Assembly: GCA_964506075.1 (NCBI GenBank)
Contig: CAZDKO010000001.1
Span: 25,637 to 89,636, forward strand
Source: an uncultured bacterium
GTDB lineage: Bacteria; CAZDME01; JAYEMH01
Length of the DNA stretch: 64,000 bases
Direction: 5' to 3'
Part shown: in pieces, positions 1 through 64,000 of the stretch
How positions within the stretch are numbered: position 1 is the first letter of the stretch
How the letters are laid out: each line of letters opens with the position of its first letter
Program-made: the position numbers and the translations under genes
The notes under the pieces: generated by a model
What the model was told of the DNA's origin: nothing
Seen by the model: the letters and a program-made list of their open reading frames with translations, nothing else
The model's database searches: none

Positions 1-171
1 CAAAACAACCGCGATAGTTTAGAAGTAGGCAGCGATACCTTTACCGGCGGGCAATATGAAATAAAATTAAGCGGACTGGACCCTAATCTTTATTTTGTCA
101 AGGTTGAAGCTTTAGATGACGAGGGCCGGGTGATTCATACCCTGATAACTTATCTTTATAAACCGGATTAA
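1..171 (+). CDS. 3' end of an ORF that begins upstream of the window (partial; function unknown)
   Basis: Open frame from position 1 to TAA at 169-171 (..QNNRDSLEVGSDTFTGGQYEIKLSGLDPNLYFVKVEALDDEGRVIHTLITYLYKPD*). It sits directly upstream of the pseudopilin genes in the same orientation. No diagnostic motif. Confidence 0.3.
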   Translation, partial: QNNRDSLEVGSDTFTGGQYEIKLSGLDPNLYFVKVEALDDEGRVIHTLITYLYKPD

Positions 172-180
172 AGACAGGAT

Positions 181-230
181 TAAGAAATAAGAAATAAGGA
201 TTAAGCGGTAAAGGAATAAGAGATTAATAA
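181..230. repeat. Heptanucleotide tandem array, TAAGNNN x about 7
   Basis: taagaaa|taagaaa|taaggat|taagcgg|taaagga|ataagag|attaata shows strict 7-nt periodicity. It is upstream of the 302 pseudopilin gene. Confidence 0.6.
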
Positions 231-241
231 AAATAAAACTT

Positions 242-277
242 AATTCTTAGAGTGAGCGTAGCGAACGTCTTAATCCT
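242..277. repeat. 36-bp element shared with 49175-49210 (inverse orientation, central 6-mers swapped); possible operator
   Basis: aattcttagAGTGAGcgtAGCGAAcgtcttaatcct. The reverse complement of 49175-49210 is aattcttagAGCGAAcaaAGTGAGcgtcttaatcct. Both lie 25-100 bp upstream of a + strand start codon. Confidence 0.5.
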
Positions 278-301
278 GATGACTGAAATAAAGGATTTAA
301 A

Positions 302-844
302 ATGAAAAGCAAAGGATTTAGTTTAGTGGAACTGCTTATTGCTCTGCTTTTGGTGACTGTCATCAGCACAGTTTTTCTGAATATTTTTAAACGCGGCGGC
401 CTGGCCTGGCAATTGGGTGACCGCCGGGTGCAGTCTTACCAGAATGCCCGGGTGATTATGGGACAATTTTTCCGGGAGCTGCCGGTGGTTTATGTGAACG
501 CCACGGAAACTTTTGTCGGCTCAGCCGACCAGATTAGGTTTTTTGCCAATCTCTGGTCAGGAGATAGCGGTGCCGAGGGACTGGTAGAATTGGGTTATCG
601 TAAAAGGTCCGGAGAATATGTTTTGGAAAGATTATATAAAACAGACCCGGCCAGCGCCGATACCTGGCGGGAGCTTGCTTTTTATTTTAAAAGTATCACC
701 TTTACTTATTATGACGGTTCTACCGCCGAAACGTCCTGGAATTCCGCGGCTAAAAACAATAAGCCGCCGTCTAAAGTGGAAATTACCGTGACTATGGAGG
801 ATGATAAAACATACACCACGGCGGTAAGTATCTTGGAGAGATAA
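302..844 (+). CDS. Minor pseudopilin with a prepilin-type N-terminal cleavage/methylation domain (GspJ/PilW-like)
   Basis: The N-terminus MKSKGFSLVELLIALLLVTVISTVF has the canonical G|F-x-L-x-E prepilin peptidase site (Glu at +5) followed by a hydrophobic helix. Length is 180 aa. It is followed by a GspK-like gene. Confidence 0.6.
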   Translation: MKSKGFSLVELLIALLLVTVISTVFLNIFKRGGLAWQLGDRRVQSYQNARVIMGQFFRELPVVYVNATETFVGSADQIRFFANLWSGDSGAEGLVELGYRKRSGEYVLERLYKTDPASADTWRELAFYFKSITFTYYDGSTAETSWNSAAKNNKPPSKVEITVTMEDDKTYTTAVSILER

Positions 845-940
845 TATTAAAGTACCAAAGTATCAAAGAGTCAGAGTGTCAGAGAATTCCTGAAAAGTTG
901 TAGGAATAAAAGGGGATTGGAAACAGAGATAGGTTAAATT

Positions 941-3900
941 ATGATTAAAACGAGATTTAAAAATCAGGGCGGGGTCATAATCATTATGGCCCTGGTGGTT
1001 CTGGTTATTGCCTCGGTGCTGGCGGTAACCTTTGCTACCAGTATGCGCCTGGAGGAAAAAACGGCCGCTACTTTTAGAAAACACGGAAAAGTTTTTTATA
1101 TCGCCCAGGCGGGGTATGAATACGCCCTGGCTATTTTGCGAAAAGATAAAAATGAAGAATCAAGCCGTCCCTACGACGCTTTGAACGAGGAATGGCGGAC
1201 GTTATTTAACGGCAGCGGCGAAGAGGAAGAACCGGCGGTCAATCTGGACGGTATCAATTCCAACGGTATAAACAGCGATGGAAAAGATGCCCGCTGGATT
1301 TATTTACACCGTGACCCGGAAGATGATGAATCTCCGTTAATCGGCCGTTTTGCCGTTTTAATCGTAGATGAAGCCAGTAAACTGAGTCTCCACGCTTCCG
1401 GTAGCGGCCAGCAAAACCAGGGCTGGACGCCTTTTGAAAACGATTTAACCAATTTAAAAAATCCTAATACCGGCGCCAGTTTGTTTGATTCTTCCACGGC
1501 GCCAAATTTAATCAATTACCGCCAGGGTGATAAAACCGGCGGCGGGGTAAACACCAAATACCCGGGTGATAGCGGTGATGACGATAGTGATAACACCCCT
1601 CTGGAAAATGACGGTATTGATAATGACGGCGACGGCGTAATTGATGAGGCTTTTGAAGGAACGAACGAGCCGGATGAATACGTCTCCCGGATTCCCTACG
1701 GTACCGGTGATGAGCTTGATTTTGCCCTGAAGCTGGTTGATGAGTTAAGAATGGTGAGTGGCATCGGGGAAACGACGACGCGGATGTGTAAGAATTTTAC
1801 CACCGTTGATGCCGGGGCTCAAACGCGATACTGGGATAGCGCCACCTCCAGCTGGGAGAGTCAGGAAAATATTAACGCCCTGACTTCAGTTGATACTCTA
1901 TTTAACCTGATGACCGGGGCCGGGATTAGCAGTGAAAATGCGGCCCGCTGGACGGCGAACACAATTGACTATGGCGACCGGGACGGTGTCCCGACGGTAA
2001 TAGAGACCGGCGGCAAAAAATATCTCGGTGTCGAAGGACTCCAGATAAATGAGGTGATGAGCTGGGTTAATCATCGGGGGGATACTTATAAGGGTCCGAT
2101 AATCCTGGATAATTTTGTCGACACCCCGACCAACTGGAATGACCCGAGCAGTTTTAGTAATAATGGCAACTGGAATAATGCTCTTTGGACGGCTCAAGGA
2201 AACGTTGACGGAGGAGAAGATACTTGGACCTGGCCCTGGGATAACGGCACCTACGACATTTATATTTATAGAGATTCAAGTTTAAACGGCCGGGATTTTC
2301 ATTATAAATTTGAAGACGGTATCAGTCCGGGCGTGGACTTGGAAGGCGACACAGATTTTTATCTGAGTGACCGGTATCTGGTTCCCGGGGTTAAAATTTC
2401 TAACGGAGAAATAAGACTAACTTTAAGGGCCAGTGTCGGGGGGGAAACCTTTAGCTGGTTCCAGTGTCTAAGTTTAAATCCCACTAATCCTAATGATCCC
2501 AATACGGGAACAAGGAGAAATAGCTTTGCCGACCCTCCTCCTGTTGGTCCGGTGCAGGACCCACCGCCGGGAGATCCCTGGGATGACAGCACATGGGCGG
2601 CCAAAGGCTGGCAAACCGGAGGAAAAAGTACCTGGGTTTGGACTGTTTCTAACGGCACTTATGATGTTTATTTATATCAGAATATAGGTTGGCCGGGCAC
2701 CAATGACTATGATTATAGGTTTGAAGAAGGTGAAGCCGGAGATATTTCGGGGACGGCTACTTTCGGCTCCAGCGGCACTAATATTTATTATCACGTCGGT
2801 AACGTGACCGTCAGCGGTGGTCAGCTTACCTTGAAACTGACGGCTTGTTACACCTGGACGAGGAGCCGCTTTGAACAAATCGGTGTTGAAGGAGCTGAAT
2901 ACGTAGAATTGGTTAACCTTTCCTCCAGTCCCATCACCATTGATAAAAGTTGGGGGATAAATGTCGGCGGGAATATTATTCTGGATAATAACACGGCTAA
3001 GATTGATTCTTCCAGCCCCGGTACCACCTATAAATTCACCTGGTTTGAAGGAGACGCGGCTACTTTCACCATTCCCGGCTCAACGGCGCCAAATTACAGT
3101 TATTTTATTGCCGCCGACAGCCGCTACGCGATGGATTACCGCCACGCCTGGGCCGATGCTTATAAAGACGGCGTCTGGGGGTCGCCGGGGAATTTGGGTA
3201 ATGAACCGGGAGATTTAGGGGTAATCGGCGATTTAGAAATATCCAACACCGGGGGAGTAAATATTTCTCTGGTTAGAGAAGTAAACGGAGAAGAAATCGT
3301 GGTTGATTTTGTCCCCTGCACCACCACTGCTTCCGGATTCGGGACTTCGGCCTGGGATACGGTCGCACCCCAGGAAGATAAAAGTGTGGAAAGGAACAGC
3401 GCTTATAAAGACGATAGCTCCTGGGCTTTAACTACCGAAGGCTGGGGACGGGGAACACCCGGGGCTGCCAATACCGGTGGTGCCTCGGTTGCCGTCGCGG
3501 TTAAGAACCGGCCCTTTGCCTCGCCGGGATTTATGACCGAGGTTTATAAAGGTACGGGGGATTACTCCACCAATAAATTGATCACTTCGGATATCAAAGA
3601 TTTCGTGAGCGTTCTCACTACCGCTTATTACCGCCTGGAAGTGGAAAATACCACTTCACCTCCGGGCTGGTCAACCGATACGGGGATGGACGGTACCCCC
3701 CGTTATCTTTCGCCTACGGCCGGCAGTAACGCCACTTTAAGCTGGACCGGCCTTCATATCCCGGACGGGACTTATAATCTTTTTGTAGCCGGCGGCATCG
3801 GCGGAAAGTTCCAGTGTCCTTCGGGCACGGCCCGAGTAATGCGGCCCGACGGCATAGTTTATGCCGGTACCGCTGCCGTCAGTAGCGGGAGTTTAACCGT

Positions 3901-4405
3901 CGGTGTTTATGGCGACGGCACCAATCTTTATTCACTGGACTATATTTTACTGGTGCCTGAAAAAGAAAGCCCGCTGCTTATCGGTAAAATCAACATCAAT
4001 ACGGCCAGCGAGCAGGTTTTAAACGCCCTTCCTCCGGCTTTCTGGACCGGGTTTTATATTATTGATTATCGAAACGGCGCCGATAATAAAGACGGGACGA
4101 CGGACGATAATCCTTTTGGAAACATTGGAGAATATCTGTCCATTACCGGATTAAGCGAGGCGCAGTTAGCCGAAGCTTTCCAGAAACAGGCCAGTCTTAT
4201 CACCGTTCATTCCGACATTTTTGAAATTATTGTCGTCGGCCAGGAAATAGAGGATTTAACCAATACAGGTATCTTTGACGACCCGGAGGCCGAAGGGAGA
4301 ACCGGGGAAGCGGACCTGGTCACCGGGAAGGAGAAAATCAGGGCCATTGTTGACCGCTCCTATGACCCACCCAGAGTATTGTATTTCCGCCGGGAACCCG
4401 AGTAA
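941..4405 (+). CDS. Giant (1154 aa) GspK/PilX-like minor pseudopilin with about 800 aa of inserted repeat and Asp-rich modules
   Basis: The N-terminus NQGGVIIIMALVVLVIASVLAVTFATSMRLEEKTAATF..IAQAGYEYALAIL matches the GspK pseudopilin N-domain (no Glu5, conserved R-x-E..A..AG). The C-terminus INTASEQVLNALPP is the GspK helix-hairpin-helix signature. The interior has two copies of a roughly 35-aa module (TWTWPWDNGTYDIYIYRDSSLNGRDFHYKFEDG and TWVWTVSNGTYDVYLYQNIGWPGTNDYDYRFEEG) and Asp-rich loops (DNDGDGVIDE, GDSGDDDSDN). Confidence 0.55.
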   Translation: MIKTRFKNQGGVIIIMALVVLVIASVLAVTFATSMRLEEKTAATFRKHGKVFYIAQAGYEYALAILRKDKNEESSRPYDALNEEWRTLFNGSGEEEEPAVNLDGINSNGINSDGKDARWIYLHRDPEDDESPLIGRFAVLIVDEASKLSLHASGSGQQNQGWTPFENDLTNLKNPNTGASLFDSSTAPNLINYRQGDKTGGGVNTKYPGDSGDDDSDNTPLENDGIDNDGDGVIDEAFEGTNEPDEYVSRIPYGTGDELDFALKLVDELRMVSGIGETTTRMCKNFTTVDAGAQTRYWDSATSSWESQENINALTSVDTLFNLMTGAGISSENAARWTANTIDYGDRDGVPTVIETGGKKYLGVEGLQINEVMSWVNHRGDTYKGPIILDNFVDTPTNWNDPSSFSNNGNWNNALWTAQGNVDGGEDTWTWPWDNGTYDIYIYRDSSLNGRDFHYKFEDGISPGVDLEGDTDFYLSDRYLVPGVKISNGEIRLTLRASVGGETFSWFQCLSLNPTNPNDPNTGTRRNSFADPPPVGPVQDPPPGDPWDDSTWAAKGWQTGGKSTWVWTVSNGTYDVYLYQNIGWPGTNDYDYRFEEGEAGDISGTATFGSSGTNIYYHVGNVTVSGGQLTLKLTACYTWTRSRFEQIGVEGAEYVELVNLSSSPITIDKSWGINVGGNIILDNNTAKIDSSSPGTTYKFTWFEGDAATFTIPGSTAPNYSYFIAADSRYAMDYRHAWADAYKDGVWGSPGNLGNEPGDLGVIGDLEISNTGGVNISLVREVNGEEIVVDFVPCTTTASGFGTSAWDTVAPQEDKSVERNSAYKDDSSWALTTEGWGRGTPGAANTGGASVAVAVKNRPFASPGFMTEVYKGTGDYSTNKLITSDIKDFVSVLTTAYYRLEVENTTSPPGWSTDTGMDGTPRYLSPTAGSNATLSWTGLHIPDGTYNLFVAGGIGGKFQCPSGTARVMRPDGIVYAGTAAVSSGSLTVGVYGDGTNLYSLDYILLVPEKESPLLIGKININTASEQVLNALPPAFWTGFYIIDYRNGADNKDGTTDDNPFGNIGEYLSITGLSEAQLAEAFQKQASLITVHSDIFEIIVVGQEIEDLTNTGIFDDPEAEGRTGEADLVTGKEKIRAIVDRSYDPPRVLYFRREPE

Positions 4406-4513
4406 TTTTTAAATAGGGCTAGCTGTACCCCATTATTTAACCAATTATTGAGTTGGTATAGCTAGCCCTATTAAACTAATGGTAAAATATTAAAAATTTT
4501 GAAAGGAGAAAGA

Positions 4514-5869
4514 ATGGAAACAAATAAAATAATTTATTCCGGCGGTATAATCTTTTTGTGTCTTTTGTTATTTATCATTATTTTTTCACCGGCTTCTTCC
4601 GCCGACGTGATTTATTTAAAAAACGGACAGAAAATGGAAGGGACGATTGAAAAGCAGGATGCAGAGAAGATTTATTTAAAAATTAAACTGGGAATAATCG
4701 GCATCAGCCGGAACCAGATTGACCGGATAGAGAAAACCGTAGAAAAAATCGCCGGGGAAGGAAAAGAGATTGAAACTGAAAAAGAAATAGTAAAGGAAGA
4801 TGATTCGGCGACCAAGAAAAAATTTGAAGAAGAGCAGATGGCAGAAGGAAAAGTTAAATATAAAGACCGCTGGGTAACTCCGGAAGAAAAGGCCATCCTG
4901 GAACTGCCTAAAATAAAAATTTCCAACCGCCGGATTTATAAAGACGGTAAATTATTTTTTATCAAGGGCATAGATTACAGCGTTAATTATCCCAAAATGA
5001 CTAATTTTAGCGATATTCCAAGAACAGTCTGGGAAAAAGATTTTAAGATGATAAAGGAATTAGGCGTAAATACCATCCGCACTTATCATCCCCTCCCGCC
5101 GGAACTGCTGGATTTAGCCGAAGAAAATGAGTTGATGGTCATAGAAGCCGTGGTTTCCCCCAACAGTGAGACAAATTATAATTCCCCGGAAGAATTAAAA
5201 AAGCTTACTGATGAAGCCGTCCGGATAGTCAAGCGGGATAAATTACGCAAATGTATTCTTATGTGGGCTATCTGGAACGACGCTCCTTTCCACTGGGAGA
5301 AAGGCGGTAACTCGGTTGAGCGTTACGGAATGGAAAAGGTAAACGGGTTTTTAGGGAAAATTTATACGGCGGTTAAGAAAGAAGATAAGAATCACCCGGT
5401 CACGGCTTCAAATATGCTTGATTTACCGGGTTCAAATCTGGGATTTGATTTTCTGGATGCTATTGGTATCAACGCTTTTATCGGTATTGCCAAAGAGACC
5501 GGCTGGTTTGAAGGTATCTATACTCAGGAAAAAGCCCGTAACGACATAGAAAAACTGAAAGAGATTTCCGAAAAATATAATAAACCCGTCTATATCGCCG
5601 AGACCGGTTACAGCACCTTCTGCCGGAGCGAAAGACAGGATAAGATAATCAGAGAACAGATTGTTGCCTGCGGAGATGAGCTTCCCGGCGTGATAATTTT
5701 TGAGTGGGCCGATGAATGGTGGAAAGCCGGAAACCCCGCGGTTCAGGATAATAACATTGAAGAACACTGGGGGATAACCGATGCCTATCGCAAACCCAAA
5801 CCCGGCTATGAGGCCGTTTCGGAAATGTTTAAATCCATCAGGACCGAATCAAAGGGATATGTAAGATAA
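4514..5869 (+). CDS. Secreted TIM-barrel glycoside-hydrolase-like protein (ETG nucleophile motif as in GH17)
   Basis: RBS aaaggag lies 6 nt upstream of ATG 4514; the track ORF starting at 4499 includes the RBS. The protein has a signal peptide, a Lys/Glu-rich linker, then GVNTIRTYHP..ILMWAIWND..YIAETGYST..FEWADEWW, which resembles the acid/base and ETGW nucleophile segments of family-17-like beta-glycanases. The family call is weak. Confidence 0.4.
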   Translation: METNKIIYSGGIIFLCLLLFIIIFSPASSADVIYLKNGQKMEGTIEKQDAEKIYLKIKLGIIGISRNQIDRIEKTVEKIAGEGKEIETEKEIVKEDDSATKKKFEEEQMAEGKVKYKDRWVTPEEKAILELPKIKISNRRIYKDGKLFFIKGIDYSVNYPKMTNFSDIPRTVWEKDFKMIKELGVNTIRTYHPLPPELLDLAEENELMVIEAVVSPNSETNYNSPEELKKLTDEAVRIVKRDKLRKCILMWAIWNDAPFHWEKGGNSVERYGMEKVNGFLGKIYTAVKKEDKNHPVTASNMLDLPGSNLGFDFLDAIGINAFIGIAKETGWFEGIYTQEKARNDIEKLKEISEKYNKPVYIAETGYSTFCRSERQDKIIREQIVACGDELPGVIIFEWADEWWKAGNPAVQDNNIEEHWGITDAYRKPKPGYEAVSEMFKSIRTESKGYVR

Positions 5870-5870
5870 A

Positions 5871-6090
5871 AGTAGTTAGTAGACAGTAGATAGTAGTCAG
5901 TAGACAGTAATTTTTAATCAGCAGGCTCTTTAATGCCTAATTCCTAAATGACTAATGACGAATGAATGACCAAATAACTAATAAGGGTACAGAAACCAGA
6001 GCACGGAGTACAAACTCGTCTGTTATCTGTTCCCTGTACTTTTTAGTTTCTTGTTTTTCTCTGTTCTCAGTACTCTGGTATCTGTAATCT
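5871..6090. repeat. Composite intergenic repeat, copy A (AGTAGNN, AATGACN and ACAGANN heptad arrays); homologous in inverse orientation to 14581-14790
   Basis: agtagtt|agtagac|agtagat|agtagtc|agtagac then cagtaatttttaatcagcaggctctttaatgcctaattcctaaatgac then aatgact|aatgacg|aatgaat then ggtacagaaaccagag. The reverse complement of 14690-14790 matches at about 85% over more than 80 nt. Confidence 0.7.
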
Positions 6091-6244
6091 TTATTTTTAT
6101 TTGACTTTTAAATTAACATATGTTATATTTATAGCACTTATATCCTCCTATATTAATGTTGATAACACTCTTAATTTTATTATGTCTGGATTGATAATTC
6201 CTCCCCAAGTACATACCGTTTTAATGAAAGGTTAATTCATTTAT

Positions 6245-7882
6245 ATGAACAAACCCAAGATTACTATCGGTGTAGATATCGGTTCAAGTTGTATTAAAGT
6301 AGTTGAATTGAAAGAAACAAAATCCGGAATAACCCTTAAACGAGCCGGCCTCATAAATACACAGCTTGACCCGGCCAATCCCCCGACTTCAAAAGGTCAA
6401 TATCTGGCCGCCACCCTGGCGAAGTTATTGGCCGTCCTTAACATAAAGAATGTTTCAATTATTACTTCTGTTCCCGGCCAGTCAGTTCTAATTCGGTTAA
6501 TCAAACTTCCCCCTATTCCCGAAGATAAGATTGAGGAAGTCATAAAATATGAAGCCCAGCAACAGGTTCCTTTTTCCCTTGACGAGGTGGTTTGGGACTA
6601 TTATTTGCTTAAGAGAAAAAAAATATTAGAAATGGAAGTGCTGCTGGTAGCGATAAAAATAAATTTAATCGGAGAGATTCAGGATAAACTCGGGCCACAC
6701 CTTAACGCCAGTATCATTGATGTGGCTCCGCTGGCTCTCTATAATTGTGTGCGGTATAACAAGGATTACGAGAACGATAAAAAAGGCGTGGTCGTCATAG
6801 ATATCGGAGCTGAATCCACCGATATTATTTTTTTTAAAGAAGAAGATGTCTGGATAAGAAGTTTTCCTCTGGGGGGGAATAGTTTTACCCAGGTTCTCCA
6901 GAAGGAATTCGGCCTTTCTTACGCTGAAGCGGAACGCATTAAAAAAGGAGGGCTTAAGGACTATCCGGATGAAGAAGTTAAAAGGGTTACCAAGCCGATT
7001 ATTGAAGACTTGATAGTAGAGGTTCAGCACGCTATCGGCTATTATCGAAGCCAGGTTGAAGGATTAACTATTGGAGAGGTGATTTTAACCGGCGGTAACA
7101 GCCGGCTCCCGAATCTGGACCATTTTTTTAGCGAGAGTTTAGGTTTGGAAGTAAAGCATATTGACTGTTTTAAACGAATAAAAAGGGAACCAAATACGAA
7201 AATTTTTGTCGAAGATAAATGGGATGAAATTGAACCTTACCAGCATCTCTTCGGAGTAGCGGCCGGTCTGGCCCTGAGAGATAAAACCAAATGTGCGGTA
7301 GAAATTAACCTTCTCTCCCAGGAACTGGTAAAAAAGAAGACCAGTAAGCGTAAAAAAGAGTCTATAGCCGTTACGTTAATCATTTTTTTTATTATTCTGG
7401 GAAGTGGTTTTTTTATGCTGCGCCGTAGTTTCTCACACTGGCAGGCGAAACTTACTGAAACCCAGAGGCTTTATAATAAAGAATATAGTGTTTACCGGCC
7501 GGAAATAGAAACTTTAAAAAAAGAAAAAAGCCTTCTGGAAGGCCAGGTCGAAGTGATGTATCAACTTCTAGGCAAGAAAATGATGTGTTTAGAGTTATGT
7601 AGAGCTATAGGGAAGAATCTGACCGAAGAAATCTGGATAGACAGTTTGTCTTTTCCCAGAGATTCTGAGAGGGCGGAAGAAAAGGATAAGGAATTTCTTT
7701 TTTTAAAGGGTAAAGCGATGTCATTTGACGTAATTAATGAATTTATGCAGAAGTTAAAAGCGGATACCGCCTATATATCCAAAATAGAACCTTTGGCATC
7801 TAATTCCATAAAAATAGATGATAAAGAATTTATTGAGTTTTTTTTAGAAGGAAAACTTGCTTTGAAAGTAGACAGTAGATAG
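6245..7882 (+). CDS. pilM: Type IV pilus assembly PilM-PilN fusion protein
   Basis: The N-terminus KITIGVDIGSSCIKVVELKETKSGITLKRAG is the PilM actin-like ATPase start. At about residue 345 EINLLSQE matches the PilN INLLP motif. A single TM helix follows (IAVTLIIFFIILGSGFFML) and then a coiled-coil periplasmic region, as in PilN. The last codons overlap the AGTAGNN repeat. Confidence 0.65.
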   Translation: MNKPKITIGVDIGSSCIKVVELKETKSGITLKRAGLINTQLDPANPPTSKGQYLAATLAKLLAVLNIKNVSIITSVPGQSVLIRLIKLPPIPEDKIEEVIKYEAQQQVPFSLDEVVWDYYLLKRKKILEMEVLLVAIKINLIGEIQDKLGPHLNASIIDVAPLALYNCVRYNKDYENDKKGVVVIDIGAESTDIIFFKEEDVWIRSFPLGGNSFTQVLQKEFGLSYAEAERIKKGGLKDYPDEEVKRVTKPIIEDLIVEVQHAIGYYRSQVEGLTIGEVILTGGNSRLPNLDHFFSESLGLEVKHIDCFKRIKREPNTKIFVEDKWDEIEPYQHLFGVAAGLALRDKTKCAVEINLLSQELVKKKTSKRKKESIAVTLIIFFIILGSGFFMLRRSFSHWQAKLTETQRLYNKEYSVYRPEIETLKKEKSLLEGQVEVMYQLLGKKMMCLELCRAIGKNLTEEIWIDSLSFPRDSERAEEKDKEFLFLKGKAMSFDVINEFMQKLKADTAYISKIEPLASNSIKIDDKEFIEFFLEGKLALKVDSR

Positions 7883-7915
7883 TAAACAGTAGTTAGTAGT
7901 CAGTAGTAAATAGTC
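7867..7915. repeat. AGTAGNN heptad tandem array (about 7 units)
   Basis: agtagac|agtagat|agtaaac|agtagtt|agtagtc|agtagta|aatagtc. This is the same word family as 5871-5905 and 14745-14790. Confidence 0.65.
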
Positions 7916-7952
7916 GGTTACCGAGCGACTAGATACGAGATGCGGAGTGTGA

Positions 7953-8723
7953 ATGGCAAAAAATAAATTTGATAGTTCTCTTTTAATAGTCATCGCCATA
8001 ATGATAGTGGTTATGACGGTTTATTTTTTAGGCTTGGTGCGTCCTTATTTATCAAAACGTAAAAAGATAGTTAAAGAGATTAATCAAAAAATTGATGAAC
8101 TGGAATTATTCAGGAAGGAAAAAGGCGGAGTTACTTCTCAGGAATTAATTGATTCCCTTAGGGCAGACCAGGATGATTACCGCAAAAAAATAGAATTTTT
8201 AAAGAAATATCTTGGGGATTTCAAGGTTGCTTTCCCTTCGGGGGTTACCCAGAAAGGTTTATTTTTTAAAGAGCAGGCGTATCAAAGTGAACGCCGTTTA
8301 AGAGAAAATGCCGAGAATAAAGGGATGGTCTTGCCTGATTTTCTGGGTTTTGATAAAGGGGTTCCTAAGGAGGAAAACGCAGAATTGCTGCTCTGGGAAT
8401 TAATGGCCGTTGAGAAGATTGTCGGGACTTTAATTGAAAGCGGAATAGCGTCTTTATCTTCGCTGAACATAAGAACAGTAGAGGAACGCACGCAGTCAGA
8501 GGTGATTTATGATGTTATTCCTGTTGAAATTAAATGCCAGGGACGCACGCAGCCTTTACTTAAATTTGTTTATGATTTAAGCCGCGCTGATTATCCCCTC
8601 ATAATAGAGAAAGCGGATATTCAGAAGGCCATGTCGACCGGAAAAGATAATTTAGAGATAAATTTAACCATAGATGGTATCCGTTTAAAAAAATCTGATG
8701 GAGATAAAGAGAAAAACATATAG
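7953..8723 (+). CDS. pilO: PilO-like pilus assembly protein (N-terminal TM helix plus coiled coil)
   Basis: One N-terminal TM helix (LLIVIAIMIVVMTVYFLGLV), a coiled-coil segment and a C-terminal alpha/beta region. It sits between the pilM-N fusion and pilP-pilQ. The call rests on position and architecture, not a strong motif. Confidence 0.4.
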   Translation: MAKNKFDSSLLIVIAIMIVVMTVYFLGLVRPYLSKRKKIVKEINQKIDELELFRKEKGGVTSQELIDSLRADQDDYRKKIEFLKKYLGDFKVAFPSGVTQKGLFFKEQAYQSERRLRENAENKGMVLPDFLGFDKGVPKEENAELLLWELMAVEKIVGTLIESGIASLSSLNIRTVEERTQSEVIYDVIPVEIKCQGRTQPLLKFVYDLSRADYPLIIEKADIQKAMSTGKDNLEINLTIDGIRLKKSDGDKEKNI

Positions 8724-9168
8724 GGTGGCGGTATCTTTAATTCTGGCCGGGATTATGGGCGCTAAAATCGTTCAGGCCGAAGAGATCGGTTTTCAACCCA
8801 AAATTTTTGACTTACCCCGGCTGGAAAAGATTAAAAATGAATCCTTTGATAATTTTTGGCAGGATATTAACGAAAGGGATATTTTTTCTTCTCCAAAATT
8901 AGATAAGGTGTCTCAGGAAGTAGTTGCTCCGCCTCAAGAAAAGGTTAAGATACCGGAAACGAATTTAATCTATCGGGGAAGCCTCGTGGTGGGAGAAGAA
9001 CAATTGGCTATGATTGAAGTAGTCAAAGACGGTATGAATAAAAGTTACTTTTTGAGGAAAGGAGAATATATAGAAGGGTTTAGAATAGTTGACATCAATA
9101 GGGAATTTGTGTTAATCTATAGTCAGAAGAAAGGCGAACAAAAGCTTTTTCTTCTGGAGGATAATTAA
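8698..9168 (+). CDS. PilP-like small periplasmic pilus assembly protein (candidate)
   Basis: Signal peptide MEIKRKTYRVAVSLILAGIMGAKIVQA|EE. It is a 156-aa protein immediately upstream of the secretin and overlaps the pilO-like gene by 26 nt. Confidence 0.35.
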   Translation: MEIKRKTYRVAVSLILAGIMGAKIVQAEEIGFQPKIFDLPRLEKIKNESFDNFWQDINERDIFSSPKLDKVSQEVVAPPQEKVKIPETNLIYRGSLVVGEEQLAMIEVVKDGMNKSYFLRKGEYIEGFRIVDINREFVLIYSQKKGEQKLFLLEDN

Positions 9169-9187
9169 AAACGACGGAGGTTAGAGG

Positions 9188-11803
9188 ATGAAGAAAGCAA
9201 CGGTTCTTTTGGTAGTTGTGGGGCTAATGCTGCTGGGGGGGGCTTTAGGCTGGAGTGTATCCAGCAATGAGGTTATAAGTATAGGAGTTGAGAAACTCCC
9301 TGACAAAGACTTAGTAACCATCAGAACTGGGACGGAGGTTCATTATACTTATTTTAAATTAAAAAGCAGTAATCTGGAAGAGCCGGACCGGATCGTAATT
9401 GATGTATTAGAAACCGGCCGGACCCGGACGCCGAAGGTCATCCCGGTCGGGACAGAAGTAATTGAGCAGATTCGCACCGGTGTTTACGAAGACAAACAGA
9501 TACGGGTGGTAATTGACTTAAAAGGCGATTATTCTTATAAAGTAGGGAAAAAAGGTAATGATATTATGGTTTATGTGGATAATCCGGTCAGAGCCGCCGT
9601 TCCCGCCCGGGATATACAAAAGGGAACCTTAGCTGAAGACGTTTCCAGTCCTCTTTCGCAGGAAGAAATGGTTCGCCGGTATTATCTGAAAGGTAAAGAG
9701 CTTTATATTGAAGGAAAACAGTACGAAGCTAAAAAAGAATTTGAAAAGGTTTTGACCCTTGACCCTGCACATGTCTGGGCGAAGAGGTATCTGGCGGAGA
9801 TTAAAGAAGAAGAAGGCGCTTTAAAAACACAAGCTAAAGAATTATTGTCTGAACAGATAGGAGAGCTGCAAACATCCCAGGAAAGGGAGTTTATGCAGCA
9901 TTATGGCGCCGGTAAAGCTTATTACGACGAGAAAAGATATTTTGAAGCTATGGAAGAATTTAAAAAAGCTAATGAGCTATTGCCCGACCATAGATTCAGC
10001 GAAGAAGTTAATGCTTATATTTTAAAGTCACAGAAAAATTTACAAAAGACCCGAAGCGATGAAAAATCGGCACGGATTCAATATTTAATCGATGCCGGCC
10101 GAAGCGCCTATATGGCTAATGATTATTCCCGGGCTAAAGAATTATGGAGCAAGATTTTAGAGGTGGACCCGTATAATACACAGGCCTCGGCTTTGATTGC
10201 CAGGGCTGAAAAAGCAATGCTTGACAAAGAAGGGAAAAACGTTGAGGCTCAAAAAAGAATGGAGGAAAAAGCCCGGATTTTAGATGTAGAAAAGAATTTT
10301 TTACGAAAGCCTTATAAAGTTGGACCGGAAAAACCTGAATTAGATATATTGACGGCCAAGGTTGCCGGTGTCGGCAGAAAAGAAAAGGTTTCACGTTTTC
10401 TGGGAGAAAAAGCGACCCAGAAAGTTACTTTAGATTTTAAAGAAGCCAATATCAGGGATGTGATTCAGCAGCTTCATCAATGGACCGGGGTGAATATTAT
10501 TTTAGATGAAGCGGTTTTTAGCGATATAGAACCCACTTTAACCATTTATCTTACTGACGTAACCTTGATTGAAGCTTTGGAGTATATTATAAAAGCCAAA
10601 GGGCTTGATTACCAGTTAACGGAGGGGGTTATTTTTGTGACCACCCCGGAAAGACTCCAGGCCGAAGAAAAAATGGAGACCAGGATTTATCATTTACGCA
10701 AGGGTTTAGCTACCCACACTGTATTTAGTGAGCAGGCGATGGAGCCCAGAAAAGCGGTGGAAAAGGAGGTTTATGCGGAACAAGCCACCGTTCAAAAAGA
10801 AATCACTCTTAAGGACATTCTGGAAAAGAGTATTTCCTGGCCCGAAGGAAGCAAAATTACTCTCATTGAAAGGACCGGTTCTTTAATTGTCACCAACACT
10901 ACTTCTAATTTAATGATTATAGAGGATATTTTAAAAGAATTTGATGCTTCCCCCATCCAGATAATGATTGAGGCCCGTTTTGTTGAAGTCGGCGAAGGCG
11001 GTTTAAAAGAATTAGGGATGGAATGGAAACTGGATACAGACTGGGGTTTTGACCGTGTTTCCGGCAAGGGTAATAAAATTCAGGTTAACAAAGGACAAGT
11101 CAGCGAATTTCCTAAATTAGGCAGCCACAGATTTATTAAAGATATAGATGGTTCAACAATTGATAGTCTTGGTTCAATTGATTTGACCGTCGCCGGCATA
11201 CTTACCACTCCCCAGTTTGAAGCCGTTCTTCATGCGATTGAACAGGACGAAAAGACGAATCTTCTTTCTTCACCCAAGGTTACTACCATTAATGGGCAGG
11301 GAGCGGTTATAAAGGTCGTCCGGGAATATATCTATCCCACTGCTTATAAAACGACTGCTGCTGAATACAATTCAGCCGGCGTCAAGGTAAAAGATGCCAC
11401 CTCCACCCCGGAAAAATTCGTTACCCGTGATGCCGGGATACTGCTTAAGGTTGTACCCCGGGTAGGTATGGATAAAAAAATGATTAATCTAACGATTGTC
11501 CCGGAAGTCAGCGAATTAGGGGAATGGTATGATTACGGCACCGTAGAAACGCCGTATAAACAGCCGTTCTTTGATTCCAGGAAATGTATCACCAGTATTG
11601 TCGTTAACGATGGAGACACCGTAGTTCTGGGAGGATTAATCAAGGAGACGGTTGAGCATATTCGGGACAAAGTTCCTATTTTAGGAGACATTCCTCTTCT
11701 GGGTACGGCGTTCCGCCGCGATTACGACCGGGTAACCAAAAACAATTTAATCGTTTTTGTTACGGCGCGTATTATTGAACCGACCGGGGAAAATTACCGT
11801 TAA
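9188..11803 (+). CDS. pilQ: Type IV pilus secretin PilQ with an N-terminal AMIN domain and an inserted TPR region
   Basis: Signal peptide, then an AMIN-like beta domain (..IRVVIDLKGDYSYKV..). TPR-like repeats follow (YYLKGKELYIEGKQYEAKKEFEKVLTLDP; AGKAYYDEKRYFEAMEEFKKANELLPDH; GRSAYMANDYSRAKELWSKILEVDPYN). The C-terminal secretin signature is VPILGDIPLLGTAFRRDYDRVTKNNLIVFVTARIIE. Confidence 0.8.
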   Translation: MKKATVLLVVVGLMLLGGALGWSVSSNEVISIGVEKLPDKDLVTIRTGTEVHYTYFKLKSSNLEEPDRIVIDVLETGRTRTPKVIPVGTEVIEQIRTGVYEDKQIRVVIDLKGDYSYKVGKKGNDIMVYVDNPVRAAVPARDIQKGTLAEDVSSPLSQEEMVRRYYLKGKELYIEGKQYEAKKEFEKVLTLDPAHVWAKRYLAEIKEEEGALKTQAKELLSEQIGELQTSQEREFMQHYGAGKAYYDEKRYFEAMEEFKKANELLPDHRFSEEVNAYILKSQKNLQKTRSDEKSARIQYLIDAGRSAYMANDYSRAKELWSKILEVDPYNTQASALIARAEKAMLDKEGKNVEAQKRMEEKARILDVEKNFLRKPYKVGPEKPELDILTAKVAGVGRKEKVSRFLGEKATQKVTLDFKEANIRDVIQQLHQWTGVNIILDEAVFSDIEPTLTIYLTDVTLIEALEYIIKAKGLDYQLTEGVIFVTTPERLQAEEKMETRIYHLRKGLATHTVFSEQAMEPRKAVEKEVYAEQATVQKEITLKDILEKSISWPEGSKITLIERTGSLIVTNTTSNLMIIEDILKEFDASPIQIMIEARFVEVGEGGLKELGMEWKLDTDWGFDRVSGKGNKIQVNKGQVSEFPKLGSHRFIKDIDGSTIDSLGSIDLTVAGILTTPQFEAVLHAIEQDEKTNLLSSPKVTTINGQGAVIKVVREYIYPTAYKTTAAEYNSAGVKVKDATSTPEKFVTRDAGILLKVVPRVGMDKKMINLTIVPEVSELGEWYDYGTVETPYKQPFFDSRKCITSIVVNDGDTVVLGGLIKETVEHIRDKVPILGDIPLLGTAFRRDYDRVTKNNLIVFVTARIIEPTGENYR

Positions 11804-11820
11804 AAATATTTTCCCGGTTG
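11776..11820 (+). terminator. Candidate intrinsic terminator overlapping the pilQ stop
   Basis: ccggggaaaat..(13-nt loop)..attttcccgg forms an imperfect 10-bp stem and is followed by ttgattttgtt. Confidence 0.35.
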
Positions 11821-11990
11821 ATTTTGTTAAATGTTTAACTGCCGTTAGCCGACTTAGTTAGATAGTTAGATTTGAAACGTTCGTAATTTTTTGATTTATT
11901 TGATTTGTCATGCCGTAGATTTATCTCTGGCGAAAAGTTTCCAAAACCTACAGCTCTTCAAATTACTCGGTTTATTCATTAATAAGAACC

Positions 11991-12860
11991 ATGCCGAAAG
12001 AAATATATCTGATTGATGGTAATTCTTATGCCTATAGAGCTTTTTACGCTCTGGGAAAACTTACCACTTCTCAAGGAAAGCCAATTGGAGCAGTTTATGG
12101 TTTTTATAACATGCTTTTCAGCTTAATCAGCGAAAAGAGACCGGAATACCTGTCTATTGTCTTTGACCATCCGTCGCCGACTTTCAGGCATAAGAAATTT
12201 GAGGAATATAAAATTCACCGCCGGCCAATGCCTGAAGACTTAAAAGGACAAATTGCTTTAATTAAAGATATTGCTGTAACCATGGATATCTCGGTAATGG
12301 AACAAGCCGGCTTTGAGGCCGATGATATTTTAGCTACCCTGGCAAAAAAATTCGAAAAAGATTTTATGATATTTGTTGTCACCGGGGATAAAGATATTTT
12401 ACAGCTGATTAATTCAAAAATAAAAGTTATTGACACCCATAAGGATAATCTGGTTTATGATGAGGAAAAGGTGAAAGAGCGATACGGCTTTAAGCCGGTC
12501 CAAATTGTGGATTTCATTGCTCTTGCCGGAGATGCTACCGACAATATTCCGGGAGTCCGGGGGATAGGCAGTAAAACAGCCGTGGAGCTCCTTCAGGAAT
12601 TTGGAACCCTTGAAAATATTTACCGGAATCTGGATAAAGTTAAAGGGGAAGCAAAACAAAAAATTCTCCGCGAAAATTATGACCAGGCTAATATCAGCCG
12701 GGAATTAGCTCTTTTAAATTGCCGGGTGCCCATGGAAGTTAACCCGGAGGATTTACGCTGGGTAAAATTTGACAGAGAAAAAATAAAAGCAATTTTTAGA
12801 GACCTGGAATTTAACCGTTTGATTAAACGGCTGGACGAATTACCTTTAGTTTGTACTTAA
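11991..12860 (+). CDS. polA: DNA polymerase I, 5'->3' exonuclease domain fragment (frame 0)
   Basis: LIDGNSYAYRAFYAL (5'-nuclease motif, compare E. coli LVDGSSYLYRAYHAF) and ..REKIKAIFRDLEFNRLIKRL (end of the nuclease domain). The frame terminates at 12858-12860 inside the interdomain linker. Confidence 0.8.
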   Translation: MPKEIYLIDGNSYAYRAFYALGKLTTSQGKPIGAVYGFYNMLFSLISEKRPEYLSIVFDHPSPTFRHKKFEEYKIHRRPMPEDLKGQIALIKDIAVTMDISVMEQAGFEADDILATLAKKFEKDFMIFVVTGDKDILQLINSKIKVIDTHKDNLVYDEEKVKERYGFKPVQIVDFIALAGDATDNIPGVRGIGSKTAVELLQEFGTLENIYRNLDKVKGEAKQKILRENYDQANISRELALLNCRVPMEVNPEDLRWVKFDREKIKAIFRDLEFNRLIKRLDELPLVCT

Positions 12861-14518
12861 CTGATTATTATCAATATAAATCCGGGGTTGTCTTGGTGGG
12901 GAAAAAAGAATTAAATGATTTTATCAAGGCTGTTACAATCGGAAAGAAAGTAGCCTTGGAAATCAAAGCTGAAGATAAAGAAAAAAATTTTTTTGATGCC
13001 GGCCAGGCCGTTACCATCTATCTGGCTGGTGTCAACGGAAACTCTTATTCCGTATCTTTAGATAAGAATTCTCCTGAAGACAATTTAAAGAATATCCTGA
13101 TTGACGAAACGATAGATAAATACGGGTTTGATTTAAAAAATCAATCTCTGATTCTTTGTAATTTTAACCTGGATTTAAAAGCCGTAAAATTTGACCTTCA
13201 GATTGCCGCTCATCTCCTTGATTTTAATCTAGAAAAAGTTTCTTTAGAGAAAGTATTTAGTGAAGCAGAAATTTTAGAAAAAAAATTAAAAAAGGAGCTT
13301 TTGATTTCTCTGTTTCAGGATGTGGAAATGCCTTTAATAGAAGTTTTAGCTTCTATGGAGAAAAAAGGCGTAAAACTCAAAAAGGAGATTTTAGAGCGTC
13401 TTTCCGAAGAGATGGAAGGTCAGAAAAAAACGTTAAGAGAGGAAATCTATAAAATAGCCGGTGAAGAATTTAATATTGATTCACCGAAACAACTCGGCCT
13501 CGTTTTATTCGGTAAATTGGGCTTACCGCCGGTAAAAAAGAAAAAAACAGGATTTTCCACAGATGGGGAAGTTCTTGAAGTTCTGGCAAAAATCCATATT
13601 CTCCCCAAGAAAATTTTGGAGTACCGTGAAATTTCCAAACTTAAATCAACGTATATTGATGTTTTACCCGAACTTATTAGTTCCCGAGACGGGCGTCTTC
13701 ATACCTGTTATAATCAGACGGTTACCGCTACCGGCCGTCTTTCAAGCAGTAATCCCAACCTGCAAAATATTCCCATCAGGAGTGATTGGGGTAAACGTTT
13801 ACGGGAGGCTTTTGTTTCTCCTGATAAGTATTTTCTGCTGGGAGCCGATTATTCGCAGATTGAACTACGCCTTTTAGCCCATTTCTGTAAAGATGCTTTG
13901 CTATGTGAATCTTTTAAGAATGACGAAGATATCCATACGCAGACCGCACAGGAAATTTTTGAAGTCAAAGAAGGCAATATAAACGAAGATTTAAGAAGGA
14001 TGGCTAAAACTATAAATTTTGGAATAATTTACGGGATGAGTGCTTACGGTTTATCCCGCAGTCTACAGATTGAAGTTAATCAGGCCCAGGATTTTATTGA
14101 ACGTTATTTTAAGAAATACCAGGGGGTTAAGCAGTATATTAACCGGGTAATAGAAGAAGCTAAAAACAAAGGTTACGTTACCACGATGTTCGGACGGAAA
14201 CGCTATATTCCCGAGATTAAAAGCTTTATCCGTTCAAAAAAAGAATTCGCCTATCGCATAGCCATTAATACGCCCATTCAGGGCACAGCAGCGGAAATTA
14301 TAAAATTGGCGATGATCGGGATATACAGGGAACTTAAAAATAATAGATTAAAGACAGAAATGATTCTTCAGGTTCATGACGAATTAATTCTGGAAGTTCA
14401 TAAAGATGAGATATCGTTAGTTAAAGAAATAGTAAAAAAAGAAATGGAAAGTGTAGTTAATATTTCAGTGCCGCTTAAGGTAAAGTTATCCCTGGGGAGG
14501 TCCTGGGCGGAAATTTAA
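12851..14518 (+). CDS. polA: DNA polymerase I, vestigial 3'-5' exonuclease-like domain plus polymerase domain fragment (shifted frame; the track start is TTG)
   Basis: Motif A DYSQIELRLLAH, motif B RRMAKTINFGIIYGMSAYGLS, motif C LQVHDELILEV, plus EEFNIDSPKQLGLVLF. There is no DTE proofreading motif. The frame is open from the stop at 12824-12826. Confidence 0.8.
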   Translation: MYLTDYYQYKSGVVLVGKKELNDFIKAVTIGKKVALEIKAEDKEKNFFDAGQAVTIYLAGVNGNSYSVSLDKNSPEDNLKNILIDETIDKYGFDLKNQSLILCNFNLDLKAVKFDLQIAAHLLDFNLEKVSLEKVFSEAEILEKKLKKELLISLFQDVEMPLIEVLASMEKKGVKLKKEILERLSEEMEGQKKTLREEIYKIAGEEFNIDSPKQLGLVLFGKLGLPPVKKKKTGFSTDGEVLEVLAKIHILPKKILEYREISKLKSTYIDVLPELISSRDGRLHTCYNQTVTATGRLSSSNPNLQNIPIRSDWGKRLREAFVSPDKYFLLGADYSQIELRLLAHFCKDALLCESFKNDEDIHTQTAQEIFEVKEGNINEDLRRMAKTINFGIIYGMSAYGLSRSLQIEVNQAQDFIERYFKKYQGVKQYINRVIEEAKNKGYVTTMFGRKRYIPEIKSFIRSKKEFAYRIAINTPIQGTAAEIIKLAMIGIYRELKNNRLKTEMILQVHDELILEVHKDEISLVKEIVKKEMESVVNISVPLKVKLSLGRSWAEI

Positions 14519-14580
14519 GAAGGTAGGTTCTCCGGTTTACCAGTTAGCCGGTTGATTGGTTAAATGATTAACTGGTGAGC

Positions 14581-14790
14581 GGTGAATGGTAAGATAGTGA
14601 AAGATTAAAAGCCATAATCTAAAATGCCGAATGACTAAATCCGAATGCCGAATAAAAGATCTAATGCTCAAATGACTCAAAATGTTTTTTTCTGTTCTCT
14701 TATTAGGTCATTTAGGAATTAGGCATTAAAGGGTCTACTGATTAAAAATTACTGACTACTAACTACTGACTACTGTCTACTATTTACTGA
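14581..14790. repeat. Composite intergenic repeat, copy B (inverse orientation relative to 5871-6090)
   Basis: aatgccg|aatgact|aaatccg|aatgccg heptads; tcatttaggaattaggcattaaagggtctactgattaaaaattactg; then ctgacta|ctaacta|ctgacta|ctgtcta, which is the reverse complement of the AGTAGNN array. The reverse complement aligns to 5871-5960. Confidence 0.7.
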
Positions 14791-14801
14791 AATGAGAAAG
14801 A

Positions 14802-15431
14802 ATGTTAATCATCGGTTTAACCGGTAATATCGGTTCGGGAAAAAGCACCGTGGCCAAAATGTTTCATCGTTTAGGGGCAGCGGTAATTGACGTTGATAAG
14901 CTCGCTCATAAACTTCTTTCCCCGGGAAGTTTAGCATGGAAAGAGGTTGTCACTATTTTCGGAAGAAGAATTCTTAACGCCGACCAAAAAATTAACCGGC
15001 AGAGATTAGGAAGAATCGTCTTTGATAACCAGCAGAGGCTGAAAAAACTCAATAAGGTTATCCATCCGCATCTGGTTCATCAGGTAGAAAATGAGGTTAG
15101 CCGGCTAAAAAGAAATAAAAAGGAAATTATAATTATAGAAGCAGCTTTAGTTATAGAAATAGAGCCTTTATTTAAGATGATTGATTATCTGATTATGATT
15201 AAGATTGACAGAAAAAATCAGATTTCCCGACTTAAAAAAAATAAGAAGCATCTTACCAGAGATGAAATTGTAAAAAGAATTAAGTCTCAAATGCCTCAAC
15301 AGGAGAAAATTAAATTAGCCGATTTTGTTATCAATAATACGGGGAGTTTACAATCAACGCAAAAACAAGTCAAAAAAATTTGGGATGAGGATATTAAATT
15401 ATTAAGGAGGAAATCTTATGGATATTGTTGA
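14802..15431 (+). CDS. coaE: Dephospho-CoA kinase
   Basis: [21 protein letters not shown] contains a P-loop at the N-terminus. Length is 209 aa and the CoaE layout is typical. Confidence 0.85.
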
Positions 15432-16674
15432 TTTAAAAGGTAAAACAATCAATGAATTACATAAAATTGCCCAGGATTTAAATGTGACGGGATTAAGAGG
15501 AATGAAAAAAACCGACCTTATTTTTCGAATCCTCCAGGCAAAAACGGAAAAGAACGGTTTAACTTTTGGCGAGGGGGTGTTAGAAATTTTACCTGACGGT
15601 TTTGGTTTCCTCCGTTCTCCCAATTACAATTATTTACCCTGTCCCGATGATATCTATGTTTCTCCTTCCCAGATTAGACGTTTCAGTTTATTGACCGGGG
15701 ATACGGTTTCCGGGCAAATCAGGCCGCCCAAAGAAGGGGAACGGTATTTTGCTTTACTGAAAGTAGAAGCCGTAAATTTTGAAAATCCCGAAGGGATAAA
15801 AAACCGGATACTTTTTGACGATTTAACGCCTATCTATCCTCAGGAAAAGTTTATCCTGGAAACCAAGCCGGAAGAGATTTCTATGAGGATAATAGACCTT
15901 TTAGCGCCGATTGGTAAAGGTCAGCGGGGTCTAATTGTTTCCCCCCCCCGGGCCGGTAAGACTATCCTGCTTCAAAAAATTGCTAATTCTATTACCACCA
16001 ATACCCCGGAAGCGACCTTAATAGTTCTATTGATTGACGAGCGGCCAGAGGAAGTAACCGATATGCAGCATTCGGTAAAAGGAGAGGTAATCAGTTCTAC
16101 TTTTGACGAACCGGCTGAGCGTCACGTTCAGGTAGCGGAAATGGTTATTGAAAAAGCCAAGCGTTTAGTGGAACAAAAGAAAGATGTAATTATCCTTCTG
16201 GACAGCATTACCCGGTTAGGCCGGGCTTATAATGCCGTTGTCCCCCATAGCGGAAAGATTCTTTCCGGAGGTGTTGATTCCAATGCTTTACAGAAACCGA
16301 AGAGATTCTTCGGTGCGGCCAGAGCGATTGAAGGAGGAGGCAGTATCACCATTATCGCTACCGCTCTAATTGATACGGGAAGCCGTATGGATGAGGTAAT
16401 TTTTGAAGAGTTTAAAGGCACCGGCAATATGGAACTTCAGCTTGATAGAAAGTTAGTGGATAAAAGAGTTTTTCCGGCAATTGATATCAACCGTTCAGGA
16501 ACGCGCCGGGAAGAATTACTTTTAGATAAAAATGAACTCAATAAACTATGGGTGCTCCGCAAGGTTCTTAATTCCTTAAATCCTGTTGAGGCGATGGAAT
16601 TATTGGTTGAGAAGATTCAAAAAACTAAAACCAACAAAGAGTTTCTATCAATTATTAATAATCAGAAGGAGTAA
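15418..16674 (+). CDS. rho: Transcription termination factor Rho
   Basis: N-terminal domain ([19 protein letters not shown]), RNA-binding OB region, Walker [16 protein letters not shown]. Length is 418 aa. It overlaps coaE by 14 nt. Confidence 0.9.
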
Positions 16675-16763
16675 AAAGTTAAATTTTAAAATGATTTTCA
16701 TTATAAAAATGTAATTTTTTATCGGCGACTTAACATTTTTAAAAATAGACGGTAAAGCACTTT

Positions 16764-16807
16764 AAATCTCCAGAAGTAATATCGACTGGAGATTTTTCTG
16801 TTTTTTA
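16764..16807 (+). terminator. Rho-independent terminator downstream of rho
   Basis: aaatctccag / ctggagattt forms a 10-bp perfect stem with a 12-nt loop, followed by ttctgttttttaa. Confidence 0.6.
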
Positions 16808-16877
16808 ACTTAAAAATTCTATGTTATAATAACGAAGAGATAAATCACTTGCCCAGCTTAAAAAGAGGATTTTAAAG

Positions 16878-18245
16878 ATGCGAAACAACACAATTTCCCG
16901 GGTTCAATTAATTTTGCCCGAGATAAAAGAATTAATTGACCAGCAGAATCTCCAGGACTTAAAAGGCCTATGGGATGAATTTGAACCCGTGGAGATTGCT
17001 GAAATAGTAAAAAATCTTAAGTCTAAAGAGCGTCAGTTTTTATTTAATAACTGGAATGATAATTTTGCCGCTGATGTTTTTGAAAATCTGATTCGGTCTG
17101 TCCAGATTTCTCTTCTTAAATCTTTAAATCGTAACGAAAGCGCGAAAATTCTTAATAGACTTTCCTCGGATGAACGGGCCGACCTCTTCTCCACCTTACC
17201 TGAAGATATGGTCAAGGAATTCTTAAGCCTTATGGAGCAGGAAGAGGCGCGCGATGTCAGGGAATTGATTACCTACGACAGTAATACTGCCGGCGGCCGG
17301 ATGACTACGGAATTTGCCCGTTTATCTCCTGACGATACGGTTAGAGAATCTTTAGAAAAAATCCGGGCTCTGGCTAAAGATTTAGAGACCATCTATTATC
17401 TATATGTGCTGGATAAGGAAGAAAAAGTCATCGGTGTTCTCTCGTTAAAAGAGCTGGTAACAGCCGATCCGGATTCACCCGTATCTAAAATAATGCACCG
17501 GCACGTTATTTCTGTTCCGGTTTATATGGATCAAGAACAAGTCGCTCATAAAATTTCCTGGTATGATTTTTTGGCTCTTCCGGTGGTAGATGATATGAGA
17601 CGGATGAGAGGAATTATTACCGTGGATGACATACTTGATGTTATGGAAGATGAATCTACCGAAGATATGTATCATTTAGGAGCGGTGACCAAACCGGTTG
17701 AAAATTATCTCCAGACCAATGTACTTTCTATCGCGCGTCACCGGATTAACTGGCTTTTATTTTTGGTGGTAGCCAGCTTATTCTCCGGTTTAATAATGGA
17801 AAAGAATGCTGCTCTTCTCGGGACAACCGTGACTTTAGCTTTTTTTATTCCTTTGCTTATGAATTCGGGAGGCGGTGCCGGCACACAGGCAGCCACTGTT
17901 ATTGTTAGAGGCTTAGCGACGGGAGACCTTAAACTTAGCGATATCTGGCGAATTATTCGTAAAGAATTATTAATCGGCGTATTAATAGGTACTATTATAG
18001 GGATTTTTGCGGCTCTCAGGGCTTTAATTTTTCAGCAGGACCCGTTGCTTGGTTTAACGGTGGCTTTAACTATGGTTATTATAATCTCCGTAGCGACTAC
18101 AATCGGTTCTCTCCTGCCTTTATTTTTCAAGCGAATCGGGATTGACCCGGCTATTAGTTCCGGCCCCTTGATTAGTACGATTATTGATATTACCACTCTA
18201 TTCATTTATTTTCATATTGCCGTATGGATTTTTAAACTGGGTTAA
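16878..18245 (+). CDS. mgtE: Magnesium transporter MgtE
   Basis: MgtE N-domain, tandem CBS region, and a C-terminal five-TM domain with GGGAGTQAATVIVRGLATGD. Confidence 0.85.
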   Translation: MRNNTISRVQLILPEIKELIDQQNLQDLKGLWDEFEPVEIAEIVKNLKSKERQFLFNNWNDNFAADVFENLIRSVQISLLKSLNRNESAKILNRLSSDERADLFSTLPEDMVKEFLSLMEQEEARDVRELITYDSNTAGGRMTTEFARLSPDDTVRESLEKIRALAKDLETIYYLYVLDKEEKVIGVLSLKELVTADPDSPVSKIMHRHVISVPVYMDQEQVAHKISWYDFLALPVVDDMRRMRGIITVDDILDVMEDESTEDMYHLGAVTKPVENYLQTNVLSIARHRINWLLFLVVASLFSGLIMEKNAALLGTTVTLAFFIPLLMNSGGGAGTQAATVIVRGLATGDLKLSDIWRIIRKELLIGVLIGTIIGIFAALRALIFQQDPLLGLTVALTMVIIISVATTIGSLLPLFFKRIGIDPAISSGPLISTIIDITTLFIYFHIAVWIFKLG

Positions 18246-18247
18246 AT

Positions 18248-19321
18248 ATGAAAAATCAAAAGCTATCTCCCGCTAAAATAATCGCTTTAACGGTAATTAT
18301 TCTGGTTTTAATTTTATATTTCTCGCGACTCTTTTTAGAACCGAAGGTGATTAAAAAAAGCCGGGTTCTAATGGGAACAATAGTTAATATCATTATATTT
18401 GATAGAGATTTAAAAAAAGGAGAGGTAGCTTCTGAACTGGCCTTCCAGGAAATGAAACGGGTAGAGCGGATGCTCTCTATAAAAGATGAATATAGTGAAC
18501 TTTCAAGATTAAACCAGAATGAAGATTTAAAGTTTCACCGGGTAAATCCGGAGATTATTTTTTTACTGAAAGAAAGCCGGAGAATCTCGCGTTTAAGTAA
18601 AGGGAAATTCAGTATTTGCGTCGGGCCGCTGGTTAATTTATGGGAAGAAAAACTGGGCGAGGGGCAGATCCCTACGGAAAAAGAAATAAAAAAAATTTTA
18701 CCCCTGGTAGATTATAGGAACATAGAGATAAATGAACGGAACAATATGGTCAGGTTCAGGAAAAAAGGAGTAAAGATTAACCTGGCCGCTATTGCCAAAG
18801 GTTATGCCGTTGACCAGGCGGCAAAAACACTGAGGAAAAGCGGTATTAAAAATTATCTGGTGGAAGCCGGAGGGGATTTATTTGCCTCGGGTAAAGGAAG
18901 TAATGGAAAAGACTGGCTGATTGGTGTAAAAAATCCCAGAGCAGCAAATATTCTTTTTGAATTTAGATGTACGGATAAAGGCGTAGCCACTTCAGGAGAT
19001 TACGAACGTTTTAAAATAGTAAATGAAAAACGTTATCACCATTTGTTTGATCCATGGTCTGGTTTTCCGGCGGAAAAAGTTATCAGCGTGACGATTATCG
19101 CTCCCAGTGCCATGACGGCTGACGCTTTAGCTACGGCGGTTTTTATTTCAGGAGAAAAAGACGGCCTGAAATTAATTGAAAAAACTAAAGGTGTCCACGG
19201 TATGATTATTGCGGAAAAAGACGAAAAAATAAAAATTTCCATGTCCAAAGGTTTCAAAAAATATTTTAAAATTAAAACCCGCCAAAAATTTTTTAAAAAT
19301 GTTATTTTTTCCCGTCGGTGA
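18248..19321 (+). CDS. apbE: FAD:protein FMN transferase (ApbE family)
   Basis: LAAIAKGYAVDQAAKTLRKSGIKNYLVEAGGDLFASG and ..ATSGDYERF.. are typical of ApbE. An N-terminal TM/signal anchor is present. Confidence 0.7.
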   Translation: MKNQKLSPAKIIALTVIILVLILYFSRLFLEPKVIKKSRVLMGTIVNIIIFDRDLKKGEVASELAFQEMKRVERMLSIKDEYSELSRLNQNEDLKFHRVNPEIIFLLKESRRISRLSKGKFSICVGPLVNLWEEKLGEGQIPTEKEIKKILPLVDYRNIEINERNNMVRFRKKGVKINLAAIAKGYAVDQAAKTLRKSGIKNYLVEAGGDLFASGKGSNGKDWLIGVKNPRAANILFEFRCTDKGVATSGDYERFKIVNEKRYHHLFDPWSGFPAEKVISVTIIAPSAMTADALATAVFISGEKDGLKLIEKTKGVHGMIIAEKDEKIKISMSKGFKKYFKIKTRQKFFKNVIFSRR

Positions 19322-19384
19322 TTAAAACAGCCGTTAATTTAAAATAAAAAAACAAAAAAATTTTCCAAAAATCACATTTTCTTC

Positions 19385-19414
19385 TTGACAAGGAAACTTG
19401 TTTCGTTATATATT
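19385..19414 (+). promoter_or_regulatory. Sigma70-like promoter upstream of the tiny Lys-rich ORF
   Basis: TTGACA (19385-19390), a 16-18-nt spacer, and TATATA/TATATT around 19407-19414. An aggagg RBS follows at 19440-19445. Confidence 0.3.
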
Positions 19415-19452
19415 TAATTAAGATGTTGTTTAATAACGAAGGAGGGGATAAA

Positions 19453-19503
19453 ATGGCGAAGAAAAAGAAAGCGAAAAAAGCCGCAAAGAAAAAGAAAAAA
19501 TAA
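19453..19503 (+). CDS. 16-codon Lys-rich micro-ORF (MAKKKKAKKAAKKKKK)
   Basis: Strong RBS ggaggg 7 nt upstream of ATG. The coding sequence is made of A-rich Lys codons. A promoter-like sequence lies upstream and an intrinsic terminator 38 nt downstream. Not in the supplied ORF track (too short). Confidence 0.25.
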   Translation: MAKKKKAKKAAKKKKK

Positions 19504-19540
19504 ATTTTAAATTTTAGATTGTTAGTTCTAAATGGTTAAA

Positions 19541-19567
19541 AGCAGGAGCGTAAGCTCCTGCTTTTGC
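19541..19567 (+). terminator. Rho-independent terminator after the micro-ORF
   Basis: agcaggagc-gtaa-gctcctgct forms a 9-bp perfect stem with a tetraloop, followed by tttgct. Confidence 0.55.
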
Positions 19568-19602
19568 TATGATGTCGCATCTTGCGGTAAAAGGGGGATT
19601 AA

Positions 19603-19740
19603 ATGTATAATAAGAAATTTTTGATTTTCGCAATTATTTTATTTTTTCTGGCTGGAATTAATTACGGGTGTTCAAAAAAAGAGAAAGGGCAGGAAGAAGA
19701 AAAAACAACTTATGATTTCGTCATCTGGGGAGAGAAGTAA
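19603..19740 (+). CDS. 45-aa small secreted or lipoprotein-like peptide (candidate)
   Basis: RBS aaggggga upstream of ATG. MYNKKFLIFAIILFFLAGINYGCSKKEKGQEEEKTTYDFVIWGEK has one hydrophobic helix then a Cys, followed by a charged tail. Confidence 0.25.
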   Translation: MYNKKFLIFAIILFFLAGINYGCSKKEKGQEEEKTTYDFVIWGEK

Positions 19741-19805
19741 CCCCAAGTTATTAATAAAAGATATTTAAGCTATATCAATTTGCATAACTTGTAAGTGAGG
19801 ATACA

Positions 19806-19889
19806 ATGCCAAAACCGAGAAGAAAAGGGAAATTGCGCTGGCGTTCTAAAAAAGCCAATAAGAGGCGCAGTCCAACCCGGGGCCGGTAG
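19806..19889 (+). CDS. 27-aa highly basic peptide (candidate small protein)
   Basis: RBS gtgagg 5 nt upstream. MPKPRRKGKLRWRSKKANKRRSPTRGR has 13 basic residues out of 27. Confidence 0.2.
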   Translation: MPKPRRKGKLRWRSKKANKRRSPTRGR

Positions 19890-20052
19890 TTTTAGAGTGC
19901 TAACGGGAAAGACTGATTCCTGATAAAAATTTTGTTGACAATATAGCGCATTTGAGGATATATTATTATATATAATATATAGGACTCATTCCCATATTAT
20001 ATGTGGATACATGCTTATATAGTATGTACCGGTTAATATAGGAGGAGAAAAG

Positions 20053-20319
20053 ATGATCAGGAACAGGGAAGAGGAAAAAGTACCGGTTACTGCTCCGCTT
20101 AAGATTTTAGAATATCGGACTTTAAGTAAAGGTTTTGGCTGGTGGTCAGCGGTTGTTTTACTTGAATCATGGGGAAGAAAACAACTTTGTTTTTATCTCT
20201 GGCAAAAAAAAGGTAATAAATGGGCCAGGAAACAAAAGTTCACCATCCAGAATCAGGAGCAATGGGAATATTTATCTGATTGCGTGGAAGAGTTAATTCC
20301 CAAACTCAGTGCTGAATAA
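20053..20319 (+). CDS. Hypothetical protein (88 aa)
   Basis: Strong RBS ataggaggag 6 nt upstream. No recognisable family. Confidence 0.4.
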   Translation: MIRNREEEKVPVTAPLKILEYRTLSKGFGWWSAVVLLESWGRKQLCFYLWQKKGNKWARKQKFTIQNQEQWEYLSDCVEELIPKLSAE

Positions 20320-20430
20320 AAAAATTTAAAAAAATTAAATTTAATACTTGACATAAAGAGCAATATTTTGTATAAATATACAAACCTAAATTTTTAGGGG
20401 GTGAAAAGAAAACCCATAGGAGGTAGATGG

Positions 20431-20856
20431 TTGAAAAGTCTGGGGAGACATGTGTTGCTGGAACTTTTTGACTGTGACGGTAAAATACTTAATAGTGAGA
20501 GTAAGGTGAGAGTTATTCTCCGGCGGTCGGCTGAAATTGCCAAGGCGAACATTGTCGGAGATTTTTTTCATCAATTCAATCCTTACGGAATAAGCGGGAT
20601 AATAGTCATATCTGAATCTCATTTCTCAATTCACACCTGGCCGGAGTATAATTACGCGGCCGTTGATTTATTCAGCTGTGACGACTCATTAAAGATAAAA
20701 AGCGCTATTGATTATATCAAAGAAAGTTTTAAAGCGCAGAAGACCACAATTTTAGAATTAAAAAGGGGCGTATTGAATTTGCCCCCTGACAAAATAGAGT
20801 ATAAACCTAAGTTTATTACGCAGCCTTACCGTTTGGAAGAAGTTAAGATACTCTGA
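20431..20856 (+). CDS. speH: S-adenosylmethionine decarboxylase proenzyme (pyruvoyl-dependent, SpeH type)
   Basis: HVLLELFDCD..NP.GISGIIVISESHFSIHTWPEYNYAAVDLFSC contains the ES|H self-cleavage site and IHTWPE. The likely start is TTG 20431, preceded by aggagg at 20417-20422. The track ORF starts at GTG 20401. Confidence 0.8.
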   Translation: MKSLGRHVLLELFDCDGKILNSESKVRVILRRSAEIAKANIVGDFFHQFNPYGISGIIVISESHFSIHTWPEYNYAAVDLFSCDDSLKIKSAIDYIKESFKAQKTTILELKRGVLNLPPDKIEYKPKFITQPYRLEEVKIL

Positions 20857-20881
20857 ATTTAAATAGAATAAGGAAATTAAA

Positions 20882-20919
20882 GAGAGGAGCAAGCCGTAGC
20901 GGCTCCTCTTTTTTTTTAA
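20882..20919 (+). terminator. Rho-independent terminator after speH
   Basis: agaggagc..gctcctct forms a GC-rich stem with an inner gccg/cggc extension, followed by T9. Confidence 0.7.
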
Positions 20920-20926
20920 TATGGGG

Positions 20927-20954
20927 TTGACTCCAATTTTTTTTGGCGTATAAT
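20927..20954 (+). promoter_or_regulatory. Near-consensus sigma70 promoter for tRNA-Val
   Basis: TTGACT (20927-20932), a 16-nt spacer, and TATAAT (20949-20954). The tRNA starts 15 nt downstream. Confidence 0.5.
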
Positions 20955-20968
20955 ATATTTGTTATTAT

Positions 20969-21045
20969 GGACGATTAGCTCAGCTGGATAGAGCACTGTC
21001 TTCACACGGCAGGGGTCGCTGGTTCGAGCCCAGCATCGTCCACCA
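20969..21045 (+). tRNA. tRNA-Val (anticodon CAC), CCA encoded
   Basis: Cloverleaf folded by hand. Acceptor GGACGAT/ATCGTCC; D arm GCTC-AGCTGGATA-GAGC; anticodon stem CTGTC/GGCAG with loop TTCACAC (CAC at positions 34-36); T arm GCTGG-TTCGAGC-CCAGC; discriminator A plus CCA. Confidence 0.85.
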
Positions 21046-21133
21046 ACCTGGCAGATAGCAAAGGGCAAATAGCTAATGGTTTATAATTAATAATTCTGGC
21101 GATTAGCCGTGTGCCACTTGTTCAAAAAGGCGG

Positions 21134-22846
21134 TTACTTATTGAGGTATTTTTTGATTTGTTCCAGGCTGTTCCGGGCGTCAAGGGCTTCCGGGGAAGAA
21201 GGATTAATCTCTATTACTTTCTTCCAGAGCGGGATAGCTCGTTCTAAATCGCCTTTATTGGCGTAAAGCATCCCGAGATTAAGATACCCTTTTAAATATT
21301 GAGGGTCAATTTTTATAGATTCCTGGTATTCTGCTTCAGCTTCTTTCCATTTTCCTTCCTGAGCATAAAAAAGCCCTAAAAGACAATAAGCCTCGGTAAG
21401 ACCCGGGTCAGATATCTTGGCCCGGCGGGCACATTCTTCCCCTTCTTTTAATCTTCCTTTCACCCAGTAGACCGCTCCCAGATTAACCAGGGCTTTAGCG
21501 TGGTCAGGTTGTAACTTAAGAAGGTTTCTAAAAGCTTTTTCTGCTTCTTCGTAGCTTCCTTCTCTTAAATAAATAGTGCCTAAATTATACCAGACCAGGA
21601 CTACCTCAGGATTATATTTCAAAATTTTTTGATACAGTTTAACCTCATTTTGCCATTGAAGGTTTTGTGTTACGGTGAGAGAGGCATAGTAGATAAAAAA
21701 AGGCATAAAGACAAAAATTAAAAATTTTTTCCGGTTGACCGCTTTTTCAATTATCCGGCCCAGGAGGGCCAGGAAGCCGATTGAAGGAATATATAACCAG
21801 TGCTCTGCTATCAAAGCATTAAGGCGCAATATATTCAAGAAAGGAAGGAGAAAGATAAAAAACCAGAAAGAGAAGAAGAAAGTAAATCGAGATTTATGAT
21901 AGCTCTTAATTGCCGCCCAGATAATTATAACCAGTAGGAAAGAAAAAATAATAAAGGCCGGGTCAAGAAACGATTTAACCAGATGATATCCTCTGGCCAT
22001 TTTAAGTTCCTGGGGGAATATGAGCAGGCCTAAATAAGAGAATAATATCTTTATTGAAGTAGCCAGTCTCAAGAAATAATCGCGGTTAAAATGGAAAGCC
22101 AGGTTAGTTTCGGTAAATTTAAGAAAATGAAAACGGAAATAAATGTATCCTAAAGCGGTGATAAAAAAAGGGGCCGGTTTTATTAAATTCCCCCCCTTTG
22201 AGGATTTTTCTCTAACGACGGGATTTATTTCCGTCTTCTCTTTGGCGAAACTTAATTCATACAGCAGCAGGATGAAAGGGAAAATCAAGGCCAATTCTTT
22301 AGAGAGCAGGGCACCCGTAAAGAATAACACGGAGCAGATGTAGCTAGAATTTGAATTTTTGCGGTAAGCAAGCAAAGAGAGCAGGATAAAAATAGTTACC
22401 AGGCTATCGGCTCTCCCGGCAATATAACTGACCGCTTCGGTATGTATCGGATGGATAGCAAAGAGTAACCCCGCCCAAAGCGCCGTCAGGTGTTTTTCTC
22501 CTATTTCAAGAACAAGAAAATAAACCAGGATAGAGGCCAGTAAATGAAGTATGAGATTGGTCAGGTGGTATCCCGCCGCCTTAAAATGCCAGATGTGATA
22601 ATCCAGAAGCAGGGTCAGCGTCTGCAAGGGGCGGTAGAAAGTACTTGCCTCTCCGGTAGTGTAAAAAAGATGATGAGTGAAAATATCCGGAATGAATTTC
22701 CAGTTTTGAATGAGCAGGTTTTTTTCTATTAATAAATGGTCATCCCACACAAATGGATTTTTTAGGGTATTAGAATATAAGGCGATACAGGAGACGCTGA
22801 TTAAGAATAACGCCAGGATAGTATTTTTATTCATTGGCTGTTTCAC
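21134..22846 (-). CDS. Polytopic membrane protein with a C-terminal TPR array (TMTC/PMT-like GT-C architecture), paralog 1
   Basis: About 11 predicted TM helices, with conserved NPFVWDDHLLI in the first loop. The C-terminal has about 5 TPR units (..YNLGTIYLREGSYEEAEKAFRNLLKLQPDH..). Confidence 0.5.
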   Translation of the reverse strand: MKQPMNKNTILALFLISVSCIALYSNTLKNPFVWDDHLLIEKNLLIQNWKFIPDIFTHHLFYTTGEASTFYRPLQTLTLLLDYHIWHFKAAGYHLTNLILHLLASILVYFLVLEIGEKHLTALWAGLLFAIHPIHTEAVSYIAGRADSLVTIFILLSLLAYRKNSNSSYICSVLFFTGALLSKELALIFPFILLLYELSFAKEKTEINPVVREKSSKGGNLIKPAPFFITALGYIYFRFHFLKFTETNLAFHFNRDYFLRLATSIKILFSYLGLLIFPQELKMARGYHLVKSFLDPAFIIFSFLLVIIIWAAIKSYHKSRFTFFFSFWFFIFLLPFLNILRLNALIAEHWLYIPSIGFLALLGRIIEKAVNRKKFLIFVFMPFFIYYASLTVTQNLQWQNEVKLYQKILKYNPEVVLVWYNLGTIYLREGSYEEAEKAFRNLLKLQPDHAKALVNLGAVYWVKGRLKEGEECARRAKISDPGLTEAYCLLGLFYAQEGKWKEAEAEYQESIKIDPQYLKGYLNLGMLYANKGDLERAIPLWKKVIEINPSSPEALDARNSLEQIKKYLNK

Positions 22847-24497
22847 TGAGCATCTTTTCCAGGTTATACTTAGCCTGTTCGTTTAGGGGATCTATGGATA
22901 AAACTTTATTCCATGTCTCTTCGGCTAAGGCTTTTTTACCTGTTTTTTCGTAATATATCCCCAGGTTATTTAATGTTCCCAGATGCAAAGGATTAACCGC
23001 CAGGGCTTTTTGGAAATATTGGTGGGCTAAATCACGCTCCCCGCTTAAAAAATAGAAAAGGCCCAGGTTATTCCAGGCGTCAAAATTAAGAGGGTCTAAT
23101 TCGGTAGCTCGGCTAAAGCATTTTCTGGCTTCTTCTAATTGTTGATTACGGATATAAGCCACTCCAAGGCTATTATATGAATCGCTGTCATTGGGTCTTA
23201 AAGCCAGCACTTTTTGAAACTGTACGGCGGCCTGAGAGTTTAAACCTTCATCAAGTAAAATCTGCCCCAGAAGATAATTGGCCCGGAAAGAATTCGGAGC
23301 GGCATCCAGGGTATGCCGGCAGAATTTGACTTTATCTCCCCACTCAATGTTTCTTTTAATGGTGAAGCTGCTGTAGAATATAAGCAGTAAAAACAGGATG
23401 GAATAGAACGAAACTTCGCTTTTAGTCAGATTTTTTAATCCGGAAATTACCAGGACAAAAAACCCGATAGAGGCAAGATATACCCAGTGTTCGGCAATCA
23501 GGGTATCCAGTTTTATGATATTTAGCATTGGAAGCAGAAGAACGAAAAACCAGCCGGTAAAGAAAAAAGTTATTCTGGAACGTTTATAAGTGAGAAACAT
23601 TAAATAGATAATAACGGCTAACCCCAGAAGAGGTAAAATAAAGGAATAATCCAGGAAAGATTGAGGCGGCATTAAACGGCGCTCTACATGGAGATTAACC
23701 GGGTAAAGAAGGAGTTGCAGGTAAATAAAGATAACCTTGCCGATACTGAAGAGGCGCGGTAAAAAATTATATACTGAATATTCTAAAACTTTATAGCCGG
23801 AAAATTCTAAAAGGTAAGCACGTAAGTAGATATAAAGGGCATCTGTAGCTATAAAGGGGAGGTATCTTGTAAGCCGGAAAACGTCTTTGAATTTATCCCT
23901 CCGGAAAGTAAAATCATAAAAAATCAGTAATAACGGGAAAATAAGGGCGTATTCTTTACAAAAAAGAGAAGGGATGAAAGAGATTATAGAAAGAAGGTAG
24001 AAAGACCTAATGTAGCACAGAAAGGCTAAAAGCAGAAAGACACCGACTAATAAATCTGCCCGTCCGGAGATATAAGTGACGGCCTGGGTATGAACAGCGT
24101 GAATTACAAAAAGGAGACTGCTGGCTAAAGATACGGCGTAATTTTTAGTAATGGTTTTAATTATAAGAAACATTAATACGGCGTTAGCAACGTGCAGGAA
24201 AACATTGGTCAAATGGTAACCCAAAGTGTCCAGTGTCCAGAACTGAAAATCCAGAAGATAAGTTAGTTCCTGTAAAGGGCGGTAAAAAAATGTATTGGAG
24301 CGGTAAAAACGAAACAAAGGAGTAGTAAATATATTCACTAAATTCTGCCAGCTCCTGATATATGGATTCCTTACTATCAGTATTTCATCATCCCATATGA
24401 AAGGATTGGGAAAACTATAGGAGTAGACGGCAATCCCTAGCCCCAGAATGAGTAATACAGCTTTAAGGTTTCTGGCTTTCTCAGTCTGTGAGTTCAT
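22827..24497 (-). CDS. Polytopic membrane protein with a C-terminal TPR array, paralog 2
   Basis: Same architecture; loop motif NPFIWDDEILI. The start overlaps paralog 1 by 20 nt. Confidence 0.5.
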   Translation of the reverse strand: MNSQTEKARNLKAVLLILGLGIAVYSYSFPNPFIWDDEILIVRNPYIRSWQNLVNIFTTPLFRFYRSNTFFYRPLQELTYLLDFQFWTLDTLGYHLTNVFLHVANAVLMFLIIKTITKNYAVSLASSLLFVIHAVHTQAVTYISGRADLLVGVFLLLAFLCYIRSFYLLSIISFIPSLFCKEYALIFPLLLIFYDFTFRRDKFKDVFRLTRYLPFIATDALYIYLRAYLLEFSGYKVLEYSVYNFLPRLFSIGKVIFIYLQLLLYPVNLHVERRLMPPQSFLDYSFILPLLGLAVIIYLMFLTYKRSRITFFFTGWFFVLLLPMLNIIKLDTLIAEHWVYLASIGFFVLVISGLKNLTKSEVSFYSILFLLLIFYSSFTIKRNIEWGDKVKFCRHTLDAAPNSFRANYLLGQILLDEGLNSQAAVQFQKVLALRPNDSDSYNSLGVAYIRNQQLEEARKCFSRATELDPLNFDAWNNLGLFYFLSGERDLAHQYFQKALAVNPLHLGTLNNLGIYYEKTGKKALAEETWNKVLSIDPLNEQAKYNLEKMLSETANE

Positions 24498-26349
24498 CAG
24501 TATCCCCTTCTAATTCAGATGTATCTTTTTTTAATTTTTCTAAATTATATTTTGCTTCCTGGTAATGCGGGTCAAGTTTTAAAGCTTTCATCCATTCTTT
24601 TTTGGCTTCATTTAGTTCATTCATTTCCGCATAGCATATCCCCAGGTTATTATGCAGTTCGGGAAAATTATTGTCAATAGATAACCCGGCCTTAAAGATA
24701 TCCCTGGCTTCTTCAATCTTTCCTTTCTGATAATAGAAGTTGCCTAATTTGTAGTAAGTATAAGCAAAACCCGGGTTTGTTTCCATCATTTTACGGTATA
24801 TCTGGACAGCTTTTTCATCTTCTCCTTTTTTGGAATATAGGTCGGCAAGGCTGAGATGAGCCTCTATATTCTCCGGGTCCGACTTTAATAAAATCTTCAG
24901 TTCTTCTTCAGCCTCATCTAATTTTCCGGTTTCAATTAGAACGGAAGCAAGGTTATGCCGGGCTTTAAAATATTGCGGGACCTTTTTTATAACTTTTTTT
25001 AAAAGAGCGGTTGCTTCAGGATATCTTTTTTGCTCGGAATATATCGAGGCAAGACAGATATCCATCCGGCTGGAATAAGGGGCTTTACGGGCGGTATATT
25101 CATAGAAAGTCAGAGGGTCTCTCCAGATTTGAATTTGTTTTATAGTCATATAAGAATAGATTACCAGAAGAAGGGTTAGAAAAAGCGGAATAAAGTTTTC
25201 TCCGATTTTTAGCTTTTCCATTGCCGGATGATTTTTTATTTTAAAAGCCAGCCAGGCCATAATAGCCAGAAAACCGGTTGAAGGCAGATAAAGCCAGTGT
25301 TCAGCCATCTGGGCGTTTAAGGGGATAATATTTAAAAAAGGGGAAAGCGTAATGACAAACAGTAAAGCAAAAAACCCCACGGCTTTATCTTTTCTGGAAA
25401 GTTTCAGGCAAAGATAAATAATAATTAGAATAAATATTAATGAAAAAATTACGCCAGAATCTAAAAAGCTTTCACTCCACGGGACGAATCTTTCCATATG
25501 GAGATTATAAGGAAATAAAAGAAGCAGGATATACTGGCTGATTATTTTTAGCTCGGTAATCATCCTTATCCCCCAGGACATATTCCACTGGTAGAAGTTT
25601 AAAGAATCGGCGGCGGTTAACTTAAGCCGGATAAACGCATATAAGAAGCCGATCATTAAGAACCATAAGAAAGGAAATAATTTTTGATTCAAACTTTCTT
25701 TTTTTAGAAAAATCAAGTTGTAAGCGAGGATTACAAAAGGAAAGACTAAATTTGACTCTCTGGAAAATAACGCCAGCAGGAATGAAAAAAGGGAAAGCGG
25801 GAATAAAAATTTGTTTCCTTTCTTCGCCTCAATATAAGTACTCAGTGCCAGTAAAATAAAAAGTGTCCCCAGAGGGTCGGCCCGCCCGGAAATATAGACG
25901 ACCGCCTCCGTCTGGACAGGGTGGACGAGGAAGAAAACCCCTCCCCATAAACTTATAAATAAATTTTTAAAAATTTGATAAAGAATTAAAGAAAACATAA
26001 CCCCACAGGAAATATGAATGAAACTATTAGACAGGTGATAACCGAAAGGATTTAGTCCCCAGAGGCGGTAATCCAGGGCGTAAGAAATCTCCTGTAGCGG
26101 GCGGTAGTATTTACTTTGTCCCTGGAGATGATGAAAAAGAAACCGGCTAAAAGAGAAATACCAGTTATGTAAACTTTTTATAAAATGGTTATCTTTAATT
26201 AAGTGGTCATCGTCCCAGACGAAATCGTTAGACCAGCTGAAAGAATAAACCGCTATTCCTATTAAAATTATTATCAGAAAATTTTTAAATAGTTGCGCCC
26301 GCATATCTTGTAAAAGACCAATTGTTTTTTGGTGTTTAAAATTGAGCAA
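24481..26349 (-). CDS. Polytopic membrane protein with a C-terminal TPR array, paralog 3
   Basis: Same architecture; loop motif NDFVWDDDHLI. The TPR units run to a C-terminal acidic tail. Confidence 0.5.
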   Translation of the reverse strand: MLNFKHQKTIGLLQDMRAQLFKNFLIIILIGIAVYSFSWSNDFVWDDDHLIKDNHFIKSLHNWYFSFSRFLFHHLQGQSKYYRPLQEISYALDYRLWGLNPFGYHLSNSFIHISCGVMFSLILYQIFKNLFISLWGGVFFLVHPVQTEAVVYISGRADPLGTLFILLALSTYIEAKKGNKFLFPLSLFSFLLALFSRESNLVFPFVILAYNLIFLKKESLNQKLFPFLWFLMIGFLYAFIRLKLTAADSLNFYQWNMSWGIRMITELKIISQYILLLLFPYNLHMERFVPWSESFLDSGVIFSLIFILIIIYLCLKLSRKDKAVGFFALLFVITLSPFLNIIPLNAQMAEHWLYLPSTGFLAIMAWLAFKIKNHPAMEKLKIGENFIPLFLTLLLVIYSYMTIKQIQIWRDPLTFYEYTARKAPYSSRMDICLASIYSEQKRYPEATALLKKVIKKVPQYFKARHNLASVLIETGKLDEAEEELKILLKSDPENIEAHLSLADLYSKKGEDEKAVQIYRKMMETNPGFAYTYYKLGNFYYQKGKIEEARDIFKAGLSIDNNFPELHNNLGICYAEMNELNEAKKEWMKALKLDPHYQEAKYNLEKLKKDTSELEGDTDELTD

Positions 26350-26355
26350 TATGGT

Positions 26356-27240
26356 TTATGAATTGGAAGACGAGTTAGGAATAGTTATTTCAACTGAAGT
26401 ATGCCCATATTGCTGGAATCTATTGGTTTTTATTTTGATATCACAGGGATTGCAGTGGCCGAAATGGTCGCAATCTCTGAATTTCTCTTCAATCTGAAAC
26501 CCCGGATTTAAAATATTCCCTATTACGTCTATCCCGGCGTAAAGGTCGGAGTGGCAGCGGAAGATATTACCGAGGCTATCCATGAGAAGTTCGGTTGTTT
26601 TACATTGCACTTTCTTTTTGAATTTTTTATCGCAGGCGCCGGGATATTTATAGGAACCATATAACTTTCCGTTATGTTCCCCGAGAAATTCTTTGAGGCG
26701 GAAATCAATCCCGAGTTTCCGGCATTTAATCTGGGCGTCTTTTATGATTTTTTCATAAGGTGGAAACATTACCGCCCAGATGCCGATGCTGAAATTTGCC
26801 TCTAACATCCGGAGTATTTTTTTGATTAATTCATCTAAATCCATTTGTTCCGGATGATAACTTACCCGGATGGAGGCATAAGGGGATTTTCTTTTAATCC
26901 TTTCGGGATCCACGGCTTTTATGAAATTTTCCACGTCAAACTGCAAATTAGTTAAAATGTCAAGATTAAGTTCCGGCTTTAAATTATTGATGATATAAAT
27001 AAAGTCCGGATGAAGACTTGGTTCTCCGCCCTGTAAAGTTACCGGCAGGTCTTCGCGTGAGATAAGCCGGTTAAGGGCTTTTACCCATTCCTGGCCTGAA
27101 ATCATTTTTCTCCTGATTACGCTCTGTTCAAAATTATTAATGCAAAAACTGCACTTTAGATTACAGGCAAAAGTTAAAAAAGCGGCAATGTAGTTATAAT
27201 GAGACGGTATTTTGATTGGTTTCATAATTTTCTGTTTCAT
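26356..27240 (-). CDS. Radical SAM protein with a C-terminal Cys-rich (SPASM/twitch-like) region
   Basis: CNLKCSFC (CX3CX2C) at residues 26-33. The C-terminal cysteines are ..CDKK..QCK..RCH..CDHFGHCNPCD. Confidence 0.6.
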   Translation of the reverse strand: MKQKIMKPIKIPSHYNYIAAFLTFACNLKCSFCINNFEQSVIRRKMISGQEWVKALNRLISREDLPVTLQGGEPSLHPDFIYIINNLKPELNLDILTNLQFDVENFIKAVDPERIKRKSPYASIRVSYHPEQMDLDELIKKILRMLEANFSIGIWAVMFPPYEKIIKDAQIKCRKLGIDFRLKEFLGEHNGKLYGSYKYPGACDKKFKKKVQCKTTELLMDSLGNIFRCHSDLYAGIDVIGNILNPGFQIEEKFRDCDHFGHCNPCDIKIKTNRFQQYGHTSVEITIPNSSSNS

Positions 27241-27260
27241 AGGGTCCTCTTTTAAAAAAA

Positions 27261-27782
27261 TTATTCAAATTCAGATTTTTTCCCCAGAAGGATAATTTTT
27301 AAGAAGATTAAAAATCTGGCCATTATTAAAACGAGGGGTTTCCCGATAAAAAGTTTATTATTATCCAGTTTGACCTGTCCGGTTTGTATTAATCTGGAAA
27401 TCCTTCGTTCAATGATTTCCTTGGCGTTATAACGGCTTAAAATTTCATTTAAGGTTAGCCCGCCGGCAGATTCTTTTAATTCTCTTAAGATTCTCGTCCG
27501 CCGGGCGGTTTCACCCAGATTAATAAAATGGAAATAGCAGTATCCTAAAGCCGAATAGGCAATGAAATCCGCCAAGAAATTACCGGCCACGTCTTTTAAA
27601 GCCGTTTTTTCTCCGGTAATTTCAAGTAAAGATAAAGCCGATAAACCGGCAATAAATCCCCAAAATATAGATTTAAGGAGCCCTGATTGCGGACGAATCC
27701 TGTAATGTAAAATCTGGCTGATGACGTTTACCGCCAGGGCAATTAAAGGGATAGAAACGTTTAAACAATCTTTCCAGGTCAA
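27261..27782 (-). CDS. Small membrane protein with a winged-helix-like core; paralog of 27785-28306
   Basis: N-terminal TM helices, then TRILRELKESAGGLTLNEILSRYNAKEIIERRISRLIQTGQVKLDNNKLF, then a C-terminal TM helix. Confidence 0.35.
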   Translation of the reverse strand: MTWKDCLNVSIPLIALAVNVISQILHYRIRPQSGLLKSIFWGFIAGLSALSLLEITGEKTALKDVAGNFLADFIAYSALGYCYFHFINLGETARRTRILRELKESAGGLTLNEILSRYNAKEIIERRISRLIQTGQVKLDNNKLFIGKPLVLIMARFLIFLKIILLGKKSEFE

Positions 27783-27784
27783 AT

Positions 27785-28306
27785 TCAGCCGCCTTTAGGA
27801 GCGTTTAATAGGTTTCGAAAAACAATGAATATCCCGGCTATAAAACTTCCCGCGGGATTCAATTTATATTTCTCCCCCTCTTTATACGCCAGTCCGTCGT
27901 TTACTAAATTGTTTATCCGCGGTTTAACCAGATATTCGTCATTCAGAAGGTTATACAGTTTATCTCTTTCCAGTCCACCGGGATGGGTTTTAGCGATATT
28001 TAAGACCATAATTAAAGAAGGACTGTCTACTTCCACCGCAGAATATGTGGTGATATAGGCGAGAGTCAGAGAAATATATAGAAGAGAAAGTTTTAAGAAA
28101 TCAGGCAAGCTCTGAGGCGGAGTAATGCCGCCCAAGGCCAGGGATGGATTTATTTTTAATATAAATAGACTGACAGCCAATACACCCAGAAAAATCTCCA
28201 GGAGAATGACGACGTGTTTTTTCCCGGGGAGGTGCACCCGCCAGATAATAAGGTGGAGCAAAAAAGATATTATGAATATTAAAATTCCGTAAAGGAGGAT
28301 ACTCAT
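27785..28306 (-). CDS. Small membrane protein with a winged-helix-like core; paralog of 27261-27782
   Basis: N-terminal TM helices, then IMVLNIAKTHPGGLERDKLYNLLNDEYLVKPRINNLVNDGLAYKEGEKYKL, then a C-terminal TM helix. It aligns position-for-position with the neighbouring paralog. Confidence 0.35.
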   Translation of the reverse strand: MSILLYGILIFIISFLLHLIIWRVHLPGKKHVVILLEIFLGVLAVSLFILKINPSLALGGITPPQSLPDFLKLSLLYISLTLAYITTYSAVEVDSPSLIMVLNIAKTHPGGLERDKLYNLLNDEYLVKPRINNLVNDGLAYKEGEKYKLNPAGSFIAGIFIVFRNLLNAPKGG

Positions 28307-28340
28307 CGTGATTCTTTCCCGGATAAATTTTTAAATAAAT

Positions 28341-29444
28341 TTAGATAAAATTAATGTGTTCCGGCGGAGGCCCCTCGGGCTTTTCCAGCTTAACCCGCCC
28401 GGCTTTTAAATCAGAAAGAAATTCGTTAACTTTATGCTGGAGGCATAAAGTGCCGCACATGGTTCTGGCGTCAAATTTATCGGAAGAGAGAAGCCGTAAA
28501 ACTTCCCAGTAACGTTCACTTTTCCAGATTTCCTTAAATGATTTTTCGGCGATATTACCGATATGATATTTGGAATATCCAGTGTTAAAAAGCATACCGC
28601 AAGGAGCGACTAAACCCGAACCGGAAAACTGCATGATAAAAGCCGGGCCGTAACAGCGGATATATTTACGTTTTCCCTCACTCATGATTTTAGACCATTT
28701 AACCGCGACCTGATATTTATCCGTTGAATGCTTCTCGGCCTCCTTTAAAATATCGACACATTCTGAATATTGAGAATAGTTTACCCCCAGACTTCCTTTC
28801 TCATCGTCACTGCAATGTTTAAAAATTACGTAGTCAACCCCCATTTCTTTACCCAGTTTTGTCAGAGGGATAACCTGATCAGAGAAGGCCGGGAGAAAAA
28901 CCATCTGCAGCCCGATAGTGACTTTTAAGTTCTTCTCCTTTTTAATCTTTACGCATTCGCGGATAATCCGGCAGACCTTATGATAACATTCTTCGGTGCA
29001 GCCGTGAATCTGGGCGTATCTCTTCGGTTCGGCGGCGGAAATATTAAAGCGGATATAAGTTAAAGCCGGCAGAATTTCTTCTAAACGCTCAAGGTTAAGT
29101 AAATATCCGTTAGTGCCGAGAGCCATATCCAGACCGTTAGCTTTCCCGCGGCGGATGGCTTCATAGATATGAGGGGAACAGGTGCTTTCGCCGTCGCTGA
29201 CAAAGCTTACCGCTTTAACCCCTATTTCGGCGGCATCGTCAAGAAACCTGAAGATAACGTCTCTGGTCATTTTTTTCTCGTCGTTTGCCTGTAGCTGCCC
29301 GTAGCAGTAAATGCAGCGGTAGGTGCATCTTCTGGTTAAAGAACAGTCAATGGTGATAGGCGCAATTCTTTCACCCTTAAGCCACGCTTCAAGCCGGTCT
29401 TTATGCCAGAGTAATTTATGACTGTCAAGAATCAGTTTTGCCAT
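28341..29444 (-). CDS. Radical SAM protein (paralog of 32271-33338)
   Basis: CSLTRRCTYRCIYC has a CX3CX2C motif. It is preceded by the conserved N-motif DSHKLLWHKDRLEAWLKG and ends in a Cys-containing tail. Confidence 0.6.
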   Translation of the reverse strand: MAKLILDSHKLLWHKDRLEAWLKGERIAPITIDCSLTRRCTYRCIYCYGQLQANDEKKMTRDVIFRFLDDAAEIGVKAVSFVSDGESTCSPHIYEAIRRGKANGLDMALGTNGYLLNLERLEEILPALTYIRFNISAAEPKRYAQIHGCTEECYHKVCRIIRECVKIKKEKNLKVTIGLQMVFLPAFSDQVIPLTKLGKEMGVDYVIFKHCSDDEKGSLGVNYSQYSECVDILKEAEKHSTDKYQVAVKWSKIMSEGKRKYIRCYGPAFIMQFSGSGLVAPCGMLFNTGYSKYHIGNIAEKSFKEIWKSERYWEVLRLLSSDKFDARTMCGTLCLQHKVNEFLSDLKAGRVKLEKPEGPPPEHINFI

Positions 29445-29458
29445 ATTGTATTTTGTAT

Positions 29459-30238
29459 TTAATCTTTTGGATTTTCTCTTCTTAGCGCTGTTAGTGAATC
29501 TTTGGAATAGACGGTTTTCTTTTCTCTTCTGGTTTTAAAATAAAAATCCCTGACTAATTTAAAATAACCTTTGATAACCTTAAGGAGAGAAGGGAAGGTA
29601 ACGGCTTTAGAAACGCCTGATTTTCTCAAGCCCAGCTTATAGGGAACCTCAGCAAAAAGATATCCTTTTTTGACTGACCGGATCAGGATATCGGTTTGAA
29701 AAAAGAAACTGTCCGAATGCCAGTTTAATTCTTCCAGGATTGACTTTCGGTAAAGGACCGTGCCGTTGGTGTAATTGAAATTGACTAAAAAAGTAGTGTT
29801 GATGATAAAACGATAGATAAAAGAAAGGATGTTTCTAAATGATGTTCTGGCTTCTCTGTTAAAAATGAAAGGAATAACGATGTCTACCTGTTCAAGAAGC
29901 TTATAATAACGAAGGGTTTCTTTCGGGTCATTTTCATTATCTCCCGGAAGCATAACGATGCTATCTCCCTTTGAATAATCAACCCCCTCCCAGAAAGAGG
30001 CGCCTATCCCCTTTGGCTTATCGTGTTTAATGACGTAAATCCGGGCCGGATTTTCTTTTATTTTCTCTTCAACCAGCTCTTGAGTCCGGTCGGTACTCCC
30101 GTCATTAATAACAACGATTTCGCCGTTTATATTAAAAAAATCAAGAGCTTCCAGTGTTTCGGTAATGGCCGCAGAAATATTTTTTTCTTCATTCAGAGCC
30201 GGCATAATTATGCTTAATTTGTTTTTATCTTTTTCCAT
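29459..30238 (-). CDS. GT2-family glycosyltransferase, polyprenyl-phosphate sugar synthase-like (DPM1/ArnC/GtrB-like)
   Basis: LSIIMPALNEEKNI..EIVVINDGSTDRT..VMLPGDNE are GT-A N-terminal motifs. Length is 259 aa. Confidence 0.6.
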   Translation of the reverse strand: MEKDKNKLSIIMPALNEEKNISAAITETLEALDFFNINGEIVVINDGSTDRTQELVEEKIKENPARIYVIKHDKPKGIGASFWEGVDYSKGDSIVMLPGDNENDPKETLRYYKLLEQVDIVIPFIFNREARTSFRNILSFIYRFIINTTFLVNFNYTNGTVLYRKSILEELNWHSDSFFFQTDILIRSVKKGYLFAEVPYKLGLRKSGVSKAVTFPSLLKVIKGYFKLVRDFYFKTRREKKTVYSKDSLTALRRENPKD

Positions 30239-31272
30239 AATGTTCTCTTCACGGCTTTTATAATGTCTTTTGAATCTTTATAAAAGGCCTTTTCTAATTC
30301 GTAACTGCCGGGTGTGGGGGTATCCGGCAGGGCGACAATTTCAACCGCTGATTTTAGATACGGTTTTATTTTATTGTGGAGGCGTCCCAGAATAATTTCG
30401 GCGGCACCGCCTTTTTGCCAGCCCGGGTCAGCCATAACCAGCCGGCCGGTTTTTTTGACCGAATCAATAATTATCTTTTCATCCAGAGGATTAAGAGACC
30501 GGGGGTCAATAATTTCCATGCTAATACCGTCCCGGTTTAATTTTTCCGAGGCTTTAATGGCTTCGGCAACCATCAGGGATATGGCCAGAACCGTAACGTC
30601 TTTTCCGGTTTTTCTGATTAAACCCTTTCCAAGGGGAATTAAATACTCTCTTTCAGGCACATATCCTTTGATATCATAGAGCCAGCGGTGTTCAATAAAC
30701 ACCACCGGGTTATTATCGGCAATACTGGAAAGTAAAAGTCCCTTGGCGTCATAAGCTGAAGACGGTATCACCACTTTAACACCGGGCATATGAATAAATA
30801 AGGCGTGCAGGGCCTGAGAATGCTGGGCGGCTGAACCCCAACCCCGGCCGATAATGGCCCGGATAACCAGAGGAACGCAGGATTTACCACCGGACATATA
30901 AGAGATTTTCGCCGCGTGGTTAAGTATCTGGTCAAAAGATAGGAGTAAGAAATCCACTCTCATATGGACTAAGACCGGTCTCATCCCGGTTAAAGCCGCG
31001 CCGACGGCAAATCCGGTGAGGGCGTTCTCGGCTATGGGCGTATCAAAAACTTTATTTCCGAATTCCCGGTGAAGGTTAAGGGTTGAGCCAAAGATACCGC
31101 CCGGGTCGTCAATTCCTTCTCCCATTATAAAGACGCCGGGGTCTCTTTTAAGAGCCTGAAGGAGCGCTTCTCTTAAGGCTTCCCTATAGCTTAAGAGTCT
31201 TTTATTCTTAATGTTTTTTTCAGACGGTAAATATTTAACGGCTTTATCTACGGCTACCTTGGTCCAGGGCAT
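30214..31272 (-). CDS. ThDP-dependent 2-oxoacid dehydrogenase E1 component, beta subunit-like
   Basis: LSYREALREALLQALKRDPGVFIMGEGIDDPGGIFGSTLNLHREFGNKVFDTPIAENALTGFAVGAALTGMRPV is the typical E1-beta / transketolase C-terminal pyrimidine-binding fold. Confidence 0.7.
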   Translation of the reverse strand: MPWTKVAVDKAVKYLPSEKNIKNKRLLSYREALREALLQALKRDPGVFIMGEGIDDPGGIFGSTLNLHREFGNKVFDTPIAENALTGFAVGAALTGMRPVLVHMRVDFLLLSFDQILNHAAKISYMSGGKSCVPLVIRAIIGRGWGSAAQHSQALHALFIHMPGVKVVIPSSAYDAKGLLLSSIADNNPVVFIEHRWLYDIKGYVPEREYLIPLGKGLIRKTGKDVTVLAISLMVAEAIKASEKLNRDGISMEIIDPRSLNPLDEKIIIDSVKKTGRLVMADPGWQKGGAAEIILGRLHNKIKPYLKSAVEIVALPDTPTPGSYELEKAFYKDSKDIIKAVKRTLWKKIKTN

Positions 31273-32261
31273 TATATTTTCTCCCGGTAAACGTCTTTGT
31301 AGAGTTCTTTCCTCTCCGGGAAAGAACTCTTTTGGGCAAAGTTTTCAGCTTCTCTTATTTCTTTGGTAATTTGCAAACGGAGATTTTTAATTTTTTCTTT
31401 ATTTAGCCTTCCGGTTTCCAAAAGATATTCTTCTAATTTTTGGACCGGACATTTTTTTATCCAGTGTTCAAGCTCGCCCTTCGGCCGGCAGCCTTTTTCA
31501 AAATCACAGTCCGGACCGACGTGACCTTTCCAGCGGTAAGTCCGGCATTCAAGAAGAAAGGGGCCTCCTTCTTCTCTAATTTTTTTAATGAGGTCGCCGG
31601 CAATTCCCATTATTTCTAAGGCGTTATTTCCATCGCAGCGGAAACCTTTAATACCGAAGATTTCCCCTTTTTGAAAGATGTTGTCTTTTGACTGTCTCAC
31701 CCGCTGAGGCGAGTTGGTGGCGTAGAAGTTATTTTCGCAGACGAATAACACCGCCAGTTTCTTCAAGGCGGCAAAATTGAGGCTTTCGTAGAAGACCCCC
31801 TGGTCCACGGCTCCATCCCCGAAAAAAGTAACGGCGATGTTTTTGCTTTTTTGGAATTTAAGGCTTAAAGCGGCGCCTACGGCCAGAGGTATGTCGCCGC
31901 CGACGATAGCCGAGGTGGCAAAAATCCCGTAAGCCGGGTCTGACAGATGCATGGAGCCACCTTTGCCTTTACAGCAGCCCGTCTCTTTTCCATAAAGTTC
32001 AGCCATAATAGAGGAAAGACTCATGCCTTTGGCAATACAATGGCCGTGACAGCGATGATTGGTAAAGAGATAATCTTCTTTTTTTAAATAGTGAATAACT
32101 CCGGCAGCGATAGCTTCCTCGCCGATATATAAATGGACCGGCGTTTTCATTTCCTGTTCGGGATATAGCTCAATTATCCTTTCTTCAAACAGGCGGATTT
32201 TAAGCATCACGGTATAGACCCGGAGTAAATCATTAATTGAGATTTGCGTTTTTATTATCAT
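31272..32261 (-). CDS. ThDP-dependent 2-oxoacid dehydrogenase E1 component, alpha subunit-like
   Basis: The ThDP-binding motif is FFGDGAVDQGVFYESLNFAALKKLAVLFVCENNFYA (GDG..NN). HLYIGEEAIAAG is near the N-terminus. There is a 1-nt overlap with the beta gene. Confidence 0.7.
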   Translation of the reverse strand: MIIKTQISINDLLRVYTVMLKIRLFEERIIELYPEQEMKTPVHLYIGEEAIAAGVIHYLKKEDYLFTNHRCHGHCIAKGMSLSSIMAELYGKETGCCKGKGGSMHLSDPAYGIFATSAIVGGDIPLAVGAALSLKFQKSKNIAVTFFGDGAVDQGVFYESLNFAALKKLAVLFVCENNFYATNSPQRVRQSKDNIFQKGEIFGIKGFRCDGNNALEIMGIAGDLIKKIREEGGPFLLECRTYRWKGHVGPDCDFEKGCRPKGELEHWIKKCPVQKLEEYLLETGRLNKEKIKNLRLQITKEIREAENFAQKSSFPERKELYKDVYREKI

Positions 32262-32270
32262 AATTTACAA

Positions 32271-33338
32271 TTAAATAAAATTAACGTGTGGACCGGGATG
32301 TTCCAGCTCCCAGAGATAGCTGTTTATTTTATCCAGTCGGCAAACCTCCCGGCATTTAGTTGTATCTAATTTCCGGGCGGCTCTTTTTAAAATGTCTTTC
32401 CGGCGTTTACTTTCCATTATGGTTTTAAAGCTATGCTGATAAATGTTGCCGTAACAAAATTCTTTTTTCCCGAGAAAAGCACTGCAGGCGTAAATGTCGC
32501 CTCCGGCGGTGATATATGTCCAGAAAGGTAAACCCAGGCAATGTTTATAGTCACGGCCGGAACTTAATCTTCTTATAGTTTCGCTTCTAAAAATAATTTT
32601 AAATTTATTGTTCTGTATGTTCTCTAATTTTTTGCTCAGGTAGGTATAATTTTCGTATTTAAATGCCGGATTGATATGCGACCGGCTTAGAGGATGTTGT
32701 GAGTATGGCTTTATAGTTAAATAGTCCACACCGATATTTTTTAACAATTGAGCCAGGATGCATACCTCTTTTACGTTTTCGGGAATGAGTAATAACTGTA
32801 CGCCGATTACTGTTTTCAATTTATTTTTATTTTTGATTTTAACGGCATCCTCAAGATTTTTCAGGACCTTATTAAAATCCTCTTTTAGGGTTCGGTGGAC
32901 CAGGGCGTAAGTTTTATCTTTCCCCGCATTTAAACTGATTCTTATCCAGCTGAGGAAATCCAGCATCTCTTTTGCTTTATCTTCGGTAAAGAGAACACCG
33001 TTAGTAGTTATTGAAACATCAATTCCGGAATTTTTTGTATAGCGGACAATTTCAGAGATATCTTTATGAAGCAGGGGTTCTCCTTCACCGGCGTACATAA
33101 CACTTTTAACGCCTGAGTTAGAAGCTTGCTTTAAGGTGTTTTTTAAAACATTTAAGTCCAGGAATACCGGCTTATATTTCAGATAGTCAAGAGCGCAGAA
33201 GATACACCGGTGGTTGCAACCTCCCGAAGGGGTAATTTCCATATAAAGAGGATAGATGGTTTTACCCTTCAGCCAGTCGCTTACTCTTTCGGGGTGAAAC
33301 ATCAGTTTATGGCTATCTATTCTAAAGTTATCCTGCAT
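32271..33338 (-). CDS. Radical SAM protein (paralog of 28341-29444)
   Basis: GGCNHRCIFC has a CX3CX2C motif. It is preceded by DSHKLMFHPERVSDWLKGKTIYPLYMEITP. Confidence 0.6.
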   Translation of the reverse strand: MQDNFRIDSHKLMFHPERVSDWLKGKTIYPLYMEITPSGGCNHRCIFCALDYLKYKPVFLDLNVLKNTLKQASNSGVKSVMYAGEGEPLLHKDISEIVRYTKNSGIDVSITTNGVLFTEDKAKEMLDFLSWIRISLNAGKDKTYALVHRTLKEDFNKVLKNLEDAVKIKNKNKLKTVIGVQLLLIPENVKEVCILAQLLKNIGVDYLTIKPYSQHPLSRSHINPAFKYENYTYLSKKLENIQNNKFKIIFRSETIRRLSSGRDYKHCLGLPFWTYITAGGDIYACSAFLGKKEFCYGNIYQHSFKTIMESKRRKDILKRAARKLDTTKCREVCRLDKINSYLWELEHPGPHVNFI

Positions 33339-33340
33339 GG

Positions 33341-34282
33341 CTATTTCTCTTTCAATAATAAGTTTGCAATTTCGTTTTTGATTTTTTCCGGTTTAATAAA
33401 TTCCATACAATTTATTTTCTGGATGCATTTAGAATCATGACAGGGAATACATTTATAAGAAGTTTCAGGTAAAATTTTAACCCCTCTCCCGTATAGAAAG
33501 ACTTCTTTGGAAGAGGTGGGTCCAAAAAGAGCGATAATCTTTTTCTTTAAGGCAATGGCTAAATGCATTCCTAAACTGTCATTGGTAACAATTAACCGGC
33601 AGGAGTTAATCCAGTTGATATATTCATGGAGCTCGTTTAAGCCCTTCTGCCATGATATTTTATATCTCTTTTTTAAAAGACTTTCCAGCTTATTCCAGTG
33701 TTTTTCGGGCCAGCTCTTATTCGGCCATTTATTGCCGGCAATCCAGTTAAACCCAACGTCATATTTTACCAGAGAAGCCGGATTATAGCCAAGAATATAT
33801 TCTTTTTTTTCAGTCCACTTTTCTCCGACCATTGAAGCCAGGGCATCCTGCCAGAATTTTAAATTTTCTTTCTTTTTTTCTAAATCAAGACAGAGACTTA
33901 AAACCTTTTCCGCTCCGTCATAAGCCTGCGCCACGCCGCGGTTAACGTCAAATCTGAACCCGAATCTTCTCCAGGCATTAATGGAATCAGAAAAAGCACA
34001 GATGCCGGGGCCCTTTTCCAGATTAATGACCGTATCAAAACGTTCCCGCTGAAGCTGTAGAACCGATTCAAGGTTAAAAATTAATATCCGGTTGATAAAA
34101 GGGTTATTTTCCAGGAGCGGATAAGCTTTTTCGTCAACCAACCAGGTAACATCATCGTCTTTTAAATAGTTTAAAATTACCGTGGTTCTTAATACGTCCC
34201 CGAGGCTGGTGGTAGTGCTTATTTCCTTATCCAGTGTTTCCGAATATCCCAATTTGATGATTAAAACTTTTTTTGCCGTCAT
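33341..34282 (-). CDS. GT9-family glycosyltransferase (heptosyltransferase-like)
   Basis: ..LIVTNDSLGMHLAIALKKKIIALFGPTS.. is the GT9 C-terminal signature. Length is 313 aa. Confidence 0.6.
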   Translation of the reverse strand: MTAKKVLIIKLGYSETLDKEISTTTSLGDVLRTTVILNYLKDDDVTWLVDEKAYPLLENNPFINRILIFNLESVLQLQRERFDTVINLEKGPGICAFSDSINAWRRFGFRFDVNRGVAQAYDGAEKVLSLCLDLEKKKENLKFWQDALASMVGEKWTEKKEYILGYNPASLVKYDVGFNWIAGNKWPNKSWPEKHWNKLESLLKKRYKISWQKGLNELHEYINWINSCRLIVTNDSLGMHLAIALKKKIIALFGPTSSKEVFLYGRGVKILPETSYKCIPCHDSKCIQKINCMEFIKPEKIKNEIANLLLKEK

Positions 34283-34319
34283 AACGCCTCCACTAAAAGT
34301 TTAATTTTAAATAGTTTTA

Positions 34320-36257
34320 TTAATTAATCCAGAGTGTTCCTAAATTTATCTCTCCGGAGGGGTCGTTTTCATTACCTCTGGAGGAGACGGGTAAAATTTC
34401 TTTATTGGCTAAATTAAAGACCGTGGCTTTAACTTGATAGCTTTCCGGTTTTACCCACGAAGGGATTAACAGGAAATGGTGCTCTTTAACGATTTTCTCC
34501 TCAGGCCAGGTATCGGGCTGGTATGTTCGGTAACCTAAAACATGGTATTTATTAAACGGGGTATCTTTAGAATCAAATCGGATAAAAAGACCTAATTCTT
34601 TCGGTGTTTCTCCTGTTCGTTTCCAATAATAGATAAAGTGCATAATCTTCAGATTGCTTTTATTTTCCTGAATAATGTCATACCCCAGAAAGATTAACCG
34701 GTTATCTATGTTGACGTTACTGAGATTTTTTATTTCCGAAGCCCGTACAAACTCGCATAGATCATGCCCTTCTCTATAGTTCTTCTTGAATAAGACAATG
34801 TCGTCAACCGCTTCCAGAACCTTCCAGTTACCATTTTTTAGAAAATTCTCTATGTTAGCCGGGGCCTGAGGCGGGAAAAAGGAACTAATCAACAGGGGTT
34901 CATTAAAATCTATTAAGGCGTATTCTAAATTGTCCGGCGGATTATATTTCACCTGAGTGTGCATTTGGACCCCGGTGGCCACAAAATGCATTGAGTAAAG
35001 ATTATGCCGATGGGCTAATTTCGGTAAAAACTGAAAGGTGGCTATAACTGAAGCATCTTCGGGAATCATTTTGAGTATCTGATTTTTAGCTTCTACCAGG
35101 GTATCAATTTTACAGTTATTTATATACTTCATAAAATAAAATTGCGGGGCTCTTAAATAAAAACCGGCGGCAATTGAAACGATTACAAATCCGGAAAGCA
35201 GTTTATAACGGTAATTGTAAATTTCTCTATAAGCCAATAATTTTTTAAAAGCAAATATAACCGAAGAAAATATAAAAGGGATAAGAAAAGCGACGTATTG
35301 ATAGTGAATGTCAGCGTGAGTGCCTGCCGTTGATAAAAGGTTTTGGGCGAAAACCGGTAAAGTCATTAATAATATCCCGGGACTCAATAATCCGATAAAA
35401 GAGACGGGAACAAACAATTGATATAGATATAGAATTTTCCTGGGGGTAAAAATGAATTTGAAGATATATAGAGGATGGGTGAGGACATTCCATAGTATCT
35501 CCCCCCAGCTTCTGCCTAAATGTTTGTAAAATATACTGAAAATAAAGCCTTCCTGATATAATTTGGCCGCCTTAGCAAAGTAAGGAATAATGAATTTTAA
35601 TGACAGGATAAACCAGGCAACCCCTAAAAGAAAAGGCGTTAAAATCCATTTTTTAGACCTTTTTCTTAAAAGAGCGTATAATCCGAACATCGTCACGACT
35701 AAGCTGACATTTTCTTTGCAGGATAAAGCTAACAAAATAAAAACCATGAATTTGCCGAACTTTTCCTTATGGAAGTAATATATGGCAAAAGCAAGAAAAA
35801 ATACCGTAAAAGAGTCAAAATGGGTTTCAAAGAGATTAACAAAACCCAAAGGGGGATACATTAAATACACCAGCCCGATGATTAAAGCGAAGGTTTTATT
35901 GATTTCTGATTTCCCCAATAAATACAAAGGATACGCCGCCAGGCCCAAAAAAAGACTTTGTAAAAATAAGATGGTTACGGGATGCTGAAAAAGAGCGTAG
36001 ACAGGCAGAATCAAAAGAACAATTAGATAAAAATGTGCTCCAAAAATTGATTCTTCCAGAAAGGGAAAATAGAGAAATTTACCATGCAAACTATTCCAGT
36101 AGACAATAATGTCACTGGCAAAGTCTATATCGTAATAATTAAAAGAATGATATTTCAGGAAGCAGATATAACTGAAAAGAAAAATATAGATGAATATCAA
36201 AATCCATATGGCTTTATCAGAAAATTTATCGAAAAATTTATTGATTGGTTTTCTCAT
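34320..36257 (-). CDS. Large polytopic membrane protein, GT-C-like (DUF2079-like layout)
   Basis: About 12 TM helices in the first roughly 400 aa, then a roughly 240-aa soluble C-terminal domain. Confidence 0.35.
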   Translation of the reverse strand: MRKPINKFFDKFSDKAIWILIFIYIFLFSYICFLKYHSFNYYDIDFASDIIVYWNSLHGKFLYFPFLEESIFGAHFYLIVLLILPVYALFQHPVTILFLQSLFLGLAAYPLYLLGKSEINKTFALIIGLVYLMYPPLGFVNLFETHFDSFTVFFLAFAIYYFHKEKFGKFMVFILLALSCKENVSLVVTMFGLYALLRKRSKKWILTPFLLGVAWFILSLKFIIPYFAKAAKLYQEGFIFSIFYKHLGRSWGEILWNVLTHPLYIFKFIFTPRKILYLYQLFVPVSFIGLLSPGILLMTLPVFAQNLLSTAGTHADIHYQYVAFLIPFIFSSVIFAFKKLLAYREIYNYRYKLLSGFVIVSIAAGFYLRAPQFYFMKYINNCKIDTLVEAKNQILKMIPEDASVIATFQFLPKLAHRHNLYSMHFVATGVQMHTQVKYNPPDNLEYALIDFNEPLLISSFFPPQAPANIENFLKNGNWKVLEAVDDIVLFKKNYREGHDLCEFVRASEIKNLSNVNIDNRLIFLGYDIIQENKSNLKIMHFIYYWKRTGETPKELGLFIRFDSKDTPFNKYHVLGYRTYQPDTWPEEKIVKEHHFLLIPSWVKPESYQVKATVFNLANKEILPVSSRGNENDPSGEINLGTLWIN

Positions 36258-38532
36258 TGATGTATCTCTTTAATCCTGAATAATTATAGAGAAGCATTAC
36301 TGAGATGATTGAAAGCCCCAGAAAATAACAGAATAAAGTGAACACATATAATTTAGGCTTGTATATAAATCTCAGTGTATGCTCGCCTTTATCAATAATA
36401 ACAGACTTAAAAGCTAAATTAGCTTCATATATTACGCCCTGTTTTCCGTTGATAAAGACTTTCCATGATTTGTCAAAAGCGTCACCGTAATAAAGTAAAC
36501 TGTCTCTCTCCGCATTAATGTCCAGAATAATTTCATTAGGGCCGAATTTTTTTACCGTGATTTCTCCGCAAGTTTCGTTGTTTACGTTATCCGGTGATTT
36601 CTCTAAATGAGAATAAGCGGAGGGTAAATTTTTCTCGATAAAAATTACCTGCCGGGCAGTATCGGGGTCTATTTTACTTAAGGCTTCGATTATTTTATCC
36701 CGCGGTAAAACGATGACGTTAGAAACAAGCCGAAGTTTAGGAGCGGATATGCCCGCCAGGATGCTTTTAATTTCATTGGGAATTTGCTGGTGATTGGCAA
36801 ATTCAAAAAAATCCTTCATTTCATAAATGTGGGTGGTGACGTCGCGGGCTTTAGTGCTGTAAGCGGTAAATATTTTAAGCGTTGCCGGCACAAAAGCATA
36901 AAAAGGATATTTAGGACCGATTACTGGAATCCGGTAGTTTTCTTCAGGCGGTTTAACCGAATACAATAAAGGGGGGGTAATTCTCGGCAAAGTTACGAAA
37001 TTGTAAACATTGCTGTTAAACAGAGCCAAATCAACGATTATAAAAAATAATATCAGGGTATATTTAGTTTTTATATTTATCTTTTTAAAGTTTAATAAAA
37101 TGAAAATAAGAGGTATGCCGATAACGAAAAAGATTAAATTGGAATCAGATAAAGAAAGTGAATCTTGAAGCGTGGCTTTTAAGGCGTCGTTCATATACGC
37201 TAAATAGCCCAATAAAATGTGATATTTTAAAGTTAAAAAATTACTGAGACTGATGGTATTGGCATTGATTAACCAGGCGAAAAAGCATATCAGCACGCCT
37301 AAAAAGAAATAAGGTATTTTATAAAACTTGAGTCTGGATTTAAAGGCGGCTTCAAAAATTACATCCGAGCCGATACAGGTGAAATAAACTAAACAAAAGA
37401 TGAAAAAGGGGCCAAAAGTATGGGTGTTTCTAATTATTGAGAAAAAAGGGAAAAATTTATTAAAAAATAAGTAGAGGGGGCTTCTGTACCCCAACATCAA
37501 ACTCATGGTCAGTAAAATAGTTATTATGAATCCCCATTTATATTTATGACGGGAAAAACCCATTCCGAATATAGCCAGAAAAAGAGGAATTAACCCAATA
37601 TACAGAAAAGATTCAGATACATAATACCAGTTAAAGAAATGCAATATGAAAGAGTAAGGAGTAAGAAGATTTAAAAAATCAGCCGGAAAAGAATGGGCGG
37701 CGAAAGGGGCTTCGAACATTTTTACCGTGGGAACCACATCATAGGTATAAGCTAAATAAATAGGCAGAATTTTTATTGTTAGAAGAAATAATATGGATAA
37801 GGCCAAAAAACTGACGGCTTTATGGTTTTTTAAGAACATGCCTAATTTCGGCCAGCGGATGCTTTTGGATAAAAGTAAAGACAATAAAAGAATAGTTACC
37901 GAACTTATTATGAACATTGAATGGTAGGAGGGCAGTGTTATCCCTAAAAAAAGTACCGTTAATAAAAGGAATTTAGGTTTCTGCTCCTCCAGGAATCTTA
38001 CGGACGAATATACGATCCAGGGTAGTAAATAAAAGGCTAAAAGGAAAGCGTGCTGTCTTAAATAAGAGGTAGAGAAAGACGAAAAAGAGATGGCGACAAA
38101 AGCAAGGAAAGCACTGATTTCATATCTGGCTACATGCCGGTAAAAAAAGTATGCCCCGCAGATAAAGATCAAATAGCGTAAGAATAAATCCCAGTGGTAA
38201 AGGGTGAGTAAATTAATATGTAACAGCTTGCCGGTCAAAATTAACAGCAGCGTTGAAGGATCAGATAGATGAAGGATATTTATGTTTAGAAAAAAGATTT
38301 CCCCGCAGTTCATATAGGGATTCCAGAAGGACCAGACGCCGTGCTGGAGATTATCGGCAAAGTAATGGAATATTCCATACCAGATGATACTGTCATGTGA
38401 AACCATTAATTTATTGGAAATTAATAGTTGCCATTGTAGAATTATCAAGCCCGAAACAACAAAAGCGATGGCTAAGAAAATTTTTAAAATTTTGTGCTTT
38501 AACATAGCTAAATATTTAATAGTTAGAAACAA
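36238..38532 (-). CDS. Large polytopic membrane protein, GT-C-like (YfhO-like layout)
   Basis: 764 aa. About 14 TM helices followed by a C-terminal beta-rich domain and one terminal TM helix. The start overlaps the upstream gene by 20 nt. Confidence 0.35.
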   Translation of the reverse strand: MFLTIKYLAMLKHKILKIFLAIAFVVSGLIILQWQLLISNKLMVSHDSIIWYGIFHYFADNLQHGVWSFWNPYMNCGEIFFLNINILHLSDPSTLLLILTGKLLHINLLTLYHWDLFLRYLIFICGAYFFYRHVARYEISAFLAFVAISFSSFSTSYLRQHAFLLAFYLLPWIVYSSVRFLEEQKPKFLLLTVLFLGITLPSYHSMFIISSVTILLLSLLLSKSIRWPKLGMFLKNHKAVSFLALSILFLLTIKILPIYLAYTYDVVPTVKMFEAPFAAHSFPADFLNLLTPYSFILHFFNWYYVSESFLYIGLIPLFLAIFGMGFSRHKYKWGFIITILLTMSLMLGYRSPLYLFFNKFFPFFSIIRNTHTFGPFFIFCLVYFTCIGSDVIFEAAFKSRLKFYKIPYFFLGVLICFFAWLINANTISLSNFLTLKYHILLGYLAYMNDALKATLQDSLSLSDSNLIFFVIGIPLIFILLNFKKINIKTKYTLILFFIIVDLALFNSNVYNFVTLPRITPPLLYSVKPPEENYRIPVIGPKYPFYAFVPATLKIFTAYSTKARDVTTHIYEMKDFFEFANHQQIPNEIKSILAGISAPKLRLVSNVIVLPRDKIIEALSKIDPDTARQVIFIEKNLPSAYSHLEKSPDNVNNETCGEITVKKFGPNEIILDINAERDSLLYYGDAFDKSWKVFINGKQGVIYEANLAFKSVIIDKGEHTLRFIYKPKLYVFTLFCYFLGLSIISVMLLYNYSGLKRYINEKTNQ

Positions 38533-38535
38533 ATG

Positions 38536-39996
38536 TTATACGTATATTTTAATTAACGCTTCTAAAAGCTTAAAGCTAAGTTTAATCAGCCCGCCCCACT
38601 CCTTTGGTTTTAAATACCACTTTGGGGGAAGATAAAACCAGCCGGCCGGCCCTATTCTTTTTATCAATAGTTCCATAACCCTGTTTAATCTTAAAGAGAA
38701 AAGAAGGTTGGCTTTGATTATGTCTTTTCTTAATGTCTCTTCATCGGTTGTTATCGGAACGTAAGGCAATTTCGCCTGGGTTTTGGAATCCTGGACCAGT
38801 GAGCCGCAGGCATTAAGATTACCCCAGTCTTTTTCGATAAAAAGCCTGCCTTCGGCTTTGGCGATTTCATATAATTTGGTTCCCGGATAGGGAGTAGCGT
38901 TATTAAAGCGGACATAATCCAGATTCAATTTTTTAGCTAATTTATAATCCTGCCATCTTTCTTCTCTGGTTTCGGTGGGGAGACCAAATATAAATGTTCC
39001 GGAAACCTCGAAGCCGTGTTGCTTAGCCATTTTTACCGCTTCAATATTGGCCTGCACGGTTTCTCTTTTATTCAATATGACCATTAATCGTTCCGAAGCA
39101 GTTTCCAATCCAAAATTAATCAATCTAAAGCCCGCTTGTTTCAAAATATCAAGCATATTGTCATTAACCGCATCGGCTCTCGTCTGACAATCAAAAGTTA
39201 TTTTTTTATGAAATTGTTTTTTTATTATACCTTCGCATAGTTCAATGACTCTTTTAGGGTTAGCCGTAAAATTATCGTCAAGGAAATTAATGTGGGTTTG
39301 TTTATATTTGTTGACCAGAAGGTCTATTTCATCAAGGACAATCGCCGTAGGCACATAACGAAATTTCTGCCCGGAAATTAATCGCTGGCTGCAAAATATA
39401 CAGTCGTAAGGGCATCCCCGGGAACTGGCGATAAAACTAAAATTATATCTGCCGATGTCTTTCTCAAAGAGATAATAGGGAAAGGGGGAGAGCTGACTTA
39501 GCTCGGGTAAATCAGTATCGGGGTTATGAATGACTTCTCCGTTCTTTTTAAAAGACAGTCCTTTTATATTTGAATAGTCGCCTCTATTTTTAATCGCCTC
39601 GTAAAGAGTCACTAAAGTTTCTTCTGCTTCGCCGCGAAGGACAAAATCAATGTCGGCATTTTCTAAAACTTCTTCAGGGAGGACAGTCGGATGAATTCCC
39701 CCCGAAATAATTTTTGAATCCGGATATAAAGTTTTGATTAAACGGGCAATTTCTTTACTTCTTCCCACGCAGGCGGTTAAAGTGGATAGACCAAAGATAT
39801 ATGGCGGGGAGGTAGTTTTGACGGATTCTTTAAGTAAATCTCTGGATATGGGTTGGATATGTTCATTGACTATGGTTATTTTTTTACCGTGAGAAAGTAA
39901 GCTTGAGGCTAAATAACCGATGCCGATAGGAACACTCAAAGGGACATATTTATCAAAAATACCGAATTTGGTTGATTTTGGATTTATTAAAATCAT
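38536..39996 (-). CDS. B12-binding-domain radical SAM protein (class B)
   Basis: An N-terminal Rossmann-like B12-binding region (MILINPKSTKFG..IGIGYLASSL..) followed by RGCPYDCIFCSQ (CX3CX2C). Length is 486 aa. Confidence 0.65.
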   Translation of the reverse strand: MILINPKSTKFGIFDKYVPLSVPIGIGYLASSLLSHGKKITIVNEHIQPISRDLLKESVKTTSPPYIFGLSTLTACVGRSKEIARLIKTLYPDSKIISGGIHPTVLPEEVLENADIDFVLRGEAEETLVTLYEAIKNRGDYSNIKGLSFKKNGEVIHNPDTDLPELSQLSPFPYYLFEKDIGRYNFSFIASSRGCPYDCIFCSQRLISGQKFRYVPTAIVLDEIDLLVNKYKQTHINFLDDNFTANPKRVIELCEGIIKKQFHKKITFDCQTRADAVNDNMLDILKQAGFRLINFGLETASERLMVILNKRETVQANIEAVKMAKQHGFEVSGTFIFGLPTETREERWQDYKLAKKLNLDYVRFNNATPYPGTKLYEIAKAEGRLFIEKDWGNLNACGSLVQDSKTQAKLPYVPITTDEETLRKDIIKANLLFSLRLNRVMELLIKRIGPAGWFYLPPKWYLKPKEWGGLIKLSFKLLEALIKIYV

Positions 39997-40287
39997 TAAT
40001 TTTAAGGGATATAGGGCTTTATGAAATTTTGGCTTTCCGTATTATAGCAGTAATTTAATACTAATGCCAGATTTATTTAGTCATATTGTGATATATAGCG
40101 AAAAGGGAGAATATCCACAAAAATTACCTTTCCGATTGTAAAACGACAGAATATTTTAAGGTTTTAGACTGATAATACTCTTGCCCCCATAAACTATATA
40201 TGGTAATATTAAAAACAATAAACTCCGAAAGAAAGTTTCTTGCCGGTTTAGGCGAGACTGAATACGAAGAAAAAGGAGAAAATAGCT

Positions 40288-40941
40288 ATGTTTAACGACA
40301 TAAAGGCCTGTTTTGAGCGGGACCCGGCGGCTAAAAATATTCTGGAAGTACTTTTTTGCTATTCGGGTCTGCACGCTATAATTGGTTATAGGACCTGTCA
40401 TTTTCTCTATCGGCTGCATATCCCTTTTTTTCCCCGGTTTTTTTCTCAGATAGTCAGGTTTTTTACCGGAACGGAAATCCATCCGGCTGCCCAGATCGGC
40501 CGGGGCTTTTTTATTGACCACGGTATGGGAGTGGTCATAGGGGAGACCACGGTGATTGGTGATAACGTTACTCTTTTTCAGGGGGTAACTCTGGGCGGAA
40601 CCGGAAAAGAGAAGGGTAAAAGGCACCCGACTTTAGGTAATAACGTCGTCGTTGGCGCCGGAGCAAAAATACTGGGTAATATTACCATCGGTGATAATGT
40701 CCAGGTGGGAGCTAATGCAGTGGTCGTCCGTTCGGTTCCGACTAATTCAACGGTGGTCGGAGTTCCGGGACGGATTGCCAGACGTGAGGGCGTGCCGATT
40801 CCGGGAATTAATCTTGACCATACCAGTCTTCCTGACCCGCTGGCCGAAAAATTGGAAAATGTTCAGCATGAAATTGACCTGATTGAGAAACATCTTAAGG
40901 AGTGGAGAGAAAATAAAACTAAAAATAACCCAACAGGATAA
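40288..40941 (+). CDS. cysE: Serine O-acetyltransferase
   Basis: An N-terminal SATase helical domain ([27 protein letters not shown]) plus a left-handed beta-helix of hexapeptide repeats ([41 protein letters not shown]). RBS aaaggag. Confidence 0.85.
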
Positions 40942-41160
40942 AATTTACAATAAACAAATTCCAAATTACCCGTCTGCCCTGTCTGCCGAGAGGGAGGTGC
41001 CCCGCTTCGCCAAGCGAGGCGAGCAGGCAGGCGACAAACAGATAAACAATATACAAATTCCAAAACCGAAATTCCCAATAGCATATTGTCTATGGTATAT
41101 TGTAGTTTGTTTGTAATTTGTATATTGGTAATTGGAATTTACTGGACTATAAGGTAAATA
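40942..41160. repeat. Heptad-periodic AT-rich intergenic region with an embedded GC-rich hairpin island (40970-41036)
   Basis: caaattN heptads; a GC island ccgtctgccctgtctgccgagagggaggtgccccgcttcgccaagcgaggcgagcaggcaggcgac with local hairpin cgctt-cgcc-aagcg; then atattgt|ctatggt|atattgt|agtttgt|ttgtaat|ttgtata|ttggtaa|ttggaat. Confidence 0.55.
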
Positions 41161-42570
41161 ATGGTTTTAAAAGTTTATAACACACTCAAGCGAAAGAAAG
41201 AAGAATTTATTCCTCTTAAAAAAGGCAGGGTAAATATGTATGTCTGCGGGGTCACGGTTTACGATGACTGCCACCTGGGACACGCCCGGGCGTACGTTGC
41301 TTTTGACGTTATCCGCCGGTATCTGGAGGATAAAGGATATAAAGTTAACTATATCCAGAATTTTACCGATATAGACGATAAGATTATTAACCGGGCGAGG
41401 GAGGAAGTGGCCTCCTCCGGCGATAAAAAGGCCGATTTAAAGGAAAAAGTGAAAGAAATAAGCGAGCGCTACATCAAATCTTACTTTGAGGTAATGGATA
41501 AGCTGAACATCAAAAGGGCGGATAAATATCCTAAAGCGACCGAAAATATCCCGGAAATGATTCAGATGATTAAAATTCTTATTGACAGGGGGTTTGCTTA
41601 TGAGGTGGACGGCAATGTTTACTTTGCGGTGGAGAACTTTAAAAACTACGGTAAACTTTCCCGTCGGCCGCGCGACGAAATGGCTAATATCAGCCGGATT
41701 GAAAAGGATGAAAATAAAAAAAGCCCGCTTGATTTTGCTCTATGGAAAAAGTCAAAGCCGGATGAACCGGCCTGGCCTGACCCCTGGGGAGAAGGCCGCC
41801 CGGGCTGGCACATAGAGTGCTCGGTGATGTCTCAGAAAAATCTGGGGGAGACCCTTGATATTCACGGGGGAGGGAGTGATTTAATTTTCCCTCACCACGA
41901 AAACGAAATTGCCCAGTCAGAGGCTTATACGGGAAAACCCTTTGTCCGCTACTGGCTTCATAACGGCTTTATTACCATTAATAAAGAGAAAATGTCTAAA
42001 TCGTTAGGTAATATCTTTGCTTTAAAAGACCTTTTTGGAAAATATCCACCCGAAGTGGTTCGTCTTTTTCTTATTTCCACTCACTACCGCAGTCCCATTG
42101 ATTTCAGCCCGGATAAAATTGAGGAAGCCCGGAAAAAATGGGAAAGAATCAGTATTTGTTTAGAAAAAAAACCGGCGGTGATTCCGGAAAAGAGAGTAAA
42201 TTATCTAGATACAGAAAAACTTTTTACCCGTTTTGAAGAATTTATGGATGATGATTTTAATACTGCCGGGGCAATCGGAATCGTTTTTGAACTGGTGGGG
42301 ATGATTAATAAAGAGTTGGAGAAAGATAGGCCTGAAGAAAAATTAATTAACGCCGGTTATCAGGTTTTAGAGAAGATGCTTAAAGTTTTAGGGTTGCCGG
42401 ATAGAATCGTGAAAAAATCCGAACAGGAAATTGAGGACTTAATCAGGCAAAGAGAAGAAGCGCGTGCTTCTAAAAACTGGGCTTTGTCCGATAAAATCCG
42501 CGACGAATTAAAATCGCGCGGCGTCGTCCTTGAAGATACCAAAGACGGGACGAAGTGGAGGAGAATATAG
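41161..42570 (+). CDS. cysS: Cysteine--tRNA ligase
   Basis: HIGH-type motif CHLGHARAYVAFDVIRRYL and KMSKS. Zn-binding cysteines are present. Length is 469 aa. Confidence 0.9.
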   Translation: MVLKVYNTLKRKKEEFIPLKKGRVNMYVCGVTVYDDCHLGHARAYVAFDVIRRYLEDKGYKVNYIQNFTDIDDKIINRAREEVASSGDKKADLKEKVKEISERYIKSYFEVMDKLNIKRADKYPKATENIPEMIQMIKILIDRGFAYEVDGNVYFAVENFKNYGKLSRRPRDEMANISRIEKDENKKSPLDFALWKKSKPDEPAWPDPWGEGRPGWHIECSVMSQKNLGETLDIHGGGSDLIFPHHENEIAQSEAYTGKPFVRYWLHNGFITINKEKMSKSLGNIFALKDLFGKYPPEVVRLFLISTHYRSPIDFSPDKIEEARKKWERISICLEKKPAVIPEKRVNYLDTEKLFTRFEEFMDDDFNTAGAIGIVFELVGMINKELEKDRPEEKLINAGYQVLEKMLKVLGLPDRIVKKSEQEIEDLIRQREEARASKNWALSDKIRDELKSRGVVLEDTKDGTKWRRI

Positions 42571-42623
42571 GTTTTCCGGTTTATAACTGGTCAACCGGCT
42601 AACTGAAAGCAAGGAGGGAAAAA

Positions 42624-43409
42624 ATGGACTGGGGAATGAAAAATCGTTTAAATACACTGATGCCGAACGGGCGTTGTTTTTTTATGCCCATTGACCACGG
42701 TTATTTTCAGGGGCCGACGAGGGGATTGGAAAAACCGGGCGAAACGATAAAGCTACTCCTTCCTTATGTTGACGCTCTTTTTTGCACCAGAGGCGTTCTT
42801 CGTTCATCAATTGACCCTCTGAAAAGTAAACCGATTGTTTTAAGAGTCTCGGGATGCACCAGTATGGTCGGGGGAGACCTGGCTAATGAAGAAGTTACCA
42901 CCTCAATCGAAGAGATTATTCGCCTCAACGCCTCGGCCGTGGGAGTATCTGTTTTTATCGGTAGTAATTATGAACGACAGACGTTACTTAATCTTTCCAA
43001 AATGGTTAATGACTGCGAAAATTACGGTATCCCGGTCATGGCCGTAACCGCCGTAGGCAAGGAACTGGAAAAACGGGACGCGCGGTATCTCTCTTTATGC
43101 TGCCGGATTGCGGCCGAACTGGGAGCGCGCGTGGTCAAAACTTACTGGTGTGAAAATTTTGAGAAAGTCGTTCAGGGCTGTCCGGTTCCGGTGATTATGG
43201 CCGGCGGACCAAAATGCGAAACAGAAAAAGAGGTTTTTGAATTTGTTTACGACGGGATGCAGAAAGGCGCGGTCGGCATCAATCTGGGACGGAATGTCTG
43301 GCAGAATCCTGCTCCGGTTTCCATAGCTAAAGCCTTAAGAGCGATCGTTCATAAAAAAGCAACGGTTAGAGAAGCAGTCGAGATATTTAAAGAAAATAAA
43401 AAGGAATAA
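42624..43409 (+). CDS. Class I aldolase of the DhnA/FbaB (DeoC/LacD-fold) family
   Basis: FFMPIDHGYFQGPTRGLE near the N-terminus. Length (261 aa) and TIM-barrel layout are typical of DhnA-type fructose-bisphosphate / ADH-synthase aldolases. Confidence 0.65.
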   Translation: MDWGMKNRLNTLMPNGRCFFMPIDHGYFQGPTRGLEKPGETIKLLLPYVDALFCTRGVLRSSIDPLKSKPIVLRVSGCTSMVGGDLANEEVTTSIEEIIRLNASAVGVSVFIGSNYERQTLLNLSKMVNDCENYGIPVMAVTAVGKELEKRDARYLSLCCRIAAELGARVVKTYWCENFEKVVQGCPVPVIMAGGPKCETEKEVFEFVYDGMQKGAVGINLGRNVWQNPAPVSIAKALRAIVHKKATVREAVEIFKENKKE

Positions 43410-43410
43410 T

Positions 43411-43481
43411 AAATCATAAATTCCAAATTACAATAGACAAATTACAAACAATACACAATATCCAATATCCAATATTAAATA
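43411..43481. repeat. Heptanucleotide tandem array (10 units)
   Basis: aaatcat|aaattcc|aaattac|aatagac|aaattac|aaacaat|acacaat|atccaat|atccaat|attaaat. Confidence 0.65.
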
Positions 43482-43841
43482 ATGTCTATAACTCGAACCA
43501 AACCATATGATTTAGAAGAAAGAACTTTAGAATTTGCTAAGGGAATAATTAAACTATGTAAAAAGATGAACAGGGATACAATTAATATAAAACTAATTGG
43601 ACAATTAATAGCTTCTTCAACCTCTGTGGGAGCAAATTATAGAGAGGCAAATGAAAAACTAAGCAAGAAAGATTTTCTGCACAGGATGAGGATTTCTAGA
43701 AAAGAATGTAAGGAAACAAGTTTTTGGTTAGAGCTTATTAAAGAGACAAATGGCCAATTTGAAAACGAATTAAACAGTTTTATTAGAGAATCTCAAGAGT
43801 TAAGAAATATATTTACCTCTATTATCGATAAATCTAAATAA
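43482..43841 (+). CDS. Four-helix-bundle protein (23S rRNA intervening-sequence protein family)
   Basis: ..LEFAKGIIKLCKKM..IGQLIASSTSVGANYREANEKLSKKDFLHRMRISRKECKETSFWLELIKE matches the conserved core of this family. Length is 119 aa. Confidence 0.7.
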   Translation: MSITRTKPYDLEERTLEFAKGIIKLCKKMNRDTINIKLIGQLIASSTSVGANYREANEKLSKKDFLHRMRISRKECKETSFWLELIKETNGQFENELNSFIRESQELRNIFTSIIDKSK

Positions 43842-43989
43842 TTTTTAGCTTTTGTGTATTAAAGTTTTGTATATTGTTTGCCCTGTGAAATTTAAAGAAT
43901 TTCCAGGATTAAGTTCCCGCAATTTTTCAAATTACAGGGGATAATTTGTAATTTATGTATTGTAATTTTAACTATTTTGGTAATGTAAA

Positions 43990-44967
43990 ATGCGTGTAGC
44001 TGTTTATTATAACAATCACGATATCCGCCTGGAAGAAAGGCCGGTGCCTGAAATTTCAACCGGTGAAATTCTGGTTAAAATGATGGCCAGCGGTATCTGC
44101 GGAACCGACGTGATGGAATGGTACCGAATTCAAAAAGCCCCGCGGGTTCTGGGGCATGAGATAGCCGGTATCATTGCTGAGTCTAAGTCAAAAAAATATA
44201 AAGCGGGGGAGAGGGTATTTGTCAGCCATCACGTGCCCTGTAATACCTGTAAATATTGTCTGGATGGTAATCATACGGCTTGCGAGACACTTCATAAAGG
44301 TAACTACGAACCGGGTGGATATAGTGAATTTATCCGGGTGTCCAGAGAAAATGTCAGTCTCGGCACTTATGTTTTACCGAAAAGTGTTTCTTATGAAGAA
44401 GGAACGATGATTGAGCCTTTAGCCTGTGCCGTCAGAGGCCAGAGAATAATTACCGTTAAGAAAGGGCAGATAGTTTTAGTTCTGGGAAGCGGTGTTTCGG
44501 GTCTTTTAAATATTCGTCTGGCGAAATTAAAAGGAGCCAGAGTTATTGCGACCGACATCAATGATTACCGGTTAAATAAGGCCAGAGAGTTTGGCGCCGA
44601 TGAAGTTTTAAAACCGGATGAGGTCTTAAGTCTTAAAGCAGACCGGATTATCATTTGTACCGGTGCGTACCAGGCCGTCAAGCAGGCCTTTGACTGTATA
44701 GACAGAAAAGGCATCATCTTACTTTTTGCCATTCCTGACCGAAACATAGAAGTACCGGTTACGGATTTCTGGAGAAACGAAATCACCATTACCTCTTCTT
44801 ACGGCGCCGCCCCGTCTGATTTAAAAGAAGCCCTGGATTTAATCAAAGATAAAAAGGTGGACGTTAAGGCCACAATTACCCACCGGCTGCCGTTAGAGGA
44901 AATTCTGGAAGCTTTCCGGATAGTTTCTGAAGCGGGAGAATCTTTAAAGGTAGTTTTGACCCCTTAA
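43990..44967 (+). CDS. Zn-dependent alcohol dehydrogenase, MDR family (threonine/sorbitol dehydrogenase-like)
   Basis: GICGTDV..GHEIAGII has the catalytic Zn ligands. The structural Zn site is CNTCKYCLDGNHTAC. The Rossmann motif is VLGSGVSG. Confidence 0.75.
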   Translation: MRVAVYYNNHDIRLEERPVPEISTGEILVKMMASGICGTDVMEWYRIQKAPRVLGHEIAGIIAESKSKKYKAGERVFVSHHVPCNTCKYCLDGNHTACETLHKGNYEPGGYSEFIRVSRENVSLGTYVLPKSVSYEEGTMIEPLACAVRGQRIITVKKGQIVLVLGSGVSGLLNIRLAKLKGARVIATDINDYRLNKAREFGADEVLKPDEVLSLKADRIIICTGAYQAVKQAFDCIDRKGIILLFAIPDRNIEVPVTDFWRNEITITSSYGAAPSDLKEALDLIKDKKVDVKATITHRLPLEEILEAFRIVSEAGESLKVVLTP

Positions 44968-44985
44968 TAATACATACTAAAAATA

Positions 44986-47709
44986 ATGAATTGTAGATTT
45001 TTCAAAATCGTCAGATTACTCCTCGGAAAATTTTTATTATTTTTAATTTTAGCCGGGTTTATTTTTTCACCTTTCGCCTTTGCCTCTAATGATGACTATA
45101 GTCCTTATGGAGTTATGACTCACTTTGAAAGGCCGGATTTCTATAAGATTGATGACCTTAGAAAAAGCTGTAAATTAATTAGAGAGGCCGGAATACAGTG
45201 GGTGCTTACCTGTTTTAACTGGAAAGATGTTGAACCGCATCAAGGCCATTTTGATTTTTCCCAGACGGATAGAATTGTATATATCACTTCTTCCCATAAT
45301 TTAAAGTTGATGCCTTTAATCTGGCTCTGTCCTGAATGGGCGGAAGATTCTTCGGGAGGCGGCAAAGAAAAAGAATCTTATCTTTATCCCCCCCGGGATA
45401 AAGAGGAATTCGCCAATTTTGTTTATCAGCTGGTAAAAAGGTATAAAAATAAAATTAAATACTGGCAGATTTGGGGGGAAGAAAATACCCCCGGCCGGTG
45501 GCTACCCGAATCAGACCCGGCGGCATACCTTGATTTACTCAAAGCTTCCTACCAGAAAATAAAAGAAGCCGACCCGGAGGCCAAAGTTGTTCTGGGAGGT
45601 TTGGCTTTGCATGATTTAGACAAATTTTTAGAAAAACTCTATCAGCTTGGCGGTAAAGATTATTTTGATATTCTGGCGATCAATCCTTACGTTCACCCCA
45701 CGCTTAATTATGACCCTTATCTGGATAAAAAAGGGGAAGCCCTTGAACTTTTAAAAGATTATATTTTCAGCGTCCGCCAGATTATGGCCAAGCACGGAGA
45801 TTCTTTAAAACCGTTATGGATAACCGAAATAGGTTCTCCCGGACAGGACCAACCGGGAGATTGGTGGTTACTGGGAGAAACTCCGACCGAACAGGAACAG
45901 GCCGAATGGGTGACGAAAATCTACACCGAACTTCTAAAAGAAGACCTGGTTGATAAAATATTCTGGTATAATTTCAGAACCCCGCCCGACCAGCTAAAGG
46001 CCCGCGCTGGTTTGGTGGAAACAGATTACCGGATAAAACCGGCTTATCAGGCTTATAAAAAACTGCCCAAACTCAAAAAACGCCAGGGCTTTAATGTTTT
46101 TCTTATTTCCGTCGATTGTCTGCGGCCCGACCACTTAAGCTGTTACGGTTACTGGCGGCCGACGACTCCGACCATTGATAAACTGGCTGGAGACGGAGTG
46201 AGATTTGCCCGGGTAATCTCGGTGGCCCCCTGGACATCGCCTTCTTTAATTTCTTTACTTACCTCTTTATACCCGCCGGTGCACGGGGTGGACGGACGAA
46301 CCAGATCTTTACCGGAGGGAGCGCCGACGCCGATTAAGATATTGAAAAATCTGGGTTACCTGGTTCCCGGAATATCTTATATTCACACCGTCTGGAATTA
46401 TCAGAATTTAGGGTTTGACGTCGTTAAAGAACCCACCCGTTTTGAAGAAAAAAATGAAGAGGTCCGAATTAACGAATGGCTGGATAAGAACTACCGAAAA
46501 AAGTTCTTTTTCTGGCATCATTTTTATACGCCTCATATACCGTATAATCCCCTGCCTGAGTACGAGAAACTCTTTTTACAAGATGAAAAGGAGCTCCCCC
46601 GGGAGATTAGAAAAAAACTGCGTTTTGTCCGGACTCAGCCGGCCATTCGAGAAGGGGAGTTAAGTTTTACGGAAGAGGAACTTTTCTATATTATATCTCT
46701 TTATGATGCGGAGATAAGACAGTTAGATGACCAGATAGCTTCGGTGGTGAATAAACTTGAAGAGCTGGGTATACTTTATAAGACTATTCTGGTTATTACG
46801 GCCGACCACGGGGAAGAATTTCTTGAACACGGTAATATCGGACACGCCTCAACCACTTTAGCGGCCAGTTTGTATGATGAGTGTCTGCGCATTCCGCTTA
46901 TTATGTGGAATCCCCGCCTTTTACCCCGGTCTGAAATAATCAGCCAGCAAATCCAGAATATAGATATTATGCCGACCATATTTGAGCTTTTAGGTATTGA
47001 TTTAAATATACCGGTAGACGGTAGTTCTCTTATCCCTTTAATTCAGCAGAAAACCGATAAACCCCCCAGGGAATATGCTTTTAGTGATACCACCCCCGGC
47101 GGTTTTCAATCTACCGAGGAACAGGAAAAAAGAAGAATTAATTCCATAAGAACAGAGGATTGGAAATTAATTTATAATTACAGTTCAGAAAAGGAAAATT
47201 ATCTTTTATTTAATTTAAGAGAAGACCCGAAGGAAGAAAAAAATATAATTGAAGATTATCCGCAGATAGTCCGGCAGTTGACTTTTCAGCTTCGCAGATG
47301 GGTTTTTAACTGTCTGGTTAAAAGGAAATGGTTTCTGGCTCAAGGTAAAAAAAAGGAGGAGAAACTCCTTCCCCCTGATTTAGCGGGTAAGATCAGCTCT
47401 CCGGAAGTTATTTATCCCGGCGATAATTCAAATTTAACATACGAAGAAAACAGCGGGAAAGTTATTCTTGAATGGACCGGTGACCCCCGGCTTTCATATA
47501 TCGTTGAATACGACGTCGGTCTTGGTAATTTTAATATGAAAGGTGATTTCCCGTCCGAAGGTACCCGTCAGGAATTTGGTCCTATCCCTAAGGACGTCTG
47601 GAAGCTTTTACCCGCTTATAATCCCTGGAAATTCAGGGTTAAGGTTAAAGGCCAGGAAAATTTACGTAGCCGATGGATTCGTTTTAATTTTTCCCTCCCC
47701 GAAGAATAA
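44986..47709 (+). CDS. Secreted two-domain protein: glycoside-hydrolase-like TIM barrel plus an alkaline-phosphatase-superfamily (sulfatase-like) domain with a non-canonical active site
   Basis: Signal/TM, then ..LTCFNWKDVEPHQGHFDFSQTDRIV.. (GH5/GH42-like barrel). At about residue 370: FLISVDCLRPDHLSCYGYWRPTTPTIDKLAGDGVRF..APWTSPSLISLLTSLYPPVHG. This aligns to the sulfatase signature AP-x-C-x-PSR with Cys->Thr and Arg->Leu. Confidence 0.5.
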   Translation: MNCRFFKIVRLLLGKFLLFLILAGFIFSPFAFASNDDYSPYGVMTHFERPDFYKIDDLRKSCKLIREAGIQWVLTCFNWKDVEPHQGHFDFSQTDRIVYITSSHNLKLMPLIWLCPEWAEDSSGGGKEKESYLYPPRDKEEFANFVYQLVKRYKNKIKYWQIWGEENTPGRWLPESDPAAYLDLLKASYQKIKEADPEAKVVLGGLALHDLDKFLEKLYQLGGKDYFDILAINPYVHPTLNYDPYLDKKGEALELLKDYIFSVRQIMAKHGDSLKPLWITEIGSPGQDQPGDWWLLGETPTEQEQAEWVTKIYTELLKEDLVDKIFWYNFRTPPDQLKARAGLVETDYRIKPAYQAYKKLPKLKKRQGFNVFLISVDCLRPDHLSCYGYWRPTTPTIDKLAGDGVRFARVISVAPWTSPSLISLLTSLYPPVHGVDGRTRSLPEGAPTPIKILKNLGYLVPGISYIHTVWNYQNLGFDVVKEPTRFEEKNEEVRINEWLDKNYRKKFFFWHHFYTPHIPYNPLPEYEKLFLQDEKELPREIRKKLRFVRTQPAIREGELSFTEEELFYIISLYDAEIRQLDDQIASVVNKLEELGILYKTILVITADHGEEFLEHGNIGHASTTLAASLYDECLRIPLIMWNPRLLPRSEIISQQIQNIDIMPTIFELLGIDLNIPVDGSSLIPLIQQKTDKPPREYAFSDTTPGGFQSTEEQEKRRINSIRTEDWKLIYNYSSEKENYLLFNLREDPKEEKNIIEDYPQIVRQLTFQLRRWVFNCLVKRKWFLAQGKKKEEKLLPPDLAGKISSPEVIYPGDNSNLTYEENSGKVILEWTGDPRLSYIVEYDVGLGNFNMKGDFPSEGTRQEFGPIPKDVWKLLPAYNPWKFRVKVKGQENLRSRWIRFNFSLPEE

Positions 47710-47877
47710 AATAACCGTTATTACCCAAATATTATTTTAACTATAAAATTATAATATATAAAAGTGTTTTATGTTGATTAGAGGCAATACATATGTTAGT
47801 TTAATATTAATCCGGCTCTCTCTAAAGTATCAGACGGATAGAAAAGAGGAGCTTTTAACTAATTAAAGGAGATAAAG

Positions 47878-48510
47878 ATGAAAAACTTATTAAAATTTCT
47901 CTCTGAGTTCTCGCCGGTAGCGGTTATGGTTGCTTCTTTAATGTTAACTTTAACCGTGGTTAGCCTGGTCATTTTAACCGGTTACTATGCCTGGGAAACA
48001 AGAGCCTTAAGGAAAATCGCTTCCAAAGCCGTTTTTGCCGAACTTTCTCCCCAGGTTTTTCTGGAAATTTCCGATTCTATAACCGAGGTAAATAGAGATG
48101 AAAAAGATAAAGGTCTCTATATAGCGGTCACGGTTGATATAAAAAACGCCGGGAAAACAGCCGCCAGTCAGATTCAAGGCGGGTATGAGATATTTTTTAA
48201 AGAGGAGAAAAAAGAAGAGGGAATACTCCCGCTTTTACCGGTTTTATTTCCTTCCCAGAATTTACCCGTGCTTTTTAAAACGATTTTTATTCCTCTGGAT
48301 GATAAACAACTGGATAGTTTTACCGAATTGATAAATAACAGGAGAAACCCACAAAACCCAACGGTTAAAGACAGCGATAAGATTATTACGCCGGTGATGT
48401 TAAACGTTCATTTTAAATATATTGACCCGGCCGGGCAAAGTCAGAATTACGGGAGCAGGTTTATATATATCCCCGTTACCCAAAAATGGATGTATACACA
48501 TGAGCAGTAG
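47878..48510 (+). CDS. Hypothetical membrane-anchored protein
   Basis: One N-terminal TM helix (VAVMVASLMLTLTVVSLVILTGYYAW). No recognisable family. Confidence 0.4.
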   Translation: MKNLLKFLSEFSPVAVMVASLMLTLTVVSLVILTGYYAWETRALRKIASKAVFAELSPQVFLEISDSITEVNRDEKDKGLYIAVTVDIKNAGKTAASQIQGGYEIFFKEEKKEEGILPLLPVLFPSQNLPVLFKTIFIPLDDKQLDSFTELINNRRNPQNPTVKDSDKIITPVMLNVHFKYIDPAGQSQNYGSRFIYIPVTQKWMYTHEQ

Positions 48511-49129
48511 ATTAAGAAAAGAGCTGGCTGGATTCGGCCGGAAGCTCTTTGAAAAAGGATTAATTCATGGTTCGGGCGGGAATATAAGCGCGCGGGAAGG
48601 GAAATTTGTTTATCTTTCCCCGAGCGGGTTTTATCTTAATAATATTAAGCCTTCCCAGCACATTAAGCTGAATTTAAGAACCGGTAAAAAAGAAAATTCT
48701 GTTTTAAAGCCCACCTGCGAAACCCCTATGCATCTGGCCTGTTATCGAGCCAGAAGTGATATTCAGGCGGTCATCCATGTCCACCCTCCTTTTGCCATTG
48801 CTTCAAGCTGTGCCGGAATAACCCTCAGAGCTTTATTTCCGGATTTTGTCGTTTTAATCGGGGATAAGGTGCCTTTAGTTCCTTATTTTATTCCCGGCTC
48901 TCAAATTATCGGGGAAAGATTTAAAAAGATTTTTAAAAAATATTCAGCCGTCTTGATTCAGAATCACGGACTGGTTACCGTGGGTAAAAATCTTTCCGAG
49001 GCCTTTCTCCGGGCAGAAATTATTGAGGAAGCGGCTAAGATTTATTACCTGGCTCGCTCACTGGGCCGGGTGAGGTTTCTATCCAAAAAAGAAATAGTGG
49101 AGATTGAAAAGAAATATAAAGGGAAATAG
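48500..49129 (+). CDS. Class II aldolase/adducin-family protein (fuculose-phosphate aldolase / MTRu-1-P dehydratase-like)
   Basis: MSSRLRKELAGFGRKLFEKGLIHGSGGNISAREG..AVIHVHPP..NHGLVTVG. The likely start is ATG 48500, in frame inside the longer track ORF that starts at 48422. Confidence 0.65.
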   Translation: MSSRLRKELAGFGRKLFEKGLIHGSGGNISAREGKFVYLSPSGFYLNNIKPSQHIKLNLRTGKKENSVLKPTCETPMHLACYRARSDIQAVIHVHPPFAIASSCAGITLRALFPDFVVLIGDKVPLVPYFIPGSQIIGERFKKIFKKYSAVLIQNHGLVTVGKNLSEAFLRAEIIEEAAKIYYLARSLGRVRFLSKKEIVEIEKKYKGK

Positions 49130-49130
49130 A

Positions 49131-49290
49131 TAACAGAGTACAGATTACAGAGAACAGAGTGACGAAAAAGTAAATAAAGAATTAAGGATTAAGACGCTCA
49201 CTTTGTTCGCTCTAAGAATTAAGGAATATAAGTAAAATAAATACTTAATTCTTAATCCTTAGTTCTTAATTCTGGATTATCTGTCATTTA
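49131..49290. repeat. Intergenic heptad-word repeat (ACAGANN array plus ATTAAGG/CTTAAT words) containing the 36-bp element copy at 49175-49210
   Basis: acagagt|acagatt|acagaga|acagagt; aggattaagacgCTCACTttgTTCGCTctaagaatt; cttaattcttaatccttagttcttaattc. Confidence 0.6.
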
Positions 49291-49310
49291 ACAGTTAAGG
49301 TCACACAGCT

Positions 49311-50222
49311 ATGTTTACCCAAATGTTAAGCCAGATCAGTATTCTTTTATTAATGGTTTTTATCGGGGTTTTAGCCCGGTTCACCAAAATTTTAACCGAG
49401 CCGGTTACCCGGGACCTGAATAAATTAATTATTGGTCTGACCCTGCCTATTTTATATTTCTACGTTCTGATTGAACAAACCTCCCGGGAGATTCTGTTTT
49501 CCAGCTGGTATCTGCCTTTTCTGGCCGTCGGTATTGTTCTGGGCGGTTTTTTCCTGGCGCGTCTATATACCAAATTGGTTTCTATTCCGCCCGAACAAGA
49601 AAAATCTTTCTTATATCTTTCTTCGTTCACTAACTGCGGATTTTTATCCATTCCTTTAGCTCTTTTTCTTCTGGGAGAAGAGGGGATGGTCAGGGTGGTT
49701 ATTTTTAATCTGGGTTTTTCGGTTCTTATCTGGACCCTGGGAGTAAGTATTCTGGGTGGGAAAAAAAAGGTGAAGTTGATTTTTAAAAATCTGTTTAATG
49801 CCGGGACCGTCGCTTTAGTATTAGGTTTTATCGGTGTAATTGCCGGCTTGAAATTACCTTATGTGGTCAGCGGCGCTTTGGGCCCTATTGGTAAACTGAC
49901 CATTCCTTTAGCGATGCTTCTTATCGGCGGGATACTGGCCGGCCGGGAGATTCATAAAAAAATTGAATTCAAACTGATTGTCCCCTTGATTTTAATCCGT
50001 TTAGTAATTATTCCTTTTTTAGCTCTGGTTATCGGTAAGCTTCTGGTTTTTCCTCCTTTTATTCAAAGTGTCTTTGTCCTTCAGGCGGCGATGCCTTCAG
50101 CTTCAACCACCCCCATCTTCGTTCAGCGTTATGGCGGTGAAGCAGAGTTGGCCGGTTCAGGTGTATTCTTTACCCATATTATTTCCATCGTCACCGTTCC
50201 TTTCTGGATAAGTCTGATATAA
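49311..50222 (+). CDS. AEC-family (auxin efflux carrier / MdcF-like) transporter
   Basis: 303 aa with about 10 TM helices in two 5-TM halves, the typical AEC layout. Confidence 0.55.
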   Translation: MFTQMLSQISILLLMVFIGVLARFTKILTEPVTRDLNKLIIGLTLPILYFYVLIEQTSREILFSSWYLPFLAVGIVLGGFFLARLYTKLVSIPPEQEKSFLYLSSFTNCGFLSIPLALFLLGEEGMVRVVIFNLGFSVLIWTLGVSILGGKKKVKLIFKNLFNAGTVALVLGFIGVIAGLKLPYVVSGALGPIGKLTIPLAMLLIGGILAGREIHKKIEFKLIVPLILIRLVIIPFLALVIGKLLVFPPFIQSVFVLQAAMPSASTTPIFVQRYGGEAELAGSGVFFTHIISIVTVPFWISLI

Positions 50223-50449
50223 AATTCTCACCCAATTCCTATTTTCCTAACCCTACCAAAATGCATAAAAATACATAAGCGATAAGTGTGTGAGTAAATC
50301 TTTAATTTTATATAAAATTAGATCAAATTTAACAGAAAATTCGACTTTTTAAAAGAGATTGTGGTATACTTATTATAATTAGGGTACCTACCTAAAAAAC
50401 GCAGGAAATTACCAACCTGAATAATCACAGAAATAAAAAAGGAGAGAAA

Positions 50450-51658
50450 ATGCAAAAAATATTAATTGGTTTGTTTTTAACCATTATCCTGGTTTTGTCT
50501 TCATCCTCTGTTTCTCAGGCGCTTACCTGGGAGATAAATGAGATTTCAACCACGGCCAACAATTTCTCCCCCCAGATAGACGGAAGCAAAGTGGTCTGGG
50601 CGGGAGCCGACGATTATACTGCCGACATATATCTCTACGATATCAATACCGGAACGGCCGCCAACATTTCAAATAATTCTGAGACAGATAGTTCTCCTCA
50701 GATAAGCGGGAATAATGTCACCTGGTATGGTAGTAACGATTATGATATATCCTTTTATAATGGCACAGAGGTAACGAATATTACCAACAGCCCGGGTTTT
50801 TATGACCTATACCCCGAGATAGATGGAAGCAAGGTGGTCTGGGGAGGAAGAGTTATAGGCACTAGCGTGGCTGAAATATATCTTTACGATTACAGCACCG
50901 GAGGGACAACTAATCTTTCCAACACCCCAGATTACGGTGATGTGGATCCCCGGATAAGCGGGAATTATGTGGTTTGGAACGGGGGCTCTTCCTCCGGACA
51001 AAGCCAGATATACGGTTATAACGGGACGGCGAAAATCCAAATTACAAACAACCTTTATTCAAATACAGCTCCCCAGATAAGCGGAAATTACGTGACCTGG
51101 AAGGGTTATTACAGCGGTAATTACCTCATAGGGCTTTACGATTTTAGTACCGGTGAGACAACTAATATTTATAGTGGTACCACTTGGCACGCTTCACCTC
51201 AGATAGGCGGGCATTATGTAACCTGGCTTCAAAGTGACGGCGTATACCTTTACGATATTGAGACCACGAATATGATTCAGCTTTCCACCAATTATTATTC
51301 CAGCGGGTATAACATAAGCGGGAATAATGTGGTCTGGTGTGAATATGAGAGTATCAACCCCGATCCTTTCGATCCCTTTGGTTCAACAATGTATAAGTAT
51401 GAGATATTCTTTTATGATGGGTCAAATGTAACTCAGATTACCGATAACGGCGAGACCCTGTTTGAGTCTTATTCTGCTCCGGTAATAGACGGGAATAACG
51501 TGGTTTGGACGGCGGATAGGGCCGTATTTCTGGCCAAAGGGTTAGGGGATGAAGAAGAAGAGGAAGAAGAATTAATCCCCGAACCGGCCTCACTTTTGCT
51601 TTTGGGGATGGGGGTATTGGGAATAGGGTTGTTCAGGAGGAGAAGGTTGTTGGGATGA
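50450..51658 (+). CDS. Secreted PD40/TolB-like beta-propeller repeat protein with a PEP-CTERM sorting signal
   Basis: Signal peptide ..SVSQA|LTW. About 8 repeats of the form SPQIDGSKVVW..DIYLYDINTGTAANIS. An acidic stretch EEEEEEE is followed by IPEPASLLLLGMGVLGIGLFRRRRLLG (PEP motif, TM helix, Arg cluster). Confidence 0.75.
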   Translation: MQKILIGLFLTIILVLSSSSVSQALTWEINEISTTANNFSPQIDGSKVVWAGADDYTADIYLYDINTGTAANISNNSETDSSPQISGNNVTWYGSNDYDISFYNGTEVTNITNSPGFYDLYPEIDGSKVVWGGRVIGTSVAEIYLYDYSTGGTTNLSNTPDYGDVDPRISGNYVVWNGGSSSGQSQIYGYNGTAKIQITNNLYSNTAPQISGNYVTWKGYYSGNYLIGLYDFSTGETTNIYSGTTWHASPQIGGHYVTWLQSDGVYLYDIETTNMIQLSTNYYSSGYNISGNNVVWCEYESINPDPFDPFGSTMYKYEIFFYDGSNVTQITDNGETLFESYSAPVIDGNNVVWTADRAVFLAKGLGDEEEEEEELIPEPASLLLLGMGVLGIGLFRRRRLLG

Positions 51659-51815
51659 GTCTGATATAAAATTTCAACTTATTTTCTATTTTTTCTCCGG
51701 ACATTTCACCCTATTACCGCAATTTGATTTCTGATAAAAAAATATGCTATAATTAACCTGTACAAAAACCTACAGAGATTAATTACCAGAATTACCACCT
51801 TATTATAATAATAGA

Positions 51816-53090
51816 ATGAAAAAATCAGTGATTTACTTATTTTCTTTCCTTAGCGCCGCGATTATTCTCGGTATTTTCCCTTCTTCAGGTTTTACCCAAA
51901 CGCACACCATTACCCAGCTTACGGCGCCAGACATAACAGAGGCAGATGAACCTAGAATAAATAACAATGGAGAAGTAGTCTGGTCTGGAGTCGATGAGAA
52001 CGGTAATTATCAGGTACTCTTTTACGATGGTACCACCACATATCAACTTACAGATGATGATAATGATAATTATATGCCTCAGATAAATAACAATGGTCAG
52101 GTAGTTTGGTTGGGAGCTGGCGATATATATTTCTGGGATGGAATACATCCGGCCGGTCCTACCATAACCCGGGTTACCACCACTGACTATTGGGAGAACT
52201 CCTACCATATCAACGATAACGGAGAAATTGTCTGGTATGGTGGTCCGGGCGGCGTGAGCATGAATTATGAAATATATTTCTGGGACGGAAATGATTCCTA
52301 CCAGATTACGGATAATACTTTAGGAGACCATGAACCTAAAATCAACAATAATGGTCGGGTAGTCTGGAATAAGTTTGATGGTCATGACCTGGAAATATAT
52401 TTCTGGGATGGGATAAATCCGGCCAGTCCTACCACAATCCAGATTACCAATAATACTTTGAGTGCTCAATATCAACAGATAAACAACAATGGACAGGTAG
52501 TCTGGTGTGAAGGTTATCATAATGGCGGTAATGAAGACCTATATTTCTGGGACGGAATGGACCCTCTGAACCCCAACATCATCTCGCTGGGCATGGAAGG
52601 CAATGGCAGGTCCTATTATCCCCAGATAAACAATAACGGAGCAGTAGTCTGGTATATGCATGAGTATGATCTTGACCCGGAGAGTGAAGAAGATGATTAT
52701 GAAATCTATTTATGGGACGGAACTAGCATTATCCAGATTACCGATAATGACTTTGATGACGGGGTAGACGGGGTACAGATAAACGATAATGGAGACATAG
52801 TGTGGGTGGGCGGAGTTTTTTGGGGTGCAGGAATAAATACTGAATTATACTTTTATGATGGTTCTACCGGACTTATTACCCAGCTTACCGAGGATACGGC
52901 AACCCACTATTCTCCCCAAATAAATAATAATGGGGATATAGTCTGGTACAGTTACAATGAAGATGAGGAAATGGTCGTCTTGTTTGCCAGCAGAGACCAG
53001 GGTGAAGACGTCATTCCCGAACCGGCCTCACTTTTGCTTTTGGGGATAGGGGTGGTGGGTATAGGGTTGTTCAGGAAAAAGAAAAATTAG
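51816..53090 (+). CDS. Secreted beta-propeller repeat protein with a PEP-CTERM sorting signal (paralog)
   Basis: Signal peptide. Repeats PQINNNGQVVW..EIYFWDG..QITDN. The C-terminus is IPEPASLLLLGIGVVGIGLFRKKKN. The roughly 60 nt encoding the sorting signal is nearly identical to 51579-51640. Confidence 0.75.
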   Translation: MKKSVIYLFSFLSAAIILGIFPSSGFTQTHTITQLTAPDITEADEPRINNNGEVVWSGVDENGNYQVLFYDGTTTYQLTDDDNDNYMPQINNNGQVVWLGAGDIYFWDGIHPAGPTITRVTTTDYWENSYHINDNGEIVWYGGPGGVSMNYEIYFWDGNDSYQITDNTLGDHEPKINNNGRVVWNKFDGHDLEIYFWDGINPASPTTIQITNNTLSAQYQQINNNGQVVWCEGYHNGGNEDLYFWDGMDPLNPNIISLGMEGNGRSYYPQINNNGAVVWYMHEYDLDPESEEDDYEIYLWDGTSIIQITDNDFDDGVDGVQINDNGDIVWVGGVFWGAGINTELYFYDGSTGLITQLTEDTATHYSPQINNNGDIVWYSYNEDEEMVVLFASRDQGEDVIPEPASLLLLGIGVVGIGLFRKKKN

Positions 53091-53158
53091 TTAAAAACGA
53101 CCGCCCGCCTTTATCGGGTAAAAGAAGGCAAAAAATAGTATCCGATATTTAATTCCGG

Positions 53159-53197
53159 AAGACGTAACTATTCTAAAATGGTTACGTCTTTTTTTAT
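53159..53197 (+). terminator. Rho-independent terminator after the PEP-CTERM pair
   Basis: aagacgtaac..(12-nt loop)..gttacgtctt forms a 10-bp perfect stem followed by T7. Confidence 0.65.
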
Positions 53198-53279
53198 TCC
53201 GATAGCCAGGGAAATATGCTAAGCTTAGGCAATAAAACAATTGCGTTCCGCCGGGGAAAATTTTAAATAATTAGAAAAA

Positions 53280-56200
53280 ATGAATTTCGAAGAATTTTTA
53301 AATACATTAGAAGATTATCCTCAATTTAAAGAATGTCTAAAGGAATTATCTTTAAATAAAAACATAGAGGTTACCGGTTTAGTTCCCGGGGCCAAAGCCT
53401 TTTTATTGGCCGGACTGGGAAAATCTTTAGCCAGGCGGATTTTATTGGTTGCGCCGGGTATAGCTGAAGCCGAGCAGATTTCTCAGGATATTAACTCTTT
53501 TGGCCATAAGGTTTATAATTTTCCCGCCTGGGAAATTTTACCCAAGGAAGAGCTTCTGCCGCACAGTGATATTGTCGGAGAGCAGCTCAGGATTTTAAAA
53601 ATTTTAAAAGACGAGAAAAATTATCCACCCGCCTTTTTTGTCGCCTCAGCCAAAGCATTTTATCATAATATTTTATCTCCCTCCCGCTTTGACCATTTGA
53701 GTTTTGAACTGGTTGAAGGTCACGAATGTAATCTGGACGGGCTCATTAAGAAACTGGATAAAGGCGGCTACAGCCGTTTACCCCTGGTTGAAGAAAAAGG
53801 AAATTTTTCTCTCCGGGGAGGCATCCTTGACATTTTCCCTTTAAATGAAGAAAATCCGGTCCGGATAGAATTTTTTGGCGATGAGGTTGAGTCCATCCGC
53901 TATTTTGACCCCCTTACCCAGCGGTCTTTAAAAAAGGTAAAAAGGATTTTTATCCCGCCGGCCCTGATCCAGGGAGAGAGCAGTTTACTGGAATATCTAT
54001 CTTCTGTAGATTCAATAATTCTGGATGAACCGGTTTTAATTAAAGAACAATTAACCGAGACCGTCTGGCAGAGATTTATTTCTTTTTTAAAAAAGAAGAG
54101 TAACCTTTATCTTTCAAGCCTGGCTCAATCTTTACCCGATTTACCGGTTCCTTTAAATATCCGGTTTACCTCCGGAGCAGTCGACGTTTTATGGGAGGAT
54201 TTTTCCGCTTTTATTTTCCGGCTTAAAAAATGGCAGGCAGATGATTTTAAAATTGCCCTGGTTTCTCAAAACGAAGGGGAAGCGACGAGACTTAAAGAAC
54301 TGCTTCAGGAAAATAAGATTGAGGCGACGGAGAATATATTTTTTACCATAGCGGAATTAAATCACGGATTTATTTTACCTGATTTAAAAATAATTTTAAT
54401 TACCGACCGGGAAATTTTTCATCGCTATTCTGAAAAAAGGCCGCGGCAGCGTTTTAAAGGTGGACTGCCTATTTCTACTTACCGGGAGCTGGAAAAAGGT
54501 GATTTAGTGGTTCATCTGAATTACGGTATCGGTAAATATCAAGGGATAAAAAAATTAAAAATTCAAGAGGGGAAAAAAGATTTTCTGGCCATTGAATATC
54601 AAAATAACGATATTCTTTATGTCCCTATAGAACAGGTAAAGCTGGTTCAAAAATATGTCGGGATTGAAGGTAGTGTCCCGAGATTATATAAGCTGGGTGG
54701 AAATGCCTGGTTTAAGGTTTTAAAAAGAACTAAAAAAGCTTTAAGAGACATGGCTTCCGAACTTTTAGCCCTCTACGCTAAAAGGCAGATGAAATCCGGC
54801 TATGCTTTTCCGGCAGACAGCCAATGGCAGCAAGAGTTTGACAGTGCTTTTATCTACGAAGAGACTCCTGACCAGAAAGAAGCGATTCTGGAAGTAAAAA
54901 GAGACCTGGAGAGGTCCCGCCCGATGGACCGTTTGATTTGTGGTGACGTCGGTTACGGGAAAACCGAAGTCGCCATGCGGGCGGCTTTTAAGGTGGCTAC
55001 CGAAGGAAAACAGGTAGCCGTACTTGTCCCCACGACTATTTTAGCCCAGCAGCATTTCTATACCTTTCGCGACCGGATGGCCGATTATCCCATCCGGATT
55101 GAAATGTTAAGCCGCTTTAAAACGCCTGAAGAACAAAAAGAAATTGTTAAAGCCCTGGCGAGTGGAAAAGTAGATATAGTTATCGGTACGCATCGTCTCC
55201 TTCAATCCGATATAAACTTTTATAATCTGGGTTTACTGGTAATTGATGAAGAGCAGCGTTTTGGGGTTGCCCATAAAGAGAAGATAAAAAAAATTAAAGA
55301 ACTGGTCGATGTTTTAACCCTGACGGCGACTCCTATACCGCGCACTCTTTATATGTCTCTTACCGGCATGCGTGATTTAAGCGTTATTGAAACCCCCCCG
55401 CGGGATAGATTGCCTATTGAAACCTTCGTTCTGGAATATGACGAAAAAATCGTGGTGGAAGCCATCAGAAGAGAAAGAGAGAGAGAAGGGCAGGTGTTCT
55501 TTGTTTATAACCGGATAAAACATATTTATAAAGTCGCCGGGAAACTTGGTGAAGTTATGCCCCATTTAAGAATTGGTGTTGCCCACGGAAGGATGAATGA
55601 AAGAGAGCTGGAAAAAGTGATGTTGCGCTTTATTAACCGTGAAATCGACATTTTGGTTTCTACCACTATTATTGAGTCGGGGCTGGATATTCCCAATGTT
55701 AACACCATTATTTTAACTAACGCCCATCAGTATGGCTTAGCCGACCTTTATCAACTTAGAGGCCGGGTCGGCCGATATAAACACCGGGCTTACGCTTATC
55801 TTTTTATTCCCAAAGGAGAGATAATTACCGGGGAAGCCATTAAACGTTTAAAGACCATGGAAGAGTTTACTGAACTGGGGGCAGGAATCCGTATCGCCAT
55901 GCGTGATTTAGAAATTAGAGGGGCAGGTAACGTTCTTGGCCCCCAGCAGCATGGATTTATTACGGCCGTGGGCTTTGATTTATACTGCCGCTTGCTCCAG
56001 GAATCTGTAGCTGAATTAAAGGGGGAGTTTCTGCCTGGACCGAAGCTGGAGACTAAAATTAATCTGGATGTTCCGGAATACATTCCTGACGAGTATATCC
56101 CGGAGGCCAGACAGAAGGTGGAAATTTACGCCAAAATATCTTCCCTGAATTCTTTAGAGGATTTAGAGGACCTGAGGAGAGAACTCATTGACCGGTTTGG

Positions 56201-56492
56201 CTCCCCTGATGAAGAAATGCAGATCCTTCTGGATGTGGCGGAGGTGAGAATGCGGGCTAATTCCCTGGGGATTGAAAGAATATACCGGGAAAAATCTAAC
56301 CGAAGAATTAATCTCCAATTTAATCCTGAACATACGCCCGATATTTCAAAAATTGAGGGTTTGGTTAAAAATAGCGAAGTTCAACTTTATTTTTACCAGG
56401 ATAAAGAGAACCGGGTAAGTCTAAAGCTGAATTGGGATGGAGAGGATAGAGTCGGCCTCTCTCTTTTGAAAAAGATATTGCAGAAGCAGTAA
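53280..56492 (+). CDS. mfd: Transcription-repair coupling factor
   Basis: UvrB-homology N-domains, an RNAP-interacting domain, and a superfamily-2 translocase with Walker [24 protein letters not shown] and [11 protein letters not shown]-terminal TRG-containing domain is present. Length is 1070 aa. Confidence 0.9.
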
Positions 56493-56635
56493 TGATGTGT
56501 TAGTATTGCATTTATTCATAAATGATTAAATCCGGACCTTAAAAAAGGCAGATGGTAAGCGGAATTAATCGTTTTTTTATTTAAGAGAGGCCACTTAGAG
56601 ATTCGAAGTCTCAATTTATTTAAAGACAGGAATAT

Positions 56636-57631
56636 ATGTTTGAAGGAAAGCCGCGAGTCGCTATTACCATGGGAGATGCCGCTGGTATTGGTCCGGAAGT
56701 AACTCTCAAAGCGCTGTTTGACCCGCAAATTCAAAATTTAGCCCGGTATGTGGTTTTTGGTAATAGCCGCTATTTAAAATTTATAGCTCAAAAAGTTTTA
56801 TATAAAAAAGCTAATGTATATTCTTTAAAAGATATTAAGGATTTAGAGAGACCCGGGAAAGGCATAGCCGTTTTAGATTTTGAGAGTCTCCCCGGTAAAT
56901 TTATCTGGGGAAAAATAAATCCTGAAATAGCCCGGGCGGCTTTAATTTATATTAAAGAGGCGGCCAATTTATGCCTGAAAGGAAAATTTGCGGCTTTAGT
57001 TACGGCCCCGGTAAATAAAGAGGCGATAAATCAAGCCGGATTTAAATTTTCCGGCCATACGGAATTTTTAGCTCAATTTTCCAGGGTTAAAAGTTTTATG
57101 ATGATGCTTATCGGTGGCGGCTGGCGGGTTATCCTGGTGACCCGGCACCAGCCTTTAAAAAAAGTAAGCCGGCTTCTTAGTGTTGATAAGATTGTTGAAG
57201 CCGTTGAATTGGGGGTAGAGGGTTTAAAGAAACTGGGGATTAAAAAACCGCGGATAGCGGTGGCCGCTTTTAATCCGCACGCCGGTGAGGGCGGTGTTCT
57301 GGGGGATGAAGAAGAGAAAATTATTACCCCGGCAGTCAAAAAGATGAAGAAAAAGGGGATAATAGTTTACGGCCCCCTGGCTAGTGACACTTTGTTCCTA
57401 CCCAGGAATAGAGAAAAATATGATGCCCAGGTTGTTATGTATCATGACCAGGGGTTAATCCCGCTTAAAATGAGTGGTTTTGGAAAAGCAGTTAATGTAA
57501 CCTGGGGGTTACCTTTTATCCGGACCTCTCCCGGTCATGGCACGGCTTACGAATTGGCCGGAAAAGGGGAAGCCGACCCCGACAGTATGAAAGAAGCGAT
57601 TAAACTGGCCGTGAAACTGGCTAAAGCATGA
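56636..57631 (+). CDS. pdxA: 4-hydroxythreonine-4-phosphate dehydrogenase
   Basis: PRVAITMGDAAGIGPEV at the N-terminus, ..SGHTEFLA.., and a length of 331 aa fit the PdxA family. Confidence 0.8.
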   Translation: MFEGKPRVAITMGDAAGIGPEVTLKALFDPQIQNLARYVVFGNSRYLKFIAQKVLYKKANVYSLKDIKDLERPGKGIAVLDFESLPGKFIWGKINPEIARAALIYIKEAANLCLKGKFAALVTAPVNKEAINQAGFKFSGHTEFLAQFSRVKSFMMMLIGGGWRVILVTRHQPLKKVSRLLSVDKIVEAVELGVEGLKKLGIKKPRIAVAAFNPHAGEGGVLGDEEEKIITPAVKKMKKKGIIVYGPLASDTLFLPRNREKYDAQVVMYHDQGLIPLKMSGFGKAVNVTWGLPFIRTSPGHGTAYELAGKGEADPDSMKEAIKLAVKLAKA

Positions 57632-57640
57632 ATTGGTGAG

Positions 57641-57736
57641 TGGTTAACTGATTTATCAGTTGGCCGGTTTACCAGTTATCAGTAATCAATTTTCAGAATA
57701 CGGATGACGGTATACGGGTAACGGAATACGGTATAC
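57641..57736. repeat. Heptad tandem array CRGNNNN (at least 9 consecutive units) and shared words with 14521-14560
   Basis: cagttat|cagtaat|caatttt|cagaata|cggatga|cggtata|cgggtaa|cggaata|cggtata. The upstream ccggtttaccagtta also occurs at 14536-14550. Confidence 0.65.
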
Positions 57737-57747
57737 CTGCCTGCAGC

Positions 57748-57778
57748 CCGCCTGTCGGCGGACAGGGCGGACAGGCGG
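57748..57778. repeat. GC-rich hairpin island (ccgcctgtc / gacaggcgg stem, 13-nt loop)
   Basis: The island shares words (cctgtc, gacagg, gccgagag) with the GC island at 40970-41036. It lies about 115 nt after the pdxA stop with no trailing T-run. Confidence 0.45.
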
Positions 57779-57855
57779 CCGAGAGAAGACAAATTTAGTT
57801 ATAGGTTTCACGTTTAGATTAACTAACTACTGGTGGATGATTTCGCCAAAGGATT

Positions 57856-59058
57856 ATGTCAATGATCAGACAAGTTTCAGATAAATACATTATGCCGACT
57901 TATCGCCGGGAGGTTTCTTTAGTTAAAGGCAAAGGAACCGTGGTCTATGACGATAAAGGAAAATCGTATCTTGATTTTATCTCCGGCATTTCAGTTAATA
58001 ACCTTGGATACGGCAATAAAAAAATTGTTGACGCCATCAGGGCTCAGAGTAAGTTGCTTATCCATTGCTCAAATTTATATTATAATGAGCCACAGGCAAA
58101 ATTAGCCGAGTGGCTGGTTAAGCATTCTTTTGGCGATCGGGTTTTTTTCGGTAATAGCGGCGCGGAAGCCATAGAAGGAGCGATCAAACTGGCCAGGAAA
58201 TGTGCCAAGCAGAACGGGCCGCGAAAATTTAAGATTATCTCCATGCAGAATTCTTTCCACGGTCGCACCTTTGGCGCTTTAAGTGCTACGGGACAGACTA
58301 AATATCAAAAGGGTTTTGAACCGATGTTAGAAGGATTTAATTACATCCCTTTTAATGATTTAAAAGCGGCAGAAGAAACGATTGACAGGGATTGCTGTGC
58401 CGTGCTTGTCGAGCCAGTCCAGGGTGAGGGCGGGGTTAATTTAGCGACGAAGGATTTCCTGGCGGGTCTCAAAAACCTTTGTCAAAAAAATAAAGCCCTT
58501 CTTATTTTTGACGAGATTCAATGCGGAATGGGAAGAACCGGGAAACTCTTTGCTTACGAACATTACGGAGTCACTCCTGATATCATGGTTTTAGCTAAAA
58601 GTCTGGGGGGGGGATTGCCTTTGGGAGCAATAGTTGCTGAAGAAAATATCAGCCGCGAATTTTCTCCTTCAACCCACGCCTCCACTTTTGGAGGCAACCC
58701 GGTCAGCTGCGCCGCCGGTTTAGCTTTTTGTAAACAACTGGAAGCGAAAGGATTTTTAGATAAAGTAACTGAAAAAGGAGATTATTTTAAAAATAAACTG
58801 GAAAATTTGAAGAAGGATTTTAAGTATATTAAGGAAATACGCGGCCAGGGTTTAATGATCGGTATGGAGCTGAACTTAAACGGCAGATTTTTAGCGACTA
58901 AATGTCTTTATGCGGGTTTATTGATTAATTGCACCGGCGATACAGTTTTAAGATTTCTGCCTCCGCTGACGGTTAAACGGACAGAGATTGATAAGGCAAT
59001 TCAAATAATGAAGACAGCCTTTAAGGAGTATTTTGAGAAGGTTGAAGGTAAACGTTAG
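57856..59058 (+). CDS. argD: Acetylornithine aminotransferase (class III PLP aminotransferase)
   Basis: Class III aminotransferase motifs (..GNSGAEAIEGAIKLARK.., DEIQCGMGRTGKLFA, a PLP Lys in VLAKSLGGG). It lies in a cluster with argF, argG and argH. Confidence 0.8.
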   Translation: MSMIRQVSDKYIMPTYRREVSLVKGKGTVVYDDKGKSYLDFISGISVNNLGYGNKKIVDAIRAQSKLLIHCSNLYYNEPQAKLAEWLVKHSFGDRVFFGNSGAEAIEGAIKLARKCAKQNGPRKFKIISMQNSFHGRTFGALSATGQTKYQKGFEPMLEGFNYIPFNDLKAAEETIDRDCCAVLVEPVQGEGGVNLATKDFLAGLKNLCQKNKALLIFDEIQCGMGRTGKLFAYEHYGVTPDIMVLAKSLGGGLPLGAIVAEENISREFSPSTHASTFGGNPVSCAAGLAFCKQLEAKGFLDKVTEKGDYFKNKLENLKKDFKYIKEIRGQGLMIGMELNLNGRFLATKCLYAGLLINCTGDTVLRFLPPLTVKRTEIDKAIQIMKTAFKEYFEKVEGKR

Positions 59059-59091
59059 AAAAGGAGACTTTTCTAACGGTAAATCTTAGAG

Positions 59092-60033
59092 GTGAAAATG
59101 TTAAAGAAAGATTTGATTTCCATTACCGAGCTTTCCCGTGAGGATATAAAACTCATATTCGATTGGACGGTGAAGATTAAACGCAGTAAAAATGGAGGGA
59201 AGGGTTTACTGTCGGGGAAAAGTCTGGGCTTAATTTTTGAAAAACCTTCCAGCCGGACGCGTATCTCCTTTGAAGTGGCGATGTATCAGTTAGGAGGCCA
59301 GGCAATCTACCTCGGGGAGGAGCAGATTCAGTTAGGGAAACGGGAAAGTGTGGCTGATGTGGCCAGGACGGTTTCCCGTTATATTGATGGGGTGGTCTTA
59401 CGGACTTTTTCTCACGAGACAATTCTTGAATTTGCCCGTTTTGCTTCCATCGCGGTTATCAACGGTCTTTCTGATTTATACCATCCCTGTCAGGTTTTAG
59501 CCGACATTTTCACTTTTAATGAACTTAAGGGAAAAATAAAAGGCAAAACGGTTGCTTTTATTGGCGATGGTAACAACGTTGCTCGTTCCTGGATCTGGGG
59601 AGCAGCTAAGACGGGGATAAACCTGGTTCTTTCTTCGCCTTTACAATATAAGATTGAAGAGACCCTGATTAAAGAAGCAGATAAAATAGCCAGAAAAAAT
59701 GGCGGTAGTATTCAATTTGAAATGGAACCGCATCAAGCAGTAAAAAATGCCGATCTTATTTATACGGATGTCTGGGTGAGTATGGGACAGGAAGAAGAGA
59801 GAGAAAAACGGGAAAAAAGTTTTGCTGCCTACCAGGTGAATGATGAACTTTTGTCTTTAGCTAATCCAGACTGTCTGGTGATGCACTGTTTACCGGCGCA
59901 TCGTGGGGAAGAAATAACCAATAGCGTCCTTGACGGTAAACACTCAGTCGTCTGGGATGAAGCGGAAAACCGTCTCCACGTGCAAAAAGCCATTCTTTAT
60001 TTACTATTGGGAAAAAAATTAGTTAATTTTTAG
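59092..60033 (+). CDS. argF: Ornithine carbamoyltransferase
   Basis: STRTR carbamoyl-phosphate motif (SSRTRISFEVA), DVWVSMGQEEE (the OTC SMG motif) and HCLP. Confidence 0.85.
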   Translation: MKMLKKDLISITELSREDIKLIFDWTVKIKRSKNGGKGLLSGKSLGLIFEKPSSRTRISFEVAMYQLGGQAIYLGEEQIQLGKRESVADVARTVSRYIDGVVLRTFSHETILEFARFASIAVINGLSDLYHPCQVLADIFTFNELKGKIKGKTVAFIGDGNNVARSWIWGAAKTGINLVLSSPLQYKIEETLIKEADKIARKNGGSIQFEMEPHQAVKNADLIYTDVWVSMGQEEEREKREKSFAAYQVNDELLSLANPDCLVMHCLPAHRGEEITNSVLDGKHSVVWDEAENRLHVQKAILYLLLGKKLVNF

Positions 60034-60097
60034 GAAATAGTATCCAGTGTTTAGCAGACGTTAATCACTAACGACTGATGAATGGAAGGGGGATAAA

Positions 60098-60874
60098 ATG
60101 GCAAAAGAAAGTATGGGATTTTGGAAAAGCGTGATTAATAGTTTTAATCCGAATAGCTACGTAAAAATTACCGGACAAAAATTCGGCCGGAGCTTTTTGT
60201 ATCTCTTCCTTTTAATCATCACCATCTCTCTTTTTCTTTCGGTAAGGTTAAGTTCAACTATAGTTCACTTAACGAGTGAATTCGTAGGTAAAGTTGGTGA
60301 AAAAATCCCTGAAATCAGGATTACCGAAGGGGTAGTTTCAGTTCCAATTGCCCAGCCGTATGTTTACGTGGTAGAAAACTATGCTTTTATCATCGATACT
60401 ACCGGACAGGTTAGTTCTCTGGATGATTATGATTCAGGGATGCTTCTGACCAGGGATAAACTTATTTATAAAGATAAAGCCAGGATGAAAACCGAAAGTT
60501 ACGATTTGTCAAAAATAAATTCACTTTATCTGACTCCGGAAACATTAAATAATTGGCTGAGGAAGGGAAGCAAGGTATTAATTCCTATATTGTTTATTAT
60601 TCTGGTAATTTATTATCTGGTGGCAAAGAACATACAGCTTTTTCTATTCAGTTTAGCCGCCCTTCTGGCTAACCAGATTAAGAACAAAAAATTGAGTTAT
60701 CACGAACTTTTAAATATCGGGGTTTACGCGTTGACTCCGCCGACTCTTCTGGCGTCTGTTATGATTCTTTTTAATCTTAGGTTTCCTCTTTTTGGCTTAA
60801 TCTATAGTTTGCTTTATATACTCATTATAGTCTTAGCGGTCGGAAGAATTCCACAGCAGGGAGAAGTTAAATGA
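60098..60874 (+). CDS. Hypothetical polytopic membrane protein embedded in the arg cluster
   Basis: Four or five TM helices. The stop overlaps the argG start (ATGA). Confidence 0.45.
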   Translation: MAKESMGFWKSVINSFNPNSYVKITGQKFGRSFLYLFLLIITISLFLSVRLSSTIVHLTSEFVGKVGEKIPEIRITEGVVSVPIAQPYVYVVENYAFIIDTTGQVSSLDDYDSGMLLTRDKLIYKDKARMKTESYDLSKINSLYLTPETLNNWLRKGSKVLIPILFIILVIYYLVAKNIQLFLFSLAALLANQIKNKKLSYHELLNIGVYALTPPTLLASVMILFNLRFPLFGLIYSLLYILIIVLAVGRIPQQGEVK

Positions 60875-62073
60875 ATAAAAAGAAAATTGTTTTAGCCTAT
60901 TCCGGCGGATTAGATACATCGGTGGCCATATCCTGGCTTAAAAAAGAACGAGGGCTGGAAGTAATTGCTCTTTTAGTTGACCTCGGTCAGCCCAAGGATC
61001 TTACCCGGGTGAAAGATAAAGCTTTAAAAATTGGGGCGAGTTCTGCTTATTTAATTGACGCCAAAGAGGAATTTTTAAAGGAATATGTTTATCCGGCGCT
61101 TAAGGCCGGGGCAGTTTATGAAGGTAAGTATTTCCTGGCTACGGCCCTGGGGCGGCCTTTAATCGCTAAAAAACTTGTTGAAGTCGCCCGTCGGGAAAAG
61201 GCGGATTTCGTTGCCCATGGCTGCACCGGCAAAGGCAACGATCAGGTTCGGTTTGAAGTGTCCATCATGGCTTTAAATCCCCGGTTAAAAGTCATCGCTC
61301 CTATCCGGGAGTGGACTTTAAAAACCCGGGAAGAATCGATGATTTATGCTAAAAAAAATAACATCCCGATTGACCAGACTAAAAAATCACCTTATAGTCT
61401 TGACGAAAATCTCTGGGGAGTAAGCATTGAATGCGGGGTGCTGGAGGACCCGACTAATGTTCCGCCGGATGATGCTTATCATTATACACAGTCTTTAAAA
61501 AAAGCGCCTGATAAAGCTCAAACGGTAGAAATAGAGTTTAAAGAGGGAATTCCGCTTAAGCTCAACAATAAAAGTTTAAGCCCGGTAGAACTGGTTTTAG
61601 AACTGAGTAAAATTGGGGGGGAGCATGGGATTGGACGGACCGATTTAGTGGAAAACCGGCTGGTCGGTATTAAATCACGTGAAATTTATGAGGCCCCGGC
61701 GGCAAAAATTCTTCATACCGCTCACCGCGCCTTAGAAGAATTAACCCTGGACCGGGAGACATTTCATTTTAAAGAAGGCGTGGCTTTAAAGTATGCCGAA
61801 CTTGTATATTACGGTTATTGGTTTTCTCCTTTAAGGGAGGCGCTCGATGCTTTTATTGATGTCTCCCAGAAAAATGTTACTGGCCAGATTCAAATGAGTC
61901 TTTATAAAGGAAACTGTGAAGTGCTAAGTCGTAAATCACCTTATAGTCTATACCAGAAGAATTTAGCTACTTATGAAAAGGGAGATATATTTGACCAGAG
62001 TTTAGCCGAGGGTTTTATTAAACTCTGGGGGCTGCCGCTTAAGGTTCAAGCGGAATTGAAGAAGAAAGATTGA
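60871..62073 (+). CDS. argG: Argininosuccinate synthase
   Basis: IVLAYSGGLDTSVAISWLK (PP-loop) and ..HGCTGKGNDQVRFE.. are the argG signatures. Confidence 0.9.
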   Translation: MNKKKIVLAYSGGLDTSVAISWLKKERGLEVIALLVDLGQPKDLTRVKDKALKIGASSAYLIDAKEEFLKEYVYPALKAGAVYEGKYFLATALGRPLIAKKLVEVARREKADFVAHGCTGKGNDQVRFEVSIMALNPRLKVIAPIREWTLKTREESMIYAKKNNIPIDQTKKSPYSLDENLWGVSIECGVLEDPTNVPPDDAYHYTQSLKKAPDKAQTVEIEFKEGIPLKLNNKSLSPVELVLELSKIGGEHGIGRTDLVENRLVGIKSREIYEAPAAKILHTAHRALEELTLDRETFHFKEGVALKYAELVYYGYWFSPLREALDAFIDVSQKNVTGQIQMSLYKGNCEVLSRKSPYSLYQKNLATYEKGDIFDQSLAEGFIKLWGLPLKVQAELKKKD

Positions 62074-62148
62074 ATTATACTATAAAACGTTCACTGCGTT
62101 CACTAGTGATTAGTTAAATGGTTAATTAGTTAACTGGTTGAAAGGTAT

Positions 62149-62215
62149 GTAGTCGTTAGTGAATAGTATTTAGAAGGGTTTACTAAATACTAACGACTAT
62201 TCACCAATGACTGGT
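62149..62215. repeat. Inverted pair of heptad arrays: TAGNNNN x4 then NNNNACT x5
   Basis: tagtcgt|tagtgaa|tagtatt|tagaagg then gtttact|aaatact|aacgact|attcacc|aatgact. The arms can pair (tagtatttag / ctaaatacta, gtcgtta / taacgac). The word AGTCGTTAGTGA also occurs at 60061-60085 in reverse complement. Confidence 0.55.
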
Positions 62216-62240
62216 CAACTTATACAACCGGGAGGACATC

Positions 62241-63614
62241 ATGAAACTTTGGGGAGGACGGTTCAGGAAAAAAACCCATCCAAAGGCAGAAGAATTTCTT
62301 TCATCCATTTCCTTCGACCAGCGGCTTTACCGTGAAGATATTGAGGGAAGTATCGCCCACGCCAAGATGCTGGGTGCTTCTGGTATTATTACTGAAAAAG
62401 AAGCCGAATCAATGGTCAAAGGTTTAGAAGAGATAAAAGGAGAAATAGAGAAAGGACAAATCCATTTTCTTGAAGAAGAAGATATCCATATGGCCATAGA
62501 AGAATACCTGGCTAAAAAAATCGGTGAGACGGCCGGGAAGCTTCATACCGCCCGCAGCCGTAATGACCAGGTGGCGCTGGATATGCGTCTTTTTTTACGC
62601 CGGGAAATCAAGGCAATTTCTAATTTGATTGAGACGTTAGAAAGGGTTATCCTGGATAAAGCTTCGGAAAATATCAAAGTGATTATGCCCGGGTTTACCC
62701 ATCTCCAGCACGCTCAGCCCGTTCTTTTTTCGCATCACCTTTTGACCTATTTTTATATGCTTAACCGCGATAAAAGCCGTCTGGATGATTGTTTAAAAAG
62801 GGTCAACGTTTTACCTCTGGGTTCGGCGGCAATAGCCGGGACTTCTTTACCCATTGACCGCGAATACGTCGCCAAGCTTTTGGATTTCCCGGAAATTTCT
62901 CCTCATTCAATTGATGCGGTAAGCGACCGGGATTTTATCGTTGAATTCGTGGCGACGAGCGCCATCATCGCCATGCATCTTTCCCGTTTCAGTGAAGAGT
63001 TGATTTTATGGGTCACGACGGAGTTCGGTTTTATTTCCATCGGTGATGATTTCTGTACCGGTAGCAGCCTTATGCCGCAGAAAAAAAATCCTGACGTGGC
63101 CGAATTGGTGCGGGCCAAAACCGGACGGGTATACGGGAATTTAATTCAGATTCTAACTATCTTGAAAGGTCTCCCGCTGGCTTATAACCGGGACATGCAG
63201 GAGGATAAAATTTCTCTTTTTGATACGGTGGACACTATAAAAGAAATCCTTTCTGTTTTTTCCGATATGCTTAAGACAGTGGAAATAAATAAAGAAAAAA
63301 TGGAGAAAGAAGCCCAACAAGGATATCTCCTGGCAACTGACTTAGCCGAATATCTGGTTAAAAAAGGGGTTCCTTTTCGTGAGGCGCACATATCGGTGGG
63401 GAAACTGGTAAAATATGCGGAGGAGCACGAGAAAAAATTAGAAAACCTGACCCTGGATGAATTTAAAGCTTTTTCTTATCAGTTTGAAAAAGATGTTTAC
63501 CAGATAATGAACCTGGATGTATCGGTTAACTCTAAAAAATCATCAGGAGGAACCTCTCCGGATAATGTAGAGAAGATGATTTCCGAAGCGAGAAAACAAA
63601 TAGGGAATGGTTAA
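62241..63614 (+). CDS. argH: Argininosuccinate lyase
   Basis: MKLWGGRF at the N-terminus. The fumarate-lyase signature is GSSLMPQKKNPD. Length is 457 aa. Confidence 0.9.
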   Translation: MKLWGGRFRKKTHPKAEEFLSSISFDQRLYREDIEGSIAHAKMLGASGIITEKEAESMVKGLEEIKGEIEKGQIHFLEEEDIHMAIEEYLAKKIGETAGKLHTARSRNDQVALDMRLFLRREIKAISNLIETLERVILDKASENIKVIMPGFTHLQHAQPVLFSHHLLTYFYMLNRDKSRLDDCLKRVNVLPLGSAAIAGTSLPIDREYVAKLLDFPEISPHSIDAVSDRDFIVEFVATSAIIAMHLSRFSEELILWVTTEFGFISIGDDFCTGSSLMPQKKNPDVAELVRAKTGRVYGNLIQILTILKGLPLAYNRDMQEDKISLFDTVDTIKEILSVFSDMLKTVEINKEKMEKEAQQGYLLATDLAEYLVKKGVPFREAHISVGKLVKYAEEHEKKLENLTLDEFKAFSYQFEKDVYQIMNLDVSVNSKKSSGGTSPDNVEKMISEARKQIGNG

Positions 63615-63688
63615 TTGGTGATTAGCAATTTAAATCACGGTTTTATTAATTAACCAGTAACCAATTAACCATTTAACCAAATAAAAGT

Positions 63689-64000
63689 ATGGATTACTTT
63701 AATTACAAAAATGACAGGTTGTACGCCGAAGATGTAGATATAGAGATGTTGGCTAAAAAATTCGGTACGCCTCTTTATGTTTACAGTAAACGGACTATTC
63801 TGGAACATTTCCACAAACTTTCTAAAGCTCTATCGCCGATAAACCCGTTAATCTGTTATTCCGTTAAAGCGAACGGGAATCTTAGTATAGGAAGGATTCT
63901 GGTTAAAGCGGGGGCGGGATTAGATATTGTTTCGGGGGGCGAGTTATTTAGAGCGATAAAGATGGGTTGCCCACCTGAAAAAATAGTTTACGCGGGCGTG
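63689..64000 (+). CDS. lysA: PLP-dependent Orn/DAP/Arg decarboxylase fold, diaminopimelate decarboxylase-like (5' partial, runs off the window)
   Basis: ..FGTPLYVYSKRTILEHF..ICYSVKANGNLSIGRIL (the YxVKAN PLP-Lys motif) is typical of LysA and related decarboxylases. Confidence 0.55.
   Translation, partial: MDYFNYKNDRLYAEDVDIEMLAKKFGTPLYVYSKRTILEHFHKLSKALSPINPLICYSVKANGNLSIGRILVKAGAGLDIVSGGELFRAIKMGCPPEKIVYAGV

What the first reader, a model, noticed from the sequence alone, without database searches (positions are those of the whole stretch)
12820..12865. DNA polymerase I is interrupted by a frame change in the interdomain linker
The 5'-nuclease domain (frame 0) ends at TAA 12858-12860 just after ..LEFNRLIKRLDELPLVCT. 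The rest of Pol I (a vestigial 3'-5' exo-like domain plus motifs A, B and C) continues in a different frame, open from 12827. Restoring one nucleotide around 12840-12850 would give a continuous Pol I of about 844 aa (..RLDELP-FSLYLTDYYQYKSG..). No slippery heptamer or long homopolymer is visible at the site.
Basis: seen in the sequence. Interest (0 to 1): 0.55.

Follow-up and report, generated by a model that had tools for sequence, protein, structure and literature searches.

The report
Naturally split DNA polymerase I genes
The apparent frameshift in DNA polymerase I is a conserved split of the enzyme into two adjacent genes, a flap nuclease and a polymerase, found in every close relative examined, so it is neither a sequencing error nor a broken gene, and it is of modest interest.

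Summary
A 289-aa 5'-nuclease ORF (11991-12860) stops at TAA 12858. The rest of Pol I (a vestigial 3'-5' exo-like domain plus the polymerase domain) runs in the -1 frame, open from 12827 to 14518.

The reading as an interrupted polA that needs one base restored is not supported.
- Two independent assemblies of other read sets have the identical junction.
- Seven further lineages (nuclease 64-72% identical, polymerase 63-69%) keep the order secretin, nuclease, polymerase, coaE, rho wherever the contig extends that far, with two separate genes.
- Their nuclease gene always stops right after the motif LEELP.
- Their spacers differ (about 6, 26, 93, 122 and 474 nt), their relative frames differ, and most polymerase genes have their own ATG, some with a purine-rich stretch upstream.
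- One relative has a whole unrelated gene between the two halves.
- All polymerase homologues at 63% identity or more are 525-555 aa without nuclease domains. Those at 51% or less are mostly ~890-aa fused Pol I.

The window has no slippery heptamer and no stimulatory RNA structure.

Best explanation: an old gene fission at the flexible linker, giving a co-transcribed stand-alone flap endonuclease and a Klenow/Bst-like, proofreading-dead polymerase. The polymerase start is unresolved: TTG 12851, or TTG 12893 / GTG 12896. Interest is low.

The parts
11991..12860 (+). Stand-alone 5'-3' exonuclease / flap endonuclease gene (289 aa), the former N-terminal domain of Pol I. It ends at TAA 12858-12860.
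   Evidence: Full-length Pfam matches to PF02739 and PF01367. The acidic residues D9, D59, E109, D111, D112, D133, D135, D181 and D184 are invariant across 12 homologues. The closest homologues are all 285-289 aa.
12846..12857 (+). A 12-nt in-frame insertion (codons L-V-C-T) at the end of the nuclease gene, relative to the sister lineages L003 and L088. The TAA that follows is positionally conserved.
   Evidence: MAFFT DNA alignment A3. C-termini of the relatives are ..LEELP*..LEELPIP*..LEELPIL* and ..LEELPQISP*.
12827..12892 (+). Stretch of uncertain status, in the -1 frame. It is either the 5' end of the polymerase gene (if TTG 12851 is used, giving a 10-nt overlap with the nuclease gene) or mostly a 32-35-nt intergenic spacer (if TTG 12893 / GTG 12896 is used).
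   Evidence: The frame is open from 12827. TTG 12851 has no SD (-3.0 kcal/mol, about the 44th percentile of random positions). TTG 12893 / GTG 12896 is preceded by GGGG (-5.7 kcal/mol, top 14%). The relatives' polymerase proteins are 525-542 aa, against 555 aa from TTG 12851 and 541 aa from TTG 12893. The L003/L088 start aligns to GTT 12887.
12851..14518 (+). Polymerase gene, drawn at its longest-ORF start: a vestigial 3'-5' exo-like domain plus a family A polymerase domain, Klenow/Bst-large-fragment-like, 541-555 aa.
   Evidence: PF22619 (weak) plus PF00476 at 1.4e-160. Best solved relative is the Bst Pol I large fragment, E 2e-131, with DYSQIELR, RRMAKTINFGIIYG and QVHDE aligned. Exo I, II and III catalytic residues are replaced or deleted.

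Best explanation

The two halves are now two adjacent, co-oriented and probably co-transcribed genes. The first encodes a stand-alone flap endonuclease (289 aa) with a complete set of conserved acidic residues. The second encodes a Klenow/Bst-large-fragment-like polymerase (about 541-555 aa) whose proofreading domain is catalytically dead.

The two proteins presumably do together, in trans, what Pol I does in cis: strand-displacement synthesis plus flap removal in Okazaki-fragment maturation and repair. This last step is inferred, not shown.

In this window the polymerase gene starts either at TTG 12851, with possible translational coupling through a 10-nt overlap, or at TTG 12893 / GTG 12896 after a 32-35-nt spacer. 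The -1 frame relation is an evolutionary leftover or a coincidence. It is not a lesion to be repaired and not a recoding signal.
For: 1. Reproducibility. Logan assemblies of SRR10178537 and SRR10178538 carry the same junction. They match the window at 99.88% and 100% identity with zero gaps, and both call a 289-aa gene followed by a second overlapping gene (555 aa in L001, cut at 139 aa by the contig end in L002).

2. Conservation of the split.
- The six full-length closest homologues of ORF1 (65-72% identity) are 285-289 aa, on contigs up to 38 kb.
- At the DNA level, L003, L088, L004-L006, L007, L089 and L090 show nuclease and polymerase as separate genes, and the loci whose contigs extend far enough keep the secretin, coaE and rho neighbours.
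- Their spacers are 26, 26, 93-111, 122, 474 and about 6 nt.
- Their relative frames are -1 (L003, L088, L007) or 0 with intervening stops (L004-L006, L089, L090).
- Starts are ATG in L004, L007 and L089, the last two preceded by a purine-rich AGAGAAA stretch, or TTG preceded by GAGGGAG in L003.

3. An inserted gene. L089 carries a full 144-aa PF05635 gene (E 2.5e-34) between the halves.

4. The polymerase side. All ORF2 homologues at 63% identity or more are 525-555 aa and lack PF02739, PF01367 and PF01612. Those at 51% or less are mostly ~885-900-aa fused Pol I. Of 80 GTDB species representatives at 48% identity or less, nearly all are fused, including other Omnitrophota.

5. Both halves look functional. 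The nuclease acidic residues are invariant and polymerase motifs A, B and C are invariant.

6. No recoding signals. There is no slippery heptamer. The RNA fold of 12840-12960 has z = 0.01. No terminator lies between the ORFs.

7. Precedent and plausibility. Discrete 5'-3' exonucleases without polymerase domains exist in phages and Mycoplasma, and the Pol I linker is a ~16-aa flexible tether (PMC3021548). A fission by frameshift plus a new start is documented for the exo/pol boundary of a phage PolA (PMC10201439).
Against: - No expression, proteomic or read-level data are available, so co-transcription, the actual start codon and the activity of each protein are all inferred.
- The subclade of the window, L003 and L088 still has the polymerase frame open back across the nuclease stop. 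A single-base change would therefore fuse them, and a low level of fused product cannot be excluded by sequence alone.
- TTG 12851 has no SD and TTG 12893 has only a weak one. About 37% of long ORFs in the window have an SD at or below -5.7 kcal/mol, so SD evidence is weakly informative.
- The two Logan assemblies may derive from the same study as the window. They exclude an assembler artefact but not a population-wide mutation. The conservation in relatives addresses that point.
Confidence: 0.9

Rival explanations
1. Sequencing or assembly consensus error: one base is missing in 12827-12857 and the real gene is an ordinary fused 844-aa polA.
For: The two frames overlap, and one added base would join them. 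Metagenome assemblies do contain indel errors. L011 looks like such a case.
Against: The junction is identical, with no gaps, in two assemblies made from other runs with another assembler. There is no homopolymer at the site. Seven diverged lineages from different studies and sources (JGI, ENA) all terminate the nuclease gene at the same point and restart the polymerase gene separately, with spacers up to 474 nt.
Confidence: 0.02
2. Recent inactivating frameshift: polA is decaying in this genome and is a pseudogene.
For: A frame break in a normally single gene is the classic signature of a pseudogene.
Against: Both halves are full-length, with all catalytic residues intact. The same split persists across lineages only 63-72% identical with no further disruptions. 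The one exception is an internal TAG in L090.
Confidence: 0.03
3. Programmed -1 ribosomal frameshifting in the 12827-12857 overlap makes a full-length Pol I in addition to the free nuclease.
For: The polymerase frame is -1 relative to the nuclease frame and open across the nuclease stop in the window, L003 and L088. The near-slippery sequence A CCU UUA lies at 12842-12848.
Against: There is no canonical X XXY YYZ heptamer. There is no downstream structure (z = 0.01). The overlap sequence is not conserved: the window has a 12-nt insertion there. In L004-L006, L007, L089 and L090, intervening stops or a whole gene make a fused product impossible, so the clade does not need a fused protein.
Confidence: 0.03

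Closest known systems
Canonical fused bacterial DNA polymerase I (E. coli PolA, Taq and Bst Pol I)
   Same: Same three modules in the same order, with the same catalytic motifs: the nuclease acidic cluster, and DYSQIELR, RxxxKxxNFGxxYG and QVHDE. The polymerase half is about 50% identical to fused Pol I of Omnitrophota and Desulfobacterota. The vestigial exo domain resembles that of Bst and Taq.
   Different: It is encoded as two genes with a stop after the nuclease domain. The total length (about 830-844 aa) is shorter than the ~890 aa of the nearest fused relatives, because about 39 aa including Exo III are deleted.
Stand-alone bacterial and phage 5'-3' exonucleases / FENs (T5 D15, T7 gp6, the Mycoplasma 5'-3' exonuclease, E. 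coli ExoIX/Xni, B. subtilis YpcP/FenA)
   Same: A discrete ~290-aa protein with the PF02739 + PF01367 architecture and no polymerase domain. PMC3021548 and PMC11260460 note that such independent units exist.
   Different: In those cases the nuclease is a paralogue or is unlinked to the polymerase. Here it is the orthologue of the Pol I N-terminal domain and still sits immediately upstream of its former C-terminal part, with synteny conserved.
Aquificae arrangement (Pol I-type polymerase lacking the 5' nuclease domain, plus a separate 5'-3' exonuclease)
   Same: The organism has a free FEN and a PolA without a nuclease domain. A Persephonella stand-alone 5'-3' exonuclease appears among the ORF1 hits (P0066).
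   Different: In Aquificae the canonical Pol I was lost and replaced by a laterally transferred 'Hot Spring 1' PolA with an active 3'-5' exo (PMC10201439). Here the polymerase half is a canonical Pol I that was split in situ.
Exo/pol gene fission in S-SBP1-like T7-type cyanophage PolA (Czernecki et al. 2023, PMC10201439)
   Same: A family A polymerase is split into two adjacent genes. The origin there was attributed to a frameshift that created a stop, plus a nearby new start codon. Programmed frameshifting was dismissed by comparison with relatives, the same logic as used here.
   Different: That split lies between the 3'-5' exo and polymerase domains of a phage replicase. [quoted passage not shown]

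Membership tests
Bacterial DNA polymerase I (family A), polymerase part | PF00476 domain with motif A (DYSQIELR), motif B (RxxxKxxNFGxxYG) and motif C (QVHDE) | tested here: met
   PF00476 at E 1.4e-160 over profile positions 2-381 of 381. All three motifs align to Bst Pol I and are invariant in A2.
Bacterial DNA polymerase I (family A), canonical architecture | 5' nuclease, 3'-5' exo(-like) and polymerase domains on a single polypeptide | tested here: not met
   There is a stop at 12858 and a frame change. The same two-gene state is found in seven related lineages.
Proofreading-proficient Pol I (Klenow type) | Exo I DxE, Exo II NxxxD and Exo III YxxxD carboxylates | tested here: not met
   In A2, the D-x-E of fused relatives (LDIETT) corresponds to E-I-K in the window. 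QNIKYD corresponds to FDLKNQ. The YSCEDSD segment is deleted in the whole split clade. No PF01612 hit reaches threshold.
5'-3' exonuclease / bacterial FEN (PF02739 + PF01367) | N-terminal PIN-like domain and H3TH domain with the conserved metal-binding acidic cluster | tested here: met
   PF02739 at 1.8e-58 and PF01367 at 4.7e-33, both full length. D9, D59, E109, D111, D112, D133, D135, D181 and D184 are invariant. Their correspondence to E. coli Pol I D13, D63, E113, D115, D116, D138, D140, D185 and D188 is from memory.
Programmed -1 ribosomal frameshift site (dnaX-like) | Slippery X XXY YYZ heptamer in the zero frame | tested here: not met
   No such heptamer lies in 12827-12857. The nearest is A CCU UUA (direct reading).
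Programmed -1 ribosomal frameshift site (dnaX-like) | Downstream stimulatory hairpin or pseudoknot, or an upstream SD-like element | tested here: not met
   The fold of 12840-12960 has an MFE of -21.1 kcal/mol against a shuffle mean of -21.1, z = 0.01.
Programmed -1 ribosomal frameshift site (dnaX-like) | Conservation of the frame relation and the shift site among relatives | tested here: not met
   Relative frames are 2, 2, 0, 2, 0 and 0, spacers range from about 6 to 474 nt, and intervening stops are present.
Gene fission (split orthologue of a fused gene) | The two parts are adjacent, collinear with the fused orthologue, each under its own stop or start, and the state is inherited across a clade whose outgroups are fused | tested here: met
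   Searches show adjacency, collinearity and separate stops and starts. Searches show that the outgroups are mostly fused ~890-aa proteins.

The most novel reading that the evidence does not exclude
In the subclade formed by the window, L003 and L088, the polymerase frame stays open across the nuclease stop. A small fraction of ribosomes might shift -1, or terminate and reinitiate, at the 12842-12860 overlap. The cell would then make free FEN, free polymerase and a little full-length Pol I from one locus. That would be a tunable ratio of tethered to untethered nuclease.
Probability: 0.03. Interest if true: 0.5.

Novelty: new member of a known kind. Interest (0 to 1): 0.18.

Why it matters
For annotation: this locus and its relatives should be annotated as two genes, a 5'-3' exonuclease/FEN and a polymerase lacking the 5' nuclease. 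They should not be marked as a frameshifted or pseudogenised polA, and the sequence should not be 'repaired'.

For biology: this is a clean natural experiment. Covalent tethering of the flap nuclease to the Pol I polymerase is dispensable over long evolutionary time in a free-living or episymbiotic lineage. The split also coincides with loss of proofreading. That may interest people who model polymerase-to-nuclease hand-off in Okazaki-fragment processing, and enzyme engineers looking for natural Klenow/Bst-like large fragments. It does not open a new question.

Tried and rejected
- An exact look-up of the 555-aa ORF2 found nothing on record. This is explained by four clustered substitutions in the Logan copy.
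- The scan of GTDB species representatives found neither the window's genome nor any member of the split clade. The best hit was 48% identical. It therefore served only as a fused outgroup panel.
- The cluster look-up returned no names or accessions for P0001, P0002, P0004 or P0006. Taxonomy therefore rests only on the nearest named hits, Candidatus Omnitrophota and Desulfobacterota MAGs at about 50% identity.
- The SD energy analysis could not settle the start codon, because only about 37% of long ORFs in the window have a clear SD.
- My first impression was that TTG 12893 is the positional orthologue of the L003/L088 TTG start. The alignment did not bear this out: it places that start opposite GTT 12887.
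- Promoter and terminator scans found nothing above shuffled expectation.
- Rfam found only one tRNA in the whole window, at 20969-21042.
- I found no paper describing an in-situ fission between FEN and the Klenow-like part of a cellular Pol I. The library is incomplete, so this is not proof of absence.

Full report
**Observation**

ORF1 (11991-12860, 289 aa) ends ..LEFNRLIKRLDELPLVCT followed by TAA at 12858-12860. The frame one base back (-1) is open from 12827, after TAA 12824, and runs to 14518. The longest-ORF start there is TTG 12851, which overlaps ORF1 by 10 nt.

ORF1 is a complete 5'-3' exonuclease/FEN module: PF02739 at 1.8e-58 and PF01367 at 4.7e-33. ORF2 carries a weak DNA_polI_exo1 hit (1.9e-11) and a full-length family A polymerase domain (1.4e-160). 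The overlap contains no homopolymer and no X XXY YYZ heptamer.

**Is it an error?**

An exact look-up of ORF1 found two contigs, assembled independently by Logan from runs SRR10178537 and SRR10178538. They align to the window over 3.4 and 3.0 kb at 99.88% and 100% identity with zero gaps. Both show the 289-aa gene followed by an overlapping second gene (555 aa in L001, cut at 139 aa by the contig end in L002). The only four differences lie at 14341-14347, far from the junction. An assembler-specific consensus error is therefore excluded.

**Relatives**

The six full-length closest homologues of ORF1 in a 5.8-billion-protein collection (65-72% identity) are 285-289 aa long. I fetched the DNA around six of the seven closest.

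Wherever the contig extends far enough, the neighbourhood is the same as in the window: pilus secretin, nuclease, polymerase, coaE, rho. In every case the nuclease and polymerase are separate genes. The details differ in ways that a shared sequencing artefact or a shared recoding signal could not produce.

| Locus | Spacer between the genes | Relative frame | Polymerase start |
|---|---|---|---|
| L003, L088 | 26 nt | -1 | TTG; preceded by GAGGGAG in L003 |
| L004-L006 | 93-111 nt | same frame, two in-frame stops | ATG |
| L007 | 122 nt, with a 7-nt tandem repeat | -1, with intervening stops | ATG |
| L089 | 474 nt | same frame | ATG |
| L090 | about 6 nt | same frame, a single TAA | GTG |

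The 474-nt spacer of L089 holds a complete 144-aa gene of family PF05635 (E 2.5e-34). In all lineages the nuclease reading frame ends within zero to four codons of the motif RL(E/D)ELP.

The polymerase side gives the same picture. Every homologue of ORF2 at 63% identity or more is 525-555 aa and lacks the nuclease domains and PF01612. Those at 51% or less are mostly ~885-900-aa fused Pol I with all five Pfam domains. Among 80 GTDB species representatives at 48% identity or less, including other Omnitrophota, nearly all are fused.

The split is thus a derived, inherited character of one clade. That clade is probably within or near Omnitrophota, judging only from the nearest named hits.

**State of the two halves**

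The nuclease keeps an invariant cluster of acidic residues: D9, D59, E109, D111, D112, D133, D135, D181 and D184. The polymerase keeps motif A (DYSQIELR), motif B (RRMAKTINFGIIYG) and motif C (QVHDE). Its best solved relative is the Bst Pol I large fragment, at E 2e-131.

I aligned the split clade against fused Omnitrophota Pol I to check the proofreading site.
- Exo I: the D-x-E of the fused proteins is E-I-K in the window.
- Exo II: N..YD is D..NQ.
- Exo III: a segment of about 39 aa that includes YxxxD is deleted.

**Recoding?**

The overlap has no slippery heptamer. The RNA downstream folds no better than shuffled sequence (z = 0.01). No terminator lies between the ORFs, and promoter-like matches are not above expectation.

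The window carries a 12-nt in-frame insertion (codons LVCT) just before the positionally conserved TAA, relative to L003 and L088. The overlap sequence itself is therefore not conserved. In four of the seven related lineages a fused product is impossible. Programmed frameshifting is very unlikely.

**Start of the polymerase gene**

This point is not settled.
- TTG 12851 has no Shine-Dalgarno pairing (-3.0 kcal/mol, no better than 44% of random positions).
- TTG 12893 / GTG 12896 follows GGGG (-5.7 kcal/mol, top 14%).
- Only about 37% of long ORFs in the window have an SD that good. ORF1 itself has none.
- A start at 12893 gives 541 aa, within the 525-542 aa of the relatives. TTG 12851 gives 555 aa, longer than any relative.
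- In an ungapped alignment, the TTG start of L003/L088 falls on GTT 12887 of the window.

I slightly favour TTG 12893 / GTG 12896, which would leave a 32-35-nt spacer. Coupling through the 10-nt overlap at TTG 12851 remains possible. Either way there are two genes.

**Mechanism and comparison**

The best-supported explanation is an old gene fission in the flexible interdomain linker. The linker is a tether of about 16 aa in Pol I (PMC3021548). The fission left a stand-alone FEN and a Klenow/Bst-like, proofreading-deficient polymerase, expressed from adjacent genes and presumably cooperating in trans.

Free 5'-3' exonucleases without polymerase domains are known from phages and Mycoplasma (PMC3021548, PMC11260460). 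Aquificae have a PolA without a nuclease domain, but there the canonical Pol I was replaced by a foreign PolA (PMC10201439).

The nearest documented analogue in mechanism is the exo/pol fission of a T7-like cyanophage PolA. Its origin was attributed to a frameshift plus a new start codon, and relatives likewise ruled out programmed frameshifting (PMC10201439). A single-base frameshift origin is plausible here too, because the window, L003 and L088 retain a -1 relation with an open overlap. This is inference only.

**Verdict**

The interpretation as an interrupted or erroneous polA is not supported. This is a further example of a known kind of event: a domain-boundary gene fission that produces a free FEN and a nuclease-less Pol I. 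It is useful for correct annotation and is a modest evolutionary curiosity, but it is not surprising to a specialist.

Noticed in passing
L089:3049-3483: A complete 144-aa gene of the 23S rRNA-intervening-sequence protein family (PF05635, E 2.5e-34; weak bAvd-like hit) is inserted between the nuclease gene and the polymerase gene in this relative.
   Followed up: partly
L007:2562-2612: The spacer between the nuclease and polymerase genes contains a 7-nt tandem repeat: CCATAGA four times, then CTATAGA twice.
   Followed up: no
L090:2927-3031: The nuclease gene has an in-frame TAG where all relatives have Trp (..DLR*GNFDKEK..). The nuclease and polymerase are in the same frame here, separated by a single TAA (..LEELPLS*KYVRVVL..). 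This could be a nonsense mutation, a sequencing error or a decaying copy.
   Followed up: partly
L011:3501-6147: In a deltaproteobacterial MAG (47% identity), polA is broken inside the exo region: a 407-aa ORF, then the polymerase domain in another frame. Its fused relatives suggest a genuine frameshift or assembly error, in contrast to the window.
   Followed up: no
window:14341-14347: The only differences between the window and the Logan contig L001 are four clustered substitutions, giving N497K and R499G in the polymerase gene. This is local microdiversity or a local assembly variant.
   Followed up: partly
window:14519-14801: A 283-nt non-coding gap lies between the polymerase stop and coaE. 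The gap is variable in relatives: 1 nt in L004, 476 nt in L003. There is no Rfam family hit.
   Followed up: no
L061, L067, L079 (match at 3501-4437): Patescibacteria (Saccharibacteria and Wildermuthbacteria) genomes carry stand-alone ~300-aa 5'-3' exonuclease genes with no polymerase domain within 3.5 kb. This is an unlinked arrangement, unlike the adjacent split seen here.
   Followed up: no
window:15402-15431: coaE (14802-15431) and rho (15418-16674) overlap by 14 nt. The same coaE/rho overlap is seen in L004-L006, so gene overlaps are common in this operon.
   Followed up: no

What the first reader, a model, noticed from the sequence alone, without database searches (positions are those of the whole stretch)
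19385..19889. A roughly 730-bp gap between apbE and speH holds three tiny ORFs, including a self-contained promoter-RBS-MAKKKKAKKAAKKKKK-terminator unit
There are three small ORFs:
- 19453-19503 encodes a 16-residue peptide that is 75% Lys. It has a strong SD (ggaggg), sits between a sigma70-like promoter (TTGACA..TATATA) and a perfect 9-bp-stem terminator, and is made almost entirely of A-runs. Poly-A-tract ORFs are known to cause ribosome sliding or stalling, so it could be a regulatory or sensor ORF or a very small basic protein.
- 19603-19740 has its own SD and encodes a 45-aa peptide with a signal-like helix.
- 19806-19889 has its own SD and encodes a 27-aa peptide with 13 basic residues.
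Basis: seen in the sequence. Interest (0 to 1): 0.55.

Follow-up and report, generated by a model that had tools for sequence, protein, structure and literature searches.

The report
Three-gene micro-operon of tiny basic peptides
The gap holds a small operon in an uncultivated Omnitrophota bacterium: a 16-codon lysine/alanine gene of unknown function, a clade-specific membrane peptide, and an unannotated 27-residue peptide that is conserved across the phylum and looks like ribosomal protein bL37.

Summary
All three reading frames are conserved in syntenic relatives whose ApbE is only 55-63% identical.

- **ORF3 (19806-19889)** is the firmest result. It is a 26-41 aa basic peptide found in at least 111 species genomes, mostly Omnitrophota with some Planctomycetota. 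It is under strong purifying selection and almost never annotated. Family members give sub-threshold hits to the NCBIfam bL37 models and to no other family (best E 4.8e-5; hhalign 81%). I read it as a divergent bL37-like ribosomal peptide.
- **ORF1 (poly-Lys/Ala, 15-18 codons)** occurs only in the window's small clade. It has an 11/12 sigma-70 promoter, an invariant extended SD, strict triplet structure, no Arg at all, and AAG-enriched Lys codons that keep A-runs to 6-8 nt. No antiterminator competes with the hairpin. No separate promoter precedes the downstream ORFs, so the hairpin probably acts as a leaky internal terminator.
- **ORF2** is a clade-specific single-helix peptide without a canonical lipobox. 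Some lineages have lost it.

The poly-K function is unresolved. I favour a translated polycationic product over a cis-acting leader.

The parts
19385..19414 (+). Sigma-70-type promoter: TTGACA (19385-19390), 18-nt spacer, TATATT (19409-19414). An A/T-rich tract lies upstream.
   Evidence: 11/12 match. (one of only 4 such sites in 64 kb). The -35 hexamer is invariant and the -10 nearly so (T25-A26-T27-A28 and T30 invariant) in all 8 orthologous loci.
19439..19447 (+). Extended Shine-Dalgarno AAGGAGGGG, 5 nt before the ATG of ORF1.
   Evidence: Read directly from the sequence. GGAGGGGAT[A/G]AAATGGCGAAGAA is invariant in all 12 clade loci and absent from the 79 other loci.
19453..19503 (+). ORF1, the poly-Lys/Ala micro-ORF: MAKKKKAKKAAKKKKK, 16 codons plus stop.
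   Evidence: Orthologues are 15-18 codons made only of AAR and GCR/GCC. Length differences are in whole codons. There are 85 Lys and 0 Arg codons. A-runs are capped at 6-8 nt.
19504..19537 (+). Spacer of about 38 nt (19504-19541) between the ORF1 stop and the core stem, which starts at 19542. It contains the conserved AUUUUAG..UUCU motif, which can pair with the 3' end of ORF1.
   Evidence: Alignment A6. Folds. This spacer carries an insertion in the window relative to the other loci.
19538..19566 (+). Hairpin: core stem GCAGGAGC (19542-19549), loop GUAA, GCUCCUGC (19554-19561), flanked by AAAA and UUUU. Read as an intrinsic-terminator-like internal attenuator.
   Evidence: The stem is conserved in 8 loci with G-U wobble changes in L003, and the loop varies. 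It forms under every ribosome-masking condition tested. The simple scan did not call it a terminator.
19603..19740 (+). ORF2: a 45-aa peptide with one hydrophobic helix, a conserved Cys and a conserved C-terminal F[VI]IWGE. Its SD is AAGGGGGA at 19591-19598.
   Evidence: Present in the window, L004/5/8/88 and L090. A remnant survives in L006. Absent from L002, L003 and L089. Only 2 members exist in the 5.8-billion-protein database.
19806..19889 (+). ORF3: the 27-aa basic peptide MPKPRRKGKLRWRSKKANKRRSPTRGR, bL37-like. Its SD is GAGGA at 19797-19801.
   Evidence: at least 111 species. (29 species encode an identical peptide). (pN/pS 0.15). (link to bL37). (65 representative clusters).
19935..19964 (+). 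Next promoter (TTGACA-18-TATATT), serving orf88 and speH. It marks the downstream boundary of the micro-operon.

Best explanation
The apbE-orf88 gap carries one small transcription unit that encodes three micro-proteins.

A near-consensus sigma-70 promoter drives a maximally initiating 16-codon ORF, which produces a Lys/Ala-only oligocation (mature form about AKKKKAKKAAKKKKK). A conserved GC-rich hairpin with a short U-tail follows about 38 nt later. It most likely acts as a leaky internal terminator: most transcripts end after ORF1, and a fraction read through into ORF2 (a clade-specific single-helix membrane or secreted peptide) and ORF3.

ORF3 is a divergent member of a peptide family conserved across Omnitrophota and related PVC bacteria and related to ribosomal protein bL37. 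By inference, it is a small rRNA-binding component of the 50S subunit.

I infer that the poly-K peptide is itself the functional product. It would be a non-sequence-specific counter-ion for nucleic acid or another polyanion, comparable to the Lys/Ala tails of bacterial histone-H1-like proteins, and co-expressed with the ribosomal peptide.

Shown here: conservation, coding signatures, the anatomy of the unit, and the bL37 relationship at sub-threshold significance. Inferred: transcription through the hairpin, ribosome binding by ORF3, and the polycation role of ORF1.
For: **Synteny and frame conservation**
- MgtE-ApbE-gap-orf88-AdoMetDC synteny is kept in relatives with 55-63% ApbE identity. 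ORF1 is kept in all of them and ORF3 in all but L091, whose contig ends first.

**ORF1**
- Promoter, SD, start and hairpin are nearly invariant, while the ORF varies by whole codons (15, 16, 18).
- Every codon is AAR or GCN, and all GC dinucleotides are in frame. There is no Arg among 85 Lys codons.
- AAG is 53% of Lys codons against 22% genome-wide. The maximum A-run is 6-8 nt against 11-15 expected (P 0.007-0.037 per locus).
- The promoter is one of only 4 sites with an 11/12 match in 64 kb.

**Operon structure**
- The first ORF after the hairpin starts 16-74 nt downstream, and no usable promoter-like site (at least 9/12) lies between them in any locus.
- In L090 the ORF2 stop overlaps the ORF3 GTG start.
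- The hairpin forms in all masked folds.

**ORF3**
- At least 111 species genomes carry it.
- 29 species encode an identical 26-mer at only 76-86% nucleotide identity. pN/pS is 0.15 with pS at 0.74.
- 65 representative clusters were found among 1.84 billion proteins.
- Natural family members hit only the NCBIfam bL37 models out of 18,950 families (best E 4.8e-5, 23.5 bits, full length).
- hhalign of the family against actinobacterial bL37 gives 81% probability, P 1.2e-5.
- The composition-controlled shuffle test gives p = 0.003 for bL37, against 0.33 for THX and none for bS22.
Against: - There are no expression, ribosome-profiling or proteomic data.
- ORF1 is known from only about 7 distinct genomes of one clade, is low-complexity, and has no detectable homologues.
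- The exclusive use of Lys would also fit a codon-sensing leader.
- The layout promoter, short ORF, hairpin, genes is that of an attenuator.
- No family member reaches the curated bL37 cut-offs (30 and 40 bits).
- The window's own peptide gives no hit to any model and is the most divergent in the hallmark motif (ANKRRSP against ANHGKRP).
- The family profile does not retrieve PDB bL37 chains under HMMER's default filters.
- The gene is never next to ribosomal protein genes.
- Read-through of the hairpin is inferred only from the absence of other recognisable promoters.
Confidence: 0.5

Rival explanations
1. ORF1 is a cis-acting leader ORF. Its translation (Lys-codon or tRNA-Lys dependent, or slowed by the polybasic nascent chain), or the binding of excess basic peptide to the leader RNA, sets how much transcription passes the hairpin into ORF2 and ORF3. 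This would be an attenuator for a ribosomal-peptide operon, comparable in logic to the amino-acid leader peptides or to L4-mediated attenuation in the E. coli S10 leader. The peptide itself would be a by-product.
For: - The architecture is promoter, strong SD, short ORF made of one repeated codon type, about 38 nt (34-38 nt in the orthologues) of conserved spacer, a hairpin with a U-tract, then genes with no promoter of their own.
- The peptide sequence and length drift while codon type, start region, stop region and hairpin are conserved.
- Lys is never replaced by Arg.
- The 3' end of the ORF can pair with the conserved UUUUAGUUCUUUGG just after the stop.
Against: - No structure mutually exclusive with the terminator hairpin is predicted in any of the 8 orthologues, whether the leader is free, masked at the stop codon, or masked mid-ORF. 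RNAalifold finds none either.
- The ORF ends too far upstream for a terminating ribosome to reach the hairpin.
- The downstream genes have no link to lysine metabolism.
- Avoidance of A-runs points to selection for faithful full-length translation.
- ORF2 sits between the leader and ORF3 in some lineages.
Confidence: 0.27
2. The 19421-19566 unit is a non-coding small RNA of about 145 nt with a polypurine tract and a terminator. The ORF would be incidental.
For: - It is a compact promoter-to-terminator unit.
- Nucleotide conservation of the 5' and 3' parts exceeds that of neighbouring protein genes.
- The ORF is almost free of pyrimidines: Ala codons are GCA or GCG although the genome prefers GCC and GCT.
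Against: - The invariant extended SD sits at ideal spacing from an invariant ATG.
- There is strict triplet structure. All 24 GCN triplets are in frame, length differences among orthologues are whole-codon (15, 16 or 18 codons), and all seven distinct ORF sequences end at the aligned stop position.
- No Rfam family matches at gathering score. The only sub-threshold hits are L20_leader at 27 bits against a cut-off of 58.7, and similar.
- Little covariation is seen outside the terminator.
Confidence: 0.08
3. ORF3 is a conserved basic peptide unrelated to bL37, for example a different RNA- or DNA-binding or regulatory micro-protein linked to the CsgG-like lipoprotein and ZIP transporter genes that flank it in most Omnitrophota. 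The bL37 resemblance would be convergence in a short basic sequence.
For: - No member passes the curated bL37 thresholds.
- PDB searches with the family profile miss bL37.
- The similarity is concentrated in about 12 residues.
- The conserved context is CsgG-like lipoprotein, peptide, ZIP transporter.
- The conserved Trp and the KGKL motif have no counterpart in actinobacterial bL37.
Against: - bL37 models are the only hits among 18,950 NCBIfam and 24,736 Pfam families.
- The alignments to the Myco model are full length (positions 1-23 of 24).
- Non-basic residues align in order: S, A, N, H, G, P, N.
- Shuffle tests that preserve composition give p = 0.003.
- NCBI already recognises a planctomycete bL37 family, so the protein exists in the PVC group.
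Confidence: 0.3

Closest known systems
Ribosomal protein bL37 (Mycobacterium and Cutibacterium; PDB 5o60 chain 3, 7kgb chain v, 8crx chain V; NCBIfam NF047428 ribo_Myco_bL37 and NF047429 ribo_Plancto_bL37)
   Same: - Size of 24-32 aa, extreme basicity and a free-standing tiny gene.
- A shared core S-K-(K)-A-N-H/K-G-[KR]-[KR]-P-(N).
- Sub-threshold but specific HMM hits (E 4.8e-5), hhalign 81%, and shuffle p = 0.003.
   Different: - It falls below both curated cut-offs.
- It has an extra residue before the A-N pair.
- It has a conserved KGKL-x-W-R block that actinobacterial bL37 lacks.
- The window's clade has ANK[KR]R[GS]P in place of ANHGKRP.
- Ribosome binding has not been tested.
- According to PMC10618245, bL37 had been seen only in mycobacterial ribosomes.
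Amino-acid leader-peptide attenuators (trpL, hisL and pheL type) and protein-mediated leader termination (E. coli S10 leader with L4). Both are cited from general knowledge.
   Same: A promoter-proximal short ORF dominated by one codon type, then a spacer of about 34-38 nt, then a hairpin with a U-tract, then the structural genes with no promoter of their own.
   Different: - No antiterminator or alternative fold was found.
- The regulated genes are not lysine-related.
- No Lys-rich leader peptide of this kind was found in the literature searches.
Bacterial histone-H1-like Lys/Ala-rich proteins (Chlamydia Hc1 and Hc2, AlgP, PhaF C-terminal region)
   Same: - A Lys plus Ala low-complexity composition with little Arg.
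- Composition and charge are conserved rather than sequence.
- Length varies by repeat gain and loss that preserves the reading frame (Hc2: PMC2848022).
- Chlamydiae are generally grouped with Planctomycetes in the PVC superphylum (general knowledge, not tested here).
   Different: - Those proteins are about 100-240 aa, with structured or dimerisation domains or ordered pentamer repeats. ORF1 is only 15-18 aa and about 70-85% Lys.
- No sequence homology can be tested because of the low complexity.
- Binding to DNA, RNA or polyphosphate has not been tested.
Poly(A)-tract / poly-lysine ribosome sliding and stalling (for example PMC9207662)
   Same: The ORF encodes consecutive lysines, and a polybasic nascent chain is expected to slow elongation.
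   Different: AAG codons interrupt the A-runs, so the maximum is 6-8 nt. This is significantly shorter than synonymous expectation. The sequence looks selected against slippage, not for it.

Membership tests
Ribosomal protein bL37 | Scores above the curated NCBIfam cut-off (NF047428: 30 bits; NF047429: 40 bits) | tested here: not met
   The window peptide and the Omnitrophota consensus give no hit. The best natural family member reaches 23.5 bits, E 4.8e-5. Others are in the E 1e-4 to 4 range.
Ribosomal protein bL37 | Hallmark C-terminal core ..SK-ANHGKRPN | tested here: inconclusive
   The family consensus is RSKKANHGRKP or ANKGRKPN. The window has RSKKANKRRSP: the A, N and P are kept, while H becomes K and G becomes R. 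hhalign gives 81% probability, P 1.2e-5 over 12 columns. The shuffle test gives p = 0.003.
Ribosomal protein bL37 | A peptide of about 24-32 aa, strongly basic, encoded by a free-standing micro-gene | tested here: met
   27 aa with 14 basic residues. The family ranges from 26 to 41 aa.
Ribosomal protein bL37 | Bound in the 50S subunit near the peptidyl-transferase centre, in the H39-H42 / H89 / 5S pocket | not testable with these tools
   The location is taken from PMC10618245. No ribosome structure from a carrier organism is in the PDB.
Ribosomal protein bTHX / bS22 / eL41 | Sequence similarity to the family | tested here: not met
   No Pfam Thx hit or NCBIfam THX or bS22 hit. Shuffle p = 0.09-0.33 for THX, and nothing for bS22 or eL41.
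Leader-peptide transcription attenuator | A short translated ORF enriched in the sensed codon, upstream of an intrinsic terminator and of genes with no promoter of their own | tested here: met
   10-14 Lys codons out of 15-18. The core hairpin stem starts 34-38 nt after the stop. No usable promoter precedes ORF2 or ORF3.
Leader-peptide transcription attenuator | An antiterminator structure mutually exclusive with the terminator, selected by ribosome position | tested here: not met
   The terminator hairpin is the MFE element in all 8 orthologues under all ribosome masks. The consensus fold shows no competitor.
Leader-peptide transcription attenuator | Regulated genes belong to the metabolism of the sensed amino acid | tested here: not met
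   Downstream lie ORF2, ORF3, orf88 (unknown function) and AdoMet decarboxylase.
Poly(A)-tract ribosome-sliding element | A long uninterrupted A-run. About 11 or more A's are needed, a figure from general knowledge. | tested here: not met
   The maximum A-run is 6-8 nt in 7 orthologues, against 11-15 expected at genomic codon usage.
Bacterial histone-H1-like Lys/Ala proteins | A Lys/Ala-rich low-complexity DNA-binding region | tested here: inconclusive
   The composition criterion is met (K plus A is all residues after the Met). Length and domain architecture are not met (15-18 aa against more than 100). Binding cannot be tested.
Bacterial lipoprotein (ORF2) | Lipobox [LVI][ASTVI][GAS]C at the end of the signal peptide | tested here: not met
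   The residues before the conserved Cys are NYG, NFS and NLR in the three orthologues. The only model hits were weak and driven by the signal peptide.
Known RNA families (Rfam 15) | A covariance-model hit at gathering score in 19250-20450 | tested here: not met
   Only a tRNA at 20969-21042 passes in the window. The best hit in the region is L20_leader at 27 bits against 58.7.

The most novel reading that the evidence does not exclude
ORF1 may be one of the smallest autonomous protein genes: 15-18 codons with its own consensus promoter, perfect SD and terminator. Its product would be a genetically encoded oligolysine that acts as a bulk polycation for rRNA, DNA or polyphosphate in these little-studied Omnitrophota. 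It would be co-expressed with a previously unrecognised bL37-type ribosomal peptide that is universal in the phylum. Alternatively, both peptides could be new ribosome components.
Probability: 0.3. Interest if true: 0.75.

Novelty: new variant of a known kind. Interest (0 to 1): 0.55.

Why it matters
**ORF3.** Gene callers miss this peptide almost completely. Only 28 called copies exist among 5.8 billion proteins, all labelled hypothetical, yet it is identical at the amino-acid level in dozens of species. If it is bL37, the protein extends from Actinobacteria (and NCBI's planctomycete model) to a whole candidate phylum. That bears on how the pocket near the peptidyl-transferase centre is filled in different bacteria, and on ribosomal protein inventories used in phylogenomics and MAG quality checks.

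**ORF1.** It is a clean, testable case of a conserved homopolymer-like micro-gene. It could show whether bacteria encode oligolysine as a functional polycation, or whether they use a Lys-only leader in a new form of attenuation without an antiterminator.

Tried and rejected
- **Rfam.** Scans at gathering score and at permissive E-value found nothing relevant.
- **Pfam and NCBIfam on the window's small ORFs.** No hits.
- **PDB sequence searches.** Searches with the clade profile, the consensus peptide and the broad family profile did not retrieve bL37. The only hit was mL102 at E 0.2.
- **THX, bS22 and eL41 resemblance.** Rejected by shuffle tests.
- **Classical attenuation.** Folds with ribosome masks and RNAalifold show no antiterminator.
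- **Poly-A slippage.** Rejected by codon and run-length analysis.
- **ORF2 as a remnant of the CsgG-like lipoprotein** that precedes the peptide gene elsewhere. No significant similarity.
- **Canonical lipobox in ORF2.** Absent.
- **Searches for more loci.**
  - The first genome-contig scan, with ApbE alone, found no relatives.
  - The metagenome-contig scan with orf88 returned only the contig already held.
  - The viral-contig scan for the poly-K start region returned nothing.
  - ORF2 has no relatives beyond the clade.
- **Poly-K-like ORFs near the peptide gene in 79 other loci.** None found.
- **Literature searches** for Lys-rich leader peptides or poly-Lys micro-genes, and for bL37 in Planctomycetes or Omnitrophota. 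Nothing relevant.
Full report
**Observation**

The sequence is as described.
- The promoter TTGACA-18-TATATT lies at 19385-19414 and matches 11 of 12 positions.
- An extended SD, AAGGAGGGG, lies at 19439-19447.
- ORF1 (19453-19503) encodes MAKKKKAKKAAKKKKK.
- A perfect 9-bp hairpin occupies 19541-19562 and is followed by four U.
- ORF2 occupies 19603-19740 (45 aa) and ORF3 occupies 19806-19889 (27 aa).

- The peptide is 69% Lys, not 75%.
- ORF3 has 14 basic residues, not 13.
- The 731-bp gap ends at an 88-aa ORF (20053-20319), not at speH. AdoMet decarboxylase (Pfam PF02675) starts at about 20401.
- The consensus terminator scan did not call the hairpin, because its U-tail is short.

Only four sites in the 64-kb window match the sigma-70 consensus at 11/12 or better. 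Two of them are the ORF1 promoter and a site just upstream of the tRNA.

**Relatives**

ApbE homologues at 55-63% identity led to contigs that keep the order MgtE, ApbE, gap, orf88, AdoMetDC.

ORF1 is present in all eight distinct loci, with an almost invariant promoter, SD, start region and hairpin. ORF3 is present in seven of them; in L091 it was not found before the contig ends.
- The ORF1 variants are MAKKKKAAKKKAKKKK, MAKKKAKKKAKKKAKKKK, MAKKKKKAKKKKKKK and MAKKKKAKKKAAKKKKKK.
- ORF3 reads M[PTS]K[PAG][KR]RKGKLRWRSK[KR]ANK[KR]R[GS]PTRG[KR].

ORF2 is present in three lineages (window, L004 group, L090).
- It has a conserved Cys and a conserved C-terminal F[VI]IWGE.
- In L090 its stop overlaps the GTG start of ORF3.
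- L006 keeps a remnant.
- L002, L003 and L089 lack it.
- It has no relatives outside the clade and no canonical lipobox.

**ORF3**

A back-translated scan of one genome per species found at least 111 species carrying it. Nearly all are labelled Candidatus Omnitrophota, with some labelled Planctomycetia or Phycisphaerae.
- The consensus is MGKRKRRGKLNWRSKKANKGRKP[NC]LG.
- 29 species encode an identical peptide although their DNA is only 76-86% identical.
- pN/pS is 0.15 with pS at 0.74.

It is therefore a translated gene under strong purifying selection.

It is practically unannotated. Only 28 called proteins exist among 5.8 billion, all labelled hypothetical. An exhaustive HMMER search of 1.84 billion representatives found 65 clusters. 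Many of these carry ANHG[RK]KP and a C-terminal extension of 5-15 residues.

Elsewhere in the phylum the gene sits between a CsgG-like lipoprotein gene and a ZIP transporter gene, not among ribosomal protein genes.

*Relationship to bL37*
- I recalled the M. smegmatis bL37 sequence and confirmed it against the PDB: 5o60 chain 3, MAKRGRKKRDRKHSKANHGKRPNA. The C. acnes sequence is MGKTGRKRRARRKKGANHGKRPNA.
- NCBIfam holds two bL37 models, one mycobacterial and one planctomycete.
- The window's peptide and the Omnitrophota consensus hit nothing.
- Natural members of the same family hit only these two models out of 18,950. The best is MGKRQRRGKLRWRSKKANHGRKPNLG at E 4.8e-5 and 23.5 bits, aligned full length. 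P0168 hits the planctomycete model at E 1.5e-4.
- hhalign of the family against three solved bL37 sequences gives 81% probability, P 1.2e-5.
- Composition-preserving shuffles give p = 0.003 for bL37, 0.09-0.33 for THX, and nothing for bS22 or eL41.
- No member passes the curated cut-offs.

I file ORF3 as bL37-like: probably a third, divergent subfamily. It is not a demonstrated member. The Borrelia ribosome paper states that bL37 had been seen only in mycobacterial ribosomes (PMC10618245).

**ORF1**

ORF1 is restricted to the window's clade. None of the 79 other loci has anything like it within 3 kb, and viral contigs have none.

*Coding signatures are strong.*
- Every codon is AAR or GCN.
- All 24 GCN triplets are in frame.
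- Length differences are whole-codon.
- The start and stop regions are fixed.

*Lys is never replaced by Arg.* There are 85 Lys codons and no Arg codon, although ORF3 in the same genomes mixes K and R freely.

*Codon choice differs from the rest of the genome.*
- Lys codons are 53% AAG, against 22% in the window's long ORFs.
- As a result the longest A-run is 6-8 nt, against 11-15 expected (P 0.007-0.037 per locus, although the loci are not independent).
- Ala codons are GCA or GCG, whereas the genome prefers GCC and GCT.

This contradicts the idea that the A-tracts are there to make ribosomes slide.

**Mechanism**

Folding each orthologous leader gave the terminator hairpin every time. This held for the free leader, for a ribosome at the stop codon, and for a ribosome stalled mid-ORF. 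No competing antiterminator appeared. Classical attenuation is therefore not supported.

In every locus the next ORF begins 16-74 nt after the hairpin. Only one sigma-70-like site at 9/12 or better lies between the ORF1 stop and the ORF3 start in any locus. That one is in the window, and its -10 element overlaps the ORF3 ATG, so it cannot serve ORF3.

The simplest model is a single operon with four properties:
- it is driven by the ORF1 promoter;
- the hairpin, with its short U-tail, is a leaky internal terminator;
- ORF1 is expressed most strongly;
- ORF2 and ORF3 are expressed by read-through.

Whether ORF1 matters as a product or as a cis-acting leader cannot be decided in silico.
- A product would be a Lys/Ala polycation. 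Its closest compositional analogues are the H1-like tails of Hc1, Hc2 and AlgP, which also vary by in-frame repeat changes (PMC2848022).
- I favour the product reading at about 0.45. The reasons are selection for faithful full-length translation, the absence of any alternative fold, and the absence of a lysine-related regulon.
- I put the leader reading at about 0.27.
- The two readings are not mutually exclusive.

**Verdict**

- The well-supported novelty is an unannotated, phylum-wide bL37-like peptide.
- The poly-K micro-gene is a conserved curiosity confined to one clade, with no described counterpart and an open mechanism.

Noticed in passing
window 20053-20319 (+), with its leader 19935-20052: orf88 has no Pfam or NCBIfam hit, yet it is 85-88% identical across the clade where ApbE is only 55-63%. 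It lies just upstream of speH, behind an 11/12 sigma-70 promoter. Its 5' UTR has TATATA(A/C)C boxes flanking an insert of variable length (64 to 121 nt from the promoter -35 to the ATG, depending on the locus). This could be an operator or a structured leader for the polyamine gene pair.
   Followed up: partly
PDB 6z1p chain AQ (Tetrahymena mitoribosomal protein mL102), residues 68-79: This is the only PDB hit of the broad ORF3-family profile. Its sequence KKANHGARPCSS (E 0.2) carries the same ANHG..P core as bL37. It hints that the motif may also occur in a mitoribosomal protein.
   Followed up: no
L028, L069 and proteins P0130-P0148: Phycisphaerae and Planctomycetota members of the ORF3 family are 41 aa long. 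They have a conserved C-terminal extension KGRVKGW..KNYPHLY and an N-terminus MARPG[TND]N[HY]. They do not hit NCBI's planctomycete bL37 model.
   Followed up: partly
L009-L087 (about 3001-3081 in each): In most Omnitrophota the peptide gene directly follows a CsgG-like lipoprotein gene and precedes a ZIP zinc-transporter gene. Many variants end in ..KPC[LMQC]G, with one or two Cys. A link to zinc was not examined.
   Followed up: partly
window 19468-19569 (-) and 19534-19650 (+): There are sub-threshold Rfam hits to the L20 ribosomal-protein leader (27.2 and 20.5 bits, gathering score 58.7). They overlap the hairpin and are probably a chance effect of it, but they are worth noting next to a ribosomal-type peptide gene.
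   Followed up: no
protein P0156 (527 aa): This Sel1-like repeat protein matched the ORF3-family profile seven times through its repeat INWYSKAANQG. It is a false positive and shows how short the informative motif is.
   Followed up: no
L006 2933-3034 and L089 around 3664-3729: In lineages that lack ORF2, a remnant of its mature part (CSKKEITREFIIQGE in L006) sits directly after the hairpin. This indicates that the signal-helix part was deleted, not that ORF2 was never there.
   Followed up: partly
window 20927-21042 (+): A tRNA gene (Rfam 60.7 bits) sits just after speH. An 11/12 sigma-70 site (TTGACT-16-TATAAT) lies upstream of it, on the opposite strand to the long TPR/PMT-like genes that follow.
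   Followed up: no

What the first reader, a model, noticed from the sequence alone, without database searches (positions are those of the whole stretch)
40942..63688. Many intergenic regions are built from degenerate 7-bp tandem arrays
Strict 7-nt periodicity is visible at many loci:
- 181-230: TAAGNNN x7
- 5871-5905 and 7867-7915: AGTAGNN
- 5935-5960 and 14623-14657: AATGMCN
- 43411-43481: 10 units, AAATTNC / ACAATNN / ATCCAAT
- 41075-41140: ATATTGT / TTGTAAT / TTGGTAA, 9 units
- 49133-49160: ACAGANN
- 57676-57736: CAG/CGGNNNN, 9 units
- 62149-62215: TAGNNNN x4 then NNNNACT x5
- 63646-63685: TAACCAN
The same words recur at distant loci (ccggtttaccagtta at 14536 and 57681; taactggtgag / ggtgagtggttaactg). 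Tandem heptamer intergenic repeats (STRR) are established in heterocystous cyanobacteria, but the gene content here does not look cyanobacterial. These could be binding arrays, curvature elements, or slippage-prone contingency sequences.
Basis: seen in the sequence. Interest (0 to 1): 0.7.

Follow-up and report, generated by a model that had tools for sequence, protein, structure and literature searches.

The report
Heptamer-repeat hairpins linked to IVP gene
The 7-base repeat arrays between genes are real, mostly come as complementary pairs that form hairpins, and belong to a widespread kind of small inserted element that, in every case I sampled across six named bacterial phyla plus this unplaced lineage, brackets a small gene of unknown function, the 'four-helix-bundle' or 23S-rRNA-intervening-sequence protein (IVP), one copy of which lies in this window.

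Summary
Lag-7 identity in intergenic DNA is 0.353 against 0.2835 in shuffles (z=12). By a separate calculation it is 0.362 in intergenic DNA against 0.253 in coding DNA. The arrays occur across the whole window, not only at 40.9-63.7 kb.

The organism is an uncultured PVC-like bacterium, not a cyanobacterium. Two relatives at about 70% PilM identity carry arrays in the same spacers, with different words.

The arrays are not simple microsatellites:
- Multi-word blocks recur at distant loci (82 nt, 89% complementary).
- About half of the arrays have an adjacent inverted partner and fold as hairpins.
- One hairpin pair (43410-43478 / 43943-43985) encloses a PF05635/TIGR02436 gene (43482-43841).

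I sampled 22 such genes from Bacteroidota, Bacillota, Chloroflexota, Spirochaetota, Cyanobacteriota, a MAG labelled Pseudomonadota, unnamed metagenome contigs, and this window's own unplaced lineage. All 22 have a period-7 array on at least one side, against 4% of 448 control genes. The arms are strongly complementary in 16 of 22, against 0.7% of controls.

The published Coxiella 23S rRNA intervening sequence has tandem GACAGAT heptamers before the same kind of ORF, inside a stem that RNase III cuts.

Best reading: these are intervening-sequence-like palindromic elements, most without an ORF, inserted into operon spacers. How they move, and what the protein does, remain inferred.

The parts
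166..280 (.). TAAGNNN array (176-230), followed by the inverted CTTAANN words and a GC-richer core (TGAGCGTAGCGAAC, 253-266). This is a variant of the TAAGGAT hairpin element.
   Evidence: It forms inverted repeat I6 with 49185-49223 (39 nt, 85%).
5871..5984 (+). Composite block: AGTAGWY x5-6, a junction, then TAATGCC/TAATTCC/TAATGAC words. It starts directly after the stop codon of the upstream gene.
   Evidence: Positions 5871-5952 are 89% complementary over 82 nt to 14707-14788 (I1).
5986..6098 (.). ACAGANN array (+) immediately followed by its inverted array (NNTCTGT). The hairpin is followed by a T-rich run and lies upstream of a TTGACT-17-TATATT promoter-like site at about 6102-6130.
   Evidence: The local inverted partner scores z=13. 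The fold of 5984-6050 gives z=-1.7.
7867..7915 (+). AGTAGNN x7, overlapping the pilM stop codon. It has no local inverted partner.
14530..14792 (.). PolA|CoaE spacer built from TTACCAG/TTAACTG words, an AATGMCN hairpin (14621-14653 / 14702-14727) and an inverted AGTAG array (14733-14792) that ends 12 nt before the coaE ATG.
   Evidence: (fold z=-2.2). The orthologous spacers in relatives L082 and L083 also hold arrays, with other words.
40942..41141 (.). Insertion in the cysE|cysS spacer: AAATTAC-type arm (40942-40969), GC-rich hairpin (40970-41035), then an ORF-less hairpin of complementary arms (41037-41082 / 41083-41141).
   Evidence: (fold z=-4.6). The cysE-cysS spacer is about 13 nt or less in 22 of 26 other genomes, against 219 nt here. 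Positions 41083-41141 are 81% complementary to 43417-43475 (I2).
43410..43478 (+). Upstream arm of the IVP element (AAATTCC/AAATTAC/CAATAGA/CAATATC words). It abuts the ATG with no Shine-Dalgarno sequence.
43482..43841 (+). Gene for a 119-aa four-helix-bundle / 23S rRNA intervening-sequence protein (IVP, S23p family).
   Evidence: PF05635. TIGR02436 scores 83.6 bits against a cut-off of 24. PDB 2RLD matches at E=1e-15.
43849..43985 (-). Downstream arms (TTGTATA/TTTGTAA words at 43849-43880 and 43943-43985), complementary to the upstream arm, with a small CCCTGT...ACAGGG hairpin between them.
   Evidence: Arm complementarity scores 19, against 9.8+-1.3 in shuffles (z=7). Both the MFE and centroid folds pair about 43425-43448 with about 43944-43968, enclosing the ORF.
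49128..49160 (+). ACAGANN x4.5, directly after the stop codon of the upstream gene.
49173..49273 (.). TAAGGAT/ATCCTTA hairpin with the conserved core GACGCTCACTTTGTTCGCTC (49193-49212). It is a copy of an element found nearly unchanged on 25 metagenome contigs.
   Evidence: (fold z=-3.8).
57632..57780 (.). pdxA|argD spacer: TAACTGA-type words with small hairpins, ATACGGN x5.6 (57698-57736), and a GC-rich CTGCC/GGCAG hairpin (57737-57780).
62099..62215 (.). argG|argH spacer: ATTAGTTA/TTAACTG words, then a hairpin of TAGNNNN against NNNNCTA arrays (62149-62172 / 62179-62215). The heptamer units are partly permuted between the two arms.
   Evidence: fold z=-3.8.
63643..63685 (+). TAACCAN units spaced 7-8 nt apart, ending 3 nt before the lysA-like ATG.
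   Evidence: (period 8/16). It is complementary to 14556-14587 (I11).

Best explanation
The arrays are the arms, and the eroded or single-arm remnants, of a family of small palindromic intergenic elements. Each element is a pair of complementary, degenerate heptamer arrays that can fold back on each other.

They are the same kind of object as two known things. One is the intervening sequences (IVS) that carry the S23p / four-helix-bundle ORF in 23S rRNA. The other is the STRR/TAACTGA heptamer repeats of cyanobacteria, Beggiatoaceae and Bacteroidota.

One complete copy, with its ORF, lies at 43410-43985. The other copies have no ORF. They sit as insertions in the spacers of housekeeping operons (cysE|cysS, deoC|adh, polA|coaE, pdxA|argD, argG|argH).

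Shown here:
- The periodicity.
- The hairpin architecture.
- Copying of composite blocks between loci and between genomes.
- The invariable bracketing of IVP genes by such arrays.
- The insertion character of the cysE|cysS block.

Inferred:
- The arrays lengthen, shorten and exchange units by slippage between repeats, and by copying between the two arms.
- ORF-less hairpins relate to the ORF-bearing element as miniature derivatives, or as its preferred insertion sites.
- When the operon is transcribed, the arms pair into a stem that RNase III cuts, as demonstrated for the Coxiella IVS. This would make an insertion inside an operon tolerable.

The enzyme that moves the elements, and the role of the pentameric IVP protein, are unknown.
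For: Periodicity:
- Lag-7 z=12. 13 of 15 period-7 runs are intergenic.

Copying and pairing inside the window:
- Composite, multi-word blocks recur in inverted orientation: 82 nt at 89% and 59 nt at 81%.
- Local inverted partners have z>3 for arrays at 5986-6098, 14702-14727 (its partner 14621-14657 scores z=2.1), 40942-41141, 49173-49273 and 62149-62215.
- RNA fold z-scores are -3.8, -4.6 and -3.8.

The IVP gene in the window:
- The ORF at 43482-43841 matches PF05635 and TIGR02436 and lies between complementary arms.

The 22 IVP loci sampled:
- They come from Bacteroidota, Bacillota, Chloroflexota, Spirochaetota, Cyanobacteriota, a MAG labelled Pseudomonadota, Omnitrophota-labelled MAGs, unnamed metagenome contigs, and this window.
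- A period-7 score of at least 0.71 is found on at least one side in 22 of 22, and on both sides in 17 of 22. Arm complementarity of at least 14 is found in 16 of 22.
- For 448 control ORFs the figures are 4%, 0.2% and 0.7%.
- In 120 kb around three non-cyanobacterial IVP genes, every period-7 array lies within 5 kb of the gene.

Spread between contexts:
- Six IVP genes that are 66-79% identical to the window's sit in six unrelated gene contexts and share the AAATTAC/CAATAGA arm words.
- The TAAGGAT hairpin with its 20-nt core is nearly identical on 25 contigs with different flanks.

Insertion character:
- The cysE-cysS spacer is about 13 nt or less in 22 of 26 genomes, against 219 nt of arrays here.

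Published precedent:
- In the Coxiella IVS, 2-3 tandem GACAGAT units precede the S23p ORF, the number varies by strain, and RNase III cuts the terminal stem in vitro (PMC4990558).

The window's other word families also occur as IVP arms elsewhere: AGTAGAG in L175, TAACTGA-type in Chondrinema, and ACAGAT in Coxiella.
Against: - Most arrays are not next to an IVP gene. There is one gene for about 15 array blocks here, and 21 of 23 arrays in the CysS-anchored loci have none within the DNA fetched.
- Several arrays have no inverted partner: AGTAGNN at 5871 and 7867, ATACGGN at 57698, and (ACAGAAG)x12 in L082.
- Arm mismatches show no excess of G:U over A:C on the sense strand (28 against 24, p=0.68). 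Selection for an RNA stem is therefore not shown.
- IVP paralogues that are 69-75% identical in cyanobacteria have unrelated words. Arms do not simply travel with the gene.
- In Anabaena and Nostoc the IVP gene lies antisense between cas2 and cas1.
- No transposase, reverse transcriptase or RAYT gene is in the window.
- No unit-number polymorphism was seen.
Confidence: 0.55

Rival explanations
1. The arrays are cis-acting binding sites for a multimeric nucleic-acid-binding protein that reads one heptamer per subunit. Candidates are ribosomal protein S1 or cold-shock proteins acting as Shine-Dalgarno-independent translation enhancers (as proposed for TAACTGA repeats), a HutP-like reader of UAG-N4 repeats, or the pentameric IVP protein itself.
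For: - Many arrays end 3-40 nt before a start codon that lacks a Shine-Dalgarno sequence: 14802, 41161, 43482, 63688, coaE in L083, and most IVP genes.
- Units keep a 4-5-nt core with 2-3 variable positions, for example AGTAGWY and ACAGANN.
- MacGregor 2015 reports the same position for TAACTGA repeats.
- S23p is a toroidal homopentamer.
Against: - At least eight unrelated word families occur in one 64-kb window.
- The same word occurs in both orientations on the transcribed strand.
- Orthologous spacers in relatives carry different words.
- Closely related IVP proteins have unrelated flanking words.
- The spacers are short, so closeness to a start codon is largely unavoidable.
Confidence: 0.2
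2. The arrays are neutral by-products of replication slippage. On this reading they are heptamer microsatellites that arise in place, then decay, and are tolerated only outside genes because 7 is not a multiple of 3.
For: - Heptamers are reported as the commonest long simple-repeat class in prokaryotes (Mrazek 2007, as summarised in PMC4679880).
- Lag 7 is the commonest array period even in the CysS-anchored loci from diverse genomes.
- Words turn over at orthologous spacers.
- There is no wobble signature of RNA-level selection.
Against: - Blocks made of several different words plus unique junctions are shared between distant loci (82 nt at 89%) and between genomes.
- Pairing with complementary arrays is systematic.
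- The association with one gene family is 22 of 22, against 4% in controls.
- Variation is concentrated at unit positions 6-7 rather than spread evenly.
Confidence: 0.12
3. The arrays are REP/BIME- or REPIN-like extragenic palindromes. On this reading they are host-domesticated hairpins acting as terminators, mRNA 3'-end stabilisers or gyrase/IHF sites, spread by a RAYT-type transposase.
For: - They are intergenic, palindromic and clustered in mosaics of alternating orientation.
- The hairpin at 5986-6040 is followed by a T-run.
- Spacers that have a canonical terminator (53157-53192) lack arrays.
Against: - No RAYT or IS200/IS605 gene is in the window.
- The arms are tandem heptamers of many different words, not one conserved 20-40-nt palindrome with a GTAG head.
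- Most hairpins lack a T-tail. Terminator-like sites are no more frequent than in shuffles (28 against 23.9+-4.4).
Confidence: 0.08

Closest known systems
23S rRNA intervening sequences carrying the S23p ORF (Coxiella burnetii, Leptospira, Brucella, Xanthomonas)
   Same: They share an ORF of the same family (PF05635) enclosed by terminal inverted repeats that form a stem. In Coxiella, 2-3 tandem heptamers (GACAGAT, of the same type as ACAGANN here) lie just before the ATG, inside the stem cut by RNase III, and their number varies by strain. The start has a poor or absent Shine-Dalgarno sequence (PMC4990558).
   Different: Here the element lies in the spacer of a protein-coding operon, not in helix 25 or 45 of 23S rRNA. 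The arms are longer arrays of several word types. ORF-less copies are numerous. RNase III cutting has not been tested.
STRR (short tandemly repeated repetitive) heptamers of heterocystous cyanobacteria
   Same: Both are tandem heptanucleotides, intergenic, at many loci, with several word families per genome. The Euhalothece arm (TGGTCAC)x12 resembles STRR2 (TTGGTCA); that consensus is from my own knowledge.
   Different: The host is a PVC-like uncultured bacterium. The words differ from the STRR1-3 consensus sequences. The arrays here are short (4-8 units) and degenerate.
TAACTGA intergenic direct repeats of marine Beggiatoaceae, Cyanobacteria and Bacteroidetes (MacGregor 2015, PMC4679880)
   Same: Both are heptamer direct repeats of 2-6 or more units, sometimes split by related 7-mers, often ending within a few nt of a start codon that lacks a Shine-Dalgarno sequence. 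The phyletic distribution is patchy and suggests horizontal transfer. TAACTG-type words occur at 14568, 57642 and 62130. L083 has (ACTGANN)x9 abutting the coaE ATG.
   Different: That study treated one exact word and found almost only direct repeats. It did not connect them to IVP genes or hairpins: searching the paper for 'S23', '23S' and 'helix bundle' gave no occurrences. Here many words coexist and inverted pairing is common.
Small dispersed repeats nested in heptamer arrays of Nostoc punctiforme (Elhai et al. 2008; from my own knowledge, paper not held)
   Same: In both, short conserved cores are embedded in tandem heptamers within hairpin contexts. The TAAGGAT hairpin with its 20-nt core, and the GC-rich CTGCC/GGCAG hairpins inside arrays, look analogous.
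   Different: The core sequences are different and the phylum is different. I have no evidence that the cores are the mobile unit here.
REP/BIME/REPIN extragenic palindromes
   Same: Both are intergenic palindromic elements in mosaics, present in many copies, and are possible targets for insertions (PMC3116915).
   Different: Here there is no RAYT gene and no conserved GTAG-headed palindrome, and the arms are built from tandem 7-mers.
Geobacter metallireducens tandem heptanucleotide elements (x4 GGACCGG; x5 MTYCTGA)
   Same: They are multicopy elements made of 4-5 tandem heptamers, some drawn as two-strand (palindromic) sites (PMC2700814).
   Different: Those elements are GC-rich, occur within genes as well, and were interpreted as regulator sites. 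No IVP link was examined.

Membership tests
STRR heptamer repeats | Tandem repeats with a 7-nt unit | tested here: met
   Tandem Repeats Finder gives period 7 at more than 15 loci. Lag-7 z=12.
STRR heptamer repeats | Dispersed at many intergenic loci of one genome | tested here: met
   13 of 15 period-7 runs are intergenic, spread over 0.2-63.7 kb.
STRR heptamer repeats | Host is a heterocystous or filamentous cyanobacterium, with consensus units STRR1-3 (CCCCAGT, TTGGTCA, CAACAGT; consensus sequences from my own knowledge) | tested here: not met
   The gene content is PVC-like. The words are AGTAGNN, ACAGANN, TAAGGAT, AATGMCN and AAATTAC.
IVS / S23p element | ORF of the PF05635 / TIGR02436 family | tested here: met
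IVS / S23p element | ORF enclosed by terminal inverted repeats able to form a stem | tested here: met
   Arm complementarity z=7. The closing stem appears in both the MFE and centroid folds.
IVS / S23p element | Tandem heptamers directly upstream of the ORF (Coxiella) | tested here: met
   43410-43478 holds 10 units abutting the ATG.
IVS / S23p element | Inserted in helix 25 or 45 of a 23S rRNA gene | tested here: not met
   There is no rRNA in the window (Rfam finds only tRNA-Val). The element lies between a deoC-family gene and a dehydrogenase gene.
IVS / S23p element | Excised from the transcript by RNase III | not testable with these tools
   This needs RNA-end mapping. The G:U against A:C test on the arms gave no RNA-specific signal.
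TAACTGA repeats (MacGregor 2015) | Exact TAACTGA units in direct tandem, forward orientation, ending within a few nt of a start codon | tested here: inconclusive
   The window has only degenerate TAACTG-type words. Relative L083 has ACTGANN x8-9, with one array abutting the coaE ATG.
REP/REPIN | Cognate RAYT (IS200/IS605-like) transposase and a single conserved palindrome family | tested here: not met
   No such gene is among the window's ORFs, though the rest of the genome was not seen. There are many unrelated words.
Phase-variation (contingency) simple repeats | Unit number varies between closely related strains or reads | tested here: not met
   Two Logan contigs are identical to the window. 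There is no length difference among 8 samples and 7 samples of two IVP loci. The sample is small.

The most novel reading that the evidence does not exclude
The four-helix-bundle / S23p (PF05635) gene together with its inverted heptamer arrays forms a widespread, so far unrecognised class of mobile 'intervening sequence' that invades transcribed spacers (rRNA, operons, cas and restriction-modification loci). On this reading, these elements and their ORF-less derivatives are the source of the STRR/TAACTGA-type heptamer repeats whose origin and horizontal spread have been unexplained since 1990. The toroidal IVP pentamer would bind the heptamer arrays, one unit per subunit, to promote copying or processing.
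Probability: 0.3. Interest if true: 0.85.

Novelty: new variant of a known kind. Interest (0 to 1): 0.62.

Why it matters
Heptamer tandem repeats have been catalogued in cyanobacteria and scattered other bacteria for decades, without a known origin or function. The PF05635 'four helix bundle' family has thousands of members and also has no known function.

If the two are parts of one element, both problems become testable. The available tests are binding assays of the protein on its own flanking arrays, RNase III mapping, and mobility assays in Nostoc or Anabaena.

It would also explain three things:
- why these small genes turn up inside cas, restriction-modification and housekeeping operons;
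- why the same heptamer words appear in unrelated phyla;
- why such genes sit on short, broken metagenome contigs.

For annotation, it flags 100-500-nt 'spacers' in operons as insertions rather than as regulatory regions.

Tried and rejected
- Retrieving the rest of the source contig. The exact PilM protein is on a 132,672-bp NCBI contig, but the look-up failed. CoaE was not on record.
- Strain variation. The two Logan contigs are identical to the window. 8 and 7 samples of two related IVP loci show no array-length difference.
- The 'operon bracketed by complementary arms' idea, based on I1 around the pilM-polA block and I2 around cysS-deoC. It was not reproduced in relatives L082 and L083. 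I2 is better explained as similarity between an ORF-less hairpin and the IVP element's arm. I1 stays unexplained.
- Protein-word co-evolution. It holds in the window's clade but fails for cyanobacterial paralogues (Spearman 0.11, not significant).
- G:U wobble test for RNA-level stems: negative.
- Rfam. Only tRNA-Val passes at gathering threshold. The TAAGGAT hairpin region gives only sub-threshold chance hits.
- Promoter and terminator scan. Counts equal those in shuffles, so it is uninformative.
- The genome-contig scan with CysS found no close relative. The best hit was 57% identical.
- Alignment A1 was mis-specified for minus-strand loci. I discarded it and redid it.
- The first duplex-energy script timed out. 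An ungapped complementarity score replaced it.
- Elhai 2008 could not be read.

Full report
**Observation.** I defined 25 spacers from the ORF map. In their 5,653 nt, identity at lag 7 is 0.353, against 0.2835 in 300 dinucleotide-preserving shuffles (z=12.0). Lags 14 and 21 are also raised. With slightly different spacer bounds, lag-7 identity is 0.362 in intergenic DNA and 0.253 in coding DNA, and both halves of the window show the signal. Thirteen of 15 sliding-window runs are intergenic. Small corrections: 63646-63685 is closer to period 8; the shared 15-mer lies at 14532 and 57664; and 62149-62215 is a hairpin of complementary arrays.

**Organism and relatives.**
- The genes are type IV pilus/secretin genes of the Amuc_1098 type, a Verru_Chthon-like pseudopilin, a sulfatase, mfd, cysE-cysS, an arg operon, radical-SAM and glycosyltransferase genes, and PEP-CTERM proteins. 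None is a transposase, reverse transcriptase or RAYT.
- No species representative is close: the best CysS hit is 57% identical.
- PilM has relatives at 67-73% identity on two JGI contigs (L082, L083) that are syntenic with 4.5-18 kb of the window.
- Both relatives also carry heptamer arrays, including at the orthologous polA|coaE spacer, but with other words. L082 has (ACAGAAG)x12. L083 has a 475-nt spacer made of ACAGANN, TAAGGAT, GCGCAAA, AAATGNC and ACTGANN arrays plus a GC-rich hairpin.
- The position is therefore conserved while the content turns over.

**Anatomy.** The arrays are not independent microsatellites.
- A whole-window repeat search shows composite blocks, made of several different words plus junctions, shared in inverted orientation. 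5871-5952 against 14707-14788 is 82 nt at 89% complementary. 41083-41141 against 43417-43475 is 59 nt at 81%. 239-277 against 49185-49223 is 39 nt at 85%.
- About half of the arrays have a complementary array next to them: 5986-6098, 14621-14727, 40942-41141, 49173-49273 and 62149-62215.
- These regions fold better than shuffles, with z of -3.8, -4.6 and -3.8.
- Others are solitary: AGTAGNN at 5871 and 7867, and ATACGGN at 57698.
- Relatives and unrelated metagenome contigs show the same hairpins built from complementary arrays.

**The gene inside a hairpin.**
- The ORF at 43482-43841 is a PF05635 / TIGR02436 'four helix bundle' (23S rRNA intervening-sequence) protein.
- Its ATG abuts a 10-unit array. 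Complementary arrays follow its stop codon. The predicted closing stem encloses the ORF.
- Among all ORFs in about 1.6 Mb of fetched DNA, the only other member found at that point was in a Eubacteriales MAG (L071). The only two period-7 arrays of that 13-kb locus flank it, in inverted orientation.

**Testing the association.**
- A tblastn search of PLSDB plasmids gave 31 records. They are dominated by Nostoc, Anabaena, Planktothrix and relatives, with Bacteroidota, Chloroflexota, Bacillota and Treponema as well.
- I fetched 14 of these, and 6 further loci through close homologues.
- All 22 loci show heptamer arrays abutting or near the gene. Examples are (ATTAGTG)x15 with CACTAAT-type units in Bernardetia, (AAAGNGG)x19 plus (CTCCGCT)x8 with (CTCCGCT)x13 in Treponema, and (TCGCAAT)x4 with (ATTGCGA)x5 in Nostoc punctiforme.
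- Quantitatively, a period-7 score of at least 0.71 is found on at least one side in 22 of 22 and on both sides in 17 of 22. Ungapped arm complementarity of at least 14 is found in 16 of 22.
- For 448 control ORFs from 80 genomes the corresponding figures are 4%, 0.2% and 0.7%.
- In 40-kb regions of Monoglobus, Chlorohelix and Treponema, every period-7 array lies within 5 kb of the gene.
- The genes sit inside otherwise conserved operons: hsdS|hsdR, helicase|methylase, RND adaptor|permease, DUF1156|HEPN, and cas2|cas1 (antisense in that last case).
- The reverse does not hold. Most arrays have no such gene nearby.

**Insertion and spread.**
- cysE and cysS touch or nearly touch in 22 of 26 diverse genomes. 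Here, 219 nt of arrays and a GC hairpin separate them.
- Homologues 66-79% identical to the window's IVP occur in six unrelated gene contexts and share its arm words. Several are on contigs labelled Omnitrophota, WOR-3 or Pseudomonadota. By comparison, this organism's CysS is at most 57% identical to anything in the species set, and its PilM is about 31-32% identical to proteins named Omnitrophota/Omnitrophica.
- The TAAGGAT hairpin at 49173-49273, with the core GACGCTCACTTYGTTCGCTC, is nearly identical on 25 metagenome contigs with different flanks and GC of 33-51%.

**Literature.**
- Heptamer repeats beyond heterocystous cyanobacteria are known. TAACTGA repeats occur in Beggiatoaceae, Cyanobacteria and Bacteroidetes, often ending just before start codons, with horizontal transfer suspected but no vehicle identified (PMC4679880).
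- Heptamers are the commonest long simple repeat in prokaryotes (Mrazek 2007, cited there).
- Geobacter has heptanucleotide elements (PMC2700814).
- PF05635 genes are reported in rRNA intervening sequences and in cas loci, and are called functionally uncharacterised.
- One paper connects the two. In the Coxiella 23S IVS, 2-3 tandem GACAGAT units precede the S23p ORF, their number differs between strains, the termini form a 28-bp stem, and RNase III cuts that stem in vitro. S23p of Xanthomonas is a toroidal homopentamer (PMC4990558).
- Searches found no paper that generalises this link. The library is incomplete, so this is not proof of novelty.

**Mechanism.** I commit to the reading that these are IVS-like palindromic elements in operon spacers, with one ORF-bearing copy and many ORF-less copies. 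Three steps are inferred rather than shown: array dynamics by slippage and arm-to-arm copying, RNase III processing of the transcribed stem, and horizontal spread. Cautions:
- There is no G:U excess in arm mismatches (28 against 24).
- There is no strict protein-word correspondence: Nostoc punctiforme paralogues at 75% identity have unrelated words.
- Antisense insertions exist.
- Solitary arrays exist.
- No polymorphism was seen.
- Whether the gene inserts into pre-existing hairpins, or the hairpins derive from the gene-bearing element, is open.

**Verdict.** The object is a new variant of known kinds (STRR repeats and the S23p IVS). The general IVP-heptamer association is a testable lead.

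Noticed in passing
window 49173-49273; L086-L142 (25 contigs); L083 8603-8672: A composite element is nearly identical on 25 metagenome contigs (GC 33-51%) with unrelated flanks: (AGGATTA)n-AGGATTAAGAC-GCTCACTTYGTTCGCTC-TAAGRATTAAG, a T-rich loop, then (CTTAATC)n. The function of the 20-nt core is unknown, and it has no Rfam match. A variant (L096, L109, L133, L141) replaces the core with a GCTCAC-loop-GTGAGC hairpin.
   Followed up: partly
window 5871-5952 and 14707-14788: Two arms, 82 nt long and 89% complementary, lie 8.75 kb apart and enclose the pilM-secretin-polA gene block. The left half of a nested AGTAG/AATGNC palindrome is at 5.9 kb and the right half at 14.7 kb. This is unexplained, and relatives L082 and L083 do not show it.
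   Followed up: partly
window 40970-41035, 57737-57780; L083 8858-8925: GC-rich CTGCC...GGCAG hairpins are embedded inside AT-rich heptamer array blocks (fold z of -2.3, -1.9 and -4.6). They are loosely alignable with one another and recall the small dispersed repeats nested in Nostoc heptamers.
   Followed up: partly
L167, L168 (Anabaena, Nostoc plasmids); L144/L149, L145/L150, L173: Four-helix-bundle genes sit inside defence operons: cas2|cas1 (on the opposite strand), hsdS|hsdR (a pseudogene in Monoglobus), helicase|N6-methylase, and DUF1156|Swt1-HEPN.
   Followed up: partly
L150 21709-24359 (Chlorohelix plasmid): Five arrays lie within or at the end of the annotated 4.2-kb N-6 DNA methylase CDS, next to the IVP gene. 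They are of the same word family as the IVP arms (ATGAAGG/ATGAACG/AATTATG). Either the CDS call spans insertions or the repeats are tolerated in frame.
   Followed up: no
L003 4806-4976 (Nitrospira japonica MAG); L060 (Anaerolinea); L063; L006; L012; L034: Degenerate heptamer arrays occur in Nitrospirota, Chloroflexota and Thermodesulfovibrionales loci that were fetched for an unrelated reason. Their words are also seen here: ACAGAAN x about 20, CAGTTAT/CAGTGAT and AAATTCT.
   Followed up: no
window 50450-53090: Two adjacent PEP-CTERM proteins contain 126-153-nt coding repeats in up to 8 copies. They share an 83-nt, 86%-identical C-terminal segment and similar downstream spacers.
   Followed up: no
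window 11991-14518; L082, L083: DNA polymerase I is split into a separate 5'-3' exonuclease gene and a polymerase gene. They overlap by 10 nt here. Both relatives have the same split, and two of the CysS-anchored loci (L004, L074) have the same adjacent pair.
   Followed up: no
one search hit list: Many close IVP homologues lie on very short contigs (0.5-3 kb). This fits flanking repeats that break short-read assemblies.
   Followed up: no
L175 1501-2936: Two different four-helix-bundle genes lie 650 nt apart on one contig, each with its own arm words (AAATTAC with outer AGTAGAG arms; AAGTAAA). This shows nested pairs of arms.
   Followed up: partly
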